DNA of 55,991 nucleotides from contig CAUYUJ010000118.1 of the NCBI GenBank assembly GCA_963575745.1, positions 62,001-117,991 of the forward strand, in the 5' to 3' direction. Numbering within the stretch: the stretch's first letter is position 1; each line of letters begins with the position of its first letter. Under the pieces are notes generated by a model. The model ran no database searches. It was given only the letters and a program-made list of their open reading frames with translations, and was not told the origin of the DNA. The DNA comes from Prorocentrum cordatum. Lineage: Eukaryota. The translations under genes were made by a program, and so were the position numbers. This document shows, piece by piece, positions 1 through 55,991 of the stretch.

Positions 1-248
1 AACGGCCAAATCCCGCCGCAACGCTTTGTGGCAGTAAAAGGTACCCGATCGGGCTGAGATCAAGACGGCGAGCGGGAATAAGATCGAATATGGTGGGAAA
101 AAATACTACAGGTCCAACGAATGGTTCAATTTCGAAAACAAAATTTTCAACCGACCAAAAGTCACCAAAAGGTCCATCGAGATTTTTCTTGCCAACTAGC
201 TCTCCACCGCCCCGGAACTGGCGCCGGCGGTGAACCGTCAACCTGGTC
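1..248 (-). repeat. Fragments of Helitron2/HINE-like non-autonomous elements, ending in the split 3' stem-loop that is the target of retroelement 1
   Basis: Same blocks recur at e.g. 13123-13330 and 26705-26910; CTGGCGCCGGCGGTGAACCGTCAACCTGGTC at 218-248 resumes as CAACCTGGTCACCGCCGG at 6373. Confidence 0.8.
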
Positions 249-328
249 TGCGGTCTGCGGGGCCCGATTCGAGCCCCCTTAGGGGGCAGGGCCAGCGGTA
301 GGATTACCTACAGGCAACCTAAGCACTA

Positions 329-455
329 ACAGCGGAGCTGTGCGATATACAAGTCAGCGTAGCTGTGCATATATGATACAACAGCGTAGCTGCACAGGAA
401 TATACACACATCAAGAAACAGTGGGGCTACGCATGTATCTTACAACAGCGGAGCT
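329..455. repeat. Degenerate minisatellite in the 3' UTR of element 1
   Basis: Core resembling ACAGCG(G/T)AGCT at 329, 354, 381, 418 and 445, separated by related AT-rich spacers. Confidence 0.65.
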
Positions 456-478
456 ATGCAGATATTATACACAAACAG

Positions 479-3400
479 TCACCTGCCAAGTTGTACGTGT
501 ATACACATCTCGGCAATGCCATTGAGAAGAGAATGTGCAGCTGCCAACTCAGCCTGTGTGATCGTGCAATGGCTAGGGATCATGAAACCTCTGCGGCCAA
601 CTCCAGGGTGCCATCCACCCTGCACAAGTCCAGGGGGAAGCTGGTGAGGAGGAAGAGAGGGAACAAGATAAACATCAATAACCCAGCCACACGAGGTGCC
701 ACGCTCACACCGCCCACCGTCAAAAGCTCCTCTAAGTGCACGAACAATATAATGACCCGATCTAATATGATAAAGAGTGTTATGATTCCAACGAACATCA
801 GAAGTTACTTTACCCTCACGTGCAAGATGTGTCTCATAGTCCGCCTCATCGTTGCCCTCCCTATACACCCATTTCCACATATCCCTTCCCACTTCAGCCG
901 TGACAAGATGATGGTCCTCACTCATTCTGTGGAGGCGGTTCTGCATACCCTTGATCGTGCGGCGGTATACTTCATTATGACAGCGATATCTTCCATTAAG
1001 CCAGCGCACAACACACTGGCTATCCCCACGGAGCTCCAAGCCATATCAACCCCCTTCCCCACGCCAAGTGGTTTCATCATCATTTATCGCGGCCAGTCGT
1101 TTCGCCACCCGTTCATTTTCCCGTCGTTGCTGCTCCTCAGACTTCTCCTCCCCCTTCTCCTCCTGCTTGAACTCACCCGTGAAGGGATCCCGAAGAAGGC
1201 AGAACTCGAGAAGATCATCCAAGTCCAGGGCGGCCAGGGTACCCACCAGGAAAGAACGCCAGCCAGTTTCATGCCAGACCATCGTGCGATCCCAATGAAC
1301 CCCGCGCGTGTGCTCGAAGACCTCGAACCAAGGCCTGAGTCCCGTCAAGACTCGATGACGACAGGTTCTAGTAAACCTTCGGCCCCCAGGGAGAGCTCTA
1401 ACATGTACGTCGCGCTGCTCAGTCCACTCCCCCGACGCGTGCATCATCGTCAAGGCGCTCTGCATACTGGCAGTGGGCAATCCTCCTTCCTCCTCCCGTG
1501 CATAGGTACGGCGTACCCGCTTACGAACAGGCTCATGTACATGTTGTGAATCGTGATGCTCATATGCCGTGTTCTCCGATATACGTCTGCGAACTGATCT
1601 ACTTTCCAAGGAAGATGCGCTCTGTGCCTTTCTCCTACACGAACTGTTGAGCTGTCTGGCATTCGGGGTAGGCGAGGGAACCGATAACTCCAAGAAACGC
1701 TGCGAACCACCAAAAATATCAGGATCTCGTGGCTCATGATAAAGAATGCCCTGACTGAGTGCGTCCTCATCCACCCGACTATGTTCCTCATGGATTGTGC
1801 TCACAACATGTTTGGCGAAGAGCCACTGGCGATGAAGGGCGAGCTGGACCATCGAAGGCTTACGGGCCCACTTCAATAAGCGACGGCCACCCTTAATCCT
1901 CCTGCCCCAGTACTCTCCCCAGGACTCCGTGATCTTCTTTTTGAGACGTCTCATGGTGGACAAGAAGTTGCCTTCAGCTGCATGTATCTGTTGGAGACTA
2001 CTCGAATCCAGAGTCGTACCCTCCAAGCCGTACAGAAAGCAACTTCTGACCCTGCTATCATAACGCTGAAACTTACAACGAAGCGGAACCACGGGCGACG
2101 AGTAAAAAGAAATCTCACTCATGAAGACCCTCCGTGCCTTCTCCAGTCGGTGCTTAATGTCGTCATGATCCTGAAATCGTACATCCAATAGCGTGCCGAG
2201 AACCTCCATCCTCTCCACCTGCCTCACTATCATCTCCTCCGAAGGGCCTGCGGCGCTCTGGGAAGCCCCACGAGAACGCTTCCTACCCATCTCAGCAGGC
2301 AGGAGCCCCGGTACAGGCAGGCGGATATCCTGCAATGGACCTTGAACGCCACAAGCCAAGAACTCCATCGAAGATGCTTTCCAGTTGAAACCGAAGCGGT
2401 GGAGGACCCCAGTCAAGTCCTCGAGCATATGAGTCAGTTCTCGCCTGGAAGCTGCTGCCAGCAAAATATTGTCTGCCCACAGCCAGTGGTTGACCAAGAG
2501 GTTGGATGCCTCATCAGTGAGCCTGACGCCGTATCCAGACTGCCTCCAACCTGCCGTCACTGGTGCAAGCATACGAAGTGTCTGGGCAACAAACAGCAAA
2601 GGCGCCTCCAAGGAGCCTGTACGTATGCAAGTATCCCACGAGATGGTCGTAGAACACTGTTGGAAGCTGATCTCTGCCGTATTACAAGCATAACTCTCAA
2701 AGACAGCATACACAAGGGCAGGATGGACATGATGGAATAAAAGCGCCTCTGCTGCACATCTCACCGTGAAATTATCAAACGCCTTTTCAATGTCAGCACT
2801 TGCAAGATAAAGACTCTCCTCCTTCCCCCACACAACGCCGTGTTGAGCAAGACGTTTGAGGGGGGCCGTGACCTCATAACATTTGTGCCCCGCAATAAAG
2901 CCATATAAGTTGCAACCTGGCGGCGCAGCCTGCCGAACGCGGTGCTCTAGAAGTACACATAGACAACTGCTATACCACTTACCAAAATGAGAAAGAAGTG
3001 AGAGGGCCCGCGTTTCTTCAAAATCACGAGCCTTGGGATTCTTAGGCATCAAGCATACCAAGATCTCTCTCCAGGACTTCGGTGAAACATGTTTCTGATC
3101 GTACAGCAAACGGAATAAGGTAAGTATGCGTCGGAGGGCTTCCCATGGCAATGCTTTGAGCACCGATGACGTCACCCCGTCTGCACCTGTTGCCCGTCCT
3201 TCCCTGGGTCTAGACCGTGCCTCCAGCAAGAGACCCATGTTGATCGGGTTGCGGTGGGGCTCTCCAAAGTCTCGCAGGGCCTTACACTGGTTCTTAAGCT
3301 CATCCAAGCACGCGTTGGTGTCCTGTCGGTGGGGATCGCTGGAGTACCTCAGGAGCCCATGCCGCCGAAGGCCCTCAATCCACTTCTCCTGGTCACGCGT

Positions 3401-4747
3401 GAGGACCCCGTCAACATACATGTGCGTAATAACAGGCCTACGACGGACACCATCACGAATACGGTAAAGCTCACATGCACGATCATGACGCTTACGTACT
3501 CGACGCCACCTCCTTGCTGTCCCCTTGTACTCCTCCTGGACTCTCTCGTACTCCTCCTGTCCCACGTTAGCCCCGCCATATCGTGCCACCCTCCACCTCT
3601 TCCTGACCTTAAAGAACTCCTCCTTTATCAGTAAATCCTCCTCCGAATATCTGGGATAGTCTGAAACAGGCTGACCACGGGAACGGGAGATATCCAAAGT
3701 CTCACTGGCACCCTCAAGTATACTCTGTGTCATGACCTCAAAACCTACATCCGTGTGGATCTGATTCACGAGCTCGGGCTGGCAAATCGCTCTCTCCAAG
3801 CCGGCTGTCTGCTGGAGCTCGAACCCTGGCTGAAGCTTCCAGGTCTTGAGCTGAGGCCGACGTCGATACCTCAACTGAGCATGCTGGGCGGGCATATCGG
3901 CACACAAGAGCTTGTGATCGCTAAACGTCCTTTCCGTCGCCTCCGACCGTGGGACCTGGGACGGCACAACCCAAGAACAAGTCACCTCTGGAGTCATCCA
4001 AGAAGCTGGGACCGCAAGATAATCATAGACGTGCTCGTATGTGCTCGAATTGTGTCTCCAAGTAGGCTGACGAGTCCCAAAAGTGTTGGCTAGCTGCAAC
4101 TTGAGGGCCCCCATGGTCTTCAGAAAGGCCCCCGAGTACATCTCCCTCATCCTGTTGGCTCTACTTTCGTCACCTCCACTAGACCTCCCCCTCTTACGTA
4201 TAGGCCCATTCACCGCCTCCCCCGTAACCTCCACCCCATTGATCCTGTGGTGCGGGAAAACCTCCACGTTGGCGTCAGCCGAGATAACAACCTCCTCAAT
4301 GTGAAATCGCTTTTTGGCCGCAGAGACATGTGCAACAAGATCCGATAACACGTCCGTATAGAGCTTGAAACTAGCAAGAAACCCTTCAGGAGAACGGCGT
4401 GCTTCACCCTGTGCACCCCGCTCAGACTCCTTATGAGGGAGATAGACAGAAACGAAGATGAGCTTGCGAAAGATTGCAATGACCCAGCGGCGACCACACA
4501 CAACATCGATAAGCAGATGTCTCCATACACCTCGGCACAAGATGGCAGCCCGTCTCCCCACGTTCTCCCCTTCATCTGCCGAGCGATGTATATCCCAACC
4601 CGCATCTGCAAGATCCAAGTCGTGTAAGAACTGGCTCTCTTGGACCCCGACGATGGAAATCTTTAATTCGGCAATGTGATTCATGCACTCGGAGGTGTAT
4701 CTTCCCAACCTCCGAACGTTCCAACCTCCAACAGAAGCTGGGCACCG
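479..4747 (-). CDS. ORF2 of element 1: APE endonuclease, reverse transcriptase, permuted RNase H; one in-frame TGA at 1046-1048
   Basis: APE motifs GWNV, VQE, VYLP, SADAN, YDY, SDH; RT motifs ATGADGV, ADIEKAFD, IRTGSLEAP, WADN; RNase H motifs GDS, YREGNDEAD, FDGG, TQAEL. Track ORFs 1046..4708 and 479..1039 are in the same frame. Confidence 0.92.
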
Positions 4748-5860
4748 TCACGAGCTGCTATTCACCTGCCTCTCCCAAGTCTTGCAGTCCAGATCTGGAT
4801 CGATGTGCTGGACCCGCTCGGACACGAACTTCCATCCCACGGTATCCGTCCACGTACCTACACACACTTTATCACTCTGACTATCCTTCTGCAGGTATGC
4901 CCAAGCCTTTGCAGGCCCTTCAGGCTCAAAAGTGATGAGAGCAGTGGCAACAGTCTTGAGCTTATGAAAGATCGCAGTCGCCTTGCGAGTCTCCCCCACT
5001 CTACGTCGGTCCTGTGGTGCCGGTTGGACAAACCAACCGAGGCGTCGATCTTTGCACGGTCCAAAACTATTCTGACAACCGACCAGATCAGGGCACGAAT
5101 TGGACCAGGCTGAGGCCCACTCGTTGCGTACTTCCCAGACCGTCTCTTTCGAAGTCCCTGGCATGAAGTATATGCGAAACTTGGTCACACCAAATCGATT
5201 GGAAGCGATATCCCCGTCCGTCCTACCTCTGTCGAAGATCTTAGTAACGTCACTCTCCCGTGCTTGCGATAGTGTGTACAACTTACCTATCATGTTCCTA
5301 ACCGTGGTGACCTGGATCTTGGCCTTATCTCGAGTTTCAACCTTTCGGGGGTCCTCTTGCGCGAAGCCGCTCACCTGGATCCAAGTCGGAACATGTGGTA
5401 CAAAGGGTCTCTGGAAGTCAGCAGTCCGAGAATCACGAGTAGATGCACCTCCCAGAGATGATGAATCTGCCCAGGGATCTCTAGAGTTCATCTGAGACTG
5501 AAGTGCTTTGATCTATTTCGCCTGGGCCTCCTGAGCTGAACGAATCTCCTGCACCGACGAAGCAATAGGGGCAACCTGCTCTGATACCCTCGTTTGAATC
5601 TGCTCTTTGATGTCAACAGAGTTCTGCATAAGCATCCTCTGCATATCTTCACGCATGGCATCGAACTGTGCACGGAGCATAGTGGCCAGATCTCCAGCAT
5701 CACCTCCACCTCCTCCACTACTACCACTTCCATTCCCACTAACTGCCCCACCTCCACCACCCTCGGCATCACCAAGAAGACGTCTATCTTCCAGGAGCTT
5801 CCTCTGTCGCTTCTCTCCGTTGCCCTCAGTTCCCATATCATCATCAGAAGTCGGAACCAT
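4748..5860 (-). CDS. ORF1 of element 1 (coiled coil plus conserved C-terminal domain); internal in-frame TAG at 5513-5515; frame open upstream to the element 5' end
   Basis: Track ORFs 5513..6523 and 4748..5491 share a frame (AK*IKALQSQMNS); RIYFMPGTSKETVWE matches RIYFKPGTSSEILWE (element 2) and RLYFQNGVTSDQLWD (element 4). First ATG at 5860. Confidence 0.8.
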
Positions 5861-6372
5861 CTTCCTCTTAGGATCACACTGCCCACAACTGGAAGTAGAA
5901 TACCGATAAGCTCGACAAGTAGGGCACCTACTAGCCTCCAGATCACGATAGTGTTCGTCCTCGAGTTCTTCAAGAAACTTATCCCAACCCCGTGAAGGTG
6001 AAAGTCGGTACGTGATGAAATCTGCTGCAACAAAAACGGCCAAAGTGTCCTTCTCAACTGCCAGAGCAAAACTGGTAAGTGCCGGGCTCCCAAGAGTATC
6101 ACAAGCAAACAGCAAAGATACAAGTGCAACAGGTAGCGGCCTTGCGCCTCCAGCGGCACGCGTGGGCTCACCCGCTAACACGAGCAGAGTACAAATGCAG
6201 CGACCTATGCGCAGCACGTCCAGGAGGTTGCAGCCGACGAAGTACACGAACTTATGGGCCAGCGCGCACCCACGCGCGCCCACGGCCGCCCAGGGGGCAG
6301 CCTGAGGAGACAGGCTTGAGGAGGCCCCCGACGGGCCAGGCCACCGCTGAGATCCCCGAGGAGGGACAGCGG

Positions 6373-9300
6373 CAACCTGGTCACCGCCGGGAACCTCGTA
6401 GAGCTCCTTGCTTGCACCCATGAGAAAGCTCAGGATCGAAGCGGAGAGCTTCTGGGAGCTTCCTAGAAAAACGTCAAATTGAGATTCTTCGGAGTCAACA
6501 TGACGTCGGTTCCGGGAAGTCAACTAATACAAACTGGCTCTAGAGAGCTGAGCTGCTGAGGAAACAAAGTTTATATGCCAATGCTCGGCGTAAAAATCTG
6601 CTTTCTCAAAATGAATTGTCAAATATCTTTCAAATCTGAGCAAAACCGACCCAAAGTCAACACTTTGTCCTTTCTGGTCGGCCCGACCAATGGGAACCGG
6701 CGGTAAACCGTCAACCAGGTTACCGCCGGCACCTCGTAGACCTCTTTTCTTGGACAGCGCTCCTCGGAACACATGAAGGAAGCTTCTGAAGCGAGAGCCG
6801 AAAAAATCGAAAAATCACGATTTTTCGGTTTTCATCCAAAGTCGTTTCCTCCAAGTGTTTTGATAGTAATACTGCACCTACGGACCTGAGAATTTGACTG
6901 GCAGACGCGGCATAACCCACTCCCCTCCCTCCCTCCCTGCCTGCTCACCGAAGAAGCTCATCAGATGACTCAGAAAAAACGCATTTTTTAGTGTCGATAC
7001 AAAGTCGGTTCCTCCAAGTGTTTTCATAGTAATACTGTCCCTAGGGCCATGAAAGATTAACCAGCAGGTGCGCCATAGCTTACTACAGGGAATGAACATC
7101 TCACTCCTGGAAACGAACTTCAACATTTGCCCCCCCAAAAAAAAAATGCACGGCGATCCTCGGAACACATGAAGAAAGCTTCTCGAGCGAGATACAACAA
7201 AAAAACGACAAATCACGTTTTTCTGTTTTATCCAACATCGGTTCCTCCAAGTGTTTTTGTAGTAATACTGCAGCTACGAACCTGAGAATTTGACTGGCAG
7301 ACGCGGCATAACCCACTACAGGTGCGAAAAATCTGCTCTCTCAAAATGAATTGTCAAATATCTTTCAAATTTTCGCAAAACCCACCCAAAGTTACCACAT
7401 TGTCTCTTTTGGTCGGCTCGGCCAACTAGCTCCACCCCGCGCCGGAATTCCTCTAGCTCATCGATGACGAAGAGCTCTACGAGGTACTAGCTCCACCCCG
7501 CGCCGGAATTCCTCTAGCTCATCGACTGGCGCCGGCGGTGAACCGTCAACCTCGTCACCGCCAGGAACCTCTTAGAGCTCCTTGCACGCATTGAAGTGCT
7601 CAGAATCGAAGCAGACAGCTTCTCGGAGAATTTCTCGAAAAAACGTCAACTTTGCATTTTTCGGTGCCACTGTGAGGTCGGTTCCTCCTAATTTTTCGAT
7701 AGTAAAACTGGCTCTAGAGAGCTGAGCTGCTCTGGGAATGAGTTTTATATGCCAATGCTCGACGTAAAAATCTGCATTCTCAAAATGAATTGCGGAAGAG
7801 CTCTCAAGCGCATCTGCAGCTCGAGTAAGTGGAAAAATCACCATCAGCTCGAAAAAAAAGGGTCGCATACGAATAGCTTTGCGGACCTAGCTCGGGTAGC
7901 AGACTGTGTTCAGAGCTCTAGATGCTCCAGCCTCCAGCCGAACGCCCCTGATGATGCTCGATGGGTTTCTGTGCGCTACAGCCCTGCAACTCTGCTACAG
8001 CTTCAGTTAAGTACAGAAGACCGACAGCGCCTGCAAAGAGAACTTGAAGAATACAAATAGTTTTGCGGACCTAGCTCGGGTAGCAGACCGAGTTCAGACC
8101 GCTCGATGCAACAGACGGACGCGCCTAATCATACATAATCCTCTCATGTGCGTACCAGCTCTGTAGCTATTCTGAATCGTGAGTTAAGGACAGAAAACCG
8201 ACAGCACTCGTCAAAATGACTCCAAGAATACGAATAGGTTTGCGGTCTCGAGATAAGTACAGAAAACCGTCAACACGTGTCAAGGACTCGAAACGGTCGA
8301 CGGTTCCCTCAAATCTTTTGATAGTAATATTGCAGCTACAAACCTGGCAATTTCACAGCCGCGCGCGCAATAACCCACTACAGGCGGGAAAAACACCTGT
8401 TCTTAAAACGAACTTTCAAATTTTACACACACATAGAAAAACCGACCCCAGGTTATCACATTGTCTCTTGGGGTCGGATCGGTCAACTAGCCCCACCCTG
8501 CGCCGAATTCCTCTTAGCTCATCTTACCGAAGAGCTCTACGAGGTATATCTTTCAAATCTTTGCGAAATCAACCCAAAGTTATCACATTGTCCGTCCGGG
8601 CCGGGTCGACCACTGGGAGCCGGCGGTAAACCGTCAACCAGGTTACCGCCGGGAGCCTCGTAGAGCTTTCCTCGCACAGCGCTGCTCGTAACACGCGGGG
8701 AATCTTCCTCACACGCGAGCTGAAGACTCGAAAAATACTTCAAGTGTTTCGATAGTAATACTGCAGCTACGAACCTGAGAATTTCACTGGCAGACGCGGC
8801 ATAACCCACTACAGGTGCGAAAAATACCGGTTCTCGAAACGAATGTTCAAATCTCTCAGAAAGTTTGCCCAACCGACCCAAAGTTCACACATTGTCCGCC
8901 CGGGCCGGGTGGATCAACTGGAAGCCGACGGTAAACCGTCAACCAGGTTACCGCCGGGGCCCTCGTAGAGCTCTTTTCTCGCACGGCGCTCCTCGGTACA
9001 GACAAAGGGAGCGTCTGGAGCAAGACCCGAAAAACTCGAAAAATCACGTCTTTATGTTTTTATCCAAAGATGGTTCCGCCAAGTGTTTTGATAATAATAC
9101 TGCGCCTACGGACCTGAGAATTTGACTGGCAGACGCGGCATAACCCACTACAAGTGCGAAAAATCTGGTTTCTCAGAATGAATTGTCAAATATCTTTCAA
9201 ATATTCGCAAAACCGACCCAAAGTTACCTCTGGGCGCCGGCGGTAAACCGTCAACCTTTCTTACCGCCGGGAGACTCGTAGAGCTTCCTTACCATATATT

Positions 9301-11503
9301 ATGTCCACAGAATTAGCAGAGAACAAGTAGTTGATCTCAGGCTTCTAGATATACTTCACTGTTGCCCAGAGCTCTAGATGCAACAGATGCACGCCCCTGA
9401 TGATGTGAATCGATTGATGTGCACACGAGCTCTGTAGCTCTCCTACATTTCGAGTTACGTACAGAAAACCGACAGCATCTGTCAAGGTGACTCGAATTAT
9501 ACGAATAGTTTCGCGGACGTAGCTCGAGTAGCAGACCAAATTCAGGCCTCTAGATGCAACAAATCAACGCGCCTCATGCTTTGGGATGGGTTTTTGTGAG
9601 CATCAGCTCTGTAGCTGTCCTACAGCTCGAGTTAACTCCAGAAAACCAACACCACCTCTCAGGATGACTCGACTAATACGAATAGGTTCGCGGGCTATCT
9701 CGGGTAGCAGACCGAGTTCGGACCTATAGATGCAACAGATGAACGCGCCTGATGATTTTCAATGAGTTCCTGTAAGTATCAGCCCTGTAGCTGTCCTACA
9801 GCGTACAGGAACCCGACAGCATCTGTCAAGATAACTCGAATAATACGAATAGCGTTGCGGACCTAGCTCGGGTAGCAGACCGAGTTCAGACCTCTGCATG
9901 CAACAGATCGACGCGTCTGATGATTCGGGATGGGTTTCTGTAAGCTTCAGCTCTGTAGCTGTCCTACAGCTCGAGTTAAGTACAGAAAACCCACATCACC
10001 TGTCAAGATGACTCGAATAATACGTATAACTTCGCGGACCTAGCTCGAGTAGCAGACCGAGTTCAGGCCTCTAGATGCGACAAATGAACGTCTATGATCA
10101 TTTTAAATGGTTTCCTGTAAAGTATCACCTCTATAGCTGTCCTGCAACTCAAGTTAAGTACAAAAAACCGACAACGCGTATCAAGATGACTAAAAACTGG
10201 GCGCCGGCGGTAAGCCGTCAACCTTTCTTACAGCCGGGGGACTCGTAGAGCTTCCTGACCATATATTATGTCCAAAGAATTCGTAGAGAACGAATAGTTT
10301 TTCAGCCCGAGCGCTGATAGGAGACTGATCTGAGGCGTCTAGTGATATCCCATTGCTGTGCTCAACACTTCTATAGCTCATCTGCAGCGTGTAAAAAATA
10401 CCATTAGGGAGAAAATAGCAGAGTACGAATCCGTGTTTGGCGTCTGCGCTCACAACAGACCCAAAATAAGCGTCTAGATGCTTTGCGCCTCACGATGTCC
10501 TTCTGATTTTTCGGCCGAAGAGCTCCCGAGCTGCTCTGCAGCTCGAGCTCAGCGAAGAAATTCACCATCATTTGGAAAAAAATGTCGGTCGAATACGAAT
10601 ATTTTTGTGAAGCTAGCTCGGGTAGCAGTCCGAGTTCAGACCTCGCGATGCAACAGACGAACGCTCCCAATGCTTCTGCATCAGTTTCTGTGCGCACCAG
10701 CTCTGTAGCTCTCCTACAGCCTGAATTCAATACAGAAAATGGACAACATCTGTCAAGATGACACGAAGAATACAAATAGTTTTGCGGACCTAGCCCGAGT
10801 AGCAGACCCAGTTCAGACTTCTAGATGCAACAGACAAACGGGCCTGATGATTCCGAATCAGTTTCTGTGCGTATGAGCTCTGTAGCTCTCCTACAGCCCG
10901 AGTTACGTGCGAAAACGGACAGCACCTCTCAAAATGACTCGAAAGATACCAATAGTGTCGCGGACCTAGCTCGAATAGCAGACCGAGTTCAGACCTCTGG
11001 ATGCAACAGACGAACGCGCGTGATTATTGTGCATCGGTTTCTGTGCGCATCAGCTCTGTAGCTCCCCTAGAGCTCGAGTTAAGTACAGAAAAACGACAGT
11101 CCTGTCGAGATAACCCGAGCGATACGAATAGACCTAGCTCGAGTAGCAGACCGATTTCATACCTCTGCATGCCACAGGCGAACGCGCCTGATGTCGCCAA
11201 ATCGGTTTCTGCAATTACCGGCCATGTAGCACCCCTACAGCCCCAGTTAAGTACAGAAAACCGACAGCACCTCTCAAGATGACTCGAATAGTACGAACAG
11301 TTTCGCGGACCTAGCTCGAGCAGCAGACCGAGTTCAGACCTCTGGATGCAACAGACGAACGCGCCTGATGATCTTGAATCGGTTTCTGTAACCATCAGCT
11401 CTGTAGCCCCTCTACAGCTCGAGTTAAGCTTTTTTATAATTTATATTAATATGTATGTATTAATATATAATAATAATGATAAAATTTATCGTAAACCCCC
11501 CCC

Positions 11504-11541
<38 letters not shown>

Positions 11542-14500
11542 GACAACGCATGTCAAGATGACCCCAAACGGCCGATCCCGACCGTGTGCTTTTTGGCATT
11601 AATATCTACCCGATCGAGCTAAGATTAAGACGGCAATCGGGAATAACTTCGAATATCATGGTAAGAATACTAGATCTCCAACGAATGGTTCAATTTCGAA
11701 AACAAAATTTTCAACCGACCAAAAGTCACCAAAAGGTCCATCGAGATTTTTCTTGCCAACTAGCTCTCCGGCGCCCCGGAATTACTCTTAAGCTTCCAGC
11801 ATAAGCTCTGTAGCTGTCCTACAGCTCGAGTTAAGTACAGAAAACCGACGACGCGTGTCAAGATGACCCGAAACGGCCGACCCCGCCCGTGTGCTTTTTG
11901 GCAGTAATATCTACCCGATCGACCTGAGATCAAGACGGCGAGCGGGAATAAGATCGAATATCACGGGAAAAAATACTAGAGCTCTAACGAATGGTTGAAT
12001 TTCGAAAACAAAATTCTCAACCGACCAAAAGTCACCAAAAGGTCCGTCGAGATTTTTCTTGCCAACTAGCTCTCCAGCGCGCCGGAATTACTCTTAAGCT
12101 TCCAGCAACTAGCAAAGGAAAGCTCTACGAGTTACAGCCGATCCTGCCCGCGTGCTTTTTGGCAGTAAAAGATATCCGATCGAGCTGAGATCAAGATGGC
12201 GAGCAGGAATAAGGCCAAATATCACGGGGGAAATACTAGAGCGCTAACGAATGGTTGAATTTCAAGAACAAAATTTTCAACCGACCAAAATTCACCAAAA
12301 GGGTCGTCGAGATTTTTCTCACCAACTAGCTCTCCAACGCCCCGGAACTGGGCGCCGGCGGTAAACCGTCAACCTTTCTTACCGCCGGGGGACTCGTAGA
12401 GCTTCCTGACCATATATAATGTGGAAAAATACAGAGAACGAATAATTTTTCAGCCCGAGATTTCAGACCTCTCGATGCAACAGCCGAACGCCCCTGATGC
12501 TTCTGGATCGTTTTCTGTGCGCACGAGCTCTGTAGCTCTCCTACAGCCCGAGTTACGTGCGAAAATCGGCAGGACCTCTCAAGATCACTCGGACAATACG
12601 AATAGTTTCGCGGACCTAGCTCGAGTATCAGACCGAGTTCAGACCTCTGAACGCGACAGACGGACGCGCCTGATGTCTCCAAATCGATTCCTGTGATTAC
12701 CAGCCCTGCAGCCCCCCTACCGCCCGAGTTAAGTGCAGAAAACCGACAGCACCTCTCGAGATGACTCGAACAATACGAATAGTTTCGCGGACCTAGCTCG
12801 GGCAGCAGACCGAGTTCCGAGCTCTGGATTCGACAGGCGGACGCGCCTGATGTCTCCAAATCGATTCCTGTGATTACCAGCCCTGTAGCCCTCCTACAGC
12901 CCGAGTTAAGTACAGAAAACTGACAGCACCTCTCAAGATGACTCGAACAATACGAATAGTTTCGCGAACCTAGCTCGGGCAGCAGACCGAGTTCAGAGCT
13001 CTCGATTCAACAAACAAGCGCGCCTGATGATTCTGAATCGGCTTGTGTACGCATCAGCTCTGTAGCTGTCCTACAGCTCGAGTTCAATACAAAAAACCGA
13101 CAGCGCCTGTCGAGATGACTCGAAACGGCCGATCCCGCCTGCCTGCTTTTTGGCAGTAGAAGGTACCCGATCGAGCTGAGATCATGACGGCGAGCGGGAA
13201 GAAGATCGAAAATCACGGGAAAAATACTAGAGCTCTAACGAGTGGTTGAATTTCGAGAAAAAAAAAATCGACCGACCAAAAATCACCAAAAGGTCCGTCG
13301 AGATTTTTCTTGCCAACTAGCTCTCCAGCGCGCCGGAATTACTCTTAAGCTTCAGCAACTAGCTAAGGGAAGCTCTACGAGATATTACTCTTAAGCTTCC
13401 AGCAACTAGCTAAGGGAAGCTCTACGAGTTACTTGGTAGCGTCCACTTGGTAGCGTCCAAAACCCGGAGAGCAAAGAGACACTCGGGGACTGGGAGCCGG
13501 CGGTAAACCGTCAACCAGAGCTCTTCTCTCGCACGGCGCTGCTCGTAACACGTGGGAAGAGTCTCACACGCGAGCTCAAAACTCGAAGAAATACGTTTTC
13601 TTAGTTTTTATCCAAAGACGGTTGCTTCAAGTGTTTTGATAGTAATACTGCAGCTACGGATTTGCAAATTTATTGGCGGGCGCGGCATAACCCACTACAG
13701 GTGCGAAAAATACCAGTTCTCAAAACGAATGTTAAAATCTCTCAGAAAAATTGTCCAACCGACCCAAAGTTCACACATTGTCCGTCCGGGCCGGGTGGGT
13801 CAACTAGCTGCACCCCGCGCCGGAATTCCTCTAGCTCATCGATGCCGAAGAGCTCCACGAGGTACTCTTTAGCTTCCAGCAACTAGCTATGGAAGGCTCT
13901 ACGAGTTATAGGGATCCGGCGGTAAACCGTCAACCAGGTAACCGCCCGAAGCCTCGTAGAGCTCTGTTCTTGCGCGGCGCTGCTCTGAGCGCACGGAAAA
14001 AGCTTTCTCAAGCGTGAAGAAAAAAGCTCGAAACAAATATTTGTTCATTTCGTATCCTCCTTTTGTGGACCTAGCTCGAGTGCAAGACCGAGTTCAGACC
14101 TCTCGATGCGAGAAAAGAACGCGCCCGGTGATACTCGATCGGTTTATATGCGTACCAGCTCTGTGGCTCTTCTAAATCTTCAGTTAAGGGAAGCCGACAG
14201 CACCTGTCAAGATCACTCGTATGATGAATAGTTTCGCGGATCTAGCTCGAGTAGCAGACCGAGTTCAGACCTCTCGATGGAACAGACGAACGTGCCTGAT
14301 GATTCTGAAGCGGTATCTATAAGCATCAGCTCTGTAGCTGTCCTAAATCTCGAGTCAAGTACAGAAAACCGTCAACGCGTGTCAAGATGACTCGAAACGG
14401 CCGACGATTCCCTCAGATCTTTCGATTGTACTTTTGCAGCTACGGACCTGAGAATTGAAGTGAGAGACTCTGCATAACCCACTACAGGTGGAAAAAATAC

Positions 14501-15928
14501 CGGTTCTCAAAAGGAATTTTCAAATTTTGCAAAAAGATTGAAAAACCGACCCCAAGTTACCACATTGTCTCTTATCTTAAGGTCGCGTCGGCTCCCGGCG
14601 AGAGCTTCCTTGCCATATATTATGTCCAAAGAATTGGCAGAGAACAAATAGTTTCTCAGCCTCCGCTGATAGCTGACTCGAATACAAAACTGAATTCAGA
14701 GCTCAAATGATGTTCAATCGATTGATCAGCATCTGTCCAGATATCTCGAATAATACGAATAGGTTCGTGGACCTAGCTCGAGTGGCAGACTGAGTTCAGA
14801 CCTCTAGATGCAAGGGATCAACGCACCTGATGATTTGGGATCGGTTTCTGTTAATGGGAGCCGGCGGTAAACCGTCAACCAGGTTACCGCCGGGAGCCTC
14901 GTAGAGCTCTTGTCTGCACGACGCTGTTTGGAACACATGGGGGAAGCTTTCTTACGCGTGAGCTGCAAAGCCTTAAAAATTATGTTTTTCAGCTTTCACC
15001 GAAAGTCGGTTGATTCAAGTGGGGAACCGACAGCACCTCTCAGATCACTCGTATAATACAAATAGTTTCGCGGATCTAGCTCGAGTGGCAGACCGAGTTC
15101 AGAGCTCTCGATGGAACAGACAAACGCGCCTCATCATTCTGAATCGATTTCTGTAAGTAGCAGCTCTGTACCTCTTCCAAATCTTGAGAAGTACAGAAAA
15201 CCGTCAACGCGTGTCAAGATGCTCGAAACGGCCGACGGTTCCCTCAAGTCTTTTCATAGTAATATTGCAGCTACGGACCTGAGAATTTCACTGGCAGACG
15301 CGCACGGCGCGGGCGGTAAACCGTCAACCTTTCACCGCCTGGGGACTCGTAGAGCTTCCTGACCATCTATTGTGTCTGTAAAAAGAGCAGAACAAATAGT
15401 TTTCAAGCTCGAGCTGATAGCAGGGTGATTTCAGGCGTCTAGTGATATCCCATGCTGGAAGGAAGTAGCAGAGTACGAATCCGATTTTGGCGTCTGCGTT
15501 CACAACAGACTCACACCAAGCGTCTAGATGCTTCACGCCTCACGATTTCCTTATGAGCTTTTGTCCGCTCGAGTGAAGAAATTCACCATCATTTGGAAAA
15601 GGAAAAAATGATAGCAGACCACGTTCAGACCTCTCGATGCAACAGACGCTCGAATAATACGAATAACTTCGCAGACCTAGCTCGAGTAGCAGACCCAGTT
15701 CAGACCTCTGGATGCAGCAGACGAACGCGCCTGATCAGTCTGCATCAGTTTCTGTGCGTATCTGCTCTGTAGCTACCCTAGAGCTCATAACTCGAACAAT
15801 ACAATAATGTCGCGGAGGTGGCGGGTAGCAGACCGAGTTCAGACCTCTAGATGGAACGGACGAACGTGCCTGATTATTCTGAGAAGATTCCTATTAACTT
15901 GGTAGCGTCCATCTGGCGTCCACTTGGT
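6373..15928 (-). repeat. Nested mosaic of Helitron2/HINE-like non-autonomous elements
   Basis: Terminal hairpin motif near 6697, 7533, 8620, 8925, 9237, 10205, 12355, 13497, 13916, 14861 and 15311; opposite-end AGCTCTACGAG near 7473, 8533, 12121, 13371 and 13421; internal ~177-bp repeats. Confidence 0.8.
11429..11540 (+). other. AT-rich insert ending in C9-A36
   Basis: Replaces the usual TACAGAAAAC between GAGTTAAG and CGACAACGC of the 177-bp repeat. Confidence 0.6.
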
Positions 15929-15981
15929 TGGGTGTTGGGGTCGGCTACACAGGGCGCGTGCGCCCTAGCCGTGCAGAGTCC

Positions 15982-18900
15982 CTAGGGCCCCTCACGCCCT
16001 CTCAACCTCTTTGGGGTTGGAGGCCCGAGGATCTCAGAGATAATCTGCCGAACACCTTGGAGCAGGCGTTCACAAGCTGTGAGCTCGCTATCAGTAACAG
16101 TGGCCCCCAGAGGGAGTAAAGAAGCCTCCTGGAAAACTCGTCGCCAGTGGTTGCCCCCAAATGAGACCTCCACATAGCAACCTAGAGCAGAGCCTTCAAC
16201 ACTCACGCCACCGTCCCATCCTCCACGGATACGTATGATACAATGTCTCTGTTGTCGTAAATATCTGAAGTCAATCCATCTTCCCGTCCTTCCCCTCCTC
16301 GCCTCCCAAGTCAACTCATCCGCAACACAATTGAACTCTCTGTAGATATGCTTCCACGGACCCGCCCCTACAGTGGCACACCTGATGTCGTAATCCTCCG
16401 CCAGTTGATTCATATCGTTTTGTAGGCCGTGCACTCTCCTGCGGTACGAACGATCACGGCATTCCCAGATCCCTCGGGCCCAGTTCACCACACACATACT
16501 ATCACCAGTCATTTCAACCAGCAATGAGCTCTCCGAGCCCTCCTGCCAGACAGCTTCGTTGTTATATCCGTGGGCAATCCTACGAGCGAGCCTGTCGGAG
16601 TCCTCAGGGGAGTCCCACGTATCCACAGGGCAAGGAGCACAGGGCGGTTTCCTGAAGATGGGCTCCCATCGAGGCTGTATTTTTTCATGCACGCAACTAC
16701 ATTCCACCAGTCCGTCGCATTCCACTTGATGCTGAACCAGCGTAAATTACCACTCGCCGCCAACATAAGACAATGCCAACTGTCAGTGCTTGCATGCGCT
16801 CTCCCTCCCACTCTCCTCGTACCTCCCCTCCTCCTGGCTCCCGTGAACATGGATACAAGTGTGTCCCTCCGTAGCGACCATTCCCCCGCACAGTGTAACA
16901 TGGCCTGCAGCGTCTGACGCCAGGCTCGTGCCCCACGGACGTCCGTGGAGGCGAAGGCCCGATCATGAAACTGGGCCAGCTCCAGCGCAAACTCGAAATT
17001 GGCTCGGACCACCTTCTCTAGGAGACTGCAGTGGCCAGCCTGCAAGAACAGCTCGTATGACTTCGGTGTGGTCCTGTCCCTGAACTCCTCCCACGTCTCC
17101 TCCTCCCTCTTGTGTAATCCTCGCATACCGTTGAGACACCTCCCCTCCCAGACCTTAATCCTCTCCAGCAGTCGTAGATTGCACGGCCAGCCTATACATC
17201 CGTGGTACACCACAGACTGCACACGAGCGGCATACCTGCGAAACTTCTCTTTGAGTGAGACCGATCTGGAGCGATAAAACTTGATGTCAGCAAAATAGGC
17301 CTTCCTCCCTTTCTCCAGTCGATGATACAAGCCGTGATATCCCTTGATTTCCGAGCTGAACTTCACTCCTAGTACCTCCACCTCCTCCTTCCTCGGCATT
17401 ACGACAGTCGAGCGCAAGTGCTCTGGGAGATCCTCATCTCCAGAAATCGCACAGGTGGCTGGCGAGAGCGTGCAGAGCAGCGGCGGATCTCCATCTGTGT
17501 ACGTCTGGCCAAAAAGTACATACGCCAAAGAGTCCTCCTTCCAGTCCATCCCTGCCCGTCTGAGTGTTACCGTCATCATACCGATCATCTGTTGTAGCTG
17601 GAGCTGCGATGCAGCACAGAGCGTAACATTGTCCGCCCACAAGAAATGGTGTACAAGAGCACCGTCCGTCCCATCCCCTTCCAGTCGGACACCGTATCCT
17701 AAGGTGTCCCAAGTCTGAATCACAGATCCCCAGATGGCCTCCAAGACAATATTGAAAAGTATGGGTCCCTCCTTACCTCCCGTTCGGACCGATTTGTTGT
17801 ATCTCACCTCATCGCCGCACACGTTCTGAAACTCAAAGGTAGCAATGTTATCCAGCATGGGCTCCACAATGGCTCTGATGAGGCACACAGGGTACTTAAG
17901 GTACAGCATGGCCTTGATGATAGTGTGCAGTGTGACATTATCGAAAGCTTTGTGTATGTCCAAGACTCCCACGTGCATAGACTCCGCCTTCCCCCACACA
18001 TTTGCATGTCTAGTAAGATGTGATAGTGGTGCCGTGACGTTAGTAACCTTCTGATCCTTCTCAAATCCGTATGTGCACAACCGTCGGTTCACAGGAAATG
18101 CATCAATAAACTGCAACACACATGCCATGTACCATTTACTCATCACACTGATCAGGCAAATCCCTCTGGTGTTGGAGAGTCGTGTAGCATCCCGCATCTT
18201 CGGCACAAGTTGGATACTGAGCTGCCTCCACGTCTCAGGGCTGGAGGCTCCCTGCTCGAAAATCCTCTGGAAAGCACGCCGCACAAACAAGAGGCTCCTC
18301 CACGGCAACTCACGAATGACCTCAGCAACGACTCCATCGCTGCCGGGTGCCGTGCCAGGCTTCAAAGACGCACGAGCCTGCATGAGCATGCCCATCGTGA
18401 TGACTCTTCCCTCCACCCCACGGTCGTTGTGTCTGAGTTCCTGAAAGGCCTCCAAAGTCCGTTTTTCCTCCTCCGAGTTCGTGTAAGACGCCGTCGCATA
18501 CCTAGTGATCTCCGTACTCCACCTAGTCCTGTCCATTGTCAGCACACCCTCACACTCCAGCTCCTTGAGGATACACCGTGAGGTCTTACTGGATCCCCTG
18601 TGGTCCTGCAGGAGTTGGTTCCTCCTATGCTGTCTCCTAAGGGTCTTCCTCCTACGCAGCAGTTGTTTACGAGTATTCCCAAGGGCCCCACGCCTGATGG
18701 CAGACTCCACCTCTATGAGCTCCCTGGGCCTCTGAATAGGTTTGCAGTTGGGGCGCCCCTTAGTGTGGTCCACAAGCTTTGCCGTCTCCAAGAGTACCCG
18801 TCCGACCTGCTGCAGGTCCGTCCCTACCGTGTCCGTTGCAAGTCCCTCAATCGACACATCCGCAAGCACACGAAACATGTTCCTCGCCGTGTCATCCGTC

Positions 18901-19763
18901 GGCTGCCAGCCAACCATGGACACAGGGCGGGGTGGCAAAGCTGGGCGCCTGATCTCCGTCGTCTTGAGATTTACCCAGACCAGAGCGTGATCACTATAGG
19001 CACTGGCTTTTGCACGTATACCTGGCGTAGCTTTGATGGGTTCCACAAACTGGACCTGGCATCTCATTTCCTGGTGAGCTCTTGCCTCATCCGCGCACCA
19101 ACGTGTAGGGATGAGTATATAGTCAAGCACACGCTGCACATGTGTGGAACAGTACGGTATATGTGTGATACGTCGGTCTCCATATGTGTTCGCCGCACAG
19201 ATCCCCCAAGTACTCATGAACCTCATAAGCATGTCCCTCCTCTCTGCATGGTAGTTCGCCTCCTCCCTCCTCCCGTCCACCTGCATAAGACCTCCTCCCG
19301 TCATTCCCAGCATATCTGGTTCAAGTTCCGTCTGAGCATCCATCCCCACCCATGGTATGACTCCAGCCTGTGTAGTTTGAAACATAGTAACACTGCACTT
19401 AGTAAGTACATCTAAATATTCCCCCAAGTGGTCCACGTCACGCATCACACATGGTAGATACACTGGTGTAACTAGAGCACCCCTGAATTCAACACACGCA
19501 AATCGTACCCCACTCCGTCGAGCAATCACATGTGGTGCCCAATCCCTGCACCATGCAACCGCCGCCTTGGAGCAGGAGCTATAGTGAATCTCCCATCCGC
19601 ATCTGTTAAAAGTATTTGCACTGGTATGCTCACACTCTTGCAGACACACCGTTTGAATTGACCTGGCTTCACATGCAGCGACCAGGTTGGGCACTTGACC
19701 GTCGGATATTTTCTGCACATTCCAGGTTGCGACCACGGTCTCAGTCGCAGCCCTACCGCCCCG
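15982..19763 (-). CDS. ORF2 of element 2: APE-RT-permuted RNase H; one frameshift near 16680
   Basis: TWNV, LQE, VYLP, LDY, SDH; APGSDGV, LDIHKAFD, VRTGGKEGP, WADN; GDS, HIYREFNCVAD, WDGG, TDSEL. The frame most plausibly changes at an A6 run (16680-16685). Confidence 0.92.
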
Positions 19764-21134
19764 TCAATGATTCGGGCACCGTAGTGTCTGAAGAAACTGC
19801 ACCTGATTAATATCGGGCTCAACGTGTGTCAAATTATCACCATAGAGGTTCCATCCTTTTGTCGGTCCCCATTCTGCAATCAAAGTCTTTTGTGTAGTAT
19901 CAGCATTCGGCATATACCACATGTATGTCATTGGCGGACCCGTCTCACCTCGAAGAATAGCCGTCGCATTTTTCTTGATATCAGAAAATAGTGCTTGAAA
20001 CCGTCCTACCGCCCGAACATGTTCTATCTTCCATGGCTGGCATTCAACTTGAAATCGCACGTTGGGAGGCAATGAAGTGAGACCCCGTCTGTAGTCATTC
20101 TCCCACACACGTTTCGCTTCCCATAGGATCTCAGAGGATGTACCTGGCTTGAAATAGATCCTACCCCTCGTGTACGGCCAATATCTACCAGTATTCTCCT
20201 GAACCGCCCGATCCAAGTCCAGTGCCGCCCTCTGTGTAGCATCAATTTGTTTAGAGTCAATAAGACCATTCATCGCCGTCGTCAGTGCCTCCTGTGAAAG
20301 AGCCTCCCGCTGACGTATCTCACGGTTCCTCCATCCCTCCCTTGAAACCCATCCCTTGAACTCAACATAACGTGGATTCCAAGCAGGATCGTGCCTGTCC
20401 GTACCCGCCTTCGTGGATCCACTTGCTACAGACAGCCCGTCCCCCTGCTTGAGCTTCTGAACTTCATTGGTGAGGTCCTGGATCGCCGATTCTGTTTTTG
20501 ATACCCTGGAGTCCAGAGATGTTTTGAGACCGTCCATTTCCGTACGAATAGAGTTCCTGAACGATTGCATGTCTGCCGTCATAGTCTGTTGTCCCGTCAT
20601 GATGGAACGAAACATCTGTTCAATGTCCAGACCAGCTTCCTGGGCAACCTCATTCGCCCCCAACGTTTGTCCCGCACCTCCTCCTTCTCCTTTCCCTCCT
20701 CCTTTGACATTACGAGCACGGACAGCTCTAGCAAACGCCCCACCCCCATCATCAATTGTCATGTCCTGGCCCACCGCATGCAAGCCTGGAGCACCTGGAA
20801 CTGAAGAACCTGCTGGCATCGCTGGTGCAACACCTGAAACTGAAGAACCTGCTGCCGCCATCTTCCTTTTGTGGCTGCGCAAGATATTGAAATCGTAACC
20901 TTCACCCTGCACGAAGTGGTTACGCAAGATATGGAAATCGTAACCTTCACCCTGCACAAACGGTACGGTTGGTGTGAGCGATGGCACACAAATAACAGCT
21001 CCCCTGTCACCTCGAGGTGTCCCGACCTGTCTAGCAAGATAGTCCCAGTCCGCGTGACTGAAGTCGGATCCCCAGCACTCCGTCGTTCCAAGAGAGAGGA
21101 AAAGATACAATTGCAGCAGTAGCAATAGCCGCAA
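19764..21134 (-). CDS. ORF1 of element 2 (uninterrupted; first ATG at 20861)
   Basis: 456-aa ORF; heptad-like segment followed by VEFKGW, PWKIEH, GETGPP and GW motifs shared with ORF1 of element 4. Confidence 0.88.
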   Translation of the reverse strand: MRLLLLLQLYLFLSLGTTECWGSDFSHADWDYLARQVGTPRGDRGAVICVPSLTPTVPFVQGEGYDFHILRNHFVQGEGYDFNILRSHKRKMAAAGSSVSGVAPAMPAGSSVPGAPGLHAVGQDMTIDDGGGAFARAVRARNVKGGGKGEGGGAGQTLGANEVAQEAGLDIEQMFRSIMTGQQTMTADMQSFRNSIRTEMDGLKTSLDSRVSKTESAIQDLTNEVQKLKQGDGLSVASGSTKAGTDRHDPAWNPRYVEFKGWVSREGWRNREIRQREALSQEALTTAMNGLIDSKQIDATQRAALDLDRAVQENTGRYWPYTRGRIYFKPGTSSEILWEAKRVWENDYRRGLTSLPPNVRFQVECQPWKIEHVRAVGRFQALFSDIKKNATAILRGETGPPMTYMWYMPNADTTQKTLIAEWGPTKGWNLYGDNLTHVEPDINQVQFLQTLRCPNH

Positions 21135-21910
21135 TCAAGTGCAGGCTTGGCCTAGCACACACAATAACAATAACAAGTGCAGCGGCCTAGCTGACCTCGA
21201 TCTCGCTGAACCCGAAGATGACGAAGAAGGCAGCGAGGGCTGCCGAGCCGCCCGCGGCGACGCACCCCCTCCCACACGCTAGACGCCTGTGGGATCCAGG
21301 CGTCCACTTGGTAGCGTCCAAAACCCGGAGAGCAAAGAAAGCCTTACGAACCGGAAAGCCCTCCTGGAGGGTTATGGGGGGCTTCCCTGTGGCCCTTCTG
21401 AAGCACTGCCAGGAACGCTTCCACGCGTGCCTGCACGCGCGCAGGCACGCGCGGAAGCTTGCCGGAAGCTCTCCCGGACCAGCTGCTGGCTCGAACGAAC
21501 CCCTCCAAGGATTCTGGAGCGGCGGAGATGGGCCGACCAAAAGAGACAATGTGGTAACTTTGGGTGGGTATTGCTAAATTTTGAAAGATATTTGACAATT
21601 CATTTGGAGAGCCGGTATTTTTCTCCCGTGTAGGTCTGCCAGTTAAATTCTCAGGTCCGTAGCTGCAATATTACTATCAAAAGACTTGCAGGACTTGCGT
21701 TCCGAGTCATCTTGACACGCATTCACGGCTATCTGTACTTAACTCGAGATTTCGAAGCTACAGAGCTGATAATTACACGAATCGATTCAGAATCATCAGG
21801 CGCGTTCGTCTGTTGTATCCAGAGGCTTCAACTCGGTCTGCTACTCGAGCTAGGTCCGTCGAACTATTTGTGTTCTTCGAGTGATCTTGACCAGTGCTGT
21901 CGGTTTTCTG

Positions 21911-22329
21911 TACCTCGTAGAGCTCTTCGGCATCGATGAGCTAGAGGAATTCCGGCGCGGGGTGGAGCTAGTTGGCCGACCCGACCAAAAGAGACAATGT
22001 GGTGACTTTGGGTCGGTTTTGCCAAGAGTTTAAAGATATTTGACAATTCGTTTTGAGAAAGCAGATTTTTCGCACCTGTAAACGACTATCTTCGCACCTG
22101 TAAACGACTGTCAGGGCCTCTGCGTCTTAATATGAGCTCTGCAGGCGCAAATTTACTATCAAAACACTTGGAGGAACCAACTTCATCTCGACATGAAAAA
22201 GATGAATGTTCAATTTTTCGAAAAATGCCCCCAGAAGCTCTCTCTTTCGACTCTCAGCACTTTGCGCGTGGGAGGAGCTCTACGAGGTTCCCGGCGGTGA
22301 CCAGGTTGACGGTTCACCGCCGGCGCCAG
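21911..22329 (+). mobile_element. Complete 419-bp HINE-like element (short subfamily), type example
   Basis: Starts TA; subTIR ACCTCGTAGAGCTC 21912-21925 pairs with GAGCTCTACGAGGT 22275-22288; stem-loop 22291-22323; ends CCAG; inserted at host TTTTCTG^TACTCAA with no duplication. Confidence 0.8.
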
Positions 22330-25300
22330 TACTCAAGATTCAGAAGAGCTACAGAGCTGGTGCGCACATGAACTGATTCTGTATCACGAGGCGCGTGCGC
22401 TGTTGCATCGGGAGGGAACTCGTTCTGCTACTCGAGCTAGGTCCACAGCACTATTTGTCTCAATTTCTCTGTAGAGGCGCTGTCGGTATTCTGCACTCTA
22501 CTCTAGCTGTAGCACAGCTACAGAGCTGGTACGCACAGAAACCCAAACAGAATCATTGAAGGCGTTTGGCTGAAGCATCTAGAGCTCTGAGCAGAGTCTG
22601 CTTCTCGAGCTAAGTCCGCAAGAATATTTGTATGCGACCGATTTTTTTTTTTTGAGTTTTTTGGCTCTGGCTTAAGCTTGCTTCACTGGGCGCCGGCGGT
22701 AAACCGTCAACCTTTCTTACCGCCGGGAGACTCGTAGAGCTTCCTGACAATATATAATGTCGGAAAAAATTCAGAGAACGAATAGTTTTCAGCCCAAGCG
22801 ATTTCAGACCTCTCGATGCAACATCCGAACGCCATCGATGCTTCTGGATTGTCTTGTGTATGAGCTCTGTAGCTCCCCTACCGCCCGAGTTACGTGCGTT
22901 AATCGACAGCACCTCTCAAGATGACTCGAACAATAGAAATAGTTTGGCAAACCTAGCTCGAGTATCAGACCGAGTTCAGACCTCTGAATGCGACAGGCAG
23001 ACGCGCCTGATGCCTCAGGACCGATTCCTCTGATAACCAGCCGTGCACCCCCTCTACAGCCCGAGTAAAGTGCAGAAAACGGAGAGCATCTCTCAGGATG
23101 ACTCGAACAATACGAATAGTTCGCGGACCTAGTTCGGGCAGCAGACCGAGTTCCGAGCTCTAGAGTCGACAGCCGGACGCGCCTGATGTCTGCAAATCGA
23201 TTCCTGTGACTACCAGCACTGTAGCCCGTTAAGTACAGAAAACTGGCAGCACCTATGACTCGAACAATACGATTCGTTTCGCGATTCGAGATCGGGCAGC
23301 AGACCGAGCTCAGAGCTCTCGATGGAACAGACAAACGCGACTGGTGATTCTGAATCGGTTTCGGTAAGTATCAGCTCTGTAGCTGTCTTATAGCTCAAGT
23401 ACAGGAAATCGAGAGCGTCTGTCAAGATGACTCCAATAATACGAATAGATTTGCGGACCCAGCAGACCGAGTTCAGACCTCTGGATGCAACAGACGAACG
23501 CGCCTGATCATTGTGAATATGGTCGATATGTTTCTTGCCAACTAGCTCTCCAGGGCGCCGAAATTACTCTTGAGCTTCCAGCAATAACTTGCGAAGGGAA
23601 GCTCTACGAGTTACTTCCGATGAGCTGCGCAAGAAACTGGGAAGCGGTGACCGCCGGGTACTTCGTAGAGCTCTTTCCTAAGACGGCGCTCGGAACACAT
23701 GGAGGAAGATTTGAAGCGAGAGCCGAAACACTCGAAAAATCACGTTCTTCTGTCTTTATCTCCCCCAAGTGTTTTGATAGTATACTGCACCTAGGAGGCC
23801 TGACAATTTTACTGGCAGACGCGCCTTAACCCACTACAGGTGCGGAAAATCTGCTTTCTCGAAATCAATGGTCGAATATCTTTCAATTATTTGCAAAACC
23901 CACCAAAAGTTGCCACATTGTGCGTAATGGTCGGGTCGACCAACTAGCTCCACCCCGCGCCGAAATTCCTCTAGCTGCTCGATAACGAAGAGCTTAACGA
24001 GGTAAGAGCTCTATGAGGTTCCCGACAATAACCAGGTTGACGGTTTACCGCCGGCATCCAGTCTTAAACTCTCCGCGAAAAGCCCGGAGCGAAGAGACCT
24101 CGGGAACGGGAAATTGGTTGCGTCGAAAACCCAGAGAGCAAAGAGCAAACTAGCGCCGGCGGTGAACCGTCAACCTGGTCACCCCCGAGAACGTCGTAGA
24201 GCTCTTTGCACCCGTAAGAAAGCTCGGGATCGAATCGGAGATTCAGGGAGCTTTCTAGACGTCAAATTGAAATTTTTCGGAGTCAACATGAAGTCAGTTC
24301 CGGAAAGTCAACTAATATTAAAACTGGCTCTAGAGAGCTGAACTGCGGGAACAAAATTTACATGCCAATGCTCGGCGTAAAAATCTGCTTTCTCAAAATT
24401 ACTTGTCAAATATCTTTCAGATCTGAGCAAAACCGACCCAAAGTCATCACTTTGTCCTTTTTCGCCAGGTCGACTATCTAGATCCACCCTGCGCCGGAAC
24501 AAACTGGGCGCCGGCGGTAAACCGTCAACCTTTCTTACCGCCGGGGGACTCGTAGAGCTTCCTGACAATATATAATGTCGAAAAAAAATTGCAGGGAACG
24601 AACAGCTTTTCAGCCCAAGCGATTTCCGACCTTTCGATGCAACAGCCGAACGCCCCTGATGTTGGATTCTCTTCTATACGAGCTATGTAGCTCTCCTACA
24701 GCCCGAGTTACGTGCGTAAATCGACAGCACCTCTCAAGATGACTCGAACAATACGAAAAGTTCGGCAAACCTAGCTCGAGTATCAGACCGACTTCAGACC
24801 TCTGAATGCAATAGTGGGACGCGCCTGTGACTCCGAATGGATTCCTGTGATTACCAGCCCTGCAGCCCCCCTGCAGCCCGAGTTAAGTGCAGAAAACCGA
24901 CAGCACCTCTCAGAATGACTCGAACAATACGAATAATTTCGCGAACCTAGTTCGGGCAGCAGACCGAGTTCAGAGCTCTGGATTCGACAGACGGACGCGC
25001 CTGATGTCTCCGAATCGATTCCTGAGGTTACCAGCCCTGTAGCACCCCTACAGCCTGAGTTAAGTACAGAAAACCGACAACACCTCTCAAGATGACTCGA
25101 ACAACACAAATAGTTTGTGATTCTAGATCGGGCAGCAGACCGAGCAGAGCTCTGGACTCAACAGACAACGCGACTGATATGCTCAATCGGTTTATGTAAG
25201 TATCAGCTCTGTAGCTGTCATAGAGCTCAAGTTAAGTACAACAAAAGTACAACAAAAAACCGAGAGCGCCTGTCAAGATGACTCAAATAATACGAATAGG

Positions 25301-25369
25301 TTTTCGGACCTAGCTCGGCTAGCAGACCGAGTTCAGACCCCTGCAGCGCTGCTGAAGCCTGCCAGAAAC

Positions 25370-25411
25370 GCTTCCATGCGTGCCTGCACGCGTGCAGGCA
25401 CGCGTGGAAGC
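25370..25411. repeat. 42-bp near-perfect palindrome
   Basis: GCTTCCATGCGTGCCTGCACG|CGTGCAGGCACGCGTGGAAGC with one mismatch; second copy at 21417-21458; collapsed copy near 38669-38697. Confidence 0.85.
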
Positions 25412-25774
25412 TTGCCGGAAGCTCTCCCGGACACGTTGCCGGGCCGGGCGAGTCGCTGCGGGGAACTGGCGCCGGCGGTGAACCGTCAACCTGGTCACCG
25501 CCGGGACCCTCGTAGAGCTCCGTTCACGCGTGAGAGAGCTCAGAGTCGAAAGAGAAAGCTTCTGGAAGCATTTCTGCAAAAATTGAACATTGATTTGTTT
25601 CATGTCGAGATGAAGTTGGTTCCTCCAAGTGTTTTGATAGTAAATGTGCGCCTACAGAGCTCATATTAAGACGGAGAGGCCCTCATATTCGTTTACAGGT
25701 GCGAAAAATCTGCTTTCTCAAAATAAATGGTCAAATATCTTTCAAATATTCGCAAAACCACCCAAAAGTTACCA

Positions 25775-26969
25775 CTGGGCGCCGGCGGTAAACCGTCAAC
25801 CTTTCTTACCGCCGGGGGACTCGTAGAGCTTCCTGACAATATATAATGTCGAAAAAATTACAGAGAACGAATAGTTTTTCAGCCCAAGCGATTTCAGACC
25901 TCTCGATGCAACAGCCGAACGCCCCCGATGCTTCTGGATTGTCTTCTGTACGAGCTCTGTAGCTCTCCTACAGCCCGGGTTACGTGCGTAAATCGACAGC
26001 AACCCTGAAGATGATTCGAACAGCAAACCTAGCTCGAGAATCAGACAAAGTTCAGGCCTCTGAATGCAACAGCCGGACGCGTCTGGTGTCTTCGAATCGA
26101 TTCCTGTGATTCCCAGCCCTGCAGCTCCCCTACAGCCCGAGTTAAGTGCAGAAAACCGACAGCATCTCAGGATGACTCGAACAATACGAATAGTTTCGCG
26201 GACCTAGTTCGGGCAGCAGACCGAGTTCCGAGCTCTGGATTCCACAGGCGGACACGCCTGATGTCTCCAAATCGATTCCTGTGACTACCAGCACTGTAGC
26301 CCCCACAACCCGAGTTAAGTGCAGAAAACCGACAGCACTTCTCAAGATGACTCGAACAATACGAATAGTTTCGCGATTCTAGAGCGGGCAGCAGACCGAG
26401 TTCAGAGCTCTGGATTCAACAGACAAACGCGACTGATGACTCTGAATCGGTTTCTGTAAGTATCAGCTCTGTAGCTGTCAGCTCGAGTTAAGTGCAGAAA
26501 ACCGAGAGCGCCTGTCATGACTCGAATAACAACAAATAGGTTTGCAGACATAGCTCGGCTAGCAGACAGAGTTCAGACCTCTCGATGCGACAGACGAACG
26601 CGCCTGATGATTCTGAATCGATAAGGTGTGCTTACCAGCTGTGGAGCTGTGCTGTATCTCGAGTTAAGTCCAATATACCGACAGCGCGTATTAAGATGAC
26701 TCGAAACGGCCGATCCCGCCTGGACGCTTTTTGGCAGTAAAAGGTACCCGATCGAGCTGAGATCAAGATGGCGAGCGGGAATAAGATCGAATATCACGGG
26801 AAAAATACTAAAGCTCTAACGAATGGTTGAATTTCGAGGACAAAATTTTCAACCGACCAAAAGTCATCAAAAGGTCCGTCGGGATTTCTCTTGCGAACTA
26901 GCTCTCCAGCGCCACGGAATTACTCTTAAGCTTCCAGCAATAACTTGCTAAGGGAAGCTCTACGAGTTA
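25775..26969 (-). mobile_element. Complete ~1.2-kb HINE-like element (long subfamily, internal ~177-bp repeats) nested in a short-subfamily copy
   Basis: SubTIR ACTCGTAGAGCTTCC / GGAAGCTCTACGAGT; host AAGTTACCA^CTTTGTCC rejoins exactly (intact copy near 39305-39321). Confidence 0.8.
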
Positions 26970-28751
26970 CTTTGTCCTTTCTGGCCGGGTCGACCAACCA
27001 GCTCCACCCCGCGCCGGAACTGGGCGCCGGCGGTAAACCGTCAACCTTTCTTACCGCCGGGGGACTCGTAGAGCTTCCTGACAATATATAATGTCGAAAA
27101 AAATTGCAGAGAACGAATAGTTTTCAGCCCAAGCGATTTCAGACCTCTCGATGCATCAGCCGAACGCCCCCGACGCTTCTGGATTCTCTTCTGTACGAGT
27201 GTAGCTCTCCTACAGCCCGAGTTACGCGCGTAAATCGACAGTAGCTCTCAAGATGACTCGAACAATAGGAATAGTTTGGCAAACCTAGCTCGAGTATCAA
27301 ACCGAGTTCAGGCCTCTGAATGCGACAGGCGGACGCGTCTGATGTCTCCGAATCGATTTCTGTGATTACCAGCCCTGCAGCCCCCCTACAGCCCGAGTTA
27401 AGTGCAGAAAACCGACAGCATCTCAGGATGACTCGAACAATACGAATAGTTTGGCAGACCTAGTTCGGGCAGCAGACCGATTTCCGAGCTCTGGATTGAA
27501 CAGGCGGATGCGCCTGATGTCTTCAAATCGATTCTGTGACTACAAGCACTGTAGCCCCTCTAGAACCCGAGTTAAGTACAGAAAACCAACAGCACCCCTC
27601 TCAACCAGCTCCACCCCGCGACGGAATTCCTCTAGCTCATCGATGCCGAAGAGCTCTACGAGGTACGTGGAGCGCCGCGGAGGAGCTCCTGACGGGCACC
27701 ACCACCGCCCGGCTTCTAATCTTAAACCCTCTAGCTCTCAGCGAGCTCTCCGGGAATTTTTGCAAAATCGACCCAAAATTGCCACATTCTTGCTTTTGGT
27801 CGGGTCGACCAACTGGGCGCCGGCGGTAAACCGTCAACCTTTCTTACCGCCGGGGGACTCGTAGAGCTTCCTGACAACATATAATGTCGAAGAAAATTAT
27901 TCAAAAAACTAATTTTTTAAGCCCAAGCAATTTCAGACCTCTCCGATGCAACAGCCGAACGCCCCCGATGCTTCTGGATTGTCTTCTGTACGAGCTCTGC
28001 CGCTCTCCTACCGCCCGAGTTACGTGCGTAAATCGACAGCACCTCTCAAGATGACTCGAACAATACGAACTGTTTGGCAAACCTAGCTCGAGTATCAGAC
28101 CGAGTTCAGACCTCTGAATGCGACAGGCGGACGCGTCTGATCTCTGCGAATCGACTCCTGTGATTACCAGCCCTGCAGCCCCCCTACAGCCCGAGTTAAG
28201 TGCAGGAAACCGACAGCACCTCTCAGGATGACTCTAGCAATACGGATAGTTTCGCGGACCTAGTTCGGGCAGCAGACAGAGTTCGGAGCTCTGGACTCGA
28301 AGGGCGGACGCGCCTGATGTCTCCGATTCGATTCCAGTGATTACCAGCCATGCAGCCCCCCTACAGCCCGAGTTGAATGCAGAGAACCGACAGCATCTAT
28401 CAAGATCACTCGAACAATACGAATAGTTTCGCGAGTCTAGATCGGGCAGCAGAGCTCTGGATTCAACAGACAACGGCCACTGATGATTCTGAATCAGATT
28501 CTGTACGTATCTGCTCTATAGCTGTCCTGTAGCTCGAGTTAAGTACAGAAAACCGAGAGCGTCTGTCAAGATGACTCGAATAATACGAATAGGTTTGCGG
28601 ACCTAGCTCGGCTAGCAGACCGAGTTCAGACCTCTAGAATCAACAGGCGAACGCGCCTGATCATTATGAATCGATTAGCTGTGCTTACCAGCTCTGTAGC
28701 TGTCCTAAAGCTCGAGTTATGTTCAGAAAACCGCCACCGCCTGTAAGATGA

Positions 28752-29143
28752 CTGGCGCCGGCGGTAAACCGTCAACCTGGTCACCGCCGGGAACCTCGTA
28801 GAGCTCCGTGCACGCGTAAGAATGCTCAGATTCAAAGCAGACCGCTTCTCAGAGCATTTCTAGAAAAAAACATCATATTTGCATTTCTCGGTCTCAACGC
28901 GACGTCGGTTCCTCCAAATGTTTGGATAGTAAAACTGTCTCGAAAGAGCTGAGCTGCTCGCAGAATGAAGTTAAGATACCAATGCTCAGAGTAAAAACCT
29001 GCTTTCTCAAAATGAATTGTCAAATATTTTTGCAAACCCACCCAAAAATTACCACTTTGTCCTTTCTCGCCGGGTCGGCCAACTAGCTCCACCCCGCGCC
29101 GGCATTCCTCTAGCTCATCCATGCCGAAGAGCTCTACGAGGTA
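28752..29143 (-). mobile_element. Complete ~390-bp HINE-like element nested in a long-subfamily copy
   Basis: Host AAGATGA^CTCGAAAC rejoins exactly; both termini and both subTIRs are present. Confidence 0.8.
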
Positions 29144-29655
29144 CTCGAAACAACCGATCCCGCCCGTGTGCTTTTTCACAATAAAAGGTACCCGATCGAG
29201 CTGAGATCAAGACGGCGAGCTGGAATAAGATCGAATATGACGGGAAAAAATACTAGAGCTCTAACGAATGTTCAAATTTCGAGAACAAAATTTTCAAACG
29301 ACCACTTGGTAGCATCCAAAGCCCGGAGAGCGAAGAGACCCTTTGGGGACGGGATGGCGCCGGCGGCGAACCGTCAACCTAGTCACCGCCGGGAACCTCG
29401 TAGAGCTCCGTACACAGATAAGAGTGCTGAGAATCAAAGTAGAGGCATGAAATAAAGATTTTTCGAAAATCTTTATTTTCGATTTTTTCGATATTTCATA
29501 TTCGCTGAGTTCCGGGAAGTCAACTCTCAAGAAAATACATCGGGAGAGCTGAGCTGCTGTCAGAGAGGAGTTCATCTGCCAATGCTCGGCGAAAAAATCT
29601 GCTCTCTCAAAATGAATGGTCAAATATCTTTCAAATCTGCGCAAAACCGACCCAA

Positions 29656-31776
29656 CTGGGCGCCGGCGGTAAAGCGTCAACCTTGGTTACCGCCGGGAGA
29701 CTCGTAGAGCTTCCTAGCTCGACTTAAGTTGAGAAAACCGACAGCACCTACCAACATTCCGACTCATAGTGAATATTTTTGACCTCTGAATGCGACAGGC
29801 GAACGCGTCTGATGTCTGCGAATCGACTCCTGTCATTACCAGCCCTGCAGCCCCCCTACAGCCCGAATTAAGTGCAGAAAACCGACAGCACCTCTCAGGA
29901 TGACTCGAACAATACAGTAGTTTCGCAGACCTAATTCGGGCAGCAGACCGAGTTCCGAGCTCTGGATTCGACAGGCGGACGCGCCTGATGTCTTCAAATC
30001 GATTCCTGTGACCACCAGCACTGTAGCCCCCCTCAGCGCGAGTTGAGTGAAGAAAACCGAGAGCACTTCTCAAGATGACTCGACCAATACGAATAGTTTC
30101 GCGATTCTAGATCGGGCAGCAGACCGAGTTCAGAGCTCTGGATTCGACAGACAAACGCAAATGATGATTCTGAATCGGTTTCTGTAAATATCAGCTCTGT
30201 AGCTGTCCTACAGCTCGAGTTAAGTACAGAAAACCGAGAGTTCCTGTCAAGATGACTCGAATAATACGAATAGGTTTGCGGACCTAGCTCGGCTAACAGA
30301 CCGAGTTCAGACCTCTGGATTCAACAGGCGAACGCGCCTAATCATTCTACATCGATTAGCTGTGCTTACCAGCTCTGTAGCTGTCCTAAAGCTCGAGTTA
30401 TGTTCAGAAAACCGTCAGCGCGTATCAAGATGACTCGACACGGCCGATCCCGCCACAGTGCTTTTCGATAGTAATATTCACCCGATCGAGCTGAGATCAA
30501 GATGGCGAGCGGGAATAAGATCGAATATCACGGGAAAAAATACTAGAGCTCTAACGAATGTTCAAATTTCGAGAACATAATTTTCAACCGACCAAAAGTC
30601 ACCAAAAGTTCCGTCGAGATTTTTCGAGCCAACTAGCCCGCCAGTGCGTCCGAATTACTCTTGAGCTTCCAGCCGCTAGCTTAGGAAAGCTCTACGAGTC
30701 AAGTCACCACTTTGTCCTTTCTGGTCGGGTCGGCCAACTAGCTCCATCCCGCGCCGGAATTCCTCTAGCTCATCGACTGGGCGCCGGCGGTAAACCGTCA
30801 ACCTTGGTTACCGCCGGGAGACTCGTAGAGCTTCCTAGCTCAACTTAAGTTGAGAAAACCGACAGTACCTACCAACATTCCGACTCACAGTGAATATTTG
30901 TTGACCTCTGAGTGCGACAGGCGGACGCGTCTGATGTCTGCGAATCGACTCCTGTCATTACCAGCCCTGCAGACCCCCTACAGCCCGAGTTAAGTGCAGA
31001 AAACCGACAGCACCTCTCAGGATGACTCGAACAATACAGTAGTTTCGCAGACCTAATTCGGGCAGCAGACCGAGTTCCGAGCTCTGGATTCGACAGGCGG
31101 ACGCGCCTGATGTCTTCAAATTGATTCCTGTGACCACCAGCACTGTAGCCCCCCTCAGCGCGAGTTGAGTGAAGAAAACCGAGAGCACTTCTCAAGATGA
31201 CTCGACCAATACGAATAGTTTCGCGATTCTAGATCGGGCAGCAGACCGAGTTCAGACCTCTCGATTCGACAGACAAACGCAATTGATGATTCTGAATCGG
31301 TTTCTGTAAATATCAGCTCTGTAGCTGTCCTACAGCTCGAGTTAAGTACAGAAAACCGAGAGTTCCTGTCAAGATGACTCGAATAATACGAATAGGTTTG
31401 CGGACCTAGCTCCGCTAACAGACCGAGTTCAGACCTCTGGATTCAACAGGCGAACGCGCCTAATCATTCTACATCGATTAGCTGTGCTTACCAGCTCTGT
31501 AGCTGTCGTAAAGCTCGAGTTATGTTCAGAAAACCGTCAGCGCGTATCAAGATGACTCAAAACGGCCGATCCCGCCACAGTGCTTTTCGATAGTAATATT
31601 CACCCGATCGAGCTGGGATCAAGATGGCGAGCGGGAATAAGATCGAATATCACAGGAAAAAATACTAGAGCTCTAACGAATGTTCAAGTTTTGAGAACAA
31701 AATTTTCAACTGACCAAAAGTCACCAAAAGTTCCGTCGAGATTTTTCGAGCAACTAGCCCGCCAATGCGTCCGAAC
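29656..31776 (-). repeat. Two near-identical adjacent ~1.0-1.1 kb long-subfamily units
   Basis: Units start at 29656 and 30777 with the same diagnostic AGCTTCCTAGCTC(G/A)ACTTAAGTTGAG; related copies near 36020 and 47334. Confidence 0.85.
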
Positions 31777-31808
31777 TGGGCGCCGGCGGTAAACCGTCAA
31801 CCTTTGTT

Positions 31809-33808
31809 TTTTGCGGACTTTGCGGTCGACTGTGCAGGCTTTCCAGCCTAGTCGAAAGCAAGAAGCGGGCGTATCGGGAGTAGGCGGATGCCTCGACGAT
31901 CCAAACGATCAGAGGCGAAAGCCAACTCTTATTAGGAGGATGAGAGGTCAAGTACACACACACGGTGACCAACTCTTATGAGAAGGCGTGAATGAGCACA
32001 ATCACAATCACATCCCATCCTGTCCGAAATACGCATGTACAACCCGCGGCAAGATTACAATCGTATGCTCAACGGCCGTGATCTCGGCATCAGTCACTGT
32101 TGAAGTTGGATCGATCGAGAATGCCGCACTATACACCTCCGTCCAAATAATCTCATGGCTGAGTGGTTGCCTTGAGATCCTCGAAACCCGCCCAACATCG
32201 ATCCAGCACCCGACCCCCACGCCGTCGCAAGAAACGCCACCGTCGAAACCAGCTCTGATGGCACAGACGCGAAACACCTGTTGTAACTGAGGGGCGTGGA
32301 GCCCAATCCTATCTCGAATCACTGGTGGCCCGACACGGGCCTCATGAGTGAGTACATCTGCACGCGTGTTCCATTCCCTAAATGTGTGGTCTACAACCTC
32401 CCTCCCCTGACAGGCAGGCCTAATTCCAAACTTCTGACACATATTGTCCAGTTGGTTTATCATTCTGTTGACCCTTTCCTGATACGTACGATTAAGCACC
32501 CTCCAGACACCCTGCAGCCAAGACACCACCAGAAGACTGTCCCCAGAAATGTACACAGGGATCCCAAATGAGTCGAGGTCGTACTCAACCTCCTTCATGT
32601 TTTGTAACGCAATACGTTTGGCCATTTTGCCATTGAAAGCCGTAGTGCCCTCTTGAGCCCCATATGTGTGTAGGTCGTTTTGTGTGATAGTGTGTACCTC
32701 CTGCAGGGCCCCACCTGTAGTACCGTACCCTTTTCTTTTCTGGAAATAACTCAGCATCGTCCGTGTACACATGTGTTCGCAGAACTGAACGTACGCAGCG
32801 TCTGTCGGCACAAAGGTCTCCCACCACTTGAGTCCGTAGAATTCGCAGAAAGAAAATAGCCAGCATCTCTGTCCGATAGCTCGACCTGAGCTAACGTGTC
32901 TCCTTTTCAGCTGCGAAGCCTCCTGGAAGTGGAATAACCCTCGCAGGCACTCCGACGCATCCGTCCTGAGTCTATCCCACAGTGGTCCATATGCGACCGT
33001 AGTCATGTGGTGGTCTCTCCACGTACGTTGTGTCGAAGATATTTCCTCATGAGAAGAAGTACATAACATAGTAATGAAGTCAGCAGCATCCTTAGCGGAG
33101 TTCCAAACCATACGGAGAAATCGTTGCACCAAACTCGCAAATCCATAAGATCGAAACTGCTCTCTGGCCTCGTGGTACCTTCGGCGGTTCCAGTCCGCCA
33201 TAGTCTCCTCCTCCCTCCTCGGCCGTCGGAACATACGGCACAGACACCATCCCTCGAAGGCATTGAGTGTGTGAAGCGAGGAAGTGTCCGCCGTACATGT
33301 CTCAAGACAATACAACGCCATACTCTGCACCTTGTCTTGATAACGACAAAATTTATCACGGACTGCTACCGCTCGGTTACGAAAGAAATCCGACTGTCCT
33401 ATGAAACACGCACGAGCCTCCTTGATTCGATATTCAGCATCGGGATGAGCAGGCACAAGGTACGCGGAGAAAATCTCATGACCCAATACTTTCATACTGC
33501 AAACACGCCGAAGTCTAAATTCCTGATACATCGAGCACGCAGGTACACAAATCCCCGCTGGCAAGTATGCGTCCGTCTCCGTCCACTCTCGCATTAACCC
33601 CACATGTCATGTACAACAAGCTGCTATCCTTCCATCTCATCCCCCAGTCATGTAGTGGTAGTGTTAGATCGTGCATCATCTGAGCCAACACAGTTGGGGA
33701 TGCAGAGACGAGGTAGCAGTTGTCCGCCCACACAAAGTGGTTCACTATTGTCCGTCGCTCATACTCACCACAGACGCCCTCCAGCACATACCCCACTCCT
33801 TTACTGTC
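31809..33808 (-). mobile_element. 5'-truncated non-LTR retrotransposon 3 at the hairpin target site
   Basis: Left junction GTCAACCTTTGTT followed by tail TTTTGCGGACTTTGCGG; right side resumes at CCGCCGGGAGACTCG (33809) with no duplication. Confidence 0.92.
32008..33805 (-). pseudogene. Truncated ORF2 of element 3: RT C-terminal part and permuted RNase H, one frameshift near 33600
   Basis: GVGYVL..HFVWADN..GMRWKDSSL, then GDS, HTFREWNTRAD, FDGG, TDAEI. Confidence 0.9.
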
Positions 33809-36800
33809 CCGCCGGGAGACTCGTAGAGCTTCCTGACAACATATAATGTCCAAAAAGATTACACAGAAAACATAGTTTTTCAGCCCAAGCAATTTCAGAC
33901 CTCTCGGATGCAACATCTAAACGCCCCCGATGCTTCTGGATTGTCTTCTGTACGAGCTCTGTGACTCTCCTACAGCCCGAGTTACGTGCGTAAATCGACA
34001 GCAGCTCTCAAGATGACTCGAATAATACGAATTGTTTCGCAAACCTAGCTCGAGTATCAGACCGAGTTCAGACCTCTGCATGCGACAGACGGACGCGTCT
34101 GATGTCTCTGAATCGATTCCTGTGATTACCAGCCCTGCAGCCCCCCCTACAGCCCGAGATAAGCGCAGGAAACCGGCAGCATCTCTAAGGATGACTCGAA
34201 CAATACGAATAGTTTCTCGGACCTAGTTCGGGCAGCAGACAGAGTTCACAGCTCTGGATTCGAAAGGCGGACGCGCCTGATGTCTCCGAATCGATTCCAG
34301 TGATTACCAGCCATGCAGCCCCCCTACAGCCCGAGTTAAGTGCAGAGAACCGACAGCATCTCTCAAGATGACTCGAACAATACGAATAGTTTCGCGATTC
34401 TAGATCGGGCAGCAGACGGAGTTCAGAGCTCTGGATTCCACAGACAACGGCCACTGATGATTCTAAATCAGATTCTGTACGTATCAGCTCTGTAGCTGTC
34501 CTGTAGCTCGAGTTGAGTAGAGAAAACCGAGAGCGCTTCTCAAAATAACTCGAATATTACGAATAGGTTTGCGGACCTAGCTCGGCTAGCAGACCGATTT
34601 CAGACCTCTGGGTTCAACAGGCGAACGCGTCTGATCATTCTGAGTCGATTAGCTGTGCTTACCAGCTCTGTAGCTGTCCTGAAGCTCGAGTTATCTTTGA
34701 GAAAACCGACAGCGCGTATCAAGATGACTCGAAACGGCCGATCCCGCCGGAACGCTTTTTGGCAGTAAAAGGTACCCGATCGAGCTGAGATCAAGATGGC
34801 GAGCGGGAATAAGATCAAATATCACGAGGAAAAAATACTAGAGCTCTAACGAATGGTTGAATTTTGAGAACAAAATTTCAACCGACCAAAAGTCACCAAA
34901 AGGTCCGTCGAGATTTTTCTTGCCAACTAGCTCTCCAGCGCCCCGGAATTACTGGGCGCCGGCGGTAAACCGTCAACCTTTGTTACCGCCGGGGGACTCG
35001 TAGAGCTTCCTGAGAATATATAATGTGGAACCAAAATTGCAGAGAACGAATAGTTTTCCGGCCCAAGAAATTTCAGACCTCTCGATGCAACAGCCGAACG
35101 CCCCCGATCTTTCTGGATTGTCTTCTTTACGAGCACTGTAGCGCGAATCGATTCCTGTGATTACCACCCAGCCCGAGTTAAGTGCAGGAAACCGACAGCA
35201 CCTCTCAGGATGACTGGACGACTCGAGCAATACAATAGTTTTGCGGACCTAGTTCGGGCAGCAGACCGAGTTCCGAGCTCTGGATTCGACAAGCGGACGC
35301 GCCTGATGTCTTTGAATCGATTCTGTGACCACCAGCACTGTAGCCCCCCTCAGCCGGAGTTGAGTGCAGAAAACCGAGAGCACTTCTCAAGATGACTCGA
35401 AAAATACGAATAGTTTCGCGATTCTAGATCGGGCAGCAGACCGAGTTCAGAGCTCTGGAGTCAACAGCCAAATGCGACTGATGATTTTGCATCAGTTTCT
35501 GCAAGTATCAGCTCTGTAGCTGTCTTATAGCTCGAGTTAAGTACAGAAAACCGAGAGCGTCTGTCGAGATGACTCAAATAATACGAATAGGTTTGCGGAC
35601 CTAGCTCGGCTAGTAGACCGAGTTCAGACTTCTCGATTCAATAGGCGGACGCGCCTCATCAATCTGCGATTAGCTGTGCTTACCAGCTCTGTAGCTGTCC
35701 TAAAGCTCGAGTTATGTTCAGAAAACCGTCATCGCGTGTCAAGATGACTTGAAACAGCCGATCCCGCAACAGTGCTTTTCGATAGTAATATTCACCCGAT
35801 CGAGCTGATATCAAGATCGCGAGCGGGAATAAGATCGAATCTCACGGGAAAAAATACTAGAGCTCAAACGAATGTTCAAATTTTGAGAACATAATTTTCA
35901 ACCGACCAAAAGTCAGCAAAAGTTCCGTCGATAATTCCTGCCAACTAGCTCTCCAGCGCGTCCGAATTACTCTTAAGCTTCCAGCAACTAGCTTAGGGAA
36001 GCTCTACCAGTTATCGGCGTCGGCGGTAAACCGTCAACCTTGGTTTTACCGCCGGGAGACTCGTAGAGCTTCCTAGCTCGACTTAAGTTGAGAAAACCGA
36101 CAACACCTACCAACATTCCGACTCATAGTGAATATGTTTTCACCTCTCAATGCGACAGGCGGACGCGTCTGATGTCTGCGAATCGACTCCTGTCATTACC
36201 AGCCCTACAGCCCCCCTACAGCCCGAGTTAAGTGCAGAAAACCGACAGCACCTCTCAGGATGACTCGAAAAATACAATAGTTTCGCAGACCTAATTCGGG
36301 CAACAGACCGAGTTCCGAGCTCTGGATTCGACAGGCGGACGCGCCTGACTGGGAACCGGCGGTAAACCGTCAACCAGGTTACCGCCGGGACCCTCGCAGA
36401 GCTCTTTTCTCACACCGCGCTCCTCAGAACATAGGGAGTAAGCTTCTGGAGTGAGAAACGAAATGAAACGAAAAATCACGTTTTTCTGTTTTTATCGAAC
36501 GCCGGTTGCTCCAAGTGTTTTGATAGAAATACTGCACCTACGGACCTGAAAATTTTACTGGCAGACGAGTCTTAAGCCACTACAGGTGCGAAAAATCTGC
36601 TTTCTCAAAATGAATTGTCAAATATCTATCAAATATTCGCAAAACCACCCAAAAGTTATCACTTTGTCCTTTCTCGCCGGGTCGGCCAACTAGCTCCACC
36701 CCGCGCCGGAATTCCTCTAGCTCATCGATGACGAAGACCTCTACGAGGTACTGGCGCCGGCGGTGAACCGTCAACCTGGCCACCGCCGGGCATCTCGCAG

Positions 36801-39800
36801 AGCTCCTTGCACGCGTGAGAGTGCTCAGCATCGAAAGAGAGTCCTTCTGGAAGCATTTCTCGAAAAAAAGAAACGATATTTTTTTGATGTCGACTTGAAG
36901 TTGGTTCCGACAAGTGTTTCGATAGTAAAAGTGCATCTAGGGAGCTCATATTAAGACGCAGAGACCCTCATAGTCGTCCATAGGTGCGAAAAATCTGCTT
37001 TCTCAAAATGAATTGTCAAATATCTTTCAAATATTAGAAAAACCACCCAAAAGTTGTCACATTGTCCGCCTCGGCCGGGTAGGCCAACTGGGCGCCGGCG
37101 GTAAACCGTCAACCTTTGTTACCGCCGGGGGACTCGTAGAGCTTCCTGACAACATATAATGTAGAAAAAAATACACTGAAAAACTAGTTTTTCAGCCCAA
37201 GCAATTTCAAACCTCTCGGATGCAACAGCCGAACGCCCCCGATGCTTCTGGATTCTCTTCTGTACGAGCTCTGTAGCTCTCCTACAGCCCGAGTTACGTG
37301 CGAAAATCGACAGCACCTCTCAAGATGACTCGAATAATACGAATAGTTTGGCAAACCTGGATGGCTCGAACAATGCGAATATTTTCGCAGACCTAGTTCG
37401 GGCAGCAGACAGACTTCTAAGCTCTGGATTCAAAAGGGGCACGCGCCTGATGTCTCCGAATCGATTCTAGTGATTACCAGCCATGCAGCTGCCCTACAGC
37501 CGAGTTAAGTGCAGAGAACCAACAGCATCTCTCAAGATAACCCGAACAATACGAATAGTTTTTGCGATTCTAGATCGGGCAGCAGACCGAGTTGAGAGCT
37601 CTGATGGAGTCAACAAACAAGGGCCACTGATGATTCTGAATCAGATTCTAAACGTATCAGCTCTGTACTGTCCTTTAGCTCGACTTAAGTACAGAAAACC
37701 GAGAGCGTCTCTCAAGATAACTCGAGTAATACGAACAGGTTTGCAAACCTAGCTCGGCTAGCAGACCGAGTTCAGACCTCTGGGTTCAACAGGCGAACGC
37801 GCCTCATTATTCTGAATCGATTAGCTGTGCTTACTAGCTCTGTACCTGTCCTGAAGCTCGAGTTATCTTGAGAAAACCGACAGCGCGTGACAAGCTGACT
37901 CGAAACGGCCGATCCCGCCGCAGCACTTTTTGGCAGTAAAAGGTACCCGATCGAGCTGAGATCAAGATGGCGAGCGGGAATAAGATCGAATATCACGGGA
38001 AAAAATACTAGAGCTCTAACGAATGGATTTCGAGAAACGAATTTTCAACCGACCAAAAGTCATCAAAAGTCCGTCGAGATTTTTGCCAACTAGCTCAAGC
38101 GCCCCGGAGTTACTCTTAAGCTTCCAGCAATAACTTGCTCGAGTTACTAGCTGCACCCCGTGCCGGAATTCCTCTAGCTTATCGATGCCGAAGAGGCTCT
38201 ACGAGGTATCTCTTCAAATCGATTCCTGTGACCACCAGCACTGTAGCCCCCCTCAGCGCGTCAAGAAAACCAAGAGCACTTCTCAAGATGACTCAACCAA
38301 TACGAATAGTTTCGCGATTCTAGATCGGCAGCAGACCGAGTTCTCAGCTCTGGATTGGACAGACAAACACAATTCGTAATTCTGAATTCGTTTCTGTAAA
38401 TAACAGCTCCGAAGCTGTTCTACAGCTCGAGTTGAGTACCGAGAACCGAGAGTTTCTCTCAAGATGACTCGAATAATACGAATAGGTTTGCAGACCTAGC
38501 TCGGCTAGCAGACCGAGTTGAGACCTCTGGATTCAACAGGCGAAAACGCCTAATCATTCTACATCGATTAGCTGTGCTTACCAGCTCTGTAGATGTCCTA
38601 AAGCTCAAGTTATGTTCAGAAATCCGTCAGCGCGCATGAAGATGACTTCGAAGCGCTGGCAGAAAAGCCTCCATGCGTGTCTGCACGCGTGGAAGCTTGC
38701 CGGAAGCTCCTCCGGACCAGGTTGCCGGCTCAAAACCGGGAACCGGTGGTAAACTTTTAACCAGGTTACTGCCGGGGCCCTCGTACAGCTCTTTTCTACA
38801 CGGCGCTCATCTGTAAGCATAAAGAAAGCGTCTAGAGCAAGACCTGAGAAACTCGAAAAAATCAAGTTTTTCTGTTTTTATCTAACGCTCATTCCCCCAA
38901 GTGAGTAATACTACAGCGACGGACCTAAAAGAAATACTGGCAGACGCGCCTTAACCCACTACAGGTGCGAAACAATGAATGGTGCAATATCTTACAAATA
39001 TTCAAACAAGCACCCAAACTTGACAGCGTCCAAAGCCCGAAGGGAAAAGAGACTGGCGCCGGCGGCAAACCGTCAACCAGGTCAGCGCCGGGAACCTCGT
39101 AGAGTTCCTTGCGTTCTTGGGAAAGCTCAGCATCAAAGCGAGAGCTTCTGGTAGCTTTTCTACAAAAACTTCGAGTTGAGATTTTTCGGATTCAACATGG
39201 AGTCGGTTCCTCGAAGTCAATTCGTGCTGAAAATAGCTCTAGAGGGCTGAGCTGACATCAAAAAAAAAATCAGATAGCTTTCAGAAAATTGCAAAACCAC
39301 CCAAAAGTTACCACTTTGTCCTTTCTGGCAGGGTCGACCAACTGGAACCGGCGGTAAACCGTCAACCAGGTTACCGCCGAAAACCTAGTAGAGCTCTGCA
39401 TATTGACCAGATCAGTTCTGAGATAACAGGAGGACGCTTCTGCATAGTAGCTTCGAAGATAAGACATTGTTTCTCGGTCGTACATAATGCTGGTTTCCCC
39501 TAGTCTTTTCACCGGAATAATGCAGAAGAATTGCACCATCGAAAGCGCCATGATTCACTGCATAGAATAAATTCTAACTGGGCGCCGGCGGTAAACCGTC
39601 AACCTGGTTACCGCCGGGGACCTCGTAGAGCTCTTTTCTTGCCCAGCTCCTCGGAACACGTGAAGCAAGCTTAAGCGAGAGCCAAAAAACTCTAAAAAAT
39701 CGATCGCATACAAATAGTTTTGCGGACTTAGCTCGAGAAGCAGACTCTGTTCAGAGCTCTAGATGCTTCAGCCAAACGCCCTTGATGATTCTGTATCGGT

Positions 39801-40475
39801 TTCTGTGCGTACCACCTCTGTAGCTGTGCTACAGCTAGAGTTAAGTGCAGAATACCGACAGCGCCTCTAAAGAGAACTTGAGAAATACGAATAGCGTTGT
39901 GGACCTAGCTCGACTAGCAGAACGAGTTCAGGCCTCTCGATGCAACAGACGCAAGCGCCTGGTGATACTGAATCAGTTTATGTGCGCACCAGCTCTGTAG
40001 CTCCTCTGAATCTTGAGTTGAGTACAGAAAACCAGCATCACTGGTGAAGATGGCTTTTACGGACCTAGCTCGAGTAGCAGACCGAGTTCAGGCCTCTGGA
40101 TGCAGCAGGCGAACGCGCCTGATCATTCTGACTCGGTTTCTGTAAGTATCAGCTCTGTAGCTCTCAAAATCTCGAGTTAAGTACAGAAAACCGTGAACGC
40201 GTGTCAGGATGACTCGGAACGCAGTTGGTTCCAGCAAGTCTTTTGATAGTAATATTGCAGCTACGGGCCTGAGAATTTAACTGGCAGACGCGGCATAACC
40301 CACTACACGTGAGAATAATACCGATTCTCAAAATGAATTGTCAAATATCTTTCAAATCAAAGCAAAACCGACCCAAGGTTATCACATTGTCTCTTTTGGT
40401 CGGGTCGGCCAACTAGCTCCACCCCGCGCCGGAATTCCTCTAGCTCATCGATGCCGAAGAGCTCTACGAGGTATT
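33809..40475 (-). repeat. Nested mosaic of Helitron2/HINE-like elements
   Basis: Hairpin termini near 34959, 36020, 36356, 36756, 37095, 38744, 39059, 39347 and 39584; ~177-bp internal repeats. Confidence 0.8.
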
Positions 40476-43400
40476 TTTGGACTGCCAACGTGAAGTCGGT
40501 CCCTGGCTTCGCTCGGGAGAATTTTTCGACGGAATGAACTAAGAATTTGTGAGGTAACTTCTGTAATGCCAAGCTTCGCTCTGCGCAAATAGCAGCCCAA
40601 ACGAATTGTTAGAACTGCAAAATCGGCTGAGCCAGGCCGCGGAAGGTATGATCGCGTCCCTTTTCGACATTTCGCCAACTAGCTCCACCCTGTCGCCGAA
40701 TTCCTCTAGCTCTTCTACCCTCAGAGCTCTACGAGGCACTAGAAGTGCAAGCAGACGCCTGAGAGAACTAGAAGTGCAAGCAGATAGCTTCTGATGGCAT
40801 TTTCTGCAAAACTGGAAAATTGCATTTTTTGGACTGCCAGCGTGAAGTCGGTCCCTGGCTTCGCTCGGGAGAATTTTTCGACGGAATGAACTAAGAATTT
40901 GTGAGGTAACTTCTGTAATGCCAAGCTTCGCTCTGCGCAAATAGCAGCCCAAACGAATTGTTAGAACTGCAAAATCGGCTGAGCCAGGCCGCGGAAGGTA
41001 TGATCGCGTCCCTTTTCGACATTTCGCCAACTAGCTCCACCCTGTCGCCGAATTCCTCTAGCTCTTCTACCATCAGAGCTCTACGAGGCACTAGAAGTGC
41101 AAGCAGACGCCTGAGATAACTAGAAGTGCAAGCAGATAGCTGCTGATGGCATTTTCTACAAAACTGGAAAATTGCATTTTTGGACTGCCAACGTGAAGTC
41201 GGTCCCTGGCTTCGCTCGGGAGAATGTTTCGACGGAATGAACTAAGAATTTGTGAGGTAACTTCTGTAATGCCAAGCTTTGCTCTGCGCGAATAGCAGCC
41301 CAAACGAATTGTTAGAACTGCAAAATCGGCTGAGCCAGGCCGCGGAAGGTATGATCGCGTCCCTTTTCGACATTTCGCCAACTAGCTCCACCCTGTCGCC
41401 GAATTCCTCTAGCTCTTCTACCATCAGAGCTCTACGAGGCACTAGAAGTGCAATCAGACGCCTGAGATAACTAGAAGTGCAAGCAGATAGCTGCTGATGG
41501 CATTCTCTGCAAAACTGGAAAATTACATTTTGTAACTGCCAACGTGAAGTCGGTCCCTGGCTTCGCTCGGGAGAATTTTTCGACGGAATGAACTAAGAAT
41601 TTGTGAGGTAACTTCTGTAATGCCAAGCTTCGCTCTGCGCAAATAGCAGCCCAAACGAATTGTTAGAACTGCAAAATCGGCTGAGCCAGGCCGCGGAAGG
41701 TATGATCGCGTCCCTTTTCGACATTTCGCCAACTAGCTCCACCCTGTCGCCGAATTCCTCTAGCTCTTCTACCATCAGAGCTCTACGAGGCACTAGAAGT
41801 GCAAGCAGACGCCTGAGAGAACTAGAAGTGCAAGCAGATAGCTTCTGATGGCATTTTCTGCAAAACTGGAAAATTGCATTTTTGGACTGCCAACGTGAAG
41901 TCGGTCCCTGGCTTCGCTCGGGAGAATTTTTCGACGGAATGAACTAAGAATTTGTGAGGTAACTTCTGTAATGCCAAGCTTCGCTCTGCGCAAATAGCAG
42001 CCCAAACGAATTGTTAGAACTGCAAAATCGGCTGAGCCAGGCCGCGGAAGGTATGATCGCGTCCCTTTTCGACATTTCGCCAACTAGCTCCACCCTGTCG
42101 CCGAATTCCTCTAGCTCTTCTACCATCAGAGCTCTACGAGGCACTAGAAGTGCAAGCAGACGCCTGAGAGAACTAGAAGTGCAAGCAGATAGCTGCTGAT
42201 GGCATTCTCTGCAAAACTGGAAAATTACATGTTTTCAACTGCCAACGTGAAGTCGGTCCCTGGCTTCGCTCGGGAGAATTTTTCGACGGAATGAACTAAG
42301 AATTTGCGAGGTAACTTCTGTAATGCCAAGCTTCGCTCTGCGCAAATAGCAGCCCAAACGAATTGTTAGAACTGCAAAATCGGCCGAGCCAGGGCGCGGA
42401 AGGTATGATCGCGTCCCTTTTCGACATTTCGCCAGCTAGCTCCACCCTGTCGCCGAATTCCTCTAGCTCTTCTACCCTCAGAGCTCTACGAGGCACTAGA
42501 AGTGCAAGCAGACGCCTGAGAGAACTAGGAAGTGCAAGCAGACAGCTTCTGACGGCATTTTCTGCAAAACTGGAAAATTGCATTTTCGGACTGCCAACGT
42601 GGAGTCGGTCCCTGGCTTCGCTCGGGCGAATTCTTCGACGGAATGAACTAAGAACTTGTGAGATAACTTCTGTAATGCCAAGCTTCGCTCTGCGCAAATA
42701 GCAGCCCAAACGAATTGTTAGAACTGCAAAATCGGCTGAGCCAGGCCGCGGAAGGTATGATCGCGTCCCTTTTTCGACATTTCGCCAACTAGCTCCACCC
42801 TGTCGCCGAATTCCACTAGCTCTTCTACCATCAGAGCTCTACGAGGCACTAGAAGTGCAAGCAGACGCCTGAGAGAACTAAGAAAGCACAAGCAGAATAT
42901 GTAATCTCAGGCTTCTCTGATGGCATTCTCTGCAAAACTGGAAAATTGCATTTTTTGGACTGCCAACGCGAAGTCGGTCCCTGGCTTCGCTCGGGAGAAA
43001 TTTTCGACGGAATGAACTAAGAATTTGTGAGGTAACTTCTGTAATGCCAAGCTTCGCTCTGCGCAAATAGCAGCCCCAACGAATTGTTAGAACTGCAAAA
43101 TCGGCTGAGCCAGGCCGCGGAAGGTATGATCGCGTCCCTTTTCGACATTTCGCCAACTAGCTCCACCCTGTCGCCGAATTCCTCTAGCTCTTCTACCATC
43201 AGAGCTCTACGAGGCACTAGAAGTGCAAGCAGACGCCTGAGAGAACTAGAAGTGCAAGCAGATAGCTTCTGTTGGCATTTTCTGCAAAACTGGAAAATTG
43301 CATTTTTTGGACTGTCAACGTGAAGTCGGCCCCTGGCTTCGCCCGGGGGAACTTTTCGACGGAATGAACTAAGAAGTTGTGAGGTAACTTCTGTAATGCC

Positions 43401-45313
43401 AAGCTTCGCTCTGCGCAAATAGCAGCCCAAACGAATTGTTAGAACTGCAAAAATCGGCTGAGCCAGGCCGCGGAAGGTATGATCGCGTCCCTTTTCGACA
43501 TTTCGCCAACTAGCTCCACCCTGTCGCCGAATTCCTCTAGCGCTTCTACCATCAGAGCTCTACGAGGCACTAGAAGTGCCAAGCAGACGCCTGAGAGAAC
43601 TAAGAGTGCGCGTAGCCTGTGCTGATGGCATTTTCTGCAAAACTGGAAAATTGCATTTTGGACTGCCAACATGAAGTCGGTCCCTGGCTTCGCTCGGGAG
43701 AATTTTTCGACGGAATGAACTAAGAACTTGTGAGGTAACTTCTGTAATGCCAAGTTTCGCCCTGCGCAAATAGCAGCACAAACGAATTGTTAGAAATGCA
43801 AAATCGGCTGAGCCAGGCCGCGGAAGGTATGATCGCGTCCTTTTCGACATTTCGCCAACTAGCTCCACCCTGCCGCCGAATTCCTCTAGCTCTTCTACCC
43901 TCAGAGCTCTACGAGGCACTAGAAGTGCAAGCAGACGCCTGAGAGAACTAGAAGTGCAAGCAGATAGTTTCTGATGGCATTTTCTGCAAAACTATTCCCC
44001 TACATGTTTTTAAACTTCCACGACCCCAGAGTCCCTGGCTTTCGCTCGGGAAGAATTTTTCGACGGAAAACTAAGATGTTGTGAAGTAACTCTGTAATGC
44101 CAAGCTTCGCTCTGCGCAAATCGCAGCCCAAACGAATTGTTAGAACTGCAAAATCGGCTGAGCCAGGCCGCGGAAGGCATGATCGCGTCCCTTTTCGACA
44201 TTTCGCCAACTAGCTCCACCGTGTCGCCGAATTCCTCTAGCTCTTCTACCATCAGAGCTCTACGAGGCACTAGAGTGCAGCAGACGCTTAGGAACTAGGG
44301 TGCAACAGATTGCTTATGATGGATTTCTGCAAAACTGGAATTTGATTTTTCGACTGCCAACGTGAAAGTCGGTCCTGGCTTCGCTCGGGAGAATTTTTCG
44401 ACGGAATGAGCTAAGAAATTGTGAGGTAACTTCTGTAATGCCAAGCTTCGCTCTGCGCAAATAGCAGCCCAAACGAATTGTTAGAACTTCAAAATCGGCT
44501 GAGCCAGGCCGCGAGAGGTATGATCGCGTCTCTTTTCGACATTTCGCCAACTAGCTCCACCCTGTCGCCGAATTCCTCTAGCTCTTCTACCATCAGAGCT
44601 CTACGAGGCACTAGAAGTGCAAGCAGACGCCTGAGAGAACTAGAAGTGCAAGCAGATAGCTTCTGATGGCATTTTCTGCAAAACTGGAAAATTGCATTTT
44701 TGGACTGCCAACGTGAAGTCGGTCCCTGGCTTCGCTCGGGAGACTTTTTCGACGGAATGAACTAAGAATTTGTGAGGTAACTTCCGTAATGCCAAGCTTC
44801 GCTCTGCGCAAATAGCAGCCCAAACGAATTGTTAGAGCTGCAAAATCGGCTGAGCCAGGCCGCGGAAGGTATGATCGCGTCCCTTTTCGACATTTCGCCA
44901 ACTAGCTCCACCCTGTCGCCGACTTCCTCTAGCTCTTCTACCATCAGAGCTCTACGAGGCACTAGAAGTGCAAGCAGACGCCTGAGAGAACTAGAAGTGC
45001 AAGCAGATTGCTTATGATGGCATTTTCTGCAAAAACTGGAAAATTGCATTTTTCGACTGCCAACGTGAAGTCGGTCCCTGGCTTCGCTCGGGAGTTTTTG
45101 TCGACGGAATGAACTAAGAATGTGTGAGGTAACTTCTGTAATGCCAAGCTTCGCTCTGCGCAAATAGCAGCACGAACGAATTGTTAGAACTGCAAAATCG
45201 GCTGAGCCAGGCCGCGGAAGGTATGATCGCGTCCTTTTTCGACATTTCGCCAACTAGCTCCACCCTGTCGCCGAATTCCTCTAGCTCTTCTACCATCAGA
45301 GCTCTACGAGGCA
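40476..45313 (-). repeat. Tandem array of about 14 copies of a ~352-bp unit derived from a HINE-like 5' end
   Basis: Unit 40739-41090 (352 bp); junction CTACGAGGCA|CTAGAAGTGC repeats throughout; first copy partial. Confidence 0.95.
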
Positions 45314-48300
45314 TTTACAAAACGAACTGGCGCCGGCGGTGAACCGTCAACCTGGTCACCGCCGGGAACCTCGTAGAGCTCATTTCACGCATAAGAGTGC
45401 CCGAAGTCGAAAGAGAGAGCTTCTGGAAGCATTTCTCGAAAAAAAGAAAAACAAAATTTTTCGTCTCGACATGAAGATGGTTCCTCCAAGTGTTTTGATA
45501 GTAGAAGTGCGCCTATTGAGCTCATACTAAGACAGAGGGGCCCTCATAATTATTTACAGGTGCGAAAAATCTGCTTTCTGAAAATGAATTTTCAAATACT
45601 GGGCGCCGGCGGTAAACCGTCAACCTTTGTTACCGCCGGGGGACTCGTAGAGCTTCCTGACAGCATGTAGCGTGGAAAAAAACTCCAGAACGACTAGTTT
45701 TTCAGCCCAAGCGATTTCAGACCTCTCAAGATGACTCTAAGAAAAAATAAATAGTGTCGCAATCCAGTTCGAGTATCAAACCGAATTCAGACCTCTGAAT
45801 GCACTAGGCGGACGCGTCTGATGTCTGCAAATCGACCCATGTGATTAACAGCCCTGCAGCCCCGCTGAAGACCGAGTTAAGTGCAGAAAACTGACAACAT
45901 CTCTCAAGATGACTCGAATAATACAATAGTTTCGCAGATCTGAATCGAGCAGCAGACCGAGTTCTGAGCTCTAGAATCGACCGACGGACGCGCCTGATCT
46001 GTGCAAATCGATTTGTGACCCGCAGCACTGTAGCCCTCCCCCAGCACGAGTTCAGTGCAGAAAATTAAAGCACTTCTCAAGATGATTCGGACAATACGAA
46101 TGTTTTCCGAACCTAGCTCGAGCAGCAGGCCGATTTCAGAGCTCTCGAATCAACAGACGAACGCGCCTGATAATTCCCGATCGATTGCTGTGACTATGAG
46201 CTCTGTAGCTGCCCTACAGCTCGCGTTAAGTACAGAAAACCGAGAGCGTCTGTCAAGATGACTCGAATAATACGAATAGATTTGCGGACCTAGCTCGGCT
46301 AGCAGACCGAATTCAGACCTCTAGATTCAACAGGCGAACGCGTAGCCCTCCCAGCACGATTTGAGTACAGAAAACCGAGAGCACTTCTGGAAGAATTCCT
46401 CGAAAAGGGGAAAATTGAGTTTTTTGTGTCGAAATGAAGATGGTCCCTCCACGTGTTTTGATAGTCAAAGAGCGCCTACGGAGCTCATACTAAGACAGAG
46501 AGGCCCTCATAGCCGTTGACAGGTGCGAAAAATCTGCTTTCTCAAAATGAATTGTCAAATATCTTTCAAAAAATTGCAAAACCACCCAAATGTTATCACT
46601 TTGGCCTTTCTGGCCGGGTCGACCAACTGGCGCCGGCGGTAAACCGTCAACCTGGTCACCGCCGGGAACCTCGTAGAGCTCCTAGCACGCGTAGGAGTGC
46701 TCAGCATCAAAAGAGAGGCTTCTGGAAGCATTTCTCGAAAAAGAGAAAACATTTTTTCTTTCATGTCGATACGAAGATGTTTCCTCGAAGTGTTTTGATA
46801 GTAAACGTGCGCCTAGGGATCTGATATTAAGACAGAGAGGCCCTCATATTCGTTTACAGGTGCGAAAACTCTGCTTTCTCACAATGAATTGTCAAATATC
46901 TTTCAAAAAATTGCAAAACCACCCAAAAGTTATCACTTTGTCCTTTCTGGCCGGGTCGACCAACTAGCTCCACCGCGCGCCGGAATTCCTCTAGCTTATC
47001 GATGCCGAAGAGCTCTACGAGGTACTGGCGCCGGCGGTGAACCGTCAACCTGGTCATCGCCGGGAACCTCGCAGAGCTCTTTCACGCGTAAGAGTGCTCA
47101 GAGTCGGAAGAGAGAGCTTCTCGAAACATTTCTCGAAAAACAGAAAAATTGATTTTTTTCGTGTCGATATAAGGATGGTTTCTCCAAGTGTTTCGTAGTA
47201 GAAAGGCGCCTACAGAACTCATACTAAGACAGAGAGCCCCTCATAGTCGTTTACAGGTGCGAAAAATCTGCTTTCTCGAAATGAATTGTCAAATATCTTT
47301 CAAACAATTGCAAAACCACCCAAAAATTACCACTGGGCGCCGGCGGTAAACCGTCAACCTTGGTTACCGCCGGGGAACTCGTAGAGCTTCCAAGCTCGAC
47401 TTAAGTTGAGAAAACCGACAGTACGTACTAACATTCTGACTAATGGTGAATAGTGTTTGACCTCTCAATGCGACAAGCGGACCCGTCTGATGTCTGCGAA
47501 TCGACTCCTGTCATTACCAGCCCCGCAGCCCCCCTACAGCCCGAGGTCAGTGCAGAAAACCGACAGCATCTCTCAGGATGACTCGAACAATACAATAGTT
47601 ACGCGAACCTGGATCGGGCAGCAGACCGAGTTCCGAGCTCTCGATTCGACAGGCGGACGCGCATGATCTCTTTGAATCGATTCAGATGACAACCAGCACT
47701 GTAGCCCCCTCTCAGCGCAAGTTGAGTGAAGAAAACCGAGAGGATTTCTCGAGATGACTCCACAAATACGAATAATTTCGCGATTCTAGATCGAGCAGAG
47801 GACCGAGTTCAGAGCTCTGGATTCGACAGACAAACGCAACTGACGATTCTGAATCAGTTTCTGTAAATATCAGCTCTGTAGCTGTGATAGAGCTCGCGTT
47901 AAGTACAGAAAACCGAGAGTTTCTGTTAAGATAACTCGAATAATACGAACAGATTTGCGGACCTAGCTCGGCTAACAGACCGAGTTCCGACCTCTGGGTT
48001 CAACAGGCGAACGCGCCTGATCATTCTGCATGCAGTAGCTGTGCTCACCAGCTCTGTAGCTGCCCTAGAGCTCGAGTTATGTTCATAAAATCGTCAGCGC
48101 ATATGAAGATGACTCGAAACGGGCGAACAGGTTTGCGGACCTAGCTCGGCTCACAAACCGAGTTCAGACCTCTGGATTCAACAGGCGAACGCGCCTGATC
48201 ATTCTGCATGCATTAGCTGTGCTTACCAGCTCTGTAGCTGCTCTAGAGCTCGAGTTATGTTCATAAAACCGTCAGCGCATATCAAGATGACTGAAAACGG

Positions 48301-48686
48301 CCGTTCCCGCCACAGTGCTTTTTAACCTTCAAAGTTACCCGATCGAGCTGAGATCAAGATGGCGAGCGAGAATAAGATCGAATATCACGGGAAAAAATAC
48401 TAGAGCTCTAACGAATGGTCAAATTTTGAGAACAAAATTTTCAACCGAGCAAAAGTCACCAAAAGTTCCGTTGAGATTTTTCTTGCCAACTAGCTCTCCA
48501 GCGCGCCGGAATTACTCTTAAGCTTCCAGCAACTAGCCCCGCGCCGGAATTCCTCTAGCTCATCGATGCAGAAGATCTCTACGAGGCGCTAGCTCCATCC
48601 CGCGCCAGAAGTCCAGCTCATCGATGCCGAAGAGCTCTACGAGGTACATAGCACTGGGCGCCGGCGGTAAACCGTCAACCTTTCTT
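45314..48686 (-). repeat. Nested mosaic of Helitron2/HINE-like elements
   Basis: Hairpin termini near 45333, 45606, 46633, 47031, 47340 and 48661. Confidence 0.8.
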
Positions 48687-48760
48687 TTTTTGCGGTTTGC
48701 GGTCCGCCACTAGAATCCGAATCCGAATCGGCGGAGCAGTGCAACTGAGCCCCCACCATC

Positions 48761-51700
48761 TTAGGTAGGTCGTAACAGAGCGCACGCCACCTTAGCAGCA
48801 GCTCTCGTCAGGGCAGCGCAGGCAGCTAGTTCACAGCAGGTTACCGTGCTACCAGGAGGCAAGCTCATCGCCTCCTCGGCCACATCGTGCCAATGGAAGC
48901 TGTGCGAGCTGGCGCAGGAGGAAGAGGAGGAGGAGGAGGAGGAGGAGGAGGAGATGGGAAAATCAACCTGCACGCTGAACCCCTACCTACAACGCCAATC
49001 TGAAGCCACCACCCACCTCCACATCCTTCATTACTGACACCCCCATCGAATGCACCACGGAGAGCAGTCTTACGAGTACTGAGGAACTTATCATATGCAA
49101 ACCAGCGAGTAATAGTTTGGCCACCTCTGCCTCCCACGACAATTTATCCGCACGCTCATTACCCTCACGAAAGAAATGCTTATACAGATTCTGTCCCGAT
49201 GCAGGTGAGGTCAGTCCCCATCCAGACAGCATCGATACCGTATTTTGTAGTGTTCCCACCAGTCGTACATACTGCTTGTTGCGAATCTGCCACTCACCAC
49301 ACATCCAGGTTACAACAGTCTTACTATCTCCCAAGATCTCCATCCCAAGACGCTCAATATTCTCACACCTCCACTCCGTTTCATTCTCAAAATTAGCGGC
49401 AATACGTTTGCTCATCCTCTCATTCATCTCACTCTCCCCCTCCTCCTCTGCCTTCACATGTCTCACACCAGGCGGCCTGGGTAGAACAAACAAGTCGAAC
49501 AAGTGTTGCATACCAATCACAGTCAGCAAATGCTTGCAGTATTTCTCACGGGACCCAGCGGAACTGTCGAATGAGAGGTACCACTCACACCCAAAGAGAT
49601 CGCACAAGCACCAGTCCCACGCAGTATGTCCACGGGGGCGGCCGCCTATGTTCATGCGTGTCAGCTGCTTCCTATCTTTTACAGGCATTGCTAAAATACA
49701 TGTGTCACGATGTTCCGTCCACTTCCCCCTTCCATGTAACATGGCCAGCCTAGATATCATCCATTCACGTGACATGTCCGACTCCTCAGGTATGGCAGGC
49801 TGATCATCTGGTGTACGCCGGCGACAGCCACTCGACATCTGGGATATCTGAGATACATGATATGTTTGAGAAGTCGCCGCCGCCGCCATCGCCCGAGTTT
49901 TCCTCTGACGCCGATTTGGTACCGTCTCTCCCTCCTCCTCCTCCGTGTGTGTTGTGTATCTCCTCATACGAATACTTGCAGCAACTGAGACATCCTTAGC
50001 CCAATCCCAACAACGAAATATCCATATCTGCACCGCACTTCGGAATCCAAGTCCAGCAAAACTCTGTCGTCCCGCTTTGTATCGCCTACGTTGAAACTCA
50101 GACCAGCCTTCAGTTCTCCGCTTGCGTATACCTGACATTATAGCTAGAAATCTGCCTTCAAAATAGTGAACAGCAGCAATGGTAGAATAGTCGGGCGTTC
50201 TGCCCTCACAGTTGAATAATAATGCAGCAATCACTTTAGCTTGATAGCGAGTAAATCTTTCAGCCAAGTCAATCCCAGAACAGCGGTAATACGCGATTTC
50301 CCAAAGAACATCCTCTGGGCTTTCTGGAGCATGGCCTCTGAGTCCGAGTGGTCCTTCCAGGTCTCCTCCAGAGTGGCTCCCAGGATCTCAAACGCTTGAA
50401 CACGCGGTAGGACCACTTCTCGGGTCCCAAGAGCGGCGTCACTAGGCGGCACCAGCACACGGATATCCTGCTCAGGGGACGGCGGGATGCCAGGCGGCGC
50501 ACCAAAGTAAATATACATCAAAGATTTCGGCTTCCAGGTCATTCCTGCATTCATCAGGGGGATACTCATGTCACGCACCATCAACTCAAGGTCAGTGCGG
50601 GTTTTCGCATACAACAAAAAATTATCTGCCCAGAAACTGTGGGTCATACGCTCACCATTGAACATGCGCTCATCATTTTCCAATTTGATGCCGTACTGCG
50701 TTTCTTGCCTCCATCTGTCGATAACATCTCTCCAGAGTACAATAGAAACTGCCAGAAAAATCATAGGTCCCTCTACTCCCCCCGTTCGAATAGATTTGTC
50801 CCAATAGACCGCTGACGATGCCTCGATGCCCTCGAAGCTGGCCACGCACTGATTATCCATCATGGGTTCAATCAACGCCACAATGAGATCAGCAGGTATG
50901 TCAAGAGCACGAAGACAGCGCATGGCGAGGCACGGAGTAACATTATCGAAAGCTTGTAAAATATCAAGGTTGGCAAGCCACAAACTGTCTCCTTTGCCCC
51001 AGACAGCGGAGTGCTGGCTGAGCCTCTTGGCAACGCTGGTGATTTCCGATGTTTTGCGTCCCGATCTGAATCCGTACAGGCATACATAGTGTCGGTGCTC
51101 CTCAATCCTCTTCTCAATCAACATCACAATACATGTAATGTACCATTTCATAAGACACGACTGTAGACATAGCATACGTGTATCTGTCAAATGTTGTATG
51201 TCCATTTCTTTTGGCATGAGTGTGGCAGCTAGTTGACGCCAACTGTCGGGACAACATAACCTTCTGGAATACACACCTTGGAAGCTCACCAGAACACGTC
51301 GCACAGATGCCCACGAGAGCTGTTTCAACATCGTGACAGTCACGTTGTCGGGACCTGGGGCCTTGCCCGTGGACAGCTTCGCCCTCGCCCGCAGCAGGAG
51401 CGACATCGAGAACACCTCTGAGGATCCGCTTCCCGAACATAGACCACGCAGCGACTGAAGCTCACGCAGGGTCACCTCTCTGGCCTCGGGGTCCTCCACC
51501 TTAGACTTCATGTGCCCCAATATCTCGTCCCCCCACTCCTCGCGGTTCTGAGACTCCATCCCGTTGGCAAGGATCAACGTCTCCGGCTTGGCCCTCCTCC
51601 TCCTCCTCGTGTTCATTTCCGTCCTCCACCTCTGTACTCTTGCCTCTAGCCTCCTTCTTTCTCTCCTCACAATCTTTGAGCACCGTTTAGCCTCCTCTCT

Positions 51701-52938
51701 ATCCCCCCGACGAAGAGCTTCACGTTTACTTGCCTGGGCGGCCCAGTGGATCTCGGATTTCTTTGGCGCATTATTCCTGGGATTGATATCTTTCTGGGGG
51801 GTCTCCTCGGCGGCCTTTATGAGGTCAGGTCCCAGCGTATCCAACATCTCCTGTCGATCCTCTGGGTCAGCATTTTCCTGGCACAGAGCACGGTAACGAC
51901 TGCCCCGATCGTCCATGTTCTTCGCAAACTCCAGCTGTGACACCGGTTGCAAGTGATGAATTTTCGAGCAGGCTGGGTCCGTCTCTTCGCAGACGGTGCA
52001 CAAGACAAGCGAACAACTATGCAGGCGTGGTCAGACAGCGCACGCTCGTATCTGCTGCAAGGGTGCTCCGTCCAGGCGTGGCCGACTTCCGAAGGCAGCA
52101 TCCAGCCAACTGTGAGCTCCTGCCTGTGTAAACGACGGCTGACCCCAACATAGTCGAGCACCTTCTCCACCCCCGTACCTGATTTGAAAGTAACCCTCCT
52201 CTGCCCGAATGTGTTCTCCATCCTGATGCCCCAGAGCCCGCAGAAGTCCAGTAGGGCCCTCCTCATCGATTGCAACCTAGACGCCCGTCGAATTTCGAAG
52301 CCCGAGACAAGCCTATGAGGTCTGGCTTTGCGTGCACCACGTTTTGTTAGAGTCATATACGGATTACCGTCATCCGCTCCCTCCTCCATCCCAGTATCAA
52401 TCTCCGTAGACCCCCCAGCAATCCCAGACGCCTCCAGAAGCCCTGATCCAGTAACTCTAAAGCCGTTGACCTCCGAATCTGGCTCGAGTTCGACGTTAGC
52501 ATCTGTCAAGAAGACCAGGTCCTGCGGCTGCTTCGGGAACTTAGACCTATGTGTGCGAAGCACTCGGGATATATCAAACAAAATCTGTTCATACACATCA
52601 TGCTCATACTGTTCTTCCGTAAGGGCATTGATACTCTCATGTGGCATATATGCAACAATAACCGTAACACTAGAACAACTACAAATGACAAAACCTTTGC
52701 CACGATATGTGGCTCTGAGCGAGTCTCTCCAAGACTTAGACATAATCACCGCAGCCTTCCGACAAGTACTCCGAAAAATTGTGTAACCTCGCATGCTGAG
52801 ATCACGAACTGAAAGGAACTGACACTCGCACAACCCCGCGAGTCCCACATCTAAACGACGTAGTGAAATAATTATGTCATGGCCGTTCTCTGCACCTGCC
52901 CGACGCACATTCCATGACGCAATGGTGTCGTGGCACCT
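48761..52938 (-). CDS. ORF2 of element 4: APE-RT-permuted RNase H, broken by four single-base frameshifts
   Basis: SWNV, LCE, AYMP, TDAN, LDY, SDH; APGPDNV, LDILQAFD, IRTGGVEGP, WADN; GDS, HFFREGNERAD, FDGG, TCCEL, spread over track ORFs 51817..52908, 50231..52003, 48987..50267, 48865..49137 and 48761..48973. Confidence 0.88.
48916..48953. repeat. (GAG)n microsatellite within the RNase H coding region of element 4
   Basis: About 12 GAG units with one GAA interruption. Confidence 0.85.
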
Positions 52939-53981
52939 CTAGTTCGTACTGGAAATCCTCGCTCGCAACTCATCAATGTTGATCCCTGGCTCAAGCTGAT
53001 TCATTGCACGAGTGATCTCCCAGCCATTCTGCAGAGAGAACTTTGCCACAATCTTCCCTGGAGGTGGTAAGTGGTCACTGGAGCCCCACATGAACGTAAT
53101 CGGTGGTCCCGTCTCAGCCCTGAGATTCGAATGATGCTTCTTGAAACTCTTGAACTTGGCCTGAAAGATCCCAGCGGCATCCAGATGGGGCTTCTTCCAG
53201 GGGGGGGCCTCCACGTGTACCTTGAGGGCCCTGGGAGCGTGCTGGAGTTTGTTGTCGGCGATCGCGGCAACGAGTCGACGACGAAGATCCCACAGCTGGT
53301 CACTGGTAACCCCATTCTGGAAATAGAGCCGAGCACGCGAATACCCCCACGCCTCTCTACCTGTGAACCTCTTGGATTGGTTCAGGTCCAGAAACTCCTT
53401 CACACCACTGAGCCATTCTCCAGCCAGGACCTCATTCAGCAGTGAATTCAACGCCTGCTGCGATAGCATCTCCTCCTGACGCTTCTCTGCATCTCTCCAG
53501 TCCGTCACCCATCCCTTGAGCTCGACGATCGATGGGGTGAAATTCTGCACTGACTGCCGAGTTTCCGCCGAGGACGCTGTCGTAGAGGTGCCTGCTCTGG
53601 GGGCCCCACCTGCAGGAGCCTGCTGGAGCTGGATTATCCGGAGCCTCTGATCCTCAACCTTCTTAGTAATAGCATCTATGTCCGTCATCGCCTGCTGTAC
53701 ATTTTTCTCCACCGAATCAACACGAGCATTGAGCTGGGTGCCGAGATCCGTGATGCTTCGATGTGTTGATTGGAAGCCCTCCGTCATCTTACCTCCCAGA
53801 GATGCAACAAGCGTCGTGATCTTGTCCATCCCCTTTGCCATGGCCTCCTCGAGCCTTCAACCGTCTGAAGTTTGACCCGTTTTCCCTCTGGGACCTCCTC
53901 CTCCTTGGCTCCTGGAACGCGCATATCAGTGGCGTCCATAGCGAAAACCTCGGGGACCGCAGCAGCTGATGAGGCAGCCAT
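52939..53981 (-). CDS. ORF1 of element 4 (one frameshift near 53850; frame open upstream to the element 5' end)
   Basis: VELKGW, PWKKPH, AETGPP and NGW motifs match ORF1 of element 2; first ATG at 53981. Confidence 0.82.
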
Positions 53982-54486
53982 CTTGCCGTCTGAGATATTA
54001 CAAGGGATATTCCACTTCGCACAGAACGATCGATCTTCTCGAGTACGTTTGAGATGTGCACTCAACTGAGGAAAGTTATATGGGGCAACAGGATGGTGAG
54101 GTAAAGTGGGAGAGAGATCAGGTGGCCCAGATGGTATGTCGACTAGAGAATCCTTATCGTCGTGTCGAGCTCTACCAACCTTTCTGGCAAGATACTCCCA
54201 CTCCCAATGTCCGAAGTTGGCTCCCCAGCGGTCCAAATCGATCGATTGACTCTGGCTCGTCCCGTCCAGCTCGACGCGGCAAAATGCCGCAAACAAGTGC
54301 AGGCGGCCTGCTCGCAAACAAGTGCAAACAATGCCGCAAACAAGTGCAGGCGTCGCCGAAGTGGCCCGATCGCCACGCGCCCCCGCGCGGCGGGCCAGGG
54401 GCAGGCTGCCTGACTGCACGATGCAGCTCGAGTGAGCTCCCCGACGGGACAAGGCCGAGGGAGAGCGGGAGGTAAACTCCGCTTCC

Positions 54487-55991
54487 TCAACCTTTCTTAC
54501 CGCCGGGGGACTCGTAGAGCTTCCTGACAATATATAATTTGAAATAGAATTTCAGAGAACGACTAGTTTTCCAGCCCAAGCGATTCTAGACCTCTCAAGA
54601 TGACTCTAACAAAACAAACGAAGAGTTTTCTAATCGAGCTCGAGTATGAAACCGAGTTCAGTGAATGCCACAGGCAGACGCGTCTAATGTCTGCGGATCG
54701 ATTCCTGTGATTACCAGCTCTGCAACCCCCCATACAGCCTGAGTTAAGAGCAGAAAACCGAGAGCACCTCTCAGGATGACTCGAATAATACAACAGTTTC
54801 GCGGATCTCGTTCGAGCAGCAGACCGAGTTCCGACTCTCGGTTCGACGAACGGACGCGCCTGATGACTCGAAACCGATTTCTGTCACCAGCAGCACCTCT
54901 GACACACAAATCCAAGCCCGAGCCTGGGCGCGACACACGGAGATACAAACAAACGCATACAAATAAGTACGAAAAACCGAGAGCGTCTGCTACAATGAGT
55001 CGAATAATACGAATAGGTTTGCGACCCTAGCCCGGCTAGCAGACCGAGTTCAGGCCTCTGGATCCAACAGACAAACGCGCCTGATCATTCTGAATGCATT
55101 AGCTGTGCTCACCAGCTCTGGGGTTGTTCTGAAGCTCAAATTATCTTGAGAAAACCGACAGCGCGTATTAAGATGACTCGAAACGGCCGTTCCCGCCTGC
55201 CTGCTTTTTGGCCTTCAAAGTTACCCGATCGAGCCGAGATAAAGATGGCGAGCGAATAAGACCGAATATCATGGGAGAAACTAGAGCTCTAACGAATGTT
55301 CAATTTTTGAGAAAAAAATTTCAACCGACCAAAAGTCACCAAAAGGTCCGTCGAGATTTTTCTTGCCCACTAGCTCTCCAGCTCCCCGGAATTACTCTTA
55401 AGCTTCCAGCAATAACTGGGAACCGGCGGTAAACCGTCAACGAGGTAACCGCCGGAGCCCTGGTGGAGCGCTCTGCTTGCACGACGCTCGTCAGTGCATA
55501 TTCAGGGAGATTCTGGAGCGAAACCAAAAAACATCGAAAAACACGTTTTGCATATGTTTATCCAAAGATGGTTTCGCCAAGTGTTTTGATAATAATACTG
55601 CGCCTACAGACCTCAGAACTTATTGGCGAACGCGACAAGACCCACTACAGGTGCTGAAAACTGCGAACCGGCGGTAAACCGTCAACCAACTTACCGCCGG
55701 CACATCGTAGAGTTCTCTTCTTACACAGCGTTCTCCGAACACGTGAAGGAAGCTTCTGAAGCGAGAGCCGAAAAATTCGAGAAATAAGGATGTTTCGGTT
55801 TGCATACAGTGGGTTCCTCCAAGTGTTTTCATGCCGGGTCGGCCAACTAGCTCCACCCCGCGCCCGAATTCCTCTAGCTCATCGATGCCGAAGAGCTCTA
55901 CGAGGTACTATGGGCGCCGGCGGTAAACCGTCAACCTGGTTACCGCCGGGGACCTCGTAGAGCTCCTAGCCCCGTGTCATAAGTCCACGCG
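54487..55991 (-). repeat. Nested mosaic of Helitron2/HINE-like elements
   Basis: Remainder of the split hairpin at 54487-54522; further hairpins near 55424, 55668 and 55917. Confidence 0.8.

Follow-up and report, generated by a model that had tools for sequence, protein, structure and literature searches.

Results

Three LINEs interrupt one hairpin

The window (the whole stretch of 55,991 nucleotides analysed here) contains three LINE-like retrotransposons, E1, E3 and E4, each lying within a copy of the same repeated hairpin. The hairpin has the consensus CCGGCGGT[AG]AACCGTCAACC(N3-4)T[TC]ACCGCCGG, is 33–34 nt long and is present in about 40 copies in the window. A regular-expression search recovers 37 complete copies, 36 of them in one orientation, and folding gives a stem of 10–12 bp. 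Both arms are strongly enriched in the window: ACCGCCGG, the core of the right arm, occurs 71 times against 1.1 expected, and the left arm CCGGCGGTRA 84 times against 4.4 expected. The bare YYACCGCCGG is found 37 times on the minus strand and 32 times on the plus strand. An empty target, identified by regular expression and folding, and the LINEs themselves are located as follows.

34959..34992, plus strand: example of an intact, empty target hairpin
249..6372, minus strand: LINE E1, full length, 3' tail (CCGCAGA)2
~6370-4751, minus strand: E1 ORF1, with one TAG at 5513-5515
4747-1049, minus strand: E1 ORF2 (APE-RT)
1045-482, minus strand: E1 RNase H, after a TGA
31809..33808, minus strand: LINE E3, 5'-truncated within the RT; the C-terminal part of the RT and the RNase H remain; tail CCGCAAAGTCCGCAAAA
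48687..54487, minus strand: LINE E4, full length with several frameshifts, tail (CCGCAAA)2AA

The LINEs in the hairpin share the layout ORF1, one in-frame stop, APE-RT-RNase H and a (CCGCARA)2 tail. Pfam detects RVT_1 in E1, E4 and a further LINE, E2 (E 1e-7 to 2e-13), and misses the APE domain in the window copies; a PDB search with a single LINE sequence returned no match. Profile searches match L1 ORF2p (1e-26), the R2 RT, ExoIII and L1-EN (~1e-4) and RNase HI (~2e-4). L1 ORF2p is the best match of solved structure over APE and RT together, covering profile positions 6–713. The APE motifs WN, QE, YLPH, DANVE, DY and SDH are all carried by E1; SDH is lost in E4. The N-terminal domain is predicted to adopt an APE1/ExoIII fold (pLDDT 76.5; Foldseek E 1e-9), which agrees, together with RVT_1 and the L1 ORF2p and ExoIII profile matches, with the assignment to APE-type elements made in the initial annotation. 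By their RT, APE motifs, target site duplications (TSDs), 5' truncation and simple-repeat tail, the elements of the E1, E3 and E4 lineage are APE-type LINEs. The model of the APE domain also contains predicted long helical inserts, which are unusual.

All three LINEs interrupt the hairpin at one phosphodiester, YY^ACCGCCGG on the plus strand, two bases into the 3' arm. The junctions are listed from left to right.

224..248, plus strand: left arm and loop of the host hairpin at E1; TSD copy CAACCTGGTC at 239-248; first-strand nick after base 248
6373..6390, plus strand: right junction of E1; second TSD copy CAACCTGGTC at 6373-6382, then ACCGCCGG at 6383-6390
31783..31808, plus strand: left arm and loop (CAACCTTTGTT) of the host hairpin at E3
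33809..33815, plus strand: right junction of E3; the host restarts at CCGCCGG, the A of ACCGCCGG being lost
48661..48686, plus strand: left arm and loop of the host hairpin at E4; TSD copy CAACCTTTCTT at 48676-48686
54488..54506, plus strand: right junction of E4; second TSD copy CAACCTTTCTT at 54488-54498, then ACCGCCGG at 54499-54506

The TSD is a perfect 10 bp in E1, whose loop is of the TGGTC class, and a perfect 11 bp in E4, whose loop is of the TTTCTT class; both begin at CCGT^CAACC, as had been noticed before despite the differing loops. Inspection of both E3 junctions revealed no TSD. When the LINE and one TSD copy are deleted, each of the two full-length insertions gives back a hairpin that matches, base for base, uninterrupted copies with its own class of loop (25472 or 45333 for E1; 9237 or 12355 for E4). 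The reconstructed hairpins and the junction coordinates bear out the initial proposal that three LINEs entered, and split, the hairpin at one base. The nick contexts are TTCTT^A, TTGTT^A and GGTC^A. At E3 and E4 the junctions can be placed only to within a few bases because of a T-run, as previously described, but the E1 junction, formerly taken as exact, is also blurred, by GGTC microhomology of up to 4 bases. All LINE ORFs are on the minus strand and the LINE 3' ends lie at the left; what had been called the 3' junction is therefore the first-strand nick site, on the plus strand.

Taking 38 hairpin sites within 36,669 non-LINE bases, the chance of three matches at one strand-specific position is ~1e-10. 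The combination of LINE tail and hairpin loop occurs at only three places in the window, E1, E3 and E4, against 0.03 expected. These numbers bear on a reading in which the endonuclease has only a weak bias for generic YY^A, like that of L1, and the clustering reflects survival in harmless repeat DNA. The L1 endonuclease prefers T-rich^A, a preference that the nick contexts here resemble. The window holds 5,754 YY^A sites, yet three of three insertions of the hairpin clade share one base, and selection for harmless sites cannot choose one base in 36.7 kb of repeat DNA. We find a weak bias scarcely credible as the cause.

Further insertion events and strand asymmetry

Contigs of sequencing run X7 contain two further LINE-like tails at the same hairpin site, each a loose end in a single contig: TTTTGCGGGCTTTGCGG... 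after base 6721, where the hairpin is intact in the window, and ATTTTGCGTCTTTGC... after base 247. This brings the known insertion events to five (three in the window and two in run X7), all on the plus strand. Because the bare motif is about equally frequent on both strands, target recognition must be asymmetric. Sequencing-run contigs also contain the intact form of the E1 site, in which base 238 is joined to 6373. No contig spans an E1 junction with 31 letters on both sides, the best (X3 record 9) containing 24 host letters. Across four sequencing runs, the host flanks are covered ~100–700 times more deeply than E1, with a ratio of ~700 in three of them. Metagenome loci (120, all short contigs and mostly at best 76–85% like the window) supplied 133 left arms of the hairpin, and no LINE occupies any of them.

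Could the LINEs be using breaks made by something else? The hairpin is a strong inverted repeat with the nick at the loop-stem border, where a cruciform or stalled replication might be cut by cellular nucleases or by the Helitron Rep, so that no sequence-specific LINE endonuclease would be required. L1 can insert at DNA lesions independently of its endonuclease, which provides a precedent. Such breaks are difficult to reconcile with the intact APE catalytic motifs of E1, with the clean TSDs and the fixed sequence positions of both cuts despite differences in loop length, and with the confinement of all five events to one strand of a near-symmetric structure. Rep, moreover, would be expected to cut the sense strand at the end of the element and not the opposite strand inside the hairpin. 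We consider insertion at pre-made breaks unlikely.

Divergence of the LINEs and a relative outside the hairpin

The common position and orientation of E1, E3 and E4, in a region that is a head-to-tail array of many duplicated units, could in principle reflect one ancient insertion into a hairpin, multiplied along with the flanking DNA when segments or tandem units were duplicated, such that the three copies record one event. The LINEs themselves speak against this. Blastn detects no nucleotide similarity among them, whereas host units of the same class have retained it. The proteins are ~30–33% identical (~30–47% in segments by tblastx and tblastn; ~32–33% in the RT) and fall into three sublineages, each paired with different database proteins, within a clade supported by an SH-aLRT of 99%. 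The TSDs and loop classes differ, and the upstream flanks represent different truncation points of the host. We regard a single event as having negligible probability. The lack of DNA similarity and the three sublineages indicate that the insertions are independent and the elements deeply diverged, in agreement with the earlier view.

The window contains a fourth LINE of the same clade, E2.

15912..21305, minus strand: LINE E2, outside the hairpin, with its own tail type
15897-15911 and 21306-21320: 15-bp TSD ACTTGGTAGCGTCCA flanking E2

E2 belongs to the clade and lies elsewhere, so not every member of the family targets the hairpin.

Terminal structure of the host element

The 3' end of a host unit consists of a 3' ATIR, 4–5 nt, the 33–34 nt hairpin and an 8-nt tail, the layout beginning with GCTCTACGAGT. 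The 3' ATIR CTCGTAGAGC occurs 41 times on the plus strand of the window with at most one mismatch, and most copies directly adjoin a hairpin. Where the 5' end is complete, a unit opens with (T)ACTCGTAGAGCTTCC or ACCTCGTAGAGCTC, abutting the 3' tail of the preceding unit. Units are arranged head to tail and are often 5'-truncated at varied points, with a constant 3' end. Two further features are given below.

13376..13432, minus strand: a complete 5' end of the host, shown as an example; ACTCGTAGAGCTTCC, the 5' ATIR, pairs with GGAAGCTTAAGAGT to form a 5' hairpin
40473..45313: 351-bp satellite, 13.8 copies, with one host ATIR motif GCTCTACGAG per unit

The fold of 13376..13432 has a z of -4.0, with 0 of 200 shuffles as good; 5' hairpins of the two subfamilies give z of -4.0 and -5.4 in one and -1.0 in the other. 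Across 111 distinct metagenome contexts, conservation ends sharply 8 nt past the hairpin; the arm is kept in 106, the ATIR in 86, and in 101 the conserved stretch closes with a T, which reads as A at -8 on the strand displayed.

The available text of two studies describes Helitron2/Helentron elements with a 5' ATIR inside a 5' hairpin and a 3' ATIR before a 3' hairpin (PMC3627910; PMC13085455). In elements of this type the 5' ATIR lies 0–2 bp from the 5' end and insertion is within T|T(C) without a TSD; the T that closes the conserved stretch here would fit such a target. With its 5' ATIR in a 5' hairpin and its 3' ATIR preceding the 3' hairpin, the host fits the Helitron2/Helentron type in terminal structure, and the initial description of a Helitron-type host is upheld at that level. 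On the same layout, the sense strand of the host is assigned to the minus strand of the window, and the LINEs then have the orientation of the host, as had been claimed. Chlamydomonas members of this group (CRe-1,2,3 and Helitron-1N_CRe) share the ATIR and hairpin ends with the host, are likewise often truncated at the 5' end and also contain tandem repeats internally, according to the parts of these studies available (PMC3627910; PMC13085455). The distance from the 3' ATIR to the end is ~46 nt here versus the 20–30 nt published for Helitron2/Helentron. Unusually for that type, the truncated units of the host form long head-to-tail arrays.

Autonomous Helitron2 copies encode a Rep-helicase. 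No ORF of at least 200 aa lies outside the LINEs in the window, and no Helitron or PIF1 domain was found in the 128 metagenome-locus ORFs scanned (221 listed), so that this search yielded no RepHel partner for the host. The host elements seen are non-autonomous, and for such copies the lack of a RepHel gene speaks neither for nor against the assignment. DINE-1/HINE is a further non-autonomous Helitron2/Helentron example comparable to the host. The region is best read as repeat-rich DNA built of non-autonomous units of this type.

Varied 5' truncation, a constant 3' end and head-to-tail order are also seen in retroposons. The hairpin units might thus be SINE-like retroposons mobilised by these LINEs, the hairpin being a shared 3' recognition stem-loop and LINE and SINE having been joined end to end; read-through LINE transcripts would finish in the same half hairpin. 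The hairpin is, however, absent from the LINE tails, and once a LINE and one TSD are removed, both full-length copies show the hairpin whole again, with matching loop class. A search of the host units for a tRNA, 5S or 7SL head found none. They show Helitron2 hallmarks and not SINE features, and 5' truncation is reported for Chlamydomonas Helitron2 elements in the portion of PMC3627910 available. A SINE origin of the host is highly unlikely in our judgement.

A model for insertion

We conclude that the 3' hairpin of a rolling-circle transposon is probably the habitat of a site-specific APE LINE lineage. In the model we propose, the LINE endonuclease would nick the strand opposite the Helitron sense strand, just 5' of ACCGCCGG, and the freed 3' OH (...CAACC-N3-4-YY) would prime reverse transcription of the LINE RNA. 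The second-strand cut would fall at GGTTG^ACGG (CCGT^CAACC as read on the plus strand). Each cut would have its own sequence landmark, so that the TSD lengthens with the hairpin, from 10 bp where this is 33 nt to 11 bp where it is 34 nt. The outcome would be a LINE oriented as the host, with the hairpin arms up to 6 kb apart. We infer that the APE domain sets the target specificity. The hairpin itself probably acts as the termination signal of the Helitron, held constant by the Helitron's own needs, and its constancy would offer the LINE a stable, multicopy and harmless niche.

Comparison with known systems

Site-specific LINEs are known mainly at targets conserved by the cell: rDNA, telomeres and snRNA genes. 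The textbook LINEs that target another transposon are Tx1L and Tx2L. These elements of Xenopus laevis, found in Tx1d and Tx2d, resemble the LINEs described here in behaviour, being APE-type LINEs at a fixed site in another transposon and forming composite elements. Their target is an internal repeat of a cut-and-paste transposon; here it is a rolling-circle terminal hairpin, and an RNase H domain and a (CCGCARA)n tail further distinguish the LINEs of the window. Tx1L serves as an example of a transposable element targeting others in the available part of a review (PMC6719617).

R1 in 28S rDNA and TRAS/SART in telomeric repeats are also alike in behaviour: these site-specific APE LINEs enter multicopy targets in one orientation, cutting the first and second strands precisely at fixed positions. 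Selection on the host cell preserves the sequences they use (rRNA, telomere), whereas here constancy would come from another selfish element. Human L1 ORF2p differs in its loose TTTT/A specificity, poly(A) tail and lack of RNase H, and has low identity to these LINEs. The APE domain of R1Bm cleaves both strands sequence-specifically, as stated in the text available of PMC1919474. In the literature searched (subscription journals and Repbase reports lay outside it), no LINE is reported to target a Helitron hairpin. The Helitron hairpin is best read as a new class of target reached by a known strategy, that of Tx1L and R1.

If correct, this is a second case, beside Tx1L/Tx2L, of one parasite living on another, and it differs from the first in mechanism. 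A different selfish element would constrain the sequence that the LINE targets, and would be expected to lose the function of its end with every insertion. The compact, well-defined 33-nt target and the APE domain could serve the study of how such domains read sequence versus DNA structure, and both may prove useful for RNA-mediated insertion at chosen sites. More tentatively, and with doubts of our own, the LINEs could form an old clade of hyperparasites of rolling-circle transposons, whose ~30%-identical sublineages all keep one landing site, which Rep would hold constant as the Helitron's own transposition signal. Recognition may then involve an asymmetric reading of the extruded hairpin or cruciform rather than of plain duplex sequence, and E2 would have moved to a second site, next to Helitron ends. 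The hairpin module occurs in more than 100 unrelated contexts in marine metagenomes, and the niche of the LINEs could therefore span many species.

Three LINEs are inserted at one position of a host hairpin

All open reading frames of at least 200 aa in the window lie within four minus-strand LINEs (E1 to E4), and tblastn detected no LINE fragments in the window beyond these four. Three of the elements, E1, E3 and E4, split a hairpin near the 3' end of a repeat unit that we call the host, whose sense strand is the window minus strand. The hairpin is a 33-34 nt inverted repeat, CCGGCGGT[AG]AACCGTCAACC(N3-4)T[TC]ACCGCCGG, in which ACCGCCGG is the core of the right arm. The 3' ends of these minus-strand elements lie at the left.

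LINE insertions in the host hairpin, with target-site duplications (TSDs)
Left of E1, + strand: hairpin part CCGGCGGTGAACCGT and TSD CAACCTGGTC at 239-248
249-6372, - strand: E1, 10-bp TSD CAACCTGGTC
6373-6382, + strand: right TSD CAACCTGGTC of E1, then ACCGCCGG at 6383-6390
To 31808, + strand: left hairpin part of E3, ending ...CAACCTTTGTT
31809-33808, - strand: E3, 5'-truncated, no TSD
33809-33815, + strand: CCGCCGG right of E3, the A of ACCGCCGG lost
Left of E4, + strand: hairpin part ...CCGT and TSD CAACCTTTCTT at 48676-48686
48687-54487, - strand: E4, 11-bp TSD CAACCTTTCTT
54488-54498, + strand: right TSD CAACCTTTCTT of E4, then ACCGCCGG at 54499-54506

When E1 or E4 is removed together with one copy of its TSD, the restored hairpin matches intact copies of its loop class exactly. 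Synthesis of cDNA was primed from the + strand 3' OH of the base preceding ACCGCCGG. The YY^ACCGCCGG junction proposed in the initial annotation is therefore borne out as the first-strand nick, and CCGT^CAACC as the second, defined by the TSDs of E1 and E4. That annotation had also described the junction as exact in E1 and blurred by the T run in E3 and E4; the blur is present, but E1 is not exact, as GGTC microhomology leaves its junction uncertain by as many as 4 bases. The E1 duplication, in a 33-nt hairpin, is 10 bp long, and that of E4, in a 34-nt hairpin, 11 bp (n=2). Such a difference would be expected from two cuts that each follow a landmark of their own, and not from a fixed stagger.

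The non-LINE part of the window, 36,669 bases, contains 38 sites, and the probability of three hits at one strand-specific phosphodiester is approximately 1e-10. Generic YY^A sites number 5,754 in the window.

Two further candidate events come from sequencing run X7, each in one contig. In the first, TTTTGCGGGCTTTGCGGTGGGG... directly follows position 6721 (AGGTT^), where the hairpin is intact in the window; in the second, ATTTTGCGTCTTTGCTGGG... follows position 247. Both loose ends resemble additional LINE tails at this insertion base. Two CCGCARA repeats, read in the LINE sense, make up the tails of E1, E3 and E4 and of the first X7 junction; the tail of E2 is unlike (CCGCARA)2.

The insertions are independent and share one orientation

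No nucleotide similarity between E1, E3 and E4 was detected by blastn. At the protein level, E1 is 33% identical to E4 over 455 aa and 30-47% identical to E3 in segments; for E1 and E2 the figure is 32% over 546 aa. A maximum-likelihood tree unites the four LINEs with six database proteins in one clade (SH-aLRT 99%), within which E1 pairs with P0001 and P0002, E3 with P0013 and E4 with P0011. E2 is the sister of the remaining members (94%; the root is placed by midpoint only). Upstream of E1, E3 and E4, the host unit is truncated at a different point in each case. A single insertion that was later duplicated is excluded by the unlike flanks, the absence of DNA similarity and the placement in the tree, and the independence claimed initially holds.

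Close relatives are few. Two proteins reach 50% identity and an exhaustive search returned 13 at E 1e-30 or better; the relatives include P0001, P0002, P0008, P0009, P0011 and P0013.

The claim that LINE and host run in the same sense also stands, once the host strand is set by the Helitron2 layout. The bare motif YYACCGCCGG occurs 37 times on the minus strand versus 32 times on the + strand, nearly equal because the two arms are inverted copies. Despite the motif being present on both strands, the nicked strand is the + strand in all five events (three in the window and two in run X7), which suggests, on no more than five events, that recognition is asymmetric. The cue might be the loop (CAACC...), bases past the arm, or structure.

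The target hairpin is abundant and oriented

The 8-mer ACCGCCGG occurs 71 times in the window, compared with 1.1 expected, and the arm 10-mer CCGGCGGTRA 84 times, compared with 4.4 expected. There are 37 complete hairpins, 36 of which share one orientation. Single-strand copies fold into stems of 10-12 bp with modest z-scores (-1.5 to -2.5), since GC-rich shuffles fold too; the evidence for a hairpin is the inverted repeat itself and not the fold score. A known RNA gene as the target is ruled out, as scans of the window found no tRNA genes and no Rfam families.

Two decayed hairpins, at 13497-13530 and 23640-23660, are deletions and not LINE insertions. One has lost about 20 bp including the right arm; the other has lost the loop, joining GCGGTGA to CCGCCGG.

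The host resembles Helitron2

On the + strand, the sequence past the hairpin is conserved inside each loop class, and ahead of the hairpin the host sequence breaks off at various positions, where it meets ACTGG(G)CG followed by the hairpin. Read on the minus strand, the 3' end of a host unit consists of GCTCTACGAGT, 4-5 nt, the hairpin and CGCCCAGT, after which the next unit begins, either full length or 5'-truncated. Full-length units start with (T)ACTCGTAGAGCTTCC or ACCTCGTAGAGCTC. The 5' repeat pairs with downstream bases to form a 5' hairpin, for which the TTTC-type subfamily gives z-scores of -4.0 and -5.4, with none of 200 shuffles as good; the other subfamily has a weaker fold of different sequence.

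Across 111 distinct metagenome contexts, conservation stops exactly 8 nt past the hairpin. An A is found at -8 in 101 of them and bases further out are random; the arm core is kept in 106, and CTCGTAGAGC is present within one mismatch in 86. This sharp boundary indicates a true element terminus.

The available text of PMC3627910 describes Helitron2 as having a 5' ATIR placed within 0-2 bp of the end and folded into a 5' hairpin, a 3' ATIR just upstream of the 3' hairpin, and 5' truncation; Helitron2 and Helentron are summarised alike in the portion available of PMC13085455. The host shares all three features. Unlike Helitron2 as presented there, the host has its 3' ATIR at a distance of about 46 nt from its end, versus 20-30 nt (PMC3627910). 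A further difference is the RepHel gene, which was found neither in the window nor in the 128 scanned of 221 listed ORFs from the metagenome loci.

Host units are arranged head to tail over ~6400-48660 and 54507-55991, with 5' ends truncated at many points and joined directly to the 3' tail of the preceding unit, often via ACT/AGT microhomology. Many contain internal tandem repeats of 173-178 bp (177-bp). A satellite at 40473-45313 (351 bp, 13.8 copies, 93% identity) carries the host ATIR motif GCTCTACGAG once per unit, and apparently descends from a Helitron2-like end.

LINE proteins and a proposed mechanism of targeting

Pfam identifies only RVT_1 in the window LINEs. A profile built from E1, E2, E4 and their relatives matches human L1 ORF2p across APE and RT (E 1e-26), and also exonuclease III family proteins (~1e-4); its C-terminus matches RNase HI, including one archaeal protein (~2e-4). 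Single-sequence searches of the PDB with ORF2, its APE part and its RNase H part gave no useful match, and matches in the ESM Atlas were generic RVT_1/Exo_endo_phos clusters with uninformative taxa.

E1 contains the APE motifs. The AlphaFold model of the first 300 residues of its ORF2 (pLDDT 76.5, pTM 0.82) matches APE1 and ExoIII (Foldseek E 1e-9). Two long helices in this model, at residues 120-148 and 192-214 (window ~4390-4300 and ~4170-4105, minus strand), with pLDDT mostly 84-96, lengthen the alignment to APE1/ExoIII. As a lead only, these modelled helices could be DNA-recognition inserts.

ORF1 is conserved across E1, E2 and E4; it belongs to no Pfam family, and its profile has no match among solved structures. 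In all full-length LINEs (E1, E2 and E4), a single stop codon lies between ORF1 and ORF2, which share a reading frame.

Stop codons between ORF1 and ORF2
4748-4750, - strand: TGA, E1
19764-19766, - strand: TGA, E2
~52939-52941, - strand: TAG, E4

The context is TGA-CGG in E1 and E2. This arrangement suggests that ORF2 may be translated by stop-codon read-through, or by reinitiation at the conserved junction. The TAG at 5513-5515 within ORF1 of E1 is GAG in contigs of all four runs that contain E1 (+ strand 5515 A>C), so ORF1 is open there in other copies or strains.

Target-primed reverse transcription from a sequence-specific APE nick is the best-supported reading of the insertions. The mode would be the same as that of R1 and Tx1L, with the difference that the target here belongs to another transposon. 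The APE domain would set target specificity. R1 is a precedent for read-through RNA aiding priming, and by analogy a read-through RNA carrying half of the hairpin may do so here. The hairpin itself is a putative Helitron termination signal, conserved for that role, and LINE insertion would presumably disable the host copy. Full-text searching yielded Tx1 into Tx1d, described in the available part of PMC6719617, as the sole case of a LINE targeting another transposon. No report of a LINE in a Helitron hairpin was found in the full-text literature, a coverage outside which subscription journals and Repbase reports fall.

E2 is inserted at a different site

The fourth LINE has its own target, so not every member of the clade uses the hairpin.

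E2 insertion
15912-21305, - strand: E2
15897-15911 and 21306-21320: 15-bp TSD ACTTGGTAGCGTCCA

Elsewhere, the short target sequence of E2 is found at a distance of 36-40 nt from a hairpin (at 13444 and at 29303; region 29303-29320), and E2 may have a second preferred site beside Helitron ends. The target ACTTGGTAGCGTCC is perfectly duplicated in tandem at 13430-13457, the same 14 bases with nothing between. This duplication resembles an empty TSD at an E2-type site, and the 3' end of E2, CCAAGTGGACGCC, resembles the junction of such a tandem duplication.

Sequencing runs and metagenomes

Four sequencing runs, each from a different study, have contigs that match E1 at ~98% identity, and E1 was found in marine, estuary and freshwater metagenomes and in three coded organisms. 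None of the data sets listed with E1 was an RNA data set. When 31 letters are required on both sides, no contig among the runs spans an E1 junction; the best junction contig includes 24 host letters without mismatch. The hairpin is also seen many times in intact form in these contigs, as expected from other host copies. Host flank depth is ~100-700 times that of E1 (~700 in runs X2, X3 and X6, ~110 in X7), indicating that the target is highly multicopy.

Metagenome contigs with the left arm and loop come from at least 124 loci. Among the matches listed, 114 of 133, in 120 loci, pass a strict test for the right arm, and the rest are mostly degenerate. None of these 133 matches is occupied by a LINE, a result of little weight given how short the contigs are and that their similarity to the window host units is 76-85% at best. 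Viral contigs contained no hairpin and no relative of E1 ORF2. A 20-mer search of genome contigs gave seven matches. Those in high-GC bacteria are plausibly chance hits; the other two are contigs from a single Nitrospinota MAG and duplicate records already among the metagenome loci.

An RT fragment at 2709-3227 of metagenome locus L051 (RVT_1, E 1e-6) belongs to another retroelement, 1.6 kb from an intact hairpin. Locus L045 carries two hairpin modules tail to tail (100-250), within 250 nt of the contig end. Its other genes encode RNase HII and GluRS and overlap at their ends; the GluRS is 92% identical to proteins labelled Poseidoniales/Thalassarchaeaceae and 100% identical to an unnamed cluster. 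The contig may be chimeric, or may reflect a genuine archaeal presence.

Follow-up and report, generated by a model that had tools for sequence, protein, structure and literature searches.

A probable circularly permuted RNase H domain behind the reverse transcriptase of a marine-protist LINE family

The 3′ end of ORF2 in a family of LINE retroelements, four copies of which lie on the minus strand of a 55,991-nucleotide stretch of Prorocentrum cordatum DNA (contig CAUYUJ010000118.1; this whole stretch is called the window), very probably encodes a circularly permuted type-1 RNase H, roughly 175 residues long and belonging to the archaeal or Pfam RVT_3 kind. The predicted chain would begin with beta4-alphaB-alphaD-beta5-alphaE, with the aspartates of the GDS and RE.N..AD motifs, pass through a linker of some 30 residues joining the former C- and N-termini, and continue with beta1-beta2-beta3-alphaA, with the aspartate of FDGG and the glutamate of AEL, the protein ending a few residues after alphaA. 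With the parts in this order, the new termini would therefore lie in the former alphaA/beta4 loop. Homology of the two halves, their reversed order, conservation of both the order and the carboxylates, and a confidently predicted single-domain fold are documented here, and the permuted domain is a real, conserved and new variant of a known domain. Catalytic activity, suggested by residue conservation, would be a property of the family rather than of the damaged copies in the window.

In the four copies (E1 to E4), the reverse transcriptase (RT) is followed by the C-terminal half of RNase H (C-half), then by the N-terminal half (N-half) and then by a stop codon (Table 1). The original prediction, which came from a reading of the sequence, had located GDS, RE.N..AD, [FW]DGG and T..AEL-type motifs in each copy; all were recovered in those places on the minus strand, with the four acidic residues present in every copy. 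Half-domain HMMs built from homologues and run on the six-frame translation of the whole window matched only at the four loci, and the motif pattern is thus far beyond chance. E-values ranged from 1e-25 to 1e-31 for the C-half and from 1e-10 to 5e-25 for the N-half, which was always found just downstream of the C-half; in E4 the N-half was matched in two different frames (E 1.2e-10 and 2e-13). The canonical order beta1-beta2-beta3-alphaA-beta4-alphaB...alphaE is absent from all four copies, which have a circular permutation instead. Upstream of the domain, a KR-rich motif followed by W is conserved in an alignment of 42 homologues.

Table 1. Features of the four LINE copies, in positions of the window. 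Motif coordinates give the first base of each motif; residue numbers of E3 are those of the structural model.
Feature	Position	Strand	Evidence or remark
E1 ORF2 (endonuclease-like N-terminus and RT), 1220 aa	1046..4708	-	Pfam RVT_1 E 1.2e-07
E1 in-frame TGA between ORF2 and RNase H	1046..1048	-	sense codon in E2, E3 and homologues
E1 C-half (beta4 to alphaE; GDS ... REGNDEAD), encoded first	806..1039	-	C-half HMM E 1.7e-30
E1 N-half (beta1-beta2-beta3-alphaA; FDGG ... TITQAEL), encoded second	503..742	-	N-half HMM E 1e-24; translation
E1 motifs	GDS 1027; REGNDEAD 862; FDGG 724; TITQAEL	-	
E1 RNase H stop codon	479-481	-	
E2 C-half	16285..16518	-	C-half HMM E 1.5e-30
E2 N-half; ORF end 15982	16039..16236	-	N-half HMM E 1.2e-21
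E2 motifs	GDS 16506; REFNCVAD 16341; WDGG 16218; TVTDSEL	-	
E3 conserved basic helix (AKRIA-type motif) before beta4, N-terminal edge of permuted domain	32596..32646	-	AF2 helix 7-23
E3 C-half	32329..32559	-	C-half HMM E 1.3e-31
E3 predicted catalytic D42	32539-32541	-	invariant/near-invariant column; AF2 strand 35-41
E3 predicted catalytic D103	32356-32358	-	invariant/near-invariant column; AF2 helix 100-111
E3 N-half	32038..32268	-	N-half HMM E 4.5e-25
E3 predicted catalytic D141	32242-32244	-	
E3 predicted catalytic E194	32083-32085	-	
E3 motifs	GDS 32544; REWNTRAD 32379; FDGG 32247; TVTDAEI	-	
E3 stop codon	32008-32010	-	
E4 C-half	49125..49343	-	C-half HMM E 1.5e-25
E4 N-half, split over two frames (48982-49068, 48788-48934), proline-run insertion between	48788..49068	-	N-half HMM
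E4 motifs	GDS 49331; REGNERAD 49169; FDGG 49050; TVTCCEL	-	

The similarity of the whole-domain profile to type-1 RNase H is significant, and it takes the form of two partial matches in reversed order, as had been anticipated, both against solved RNase HI structures and against Pfam RVT_3. A profile of 54 family sequences (A2) matched Halobacterium RNase H1 (4e19_A) with an E-value of 2e-10 in two stretches, profile positions 45-121 corresponding to residues 133-198 and positions 131-204 to residues 62-127, so that the two are adjacent in the chain and in reversed order; 3u3g, 3aly and 2ehg likewise gave two reversed stretches. In the FDG, AE, GDS and N..AD motifs, the family and the solved enzymes correspond residue by residue. 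Exchange of the halves in silico restored one contiguous match to a canonical enzyme, again as expected: an HMM in which the columns of the N-half precede those of the C-half aligned with the canonical RNase H P0161 in a single stretch of 47.7 bits, covering HMM positions 5-152 of 154, whereas the match of the HMM in native order was split into two reversed parts scoring 30.9 and 7.2 bits.

RVT_3 was matched by 27 of the 54 family members at E<=0.01, and no other Pfam family was. The N-terminal parts of family proteins match RVT_3 profile positions 60-123 (positions 63-118 of 123 for the E1 C-half, E 0.003), and residues 108-163 of the homologue P0089 correspond to positions 2-56. The window copies scored 12.1-17.9 bits, on the C-half only, and thus fell short of the gathering score of 21.6, because only half of the model can be aligned in order; the homologue P0152 exceeds that score, with 29.3 bits. 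Three N-half pieces submitted alone to Pfam gave no match at E<=10.

The arrangement extends well beyond the window. In all, 417 representative clusters match the family at E<=1e-3, 135 of them at E<=1e-10, and among the 150 listed of the 417, 111 have the C-half before the N-half, 28 the C-half only and 11 the N-half only, the reverse order being found in none. The representatives with both halves were drawn from several sources. Across the family, the median distance from the end of the domain to the protein C-terminus is about 12 residues (range 0-111). A further 17 proteins, including one from P. cordatum and one NCBI protein of 1286 aa, also have the C-half first; three canonical RNase H proteins in the same comparison have the N-half first. 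Named relatives come from the dinoflagellate P. cordatum itself and from a Pyramimonas transcriptome. A homologue search with residues 1080-1306 of P0006 returned the query only, a search for longer homologous proteins found two, and the E3 protein compared with metagenome contigs gave 113 pattern matches, of which none was confirmed. An origin of the order in misassembly, scrambled pseudogenes or chance motifs, which might be suspected from the damage of some kind seen in all four window copies, is already contradicted by these independent clusters, by the same order in contigs from RNA libraries and by HMM E-values down to 1e-31, and its probability is negligible.

All four carboxylates are strongly conserved. 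Among alignment rows with a residue at the position, the GDS aspartate is kept in 95% (110 rows), the AD aspartate in 97% (138), the FDGG aspartate in 97% (126) and the AEL glutamate in 98% (99), and of 65 complete rows, 62 have all four as D, D, D, E. The N-half, with its aspartate and glutamate, is as conserved across the family as the C-half. This equality argues against the downstream N-half being the leftover of a tandem duplicate (N-C-N-C) with a degenerate first N-half upstream and no true permutation. Duplication is the usual route to permutation, and the helix before beta4 is about as far from it as alphaA would be; the idea that this helix is a relic of alphaA gained no support, a profile of the 75 residues upstream aligning with the N-half at an hhalign probability of 0.1%. 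An N-half upstream of GDS, the finding that would have spoken for a duplicate, occurs neither in the window, where the N-half HMM with all filters off detected nothing upstream in six frames, nor in the 150 homologues listed, and the best stray N-half match in 12 long homologues had an E-value of 2.2. Nor was a C-half found downstream of the N-half in the window, in the listed homologues or in any protein examined. A duplicate remnant is on these grounds very improbable. The permuted domain itself may have originated when a canonical domain was duplicated in tandem or fused head to tail, the outer half-domains being lost later.

In the AF2 model of E3 (218 aa), a single compact domain is predicted with high confidence (pLDDT 92.3, pTM 0.87), and the N-half comprises strands 131-145, 148-161 and 173-184 and helix 190-213. 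D42 and D141 belong to strands, the former at a strand end and the latter in a long strand; D103 and E194 belong to helices, E194 at the start of the last one, so that in the model each acidic residue is on the expected secondary-structure element. From the two halves the usual five-stranded sheet would be rebuilt, with a single D-E-D-D metal site, their mutual placement being suggested by the AF2 confidence by itself. The permuted order and a linker of about 30 residues (26-49 in aligned rows) would equally permit a domain-swapped dimer, joining the C-half of one ORF2 molecule to the N-half of another. Nothing favours such pairing directly, and it is very improbable given the compact and confident monomer; moreover, the linker is about as long as the canonical N- and C-terminal tails together, as judged from alignment positions in 2ehg, and therefore appears long enough for closure within one molecule.

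Structural matches of the model to RNase H were weak (Z 3.5-5.8) and level with those to unrelated folds, such as formyltransferases (Z 5.5). The C-half of the E3 model superposed on the C-halves of 3u3g, 3aly and 4e19 with Z 3.5-3.9, and when the N-half was folded separately, the best-matching of 48,161 chains was 3u3g_D, at residues 1-69 (Z 5.8, with an rmsd of 2.5 over 67 residues). For the whole model, the best VIA-align match was HcgF (Z 5.4), RNase H being listed no higher than rank 12 and again at 19 and 20, and Foldseek against the PDB retrieved no RNase H, the best chains being PelC and LptE-like ones with TM 0.2-0.3 (0.24-0.30 for PelC). For the N-half model, no Foldseek match reached E<=0.001; the non-significant rows include the RNase H of foamy-virus and CaMV RTs, and RuvC. 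Such outcomes are expected of sequential aligners applied to a permutant and are no positive evidence.

The domain had also been described as the C-terminus of ORF2 in all four copies. This is literally true of E3 only, which is itself 5′-truncated, because ORF2 and RNase H are separated by the TGA in E1, by a change of frame in E2 (RNase H at 15982-16725 and the RT ORF at 16509-19736, indicating a frameshift) and by two frameshifts in E4, where the N-half is further interrupted by the proline-run insertion. No window copy therefore has an intact ORF2 fusion, every one being damaged inside or outside the domain. A TTG start assigned to E1 at 1039 proved to be an artefact of the ORF listing.

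The long ORF2 of E1, E2 and E4 encodes a LINE-type RT (Pfam RVT_1, E 1.2e-07 to 1.7e-13). Searched with phmmer against the PDB, the E1 ORF2 gave nothing at E<=0.01, and a profile search was required for matches: positions 330-696 of the family profile align with residues 316-681 of human LINE-1 ORF2p (8uw3, 8sxt, 8c8j) at E 6e-15, and R2 proteins were matched at E 1e-9 to 1e-10. Pfam found no match in the N-terminal 236 aa of E1, the family profile matched the exodeoxyribonuclease 8igi weakly (E 0.061), and an SDH motif with other invariant acidic residues was seen by eye in family alignment A4. Human LINE-1 and the present family may both be APE-type LINEs, and their RT cores can be aligned. 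Human L1 ORF2p is not known to have an RNase H domain; in the present family the permuted one is appended.

In polyA RNA libraries of two studies there are contigs that follow the DNA collinearly through the stop, the N-half and some of the C-half (for example X5 record 25, covering 31827-32461), although they are no proof of transcription, since DNA carry-over is possible. RNA-library contigs alone show a joint between 31854 and 32022, by which 167 bases are skipped; its ends are non-canonical and one side measures 26 bases. Scanning of the window for Rfam families and tRNAs gave no match. A shared 3′ motif was considered as a conserved hairpin, which gained no support: its 10-11 bp stem in short repeats was no better than shuffled sequence (z -1.0 to -1.7), and it is absent at the E3 and E1 ends.

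The canonical RNase H of other LINE clades is thought to degrade the RNA strand of RNA:DNA hybrids, and the permuted domain would do the same during target-primed reverse transcription. It is fairly likely that this marine-protist LINE clade uses a natural, circularly permuted RNase H predicted to be catalytically competent. Certain archaeal-type RNase HI enzymes cut dsRNA as well. A permuted fold that is not hybrid-specific, acting instead on dsRNA, DNA flaps or the second target strand or serving mainly as a nucleic-acid-binding module, would be consistent with the altered site of attachment of the domain to the RT and with the conserved basic helix before it. Such a role is nevertheless unlikely, since the four catalytic carboxylates and the H..RE.N..AD motif are kept at 88-100% and the position after the RT is that of canonical LINE RNase H.

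If the reading of a permuted RNase H is true, it would give retroelements their first reported case of a natural circular permutation in the RNase H1 fold. The RT would enter the domain at beta4 instead of beta1, and the orientation in which the nuclease is tethered would therefore differ from that in any known RT-RNase H fusion, which could alter the spacing between polymerase and nuclease sites. Gain, loss and replacement of RNase H are central themes of retroelement evolution; a conserved permutation would mean that a LINE lineage has rebuilt the connectivity of the domain and kept its chemistry. Since standard models see half a domain at best and the fold escapes Foldseek, these elements are likely annotated without RNase H, which would bias surveys of retroelements in marine plankton. 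RNase H is also a classic model of protein folding, for which hundreds of natural permutants, all of one family, would be useful comparative material.

The permuted RNase H of this LINE family is apparently undescribed. A literature search returned no description of a permuted retroelement RNase H, only irrelevant matches, and in PMC13524379 the passages containing "permut" concern statistical permutation tests.

Among known systems, archaeal-type RNase HI (Pfam RVT_3, PF13456) is alike in both halves at the profile level, with FDG, AE, GDS and H..RE.N..AD aligned, the solved enzymes matched being Halobacterium RNase H1 (4e19, 4nyn), LC11-RNase H1 (3u3g, 4h8k), Sulfolobus tokodaii RNase HI (2ehg, 3aly) and the N-domain of M. 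tuberculosis Rv2228c (3hst); each half superposes, weakly, on the corresponding half of such chains. It differs in that the halves are reversed here, with the linker at the site of the canonical termini and the end after alphaA, and in that the domain is fused behind a LINE RT and preceded by a conserved basic helix. The I, Tad1, LOA, R1 and ingi elements have a canonical RNase H at the ORF2 C-terminus, and the RNase H domains of other non-LTR clades have been described in the canonical beta1...alphaE order. The RNH of plant L1 was reportedly called "archaeal-like" by Smyshlyaev et al. in 2013, and its RVT_3-like sequence type is shared with the permuted domain. Canonical LINE RNase H has the same place after the RT and the same presumed task, removal of the RNA template after first-strand synthesis, whereas in the present family the order is permuted throughout, in all 111 two-half homologues among the 150 listed.

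By profile comparison, both halves of the domain that follows the reverse transcriptase (RT) in four LINE-type copies (E1 to E4) are homologous to the halves of RNase H but stand in reversed order, and this order is conserved throughout the family. The C-half (beta4 to alphaE) is encoded first and the N-half (beta1-3 and alphaA) second. A six-frame motif scan and translations found GDS, RE.N..AD, [FW]DGG, T.T..E[LI] and a stop, in that order, in each element, as the original prediction had it. That prediction also placed the domain at the C-terminus of ORF2; it does precede the stop in all four copies, but in E1 an in-frame TGA cuts it off from ORF2, in E2 the RT ORF and the domain lie in different frames, and in E4 the N-half is spread across two frames with a proline-run insertion between. 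This insertion, a microsatellite-like expansion reading PPPPPPPPP or SSSSSSSS by frame, sits in the beta2-beta3 region alongside two frameshifts. The frame through the domain is unbroken in E3, but this copy is 5'-truncated.

In E1, E2 and E4 the long ORF matched Pfam RVT_1 (E 1.2e-07, 1.7e-13 and 5.4e-12, respectively), and an RT profile built from E1, E2 and three full-length homologues aligned over positions 330-696 to residues 316-681 of human LINE-1 ORF2p (E 6e-15) and also matched R2 proteins. As judged from these alignments, E1 to E4 are non-LTR retrotransposons. The three alignable copies are just 30-33% identical in the domain region and are therefore old, distinct lineages. The upstream ORFs, presumed ORF1s, fall into no Pfam family at E<=0.01 and give weak coiled-coil-like matches only.

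Coordinates of the elements, RNA-library contigs and repeats in the window
Feature	Position	Strand	Length or content
E1 ORF2	1046-4708	minus	1220 aa
E1 in-frame TGA	1046-1048		
E1 downstream ORF with RNase H domain	479-1039	minus	186 aa
E2 ORFs	16509-19736 and 15982-16725	minus	
E3 single ORF	32008-33603	minus	531 aa
E4 ORF pieces, several	between 48987 and 54530	minus	
E4 proline-run expansion	48940-48990	minus	
Presumed ORF1s	4748-6523, 19764-21134, 52939-54530	minus	
Contig, X5 record 25	31827-32461		3' UTR, stop, N-half, part of C-half
Contig, X4 record 17	32237-32391		spans junction of halves
Joint in contigs	31854 to 32022		167 bases skipped
Satellite arrays	7800-15900 and 22800-38000		~177 bp
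Satellite	40438-45350		352 bp
20-mer, example sites	222-241, 31781-31800, 48659-48678, 45604-45623	minus	
D20 repeat	12-217, 31571-31776, 48306-48511		~206 bp

Single window sequences matched positions 63-122 of 123 of RVT_3 with their first-encoded half (E 0.003-0.18, below the Pfam cut-off of 21.6 bits), and their second-encoded pieces had no Pfam match. Among the 54 family members of alignment A2, 27 matched RVT_3 at E<=0.01 and none matched any other Pfam family; in most the N-terminal part aligned to RVT_3 positions 60-123, and residues 108-163 of the stored protein P0089 aligned to positions 2-56. The partial matches in reversed order that had been anticipated were obtained with the A2 profile against PDB sequences, the best being Halobacterium RNase H1 (4e19_A, E 2e-10) in two stretches: profile positions 45-121 fell on residues 133-198 and positions 131-204 on residues 62-127, abutting in the chain, with FDG, AE, GDS and N..AD aligned. 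LC11-RNase H1 (3u3g, 4h8k), S. tokodaii RNase HI (2ehg, 3aly) and Rv2228c (3hst) followed. Exchanging the halves in silico likewise gave the expected result. Swapped (N-half before C-half) and native-order HMMs, from 70 rows with both halves, were compared on three canonical RNase H proteins whose PF13456/PF00075 domains had been precomputed; on P0161 the swapped HMM matched in one stretch, 5-152 of 154 positions, at 47.7 bits, whereas the native-order HMM gave two separate matches, at 30.9 and 7.2 bits, in reversed order. On the other two as well, the best stretch scored higher with the swapped than with the native-order HMM (41.9 versus 29.4 bits and 31.1 versus 27.8 bits).

The catalytic residues are strongly conserved in the top-hits alignment, at 95% for the aspartate of GDS (110 rows with the residue), 97% for those of AD (138) and FDGG (126), and 98% for the glutamate of AEL (99); 62 of the 65 rows with all four columns filled carry D, D, D and E. 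The H, R, E and N of H..RE.N..AD are present at 88-100%. The linker between the alphaE and beta1 aspartates measures 26-49 residues (median 32), a length that would fit a head-to-tail join of the canonical termini, since the residues of 2ehg past its last aspartate and before its first add up to about 30 by A2 profile alignment positions.

The rival reading is a tandem duplicate, with an N-half also upstream of GDS. With every filter switched off, half-domain HMMs scanned against the window in all six frames located the C-half at just four places; the N-half appeared immediately downstream of each and nowhere else, and neither half occurred before GDS or beyond the stop. Twelve long proteins held no credible upstream N-half (best stray match E 2.2), and the 75 residues upstream of the domain, which carry a conserved basic motif and a tryptophan in 42 aligned proteins, matched the N-half with an hhalign probability of 0.1%. 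The family points the same way. Searching the E1-E3 profile against 1.84 billion representative proteins yielded 417 matches at E<=1e-3, of which 135 reached E<=1e-10 and 25 reached E<=1e-30; almost all aligned as a single collinear stretch (profile positions ~4-183). Among the 150 matches listed, 111 were C-then-N, 28 C only and 11 N only (fragments), and none was N-then-C, N-C-N or C-N-C; the ten listed with a match in two stretches likewise all ran C-then-N. Seventeen further proteins were consistent: the family members, among them one protein from Prorocentrum cordatum and an NCBI protein of 1286 aa, are C-then-N, and three canonical RNases H are N-then-C. In long proteins the match lies at the extreme C-terminus (for example 1112-1297 of 1306 and 1238-1446 of 1455). 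Among the proteins listed with two stretches, the domain stops 0-52 residues short of the C-terminus, and 111 in one case. The permuted order stands, and a retained tandem duplicate is very unlikely.

AlphaFold2, given 218 aa of E3 and A2, confidently predicted a single domain (pLDDT 92.3, pTM 0.87). The model comprises helix 7-23, strand 35-41, helices 44-51 and 59-79, short strands 81-83 and 91-93, helix 100-111, strand 115-118, helix 125-130, long strands 131-145, 148-161 and 173-184, and helix 190-213. D42 lies at the end of beta4, D103 on alphaE, D141 on beta1 and E194 at the start of alphaA, the elements that carry the catalytic residues of RNase H. With the whole model, Foldseek did not list RNase H (best TM 0.24-0.30), and VIA-align reached Z 5.4 at best, RNase H chains scoring 3.5-3.9 and covering only the first half (3u3g_D on 24-115, 82 residues, 27% identity); such poor scores from sequential aligners are expected of a permutant. 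The N-half folded alone (pLDDT 88.5) found, as best of 48,161 chains, residues 1-69 of 3u3g_D (Z 5.8, rmsd 2.5, 67 residues), so that both model halves match this chain, each on the corresponding part. Next came 4e19, 3aly, RNases H of retroviral and retrotransposon RTs and E. coli RNase HI (Z 4.0-5.1); unrelated formyltransferases tied with them (Z 4.7-5.5), and Foldseek gave no significant match for this lone half. The structural evidence, modest as it is, is consistent with a permuted RNase H.

Sequence nearly identical to E3 occurs in 20 public runs, which come from 12 studies and include 8 recorded as RNA. Contigs of three polyA RNA libraries (two studies) are collinear with the domain DNA, with no joint inside the domain, and fall short of proof of transcription. 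Contigs from three polyA RNA libraries, and not from a likely DNA run, skip the final codons and the stop of E3 together with part of its 3' UTR; this joint may be a variant copy rather than splicing, because its ends are non-canonical and one side has only 26 bases. EukProt proteins derived from transcriptomes and labelled Pyramimonas sp. share 86-91% identity with E3, and one of them covers profile positions 71-180, thereby crossing the point where the halves meet. Further relatives are an unnamed Prorocentrum cordatum protein (51% identity), JGI and ENA metagenome proteins and one NCBI protein.

The window looks eukaryotic in character and dense with repeats, almost all sharing a single orientation with the four LINEs. 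The ~177-bp satellite forms dense arrays of dozens of copies (60-90% identical), and the 352-bp satellite has 13 copies with up to 100% identity. The 20-mer TTGACGGTTYACCGCCGGCG has 43 window sites at <=3 mismatches, 41 on the minus strand (shuffles expect 0); it lies ~230-330 bases past the stop of E1, E3 and E4, many short repeats also end with it, and past ...GCGCC(C)AGT the sequence splits at once into several repeat classes. This resembles a shared 3' terminus of LINEs and SINE-like non-autonomous repeats that lacks a poly(A) tail. An inverted repeat of the short copies is not supported as a conserved hairpin, as it folds no better than shuffles and is not retained in E1 and E3. The D20 repeat, with 10 other places besides those tabulated (62-89% identity to the reference copy), lies a comparable distance past the 3' end of each of E1, E3 and E4, a pattern suggestive of nested insertions, or of insertions that prefer certain sites, among the repeats.

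LINE RNase H domains are generally assigned the removal of template RNA after target-primed reverse transcription. Here the two halves would together restore the canonical sheet with its D-E-D-D metal site, and the domain would strip the RNA template from the RNA:DNA hybrid of that process. Full-text searches, outside subscription journals and Repbase reports, returned no account of a retroelement RNase H with permuted halves; one candidate paper uses 'permutation' in the statistical sense. In canonical RT-RNase H fusions the RT enters at beta1, whereas here it is joined at beta4 via a basic helix, and the tether geometry must therefore differ.

Follow-up and report, generated by a model that had tools for sequence, protein, structure and literature searches.

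The window, i.e., the whole 55,991-nt stretch of Prorocentrum cordatum DNA analysed here, contains four copies of a LINE element, all on the minus strand and laid out as ORF1, a single in-frame stop, and then an APE-type endonuclease (APE), a reverse transcriptase (RT) and an RNase H-like domain, in that order. In each copy, motif C of the RT reads WADN. The features, in window coordinates, are as follows.

244..6360, minus strand: LINE copy 1 (5' end approximate; 3' end adjoining the hairpin motif at 220-243)
4751-5512 and 5516-6523, minus strand: copy 1, ORF1 pieces
1049-4747, minus strand: copy 1, ORF2 (APE+RT), 1233 aa
2600..2623, minus strand: copy 1, RT motif B, RTGSLEAP
2468..2479, minus strand: copy 1, WADN of RT motif C (ORF2 residues 757-760)
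482-1045, minus strand: copy 1, RNase H-like domain, behind the in-frame TGA at 1046-1048
15912..21305, minus strand: LINE copy 2, with 15-nt direct repeats at 15897-15911 and 21306-21320
19767-21134, minus strand: copy 2, ORF1, followed by the in-frame TGA at 19764-19766
16512-19763, minus strand: copy 2, ORF2 (APE+RT), 1084 aa
17940..17960, minus strand: copy 2, RT motif A, DIHKAFD, containing D602
17763..17786, minus strand: copy 2, RT motif B, RTGGKEGP, containing E665
17628..17639, minus strand: copy 2, WADN of RT motif C (ORF2 residues 709-712)
15985-16746, minus strand: copy 2, RNase H-like domain, in a different frame from ORF2
31803..33815, minus strand: LINE copy 3, frameshifted, its 5' truncation falling within the RT shortly before motif C
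33719..33730, minus strand: copy 3, WADN codons
32011-33606, minus strand: copy 3, C-terminal ORF with uninterrupted RNase H-like domain
48687..54486, minus strand: LINE copy 4, full length, spread over several frames
52942-53856, minus strand: copy 4, ORF1
51820-52938, minus strand: copy 4, APE
50234-52030, minus strand: copy 4, RT
50765..50788, minus strand: copy 4, RT motif B, RTGGVEGP
50621..50632, minus strand: copy 4, WADN codons
48990-50387, minus strand: copy 4, C-terminus
48675-48686 and 54487-54498: copy 4, 12-nt flanking direct repeat AAGAAAGGTTGA

Stops or frameshifts are present in all four copies, those in copy 1 being in-frame stops within ORF1 and ahead of the RNase H-like domain. 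An earlier note on this DNA had described near-intact ORFs and intact target duplications. The former holds only roughly, as copies 1 and 2 are interrupted, copy 3 is truncated and frameshifted and copy 4 runs through multiple frames; the latter holds for copies 2 (15 nt) and 4 (12 nt), whose duplications are both perfect, but for only these two of the four copies, and none was found when looked for at copy 3. A search for long terminal direct repeats around copy 2 found none. The 5' truncation of copy 3 and the flanking repeats at copies 2 and 4 are footprints of target-primed reverse transcription. ORF1 has neither a Pfam family nor a PDB sequence match. Scans of the window returned no Rfam family, no tRNA, and no match to the dinoflagellate spliced-leader motif at up to 3 mismatches. 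Insertion apparently took place at the loop of a hairpin motif that is conserved and GC-rich.

The identity of the protein domains was established by profile and fold. Pfam RVT_1 matched copy 2 (E=1.7e-13) and copy 1 (E=1.2e-07), and in a PDB sequence-profile search the family profile (35 sequences) had L1 ORF2p as its best match (E=5.8e-44). In this profile alignment, 'thllWADNiyll' lies opposite 'kLSLFADDMIVY' of human L1 ORF2p, which places the Asn of WADN in register with the catalytic D703. A structure model had been proposed as a check; the AlphaFold2 (AF2) model of copy 2 (mean pLDDT 82.4, RT blocks mostly >90) puts W709-N712 at the turn of a β-hairpin with strands 706-709 and 712-717, and Foldseek ranked L1 ORF2p first (E=4e-28), followed by R2 and then group II intron RTs. 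At the N-terminus, profile positions 3-205 match ExoIII, APE1 and L1 endonuclease chains (E=1e-9 to 1e-5), and this part of the model folds like APE1, ExoIII and the TRAS1/R1Bm endonucleases; in single copies Pfam did not reach E=0.01 for the endonuclease. With RT, endonuclease and insertion footprints all present, the elements are APE-type non-LTR (LINE) retrotransposons. The RT site retains the motif A Asp (D602) and the first motif C Asp (D711). At the second motif C Asp (L1 D703), however, all four window copies have Asn, and at the Tyr/Phe that canonically starts motif C all four have Trp.

Scanning the window for TGGGCNGAYAAY recovered exactly the four positions given above, as the earlier note had reported, with the surrounding translations NHWLWADN (copy 1), HHFLWADN (copy 2), NHFVWADN (copy 3) and HSFWADN (copy 4). 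The codons at the four sites (TGGGCAGACAAT, TGGGCGGACAAT, TGGGCGGACAAC and TGGGCAGATAAT) vary synonymously not only between GAC and GAT and between AAT and AAC, as had been noticed before, but also between GCA and GCG. Pairwise RT protein identity among the four copies is only 32-34% and all of them have WADN; thus the motif has survived deep divergence. That all four copies are damaged might suggest that WADN arose by chance or decay in pseudogenes, or that the sites are copies of one recent mutant, and we give this reading almost no credence. Chance and decay were rejected because only 0.10 matches are expected, none of 100 shuffles reached four, and the motif is common to dozens of unrelated database proteins; descent from a recent mutant was rejected because the window copies share only ~33% identity.

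Relatives of the four RTs were then compared at the motif, as the earlier note had suggested. Among 110 proteins covering it (109 database relatives and window copy 4), the residue at the second-Asp position is Asn in 81, Asp in 27 and another residue in 2, and 63 read exactly WADN. In the 35-sequence family alignment, D602, D711 and the L798-G799 pair are invariant, and conservation is 90% or more at W709, A710 and K742; the motif A Asp is kept in 81 of 85 xxDN sequences and in 30 of 30 xxDD sequences. A tree of 76 rows (motif columns left out, LG+G4, quick search, SH-aLRT support only), for which we chose three canonical FADD rows as root, contains one clade (SH-aLRT 95) with Asn in 54 of 54 rows and branches reaching about one change per site. 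WADD relatives (e.g., P0045, P0061 and P0118) form the neighbouring branch, and only three changes between Asn and Asp have to be assumed for the whole 76-row tree. Many of the relatives are uninterrupted proteins of 1100-1450 aa on 4-6-kb contigs, some of them in several near-identical copies. The clade seems to reside mainly in uncultured aquatic eukaryotes. For 20 of 20 protein clusters looked up, there was no NCBI or UniRef record, so the clade is easily missed in annotation; the ESM Atlas matches are RT clusters, and word-indexed protein searches gave 3 and 7 relatives, none of them named. A single-protein query yielded three related loci (L001-L003), all too distant for dN/dS. L002 and L003 are independent loci that encode WADN with other synonymous codons, and L001, which reads WAGN, is a degraded fragment interrupted by stops and frameshifts. 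The Asn is no damage but the conserved mark of a large LINE group that has hardly been described.

Four runs, from as many studies, contain contigs that are mostly 95-100% identical to copy 2 and have differing flanks past its 3' end. Among the best-supported 40 of 184 differences from copy 2, 39 are coding, of which 20 are synonymous (P=0.002; expected 28.6%), and within ORF2 15 of 25 are synonymous (P=0.001; expected 28.6%). The 24 runs listed with the sequence include none recorded as RNA. The claim that WADN is a selected variant thus gains from several sides: the four diverged copies, the 81 of 110 proteins with Asn, the uniform clade, the conserved core and the synonymous excess.

Whether such an enzyme is active has to be weighed against the role of the residue it has replaced. 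The earlier note had taken the second Asp to be the more dispensable one, which finds no backing in the accessible portions of the LINE-1 ORF2p structure papers, where D600, D702 and D703 are the catalytic, metal-binding triad. With a triad member replaced, WADD and FADD relatives in the same superfamily and every window copy broken, the WADN RTs could be catalytically dead and copied in trans by WADD or F/YADD relatives, but dead passengers would not retain the Asp of motif A, the first Asp of motif C and the motif D Lys clade-wide, nor a frame of 1100-1450 aa open over branches of about one change per site. Asn holders also outnumber Asp holders by 81 to 27, the family profile, which detects L1-type RTs as well, finds only the four WADN RTs in the 56-kb window, and the excess of synonymous changes in ORF2 among the best-supported 40 of 184 differences is recent. 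Copying in trans of a dead enzyme is, in our assessment, quite improbable. We take WADN to be a selected, and probably active, two-aspartate RT site.

The residues around this site have changed as well. As the earlier note had stated, motif B has shifted to the RTGxxE(A/G)P form in copies 1, 2 and 4; copy 3 lacks motif B as its 5' truncation falls just before motif C. The Glu of this motif (E665 in copy 2, where the motif aligns with RQGCPLSP of L1 ORF2p) had been called invariant and possibly compensatory for the Asn. Neither idea was upheld: an acidic residue occurs in 61 of 77 W-xxDN sequences, and it is equally common in W-xxDD relatives (15 of 19), while among 11 canonical F/YADD sequences only 2 have it. 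Its similar frequency in W-xxDN and W-xxDD sequences indicates that it goes with the Trp-bearing clade and not with the Asn. A paired test of Asn against the acidic residue had just 2-3 independent pairs and hence no power. RTG instead of RQG characterises a sub-clade (22 of 77 sequences).

The RNase H-like domain appears to be rearranged, too. In its first half it resembles the C-terminal half of RNase H (E=1.4e-4 to 3u3g, residues 63-134), with VIA giving Z=4.0 at 28% identity; this half is followed in the AF2 model (pLDDT 88.7) by three long strands and a helix with DGG and (T/S)E motifs. The A1 profile matches 4e19 in two stretches. The second half alone (3-sequence profile) had no PDB match, and Foldseek gave no clear match for the model, with only unrelated lipoproteins at TM ~0.25. 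The halves of the RNase H are apparently swapped, which would make it a circularly permuted RNase H; our search of the literature on RNase H permutation in retrotransposons found nothing relevant.

Taken with the loop itself, where two replacements (Trp for Tyr/Phe and Asn for Asp) occur jointly, the acidic residue gained in motif B, the Thr that a sub-clade has for the dNTP-contacting Gln and the apparently rearranged RNase H domain could mean that the Asn marks a changed job, i.e., a specialised polymerase that differs from ordinary LINE-style copying in metal use or fidelity, or that makes cDNA slowly or in short stretches, or whose synthesis is protein-primed or non-templated. We regard this as unlikely, given the ordinary LINE footprints of the elements (full-length as well as 5'-truncated copies, and short target duplications) and a domain order and fold like those of L1 ORF2p.

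The reading that we prefer, and consider likely, is that the four WADN sites belong, as motif C of the RT, to four anciently diverged and now damaged copies from one self-copying LINE clade with WADN as its norm. The active-site loop of this clade normally reads h-W-A-D-N-h, with Asn replacing the third carboxylate (L1 D703). The enzyme would still polymerise, its two remaining aspartates holding the metals and the Asn side chain positioning or weakly liganding one of them, by analogy with natural ADN and GDN polymerases, so that the elements would copy themselves by target-primed reverse transcription. One consequence may be a change in speed or metal preference.

An active RT is conventionally recognised by the two neighbouring aspartates of YxDD, on which RT genes are as a matter of routine judged 'intact' or 'dead' and RT-null controls are based. 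A large and old LINE clade with Asn at the second position, apparently self-propagating, would show that this rule can mislabel real enzymes. Such a clade would be a natural system for the role of the third carboxylate in metal choice, speed or fidelity, and it could be a source of unusual RT scaffolds. We hold more tentatively, and with some doubt, the fuller picture of a deep LINE clade, abundant in aquatic metagenomes and almost unannotated, that would combine a two-aspartate WADN RT, a circularly permuted RNase H, read-through from ORF1 across a stop into ORF2, and insertion into a hairpin loop; if this picture is true, the 'invariant' YxDD rule for active RTs has a large natural exception.

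In the literature on RTs, new LINE clades, protists and dinoflagellates (Repbase being outside this comparison), we found no description of a WADN, WADD or YADN motif or of its clade. Thus the possibility raised earlier, that the motif is characteristic of a described clade, stands in its first part, as all 54 rows of the Asn clade carry the Asn, but not in its second, as no printed description was found. The available text of Lescot et al. (PMC5029228) has unnamed 'LINE environmental clades' and gives no motifs, and the available part of a paper on bacterial RTs had no DN variant.

Among known systems, the available text of PMC9752661 offers palm-domain polymerases that naturally work with Asn for the last motif C Asp: birnavirus polymerases carry ADN, which reduces replicase activity, and mononegavirus polymerases carry GDN. 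These are viral RNA-dependent RNA polymerases unrelated in descent to LINE RTs, and the likeness is one of mechanism only. The named LINE elements compared by sequence or fold were only L1 and R2 (PDB). Human LINE-1 ORF2p (PDB 8uw3, 8c8j and 9k6i) has the same N-terminal APE-type endonuclease followed by the RT, with the same order of motifs, and LINE-1 likewise has an upstream ORF1, 5' truncation and target duplications. In contrast to LINE-1, the WADN elements have WADN for FADD and R(Q/T)GGxE(S/T/G)P for RQGCPLSP in motif B, they add a C-terminal RNase H-like domain, their ORF1 is without a detectable family, and ORF1 and ORF2 lie in one frame with a single stop between them. Identity of the WADN element to L1 is only about 15-17%. 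The order ORF1, APE, RT and RNase H is shared with the RNase H-bearing APE LINEs of the I, Tad1, LOA and ingi group. To our knowledge, the RTs of this group carry Y/FADD and its RNase H is ordered as usual, whereas the WADN elements have the WADN site and apparently swapped RNase H halves. The WADD relatives have the same architecture, the motif C Trp and the motif B acidic residue (15/19), and differ in keeping the second Asp.

A search with the profile of A1, a 35-sequence family alignment, found exactly four reverse transcriptase (RT) loci in the 56-kb window, all on the minus strand (copies 1-4, at 244..6360, 15912..21305, 31803..33815 and 48687..54486), and no RT beyond these four. RVT_1 was called by Pfam in copies 1 and 2. 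Along the protein, the A1 profile matches, in order, ExoIII/APE1/L1-type endonucleases, then LINE-1 ORF2p and R2, and then RNase H chains, with E=5.8e-44 against human LINE-1 ORF2p. The AlphaFold model of the copy 2 ORF2 (mean pLDDT 82.4, RT blocks mostly >90) has as its top Foldseek matches LINE-1 ORF2p (E=4e-28), R2 and group II intron RTs, in that order. Based on the RT, domain order, fold and ORF1, the four loci are therefore APE-type LINE retrotransposons with an RNase H-like tail. In domain order they resemble those APE LINEs that have an RNase H (I, Tad1, LOA, ingi).

The four copies did not arise from one another by recent duplication: RT segments of copies 1, 2 and 4 share 32-34% pairwise identity, and the short stretch left of copy 3 matches the rest at 38-47%. 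All four are damaged: copy 1 (5' end approximate) has an open 1233-aa ORF2 with in-frame stops within ORF1 and ahead of the RNase H part, the ORF2 of copy 2 is open over 1084 aa and its RNase H part lies in a different frame, copy 3 is frameshifted and 5'-truncated, and the coding region of copy 4 is spread across several frames. Copy 2 is flanked by perfect 15-nt direct repeats and copy 4 by perfect 12-nt ones, and none was found around copy 3.

The earlier note had reported WADN as RT motif C in every element, where non-LTR RTs normally have YADD or FADD, and these sites are real. The pattern TGGGCNGAYAAY has four matches in the window, all on the minus strand, against 0.10 expected by chance, and four were reached in 0/100 shuffles:
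2468-2479, minus strand, WADN site of copy 1 (NHWLWADN)
17628-17639, minus strand, WADN site of copy 2 (HHFLWADN)
33719-33730, minus strand, WADN site of copy 3 (NHFVWADN)
50621-50632, minus strand, WADN site of copy 4 (HSFWADN)
Synonymous codons differ among the four sites (GCA/GCG, GAC/GAT, AAT/AAC). The motif B form RTGxxE(A/G)P was likewise found as noted in copies 1, 2 and 4; copy 3 lacks it because it starts only ~30 residues upstream of WADN.

In the A1 profile alignment, 'thllWADNiyll' lies over 'kLSLFADDMIVY' of LINE-1 ORF2p, the nearest solved relative, which has Phe at the first motif C position where the window copies have Trp. A structure model, which the same note had proposed as a check, agrees: in the model of copy 2 ORF2, W709-A710-D711-N712 sits at the turn joining strands 706-709 and 712-717, which is where YxDD usually lies. 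In the 2023 structures of LINE-1 ORF2p, D600, D702 and D703 form the catalytic, metal-binding triad (PMC10830420, PMC10830416). Since WADN is in register with FADD, the Asn replaces the equivalent of D703.

With the ORF2 of copy 2 as query, an exhaustive HMMER search matched 3489 proteins (E<=1e-3); the 150 best of these were taken further. Among the resulting 153 proteins, including the window's own copy 4, 110 cover motif C. The fourth position is Asn in 81/110 (WADN 63, WSDN 5, FADN 4, YADN 3, WVDN 3, WFDN 1, RADN 1, WANN 1), Asp in 27/110 (WADD 19, FADD 6, YADD 2) and another residue in 2/110 (WADS, LAGS). In A1, no variation is seen at D602 (motif A), D711 (the first motif C Asp) or the later L798-G799 pair, and conservation is 90% or higher at W709, A710 and K742. 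The main rival explanation, that WADN RTs are dead and are copied by DD-type helpers, fits these data poorly, as the remaining RT core is conserved, the Asn holders are the majority, and no further RT lies within the window.

The phylogeny of the Asn was examined in a 76-row tree (67 rows distinct), each row with at least 330/445 RT-core columns filled and the motif ungapped, shorter hits being excluded; it was built with IQ-TREE in quick mode (LG+G4, SH-aLRT only) after removal of the four motif columns, and rooted on three canonical FADD rows chosen by the analyst. A 73-row clade (support 100) mostly carries Trp as its first motif C residue, and nested in it is a clade of 54 rows (support 95), with Asp-Asn in 54/54. 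The 16-row group beside the latter comprises 10 WADD, 2 FADD and 4 WADN, and only three Asn/Asp switches are needed over all 76 rows. The window's copies 1, 2 and 4 all belong to one sub-clade of 11 rows (support 98). WADN is also encoded, with codons GCC/GCT and AAC/AAT, by L002 and L003, two independent loci of a public assembly. A third locus, L001 (whole, 1112 nt), has WAGN; it is a fragment with multiple stops and frameshifts, a decayed relative of copy 2 whose best segment is 57% identical.

The motif B Glu had been put forward as invariant and perhaps compensatory, an idea that the counts do not support. Among 116 distinct sequences scored at this position, an acidic residue (E or D) is present in 61/77 of the W-xxDN class versus 15/19 of the W-xxDD class, and in 2/11 of the non-Trp xxDD class; it is therefore not invariant and belongs to the whole Trp-bearing clade. 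A paired test of Asn against the acidic residue had just 2-3 informative pairs. Speculatively, the acidic residue may have come earlier, making the later Asp-to-Asn change tolerable. RTG (Thr for the motif B Gln) is limited to 22/77 W-xxDN sequences.

Copy 2 was compared with contigs from four runs, each of a different study, labelled marine metagenome, freshwater metagenome, metagenome and a coded organism (one each). These contigs are mostly 95-100% identical to copy 2 and have common differences from it. The selection test rests on the best-supported 40 of 184 differences, 39 of them coding, among which 20/39 overall and 15/25 in ORF2 are synonymous, against 28.6% expected from the observed mutation spectrum (binomial P=0.002 and P=0.001, respectively). 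This excess is a sign that the protein was under purifying selection in part of the family's recent history. Past the element's 3' end (15922/15927) the sequences diverge among the four runs, which is what copies at separate sites should show. Contigs of three of the four runs have one additional base at 16679, within the stretch over which window copy 2 passes from the frame of the RT side to that of the RNase H part. Among the database relatives there are many uninterrupted 1100-1450-aa proteins on 4-6-kb contigs, and some have several full-length, near-identical members. Conservation and the selection signal support WADN as a clade character under selection; of the earlier proposal of a selected, functional active-site variant, the first half is thus supported and the second is what we infer.

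The 33 nt directly upstream of copy 2 (21306-21338) include its 15-nt duplication. This sequence recurs in many run contigs, with unrelated flanks at either end (as many as 50 loose ends in one run), and is a dispersed short repeat, possibly a preferred target of the copy 2 sub-family; parts of it recur within copy 2's own 3' end. A GC-rich hairpin (CCGGCGGTAA, the short loop GGTTGACGG, then TTTACCGCCGG) occurs at 43 sites in the window, 41 on the minus strand, always where repeat units join. Copies 1, 3 and 4 all adjoin GGTTGACGG within the hairpin loop by their 3' ends, the left arm is also present at the 5' junctions of copies 3 and 4, and a (GA)CCGCA(A/G)A repeat is common to the three 3' tails; LINE insertion into the loop may be site-specific. 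The DNA between the LINEs consists of short arrays of 175-178-bp repeats (2-5 units, 74-83% alike) within larger repeat units, for example one of 1121-bp period at 29655-31775 (97.5% identity). A separate homogeneous satellite lies at 40473-45313 (351-bp unit, 13.8 copies, 93% matches).
220-243, hairpin
31779-31802, hairpin
48657-48680, hairpin
7791-15881, inter-LINE repeat mosaic
21701-40218, inter-LINE repeat mosaic
45720-48292, inter-LINE repeat mosaic
54589-55182, inter-LINE repeat mosaic

A single stop codon divides ORF1 from ORF2, in the same frame, in all four elements keeping the junction:
4751-6523, minus strand, ORF1 region of copy 1 (stop 4748-4750)
19767-21134, minus strand, ORF1 region of copy 2 (stop 19764-19766)
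52942-53856, minus strand, ORF1 region of copy 4 (stop 52939-52941)
3947-3949 of L002, ORF1/ORF2 stop
The stops are TGA-C in three and TAG-A in one, in elements only ~33% identical, and the arrangement suggests that ORF2 may be made by stop-codon read-through or re-initiation. The ORF1 proteins had no match in Pfam or among PDB sequences, and their likeness between copies is limited to the C-terminal ~200-280 residues (25-30% identity).

The C-terminal RNase H-like domain is apparently circularly permuted:
482-1045, minus strand, RNase H-like domain, copy 1
15985-16545, minus strand, RNase H-like domain, copy 2
32011-32670, minus strand, RNase H-like domain, copy 3
49002-49301, minus strand, RNase H-like domain, copy 4
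7086-7785 of L002, RNase H-like domain
Its order is GDS..VV.W, RE.N..AD, (F/W)DGG with three long strands, and a helix with T.T..E, identical in the family consensus and L002. The first part matches residues 63-134 of the RNase H 3u3g (E=1.4e-4), the second half by itself had no PDB match, and the AF2 model of the domain has pLDDT 88.7. A literature search found no paper on permuted RNase H in retrotransposons.

A full-text literature search likewise found no paper on a WADN or DN active site in a retrotransposon RT. From the Tara Oceans data, Lescot et al. (2016) describe 'LINE environmental clades' without names, and the passages on these clades contain no discussion of motifs. None of the 20 protein clusters checked had an NCBI or UniRef source. 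WADN elements may well be catalogued in Repbase with the motif uncommented.

The analysis shows that WADN is in register with FADD and conserved, and that the elements bear footprints of mobility and a signal of selection. We infer that the WADN RT would be active with two carboxylates, the Asn helping to position a metal or the primer end. Natural precedent for Asn in motif C exists among other palm polymerases, with ADN in birnavirus and GDN in mononegavirus (PMC9752661). The same source reports that ADN lowers birnavirus replicase activity, by analogy with which a slower or metal-shifted WADN enzyme is possible.

Follow-up and report, generated by a model that had tools for sequence, protein, structure and literature searches.

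We suggest that the L1-like retrotransposons described here probably produce their ORF2 protein by type II (UGA-CGG) programmed readthrough, which would give an ORF1p-ORF2p fusion. We hold this reading of the sequence with modest confidence. Because ORF1 and ORF2 share a frame and are divided by a single stop in a leaky context, the ORF2 protein is probably a rare extension of the ORF1 protein. In the mechanism that we propose, the ORF2 of this subgroup would have no initiator of its own. The efficiency of readthrough would be low, with a small fraction of the ribosomes decoding the single ORF1 stop with a near-cognate tRNA, most likely one for Trp, Arg or Cys where the stop is UGA, and staying in frame. 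The product would be an ORF1p-ORF2p fusion, made at a low ratio, in which the first endonuclease strand directly follows a linker of 8-13 residues. The stop and its 3' neighbours would act as the signal, perhaps assisted by a hairpin that lies slightly downstream. ORF1p would then be in large, fixed excess over ORF2p, and ORF2p would be held to the assembled ORF1p on the RNA that encodes it, following the logic of Gag and Gag-Pol.

The elements and their proteins

The window, i.e., the whole 55,991-nt stretch of Prorocentrum cordatum DNA that was analysed, carries three L1-like non-LTR retrotransposons on its minus strand (elements 1, 2 and 4; Table 1). Protein identity among them is only 22-33%, and the ORF1s of elements 2 and 4 are 30% identical. 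None of the three copies is intact. Element 1 has two extra in-frame stops that are private to it, a TAG and a TGA, and its relatives have sense codons at these positions. When compared with contigs of other sequencing runs, the element 2 copy has an indel at 16679 and a frameshift near 16680. Element 4 is a decayed copy with several frameshifts. Satellite repeats flank the elements. A 15-nt form of the dinoflagellate spliced-leader relic motif gave no match with two or fewer mismatches.

Table 1. Coordinates of the elements, their junctions and the predicted hairpins in the window
Feature	Position	Strand	Description
Element 1 ORF1	4751..5860	-	From first plausible Met; translation; homology to ORF1 of elements 2 and 4; coiled-coil part, RRM-like C-terminal domain, private in-frame TAG 5515-5513
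Element 1 junction stop	4748..4750	-	TGA; divides ORF1 from ORF2 within one frame
Element 1 3' context	4742..4747	-	CGG TGC, Arg-Cys on readthrough
Element 1 hairpin, predicted 9 bp	4721..4741	-	Starts 6 nt past stop; 3' arm reaches Trp codon of WNV
Element 1 ORF2	1049..4747	-	1233 codons; APE endonuclease and reverse transcriptase; WNV at 4723-4715
Element 1 3' part	479..1048	-	Private TGA 1048-1046; RNase H-like domain 1045-482 in same frame; terminal TGA 481-479
Element 1 abutting open frames	4748..5512 / 1046..4747	-	
Element 2 ORF1	19767..20861	-	365 codons from Met; disordered N-terminus, long helix (residues 80-139), RRM-like domain, C-terminal domain
Element 2 junction stop	19764..19766	-	TGA; runs X1 and X6 show it unaltered in bridging contigs
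Element 2 3' context	19758..19763	-	CGG GGC
Element 2 hairpin, predicted 6-7 bp core	19724..19753	-	Starts 10-14 nt past stop
Element 2 ORF2 (APE-RT)	16512..19763	-	1084 codons; WNV at 19724-19716
Element 2 RNase H-like domain	15982..16746	-	Different frame in window copy
Element 2 abutting open frames	19764..21134 / 16509..19763	-	
Element 4 ORF1 body	52942..53856	-	305 codons; N-terminal part in another frame, open 54551-53787
Element 4 junction stop	52939..52941	-	TAG
Element 4 3' context	52933..52938	-	AGG TGC
Element 4 stem, predicted 8 bp	52897..52935	-	Starts 3 nt past stop
Element 4 ORF2	48987..52938	-	Three frames: 52938-51820, 52030-50234, 50387-48990; WNV at 52914-52906; APE, RT and RNase H-like parts
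Element 4 abutting open frames	52939..53856 / 51817..52938	-	

Judged by their sequences, the elements are L1-like non-LTR retrotransposons. The Pfam RVT_1 profile matches ORF2 of element 1 (E 1.2e-7) and of element 2 (E 1.7e-13), both above the cut-off. An ORF2 profile that includes element 1 (A3), when searched against the PDB, aligns with residues 6-706 of human L1 ORF2p (E 2.6e-18), starting at residue 6 and running through its endonuclease; the R2 proteins in the PDB score E 1e-13 to 1e-12. Matches to Pfam Exo_endo_phos are slightly below the cut-off (23.6 vs 24.5 bits for the relative P0014; E 0.0094 for element 2), and the match of RVT_3 to the RNase H-like domain of element 1 is sub-threshold (E 0.014). 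Motif C of the reverse transcriptase reads A-D-N in all six aligned ORF2s and aligns with FADD of human L1 ORF2p, so that the two-aspartate form of this motif (F/Y-x-D-D) is absent from these ORF2s.

No Pfam match was found for ORF1, and its Protein Atlas matches are just unnamed clusters with scores of at most 0.90 and low recognition. The AlphaFold model of element 2 ORF1 has a pLDDT of 74 overall and of about 90 at residues 160-360, with a helix at residues 80-139. Its top Foldseek matches are to the L1 ORF1p trimer (E 6e-3, probability 0.94). By VIA-align, Z is 5.6-5.7 for human L1 ORF1p (residues 97-362) and 5.0-5.5 for RRMs, the latter tied with unrelated ferredoxin-like domains. The domain content is best explained by an ORF1p with a coiled coil ahead of an RRM-like domain and by an ORF2p that combines an endonuclease of the APE type, a reverse transcriptase and an RNase H-like part. 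Mammalian L1 is thus the closest relative both by sequence (the ORF2 profile) and by fold (the ORF1 model).

The ORF1-ORF2 junction and reinitiation

At all three junctions in the window, the open frames of ORF1 and ORF2 abut with a spacer of 0 nt and a single stop between them. The split by one stop and the shared frame had both been claimed in the preliminary description, and the coordinates, the letters on the minus strand and the abutting frames agree with it. ORF1 of element 1 ends in NSSS, followed by TGA and CGG TGC (RCPASVGGWNV after the stop). In element 2, CPNH is followed by TGA and CGG GGC (RGGRAATETVVATWNV after the stop), and in element 4 SSTN is followed by TAG and AGG TGC (RCHDTIASWNV after the stop). 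A fourth independent family is represented by a metagenome contig, L001, which was the sole locus from a metagenome profile search with a narrowed alignment. Here, too, the junction is in frame, reading TGA CGG TGC, and the ORF1 (P0003) is 45% identical to that of element 2, so the shared frame extends to a family beyond those first described. The stop falls at a homologous alignment column across these divergent families; stop, frame and context are conserved over four families at 22-48% ORF1 identity. The chance of finding ORF2 in the ORF1 frame at four of four junctions is (1/3)^4 = 0.012, or 0.037 with the first junction taken as given.

None of the four junctions carries an ATG in frame from the stop to WNV, and a search of all three window elements bears out what had been said of them in this respect. 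A restart AUG that overlaps or adjoins the stop, the mark of coupling of the SART1, calicivirus and influenza B type, is likewise absent from all four. In element 1, the region from -60 to +60 of the stop is free of ATGs in every frame, and its ORF2 codons ahead of WNV include no near-cognate start either. The ATGs of element 2 (at +46) and element 4 (at +26 and +31) are out of frame only. The APE domain begins about 11 residues past the stop, with position 1 of the Exo_endo_phos profile at residue 12 of element 2 ORF2. Since the domain starts so close to the stop and the profile match begins at residue 6 of human L1 ORF2p, a later start would truncate the catalytic fold.

The main rival to readthrough is AUG-independent termination-reinitiation, which we regard as unlikely. 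In this explanation a share of the 40S subunits remains bound after termination at the ORF1 stop and begins again at a non-AUG codon within the next few, giving free ORF2p, and the shared frame is an inherited accident or a by-product of a restart codon that adjoins the stop. The L1-like character of the elements, seen in the ORF2 profile and in the ORF1 fold, lends it weight, since L1 ORF2 is reported to be translated by unconventional termination-reinitiation and SART1 ORF2 by stop-start coupling (PMC5972666). This agrees with what the preliminary description had said of both. In human L1 and the rat L1-3 cDNA, ORF1 and ORF2 are also in frame with in-frame stops between them (PMC2241872). 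The L1 spacer is 58-63 nt long, with two stops and an ORF2 AUG that is described as not needed, and the fusion protein is reported as undetected (PMC2241872; PMC5972666). Our elements differ from L1 in having one stop, a spacer of 0 nt, no AUG, the UGA CGG context, a C-terminal RNase H-like domain and xADN instead of FADD in motif C.

The anatomy of the junctions argues against reinitiation on several points. An AUG at or near the stop is missing from all four, and element 1 does not offer even a near-cognate codon in frame. The frame is kept at all four even though the linkers from the stop to WNV are 8, 13, 8 and 12 codons long in elements 1, 2 and 4 and L001, respectively, and reinitiation does not require this. 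In rat L1 the spacer itself ranges from 58 to 60 nt (PMC2241872). The non-LTR element SART1 of Bombyx is similar in that translation of its ORF2 hinges on the ORF1 stop and a downstream structure (PMC5972666). However, SART1 has an overlapping AUG (UAAUG) and its ORF2 lies in another frame, whereas here the AUG is absent and the frame is shared.

Nucleotide context and predicted RNA structure

Three families have the stop context UGA CGG (U/G)GC, and the fourth has UAG AGG UGC. The form stop-(C/A)GG-(T/G)GC given in the preliminary description therefore holds, with CGG, CGG and AGG followed by TGC, GGC and TGC in elements 1, 2 and 4. The type II readthrough context is UGA followed by CGG or CUA (PMC11166343). 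It is present at three of the four junctions (element 1, element 2 and L001) and absent from element 4, whose UAG AGG matches no known leaky context. Two of the three groups of viral precedents that had been named are found in the literature: the UGA CGG of an alphavirus, VEEV, and gag-pol readthrough at UAG in a gammaretrovirus, MoMLV (PMC13517186). CGG accounts for 51 of the 383 arginine codons (13%) in these ORFs, yet it stands directly after all three TGA junction stops. Given the codon usage of the elements themselves, the probability of CGG at at least three of four post-stop arginine codons is P = 0.0085. The other stops, three at the ends of ORF2s and two private to element 1, are not followed by CGG. 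To our knowledge, CGG after UGA is no part of known reinitiation signals more widely. The preference for it fits readthrough and lies outside the coupling signals described for SART1, an overlapping stop-restart site plus downstream structure, and for L1, sequences within ORF2 (PMC5972666).

Predicted hairpins begin 2-14 nt past the stop at all four junctions, whose downstream sequences cannot be aligned, and the positions of the stems vary between families. The stem-loop of type II readthrough is expected to start about 6-12 nt downstream, and in the type II viruses it starts from a few to 16 nt downstream (PMC13517186; PMC11166343). The 45-nt window of element 1 is among the lowest 4% of windows in its own element (z = -2.2). 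That of element 4 is at the 14th percentile (z = -1.1), and that of element 2 is unremarkable (z = -0.6, 22nd percentile). Combining the own-element percentiles (0.04, 0.22, 0.14 and 0.05) gives a Fisher P of 0.013 for a window length that was picked after three lengths had been seen. Folds at 60 and 80 nt make element 1 alone stand out. Folding of the 123 nt past the stops revealed no common strong structure in elements 1, 2 and 4 (z = -1.8, +0.2 and -1.1). At this length, the fold predicted for element 1 has its stop codon in a base-paired state. Element 4 (UAG AGG UGC) has a predicted 8-bp stem from +7 and a possible knot-forming second stem, judged by eye only; type III readthrough, that of the gammaretroviruses, is marked by UAG, a purine-rich spacer and a compact pseudoknot. 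These predictions lend weak support to the downstream hairpins as part of the signal. A structure right past the stop is also a requirement of SART1 coupling and would suit reinitiation equally. Programmed readthrough, as proposed in the preliminary description, thus fares unevenly: its sequence premises, L001, the CGG bias and, as described below, the ends of related ORF1s, the family consensus of the stop and the purifying selection in the element 2 family favour it, whereas the TAG AGG of element 4, the weak support for structure and the precedent of human and rat L1 do not.

Relatives, remaining explanations and known systems

All nine database ORF1 relatives that reach the C-terminus (P0002, P0003, P0032, P0059, P0105, P0110, P0126, P0136 and P0139) end within about 4 residues of the homologous stop column. 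No sense-codon fusion of ORF1 and ORF2 is present among the 150 matches listed of 3138 (HMMER, E <= 0.001). The one protein among the matches listed that matches both ORF parts, P0029, is an internal-deletion derivative. With element 2 ORF1 as the query, protein homology search recovered the L001 ORF1 (P0003) and nothing else; with element 2 ORF2 it returned no match. No relatives were found by search in viral contigs or in prokaryote genome contigs. The more distant ORF2 relatives P0005, P0007 and P0014 have a predicted Met 19-56 residues ahead of the first APE strand, and thus the wider clade may start ORF2 independently. Three of six database N-termini begin past the first endonuclease strand.

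The family of element 2 is high-copy, and the junction stop is its consensus in other sequencing runs, with TGA CGG GGC kept in the bridging contigs of runs X1 and X6, which come from two studies. Between the window copy and the run contigs, 23 among the 40 listed of 152 differences are synonymous (expected 27%, P = 5.7e-5), and in the ORF2 and RNase H frames 16 of the 27 listed differences are synonymous. The sole listed change in the linker is synonymous. At the level of sequence, these differences show purifying selection on both ORFs of the element 2 family.

Two further explanations have to be weighed. It could be that no dedicated mechanism exists, i.e., ORF2 is effectively untranslated, the copies spread with ORF2p that other elements provide in trans, and the in-frame stop survives as a frozen relic. 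This would agree with the defects in all three window copies and with the Met-initiated ORF2 that more distant relatives appear to have. We consider it very improbable, because of the synonymous excess in ORF2 of the element 2 family, the open ORF2 of 1084-1233 codons in two families, and the conservation of stop, frame and context in four. Alternatively, the stop could be removed at the RNA level, by editing of the A-to-I type, by splicing of a tiny intron or by production of a trans-spliced ORF2 message. One A-to-I change turns UGA or UAG into UGG, as at the amber/W site of hepatitis delta virus, and the stop of element 1 is base-paired in the 123-nt fold. However, we know of no ADAR-type editing outside animals, a separate ORF2 message would still be without an AUG, and protein homology abuts the stop on both sides, which leaves no room for an intron. 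RNA-level removal is accordingly the least probable of the explanations weighed here, with hardly any likelihood left to it.

Several other candidates were rejected. Host stop-codon reassignment does not agree with ORFs of 1084-1233 codons that have no other stop, nor do the two additional stops of element 1 speak for it, since these have other contexts and align with sense codons in relatives. Selenocysteine is excluded by the TAG of one family, and an intron across the stop by the homology that adjoins it on both sides. Independent nonsense decay is at odds with the same column in four families, the ends of all nine ORF1 relatives and the consensus in two other runs.

Readthrough, the reading that we prefer, has its nearest counterparts in viruses. 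In the alphavirus nsP3/nsP4 junction and segment 9 of Colorado tick fever virus, UGA is followed directly by CGG, with a polymerase-type domain in frame downstream. The context of the latter virus is UGA CGG UGU, also Arg-Cys, as compared with UGA CGG UGC here (PMC13517186). These type II systems belong to RNA viruses, their readthrough has been measured and their extended stem-loops span 68-177 nt, whereas ours is a cellular retrotransposon known from sequence, with short predicted hairpins and UAG AGG in one family. The MoMLV gag-pol arrangement is similar in that a gene for a structural RNA-binding protein, one stop and an in-frame enzyme gene follow each other, and it yields a low-ratio fusion (PMC13517186). 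MoMLV depends on a defined pseudoknot that lies 8 nt past its stop, whereas in element 4 there is only the possible knot mentioned above, and the structural proteins of LTR elements and LINEs are unrelated.

Our full-text search of the literature found no description of ORF1-ORF2 stop readthrough in a non-LTR element, the plant precedent included. That precedent is the work of Noma, Ohtsubo and Ohtsubo in 2000, in which some Arabidopsis ATLN LINEs reportedly have orf1 and orf2 in frame with one amber codon between them, and suppression is said to have been suggested. These plant L1-clade elements with UAG would be the nearest non-LTR precedent, and we know of no experimental test of their amber suppression. 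More tentatively, the elements might represent a deep, undescribed L1-like branch in aquatic protists, with an RNase H-like tail and an xADN reverse transcriptase, that has lost the ORF2 initiator and makes ORF2p only as a UGA-CGG readthrough fusion. An obligatory Gag-Pol-like strategy of this kind, convergent with retroviruses and alphaviruses, would then be a first among non-LTR clades.

It is only partly understood, even for human L1, by what means a LINE translates the ORF2 of its bicistronic RNA and keeps the level of ORF2p far below that of ORF1p. If our reading is true, a single leaky stop would solve both problems and offer a simple model open to reporter assays. Gene callers break up or shorten the ORF2s of these elements, and annotation pipelines should therefore allow for the arrangement. 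A natural ORF1p-ORF2p fusion would be relevant to cis-preference and to the stoichiometry of the RNA-protein particle, and the UGA-CGG signal would extend from RNA viruses to the mobile elements of protists.

Identity and surroundings of the elements

The three copies in the window belong to a divergent branch of L1-like LINEs. Their ORF2 has a Pfam RVT_1 match above threshold. When two ORF2 sequences of the window and four of the database are combined into a profile, it matches human L1 ORF2p over residues 6-706 (E 2.6e-18), a stretch that includes the APE endonuclease and, as far as motif C, the reverse transcriptase. An RNase H-like domain is C-terminal (Pfam RVT_3, sub-threshold). Pfam Exo_endo_phos scores slightly below its cut-off. 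Because its profile position 1 falls at residue 12 of element 2 ORF2, the endonuclease fold starts about 11 residues past the stop, whereas in L1 ORF2p the equivalent place holds the initiator Met and five residues. In 6/6 aligned ORF2 sequences motif C reads (W/Y)-A-D-N, aligned to FADD of human L1 ORF2p, with Asn for the second catalytic Asp, an unusual substitution in a reverse transcriptase that is apparently active and present in many copies.

ORF1 has no Pfam match. Its AlphaFold model (pLDDT 74 overall, about 90 over residues 160-360) has a 60-residue helix and then an alpha/beta domain. Among PDB matches of the model, Foldseek ranks the trimer of human L1 ORF1p first (E 6e-3, prob 0.94); VIA-align gives Z 5.6-5.7 for this trimer and 5.0-5.5 for RRMs. 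The model is thus suggestive of, but not conclusive for, a fold akin to L1 ORF1p.

All three copies lie on the same strand inside satellite-like DNA, and GC skew is negative over the whole window. A fragmentary fourth copy, found by tblastn with the ORF2 of elements 1 and 2, has neither ORF1 nor a junction. The frame upstream of element 1 ORF1 encodes a segment (about 55 residues) that recurs in translation at about eight other places; it is probably a further dispersed repeat, situated at the 5' end of element 1 or past it. Runs X1-X12, from marine, freshwater and 'urban' metagenomes and from three organisms, contain near-identical copies of the element 2 family, whose summed contig depth reaches hundreds in both X6 and X8. 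The host of this family seems widespread, and the family high-copy and young.

Features of the window and their coordinates
Feature	Coordinates	Strand	Detail
Element 1 junction	TGA 4750-4748	minus	...ERQVNSSS, TGA, CGG TGC, then RCPASVGGWNV
Element 2 junction	TGA 19766-19764	minus	...LRCPNH, TGA, CGG GGC, then RGGRAATETVVATWNV
Element 4 junction	TAG 52941-52939	minus	...ARISSTN, TAG, AGG TGC, then RCHDTIASWNV
Element 1	479-6523	minus	frameshift-free over ~5.4 kb, ORF1 to RNase H-like domain end
Element 1 extra stop	TAG 5515-5513		within coiled coil
Element 1 extra stop	TGA 1048-1046		directly before RNase H-like domain, which runs in the same frame to 482
Element 1 motif C	2400-2500	minus
Element 2 family	16400-21200
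Element 2 motif C	17500-17650	minus
Element 2 frameshift	near 16680		relative to contigs of other runs
Fragmentary fourth copy	32008-33808	minus	part of reverse transcriptase only, 532-codon open frame
~177-bp repeat arrays between elements	7800-15900, 22800-39900, 46000-48400		dozens of copies, 60-90% identity
Tandem array	40430-45350		period 352 bp, 13 copies, many 95-100% identical
~55-residue segment	6360-6523		upstream of element 1 ORF1
Recurrences of ~55-residue segment	22166-22322, 24157-24311, 28759-28913, 39060-39220, 39586-39642, 45334-45417, 46589-46681, 55918-55983

The stop codon between ORF1 and ORF2

The preliminary description had placed ORF1, stop and ORF2 of elements 1, 2 and 4 in one frame, with no in-frame ATG between the stop and WNV, the first APE catalytic motif. 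This is correct, as is every detail of the 3' contexts, and the stop-to-stop frames adjoin with 0 bases between. Around the element 1 stop there is no ATG in any frame for 60 nt on both sides, and no in-frame near-cognate start lies between it and WNV. The ATGs near the junctions of elements 2 and 4 are out of frame only.

All three copies are defective, and it therefore has to be shown that the junction stop belongs to the family and did not arise by decay. Two more stops interrupt the frame of element 1. Relatives have sense codons at these positions, and the 3' contexts are unlike that of the junction; both look like private nonsense mutations. Element 2 has a frameshift and element 4 several.

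Comparison of sequences indicates that the junction stop is a conserved family feature. Protein identity among the three elements is only 22-33%, and the stop is at the same alignment column. Element 2, read through its stop, was compared by HMMER with 1.84 billion representative proteins, and the best 150 of 3138 matches (E <= 0.001) were analyzed. Among these, 16 match the C-terminal domain of ORF1 and 10 the N-terminal half of the endonuclease. The nine ORF1 relatives that reach the C-terminus (P0002, P0003, P0032, P0059, P0105, P0110, P0126, P0136 and P0139) all end at most about 4 residues from the window ORF1 ends; the other seven, six fragments broken off earlier and P0029, have no natural C-terminus. 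No sense-codon fusion of ORF1 and ORF2 is found among the best 150 of 3138. P0029, a predicted protein of 159 residues, is the sole match among them to both parts, with the ORF1 C-terminal domain joined straight to the endonuclease interior. It was rejected as such a fusion, being an internal-deletion copy with the junction removed.

A fourth, independent junction of this design lies on a metagenome contig (L001) whose ORF1 shares 45% identity with element 2 ORF1: ...AKLNAPN, TGA, CGG TGC, then RCQNAAELAVATWNV in the same frame, the sole ATG nearby being out of frame. Scans of viral and prokaryote collections gave no further relatives. At least half of the sampled words of the element 2 family are present in eight sequencing runs, and of four runs examined by contigs, two show the family at high depth. 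Contigs of X1 and X6 that span the stop agree with the window except at 19599, 19644, 19651, 19692 and 19743, and therefore retain TGA CGG GGC.

Translation of ORF2

We suggest, with moderate confidence, that programmed readthrough of the junction stop explains the data most economically; it would give an ORF1p-ORF2p fusion. With L001 included, ORF2 is in the ORF1 frame at 4/4 junctions (chance 0.012, or 0.037 given the first), although the linker from the stop to the Trp of WNV varies in length (8, 13, 8 and 12 codons). CGG is a minority Arg codon in these ORFs (51/383; P(3 or more of 4) = 0.0085), yet it follows the stop in all three TGA families, and this would point to selection on nucleotides, not on the amino acid. 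None of the three terminal ORF2 stops has it, nor does either private stop of element 1. The frame and the CGG strengthen the earlier proposal of a readthrough fusion, presumed to be made at low ratio; the proposal is still plausible but unproven. The small number of junctions, four, counts against it, as does the UAG AGG of element 4, which is no described leaky context. A predicted hairpin starting 2-14 nt past the stop is possible at all four junctions, with differing stem positions. Folding downstream may lend weak support: compared with all 45-nt windows of their own element, the junction windows fold more stably than most (percentiles 0.04, 0.22, 0.14 and 0.05; Fisher P = 0.013, the length having been picked after three were compared), but longer folds are unremarkable.

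The main rival is termination followed by reinitiation at a non-AUG codon beside the stop. In human and rat L1, the nearest relatives by sequence, in-frame stops likewise lie between ORF1 and ORF2, and antibodies detect no fusion protein (PMC2241872); L1 is described as using termination-reinitiation (PMC5972666). Reinitiation, however, leaves the strict frame and the CGG preference unexplained, and an AUG near the stop, as in SART1, is absent here; we consider it unlikely, though a serious contender.

Among 152 differences between the window copy of element 2 and the run contigs, the 40 best supported were classified. Of these, 23 are synonymous, where 27% would be expected given the ORFs and the mix of transitions and transversions that is seen (P = 5.7e-5). 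Provisionally, on these best 40 of 152, this argues that selection keeps both ORFs, the AUG-less ORF2 included; if ORF2 is kept by selection, it must be translated. That ORF2 is an untranslated relic is thus very improbable. Editing or splicing of the stop is about equally improbable.

Relation to known systems

Type II readthrough is defined by CGG or CUA after the UGA, and a stem-loop often lies 6-12 nt further on (PMC11166343). The UGA-CGG context cited for alphaviruses is borne out by VEEV; the sequence in Colorado tick fever virus is UGA CGG UGU (both PMC13517186), which encodes Arg-Cys, as does CGG TGC here. Programmed readthrough of the junction would resemble retroviral Gag/Gag-Pol and the UGA-CGG readthrough of alphaviruses and coltiviruses. 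The known solutions among LINEs are, as had been stated, reinitiation in L1 (a passage of PMC5972666), a relative of these elements, and UAAUG coupling in SART1. Full-text searches of the literature found no description of ORF1-ORF2 readthrough in a non-LTR element. In Arabidopsis ATLN LINEs, orf1 and orf2 are reportedly separated by an amber codon in frame, for which Noma et al. in 2000 are said to have suggested suppression. Since this is a possible precedent and readthrough as such is familiar, we rate the design as a variant in an L1 relative, not as wholly new.

Three more distant ORF2 relatives (P0005, P0007 and P0014) are predicted to carry a Met that precedes the first endonuclease strand by 19-56 residues. 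P0004, P0012 and P0049 begin after this strand, which is what the lack of an available start codon would lead one to expect. Possibly only a subgroup has the AUG-less ORF2 design.
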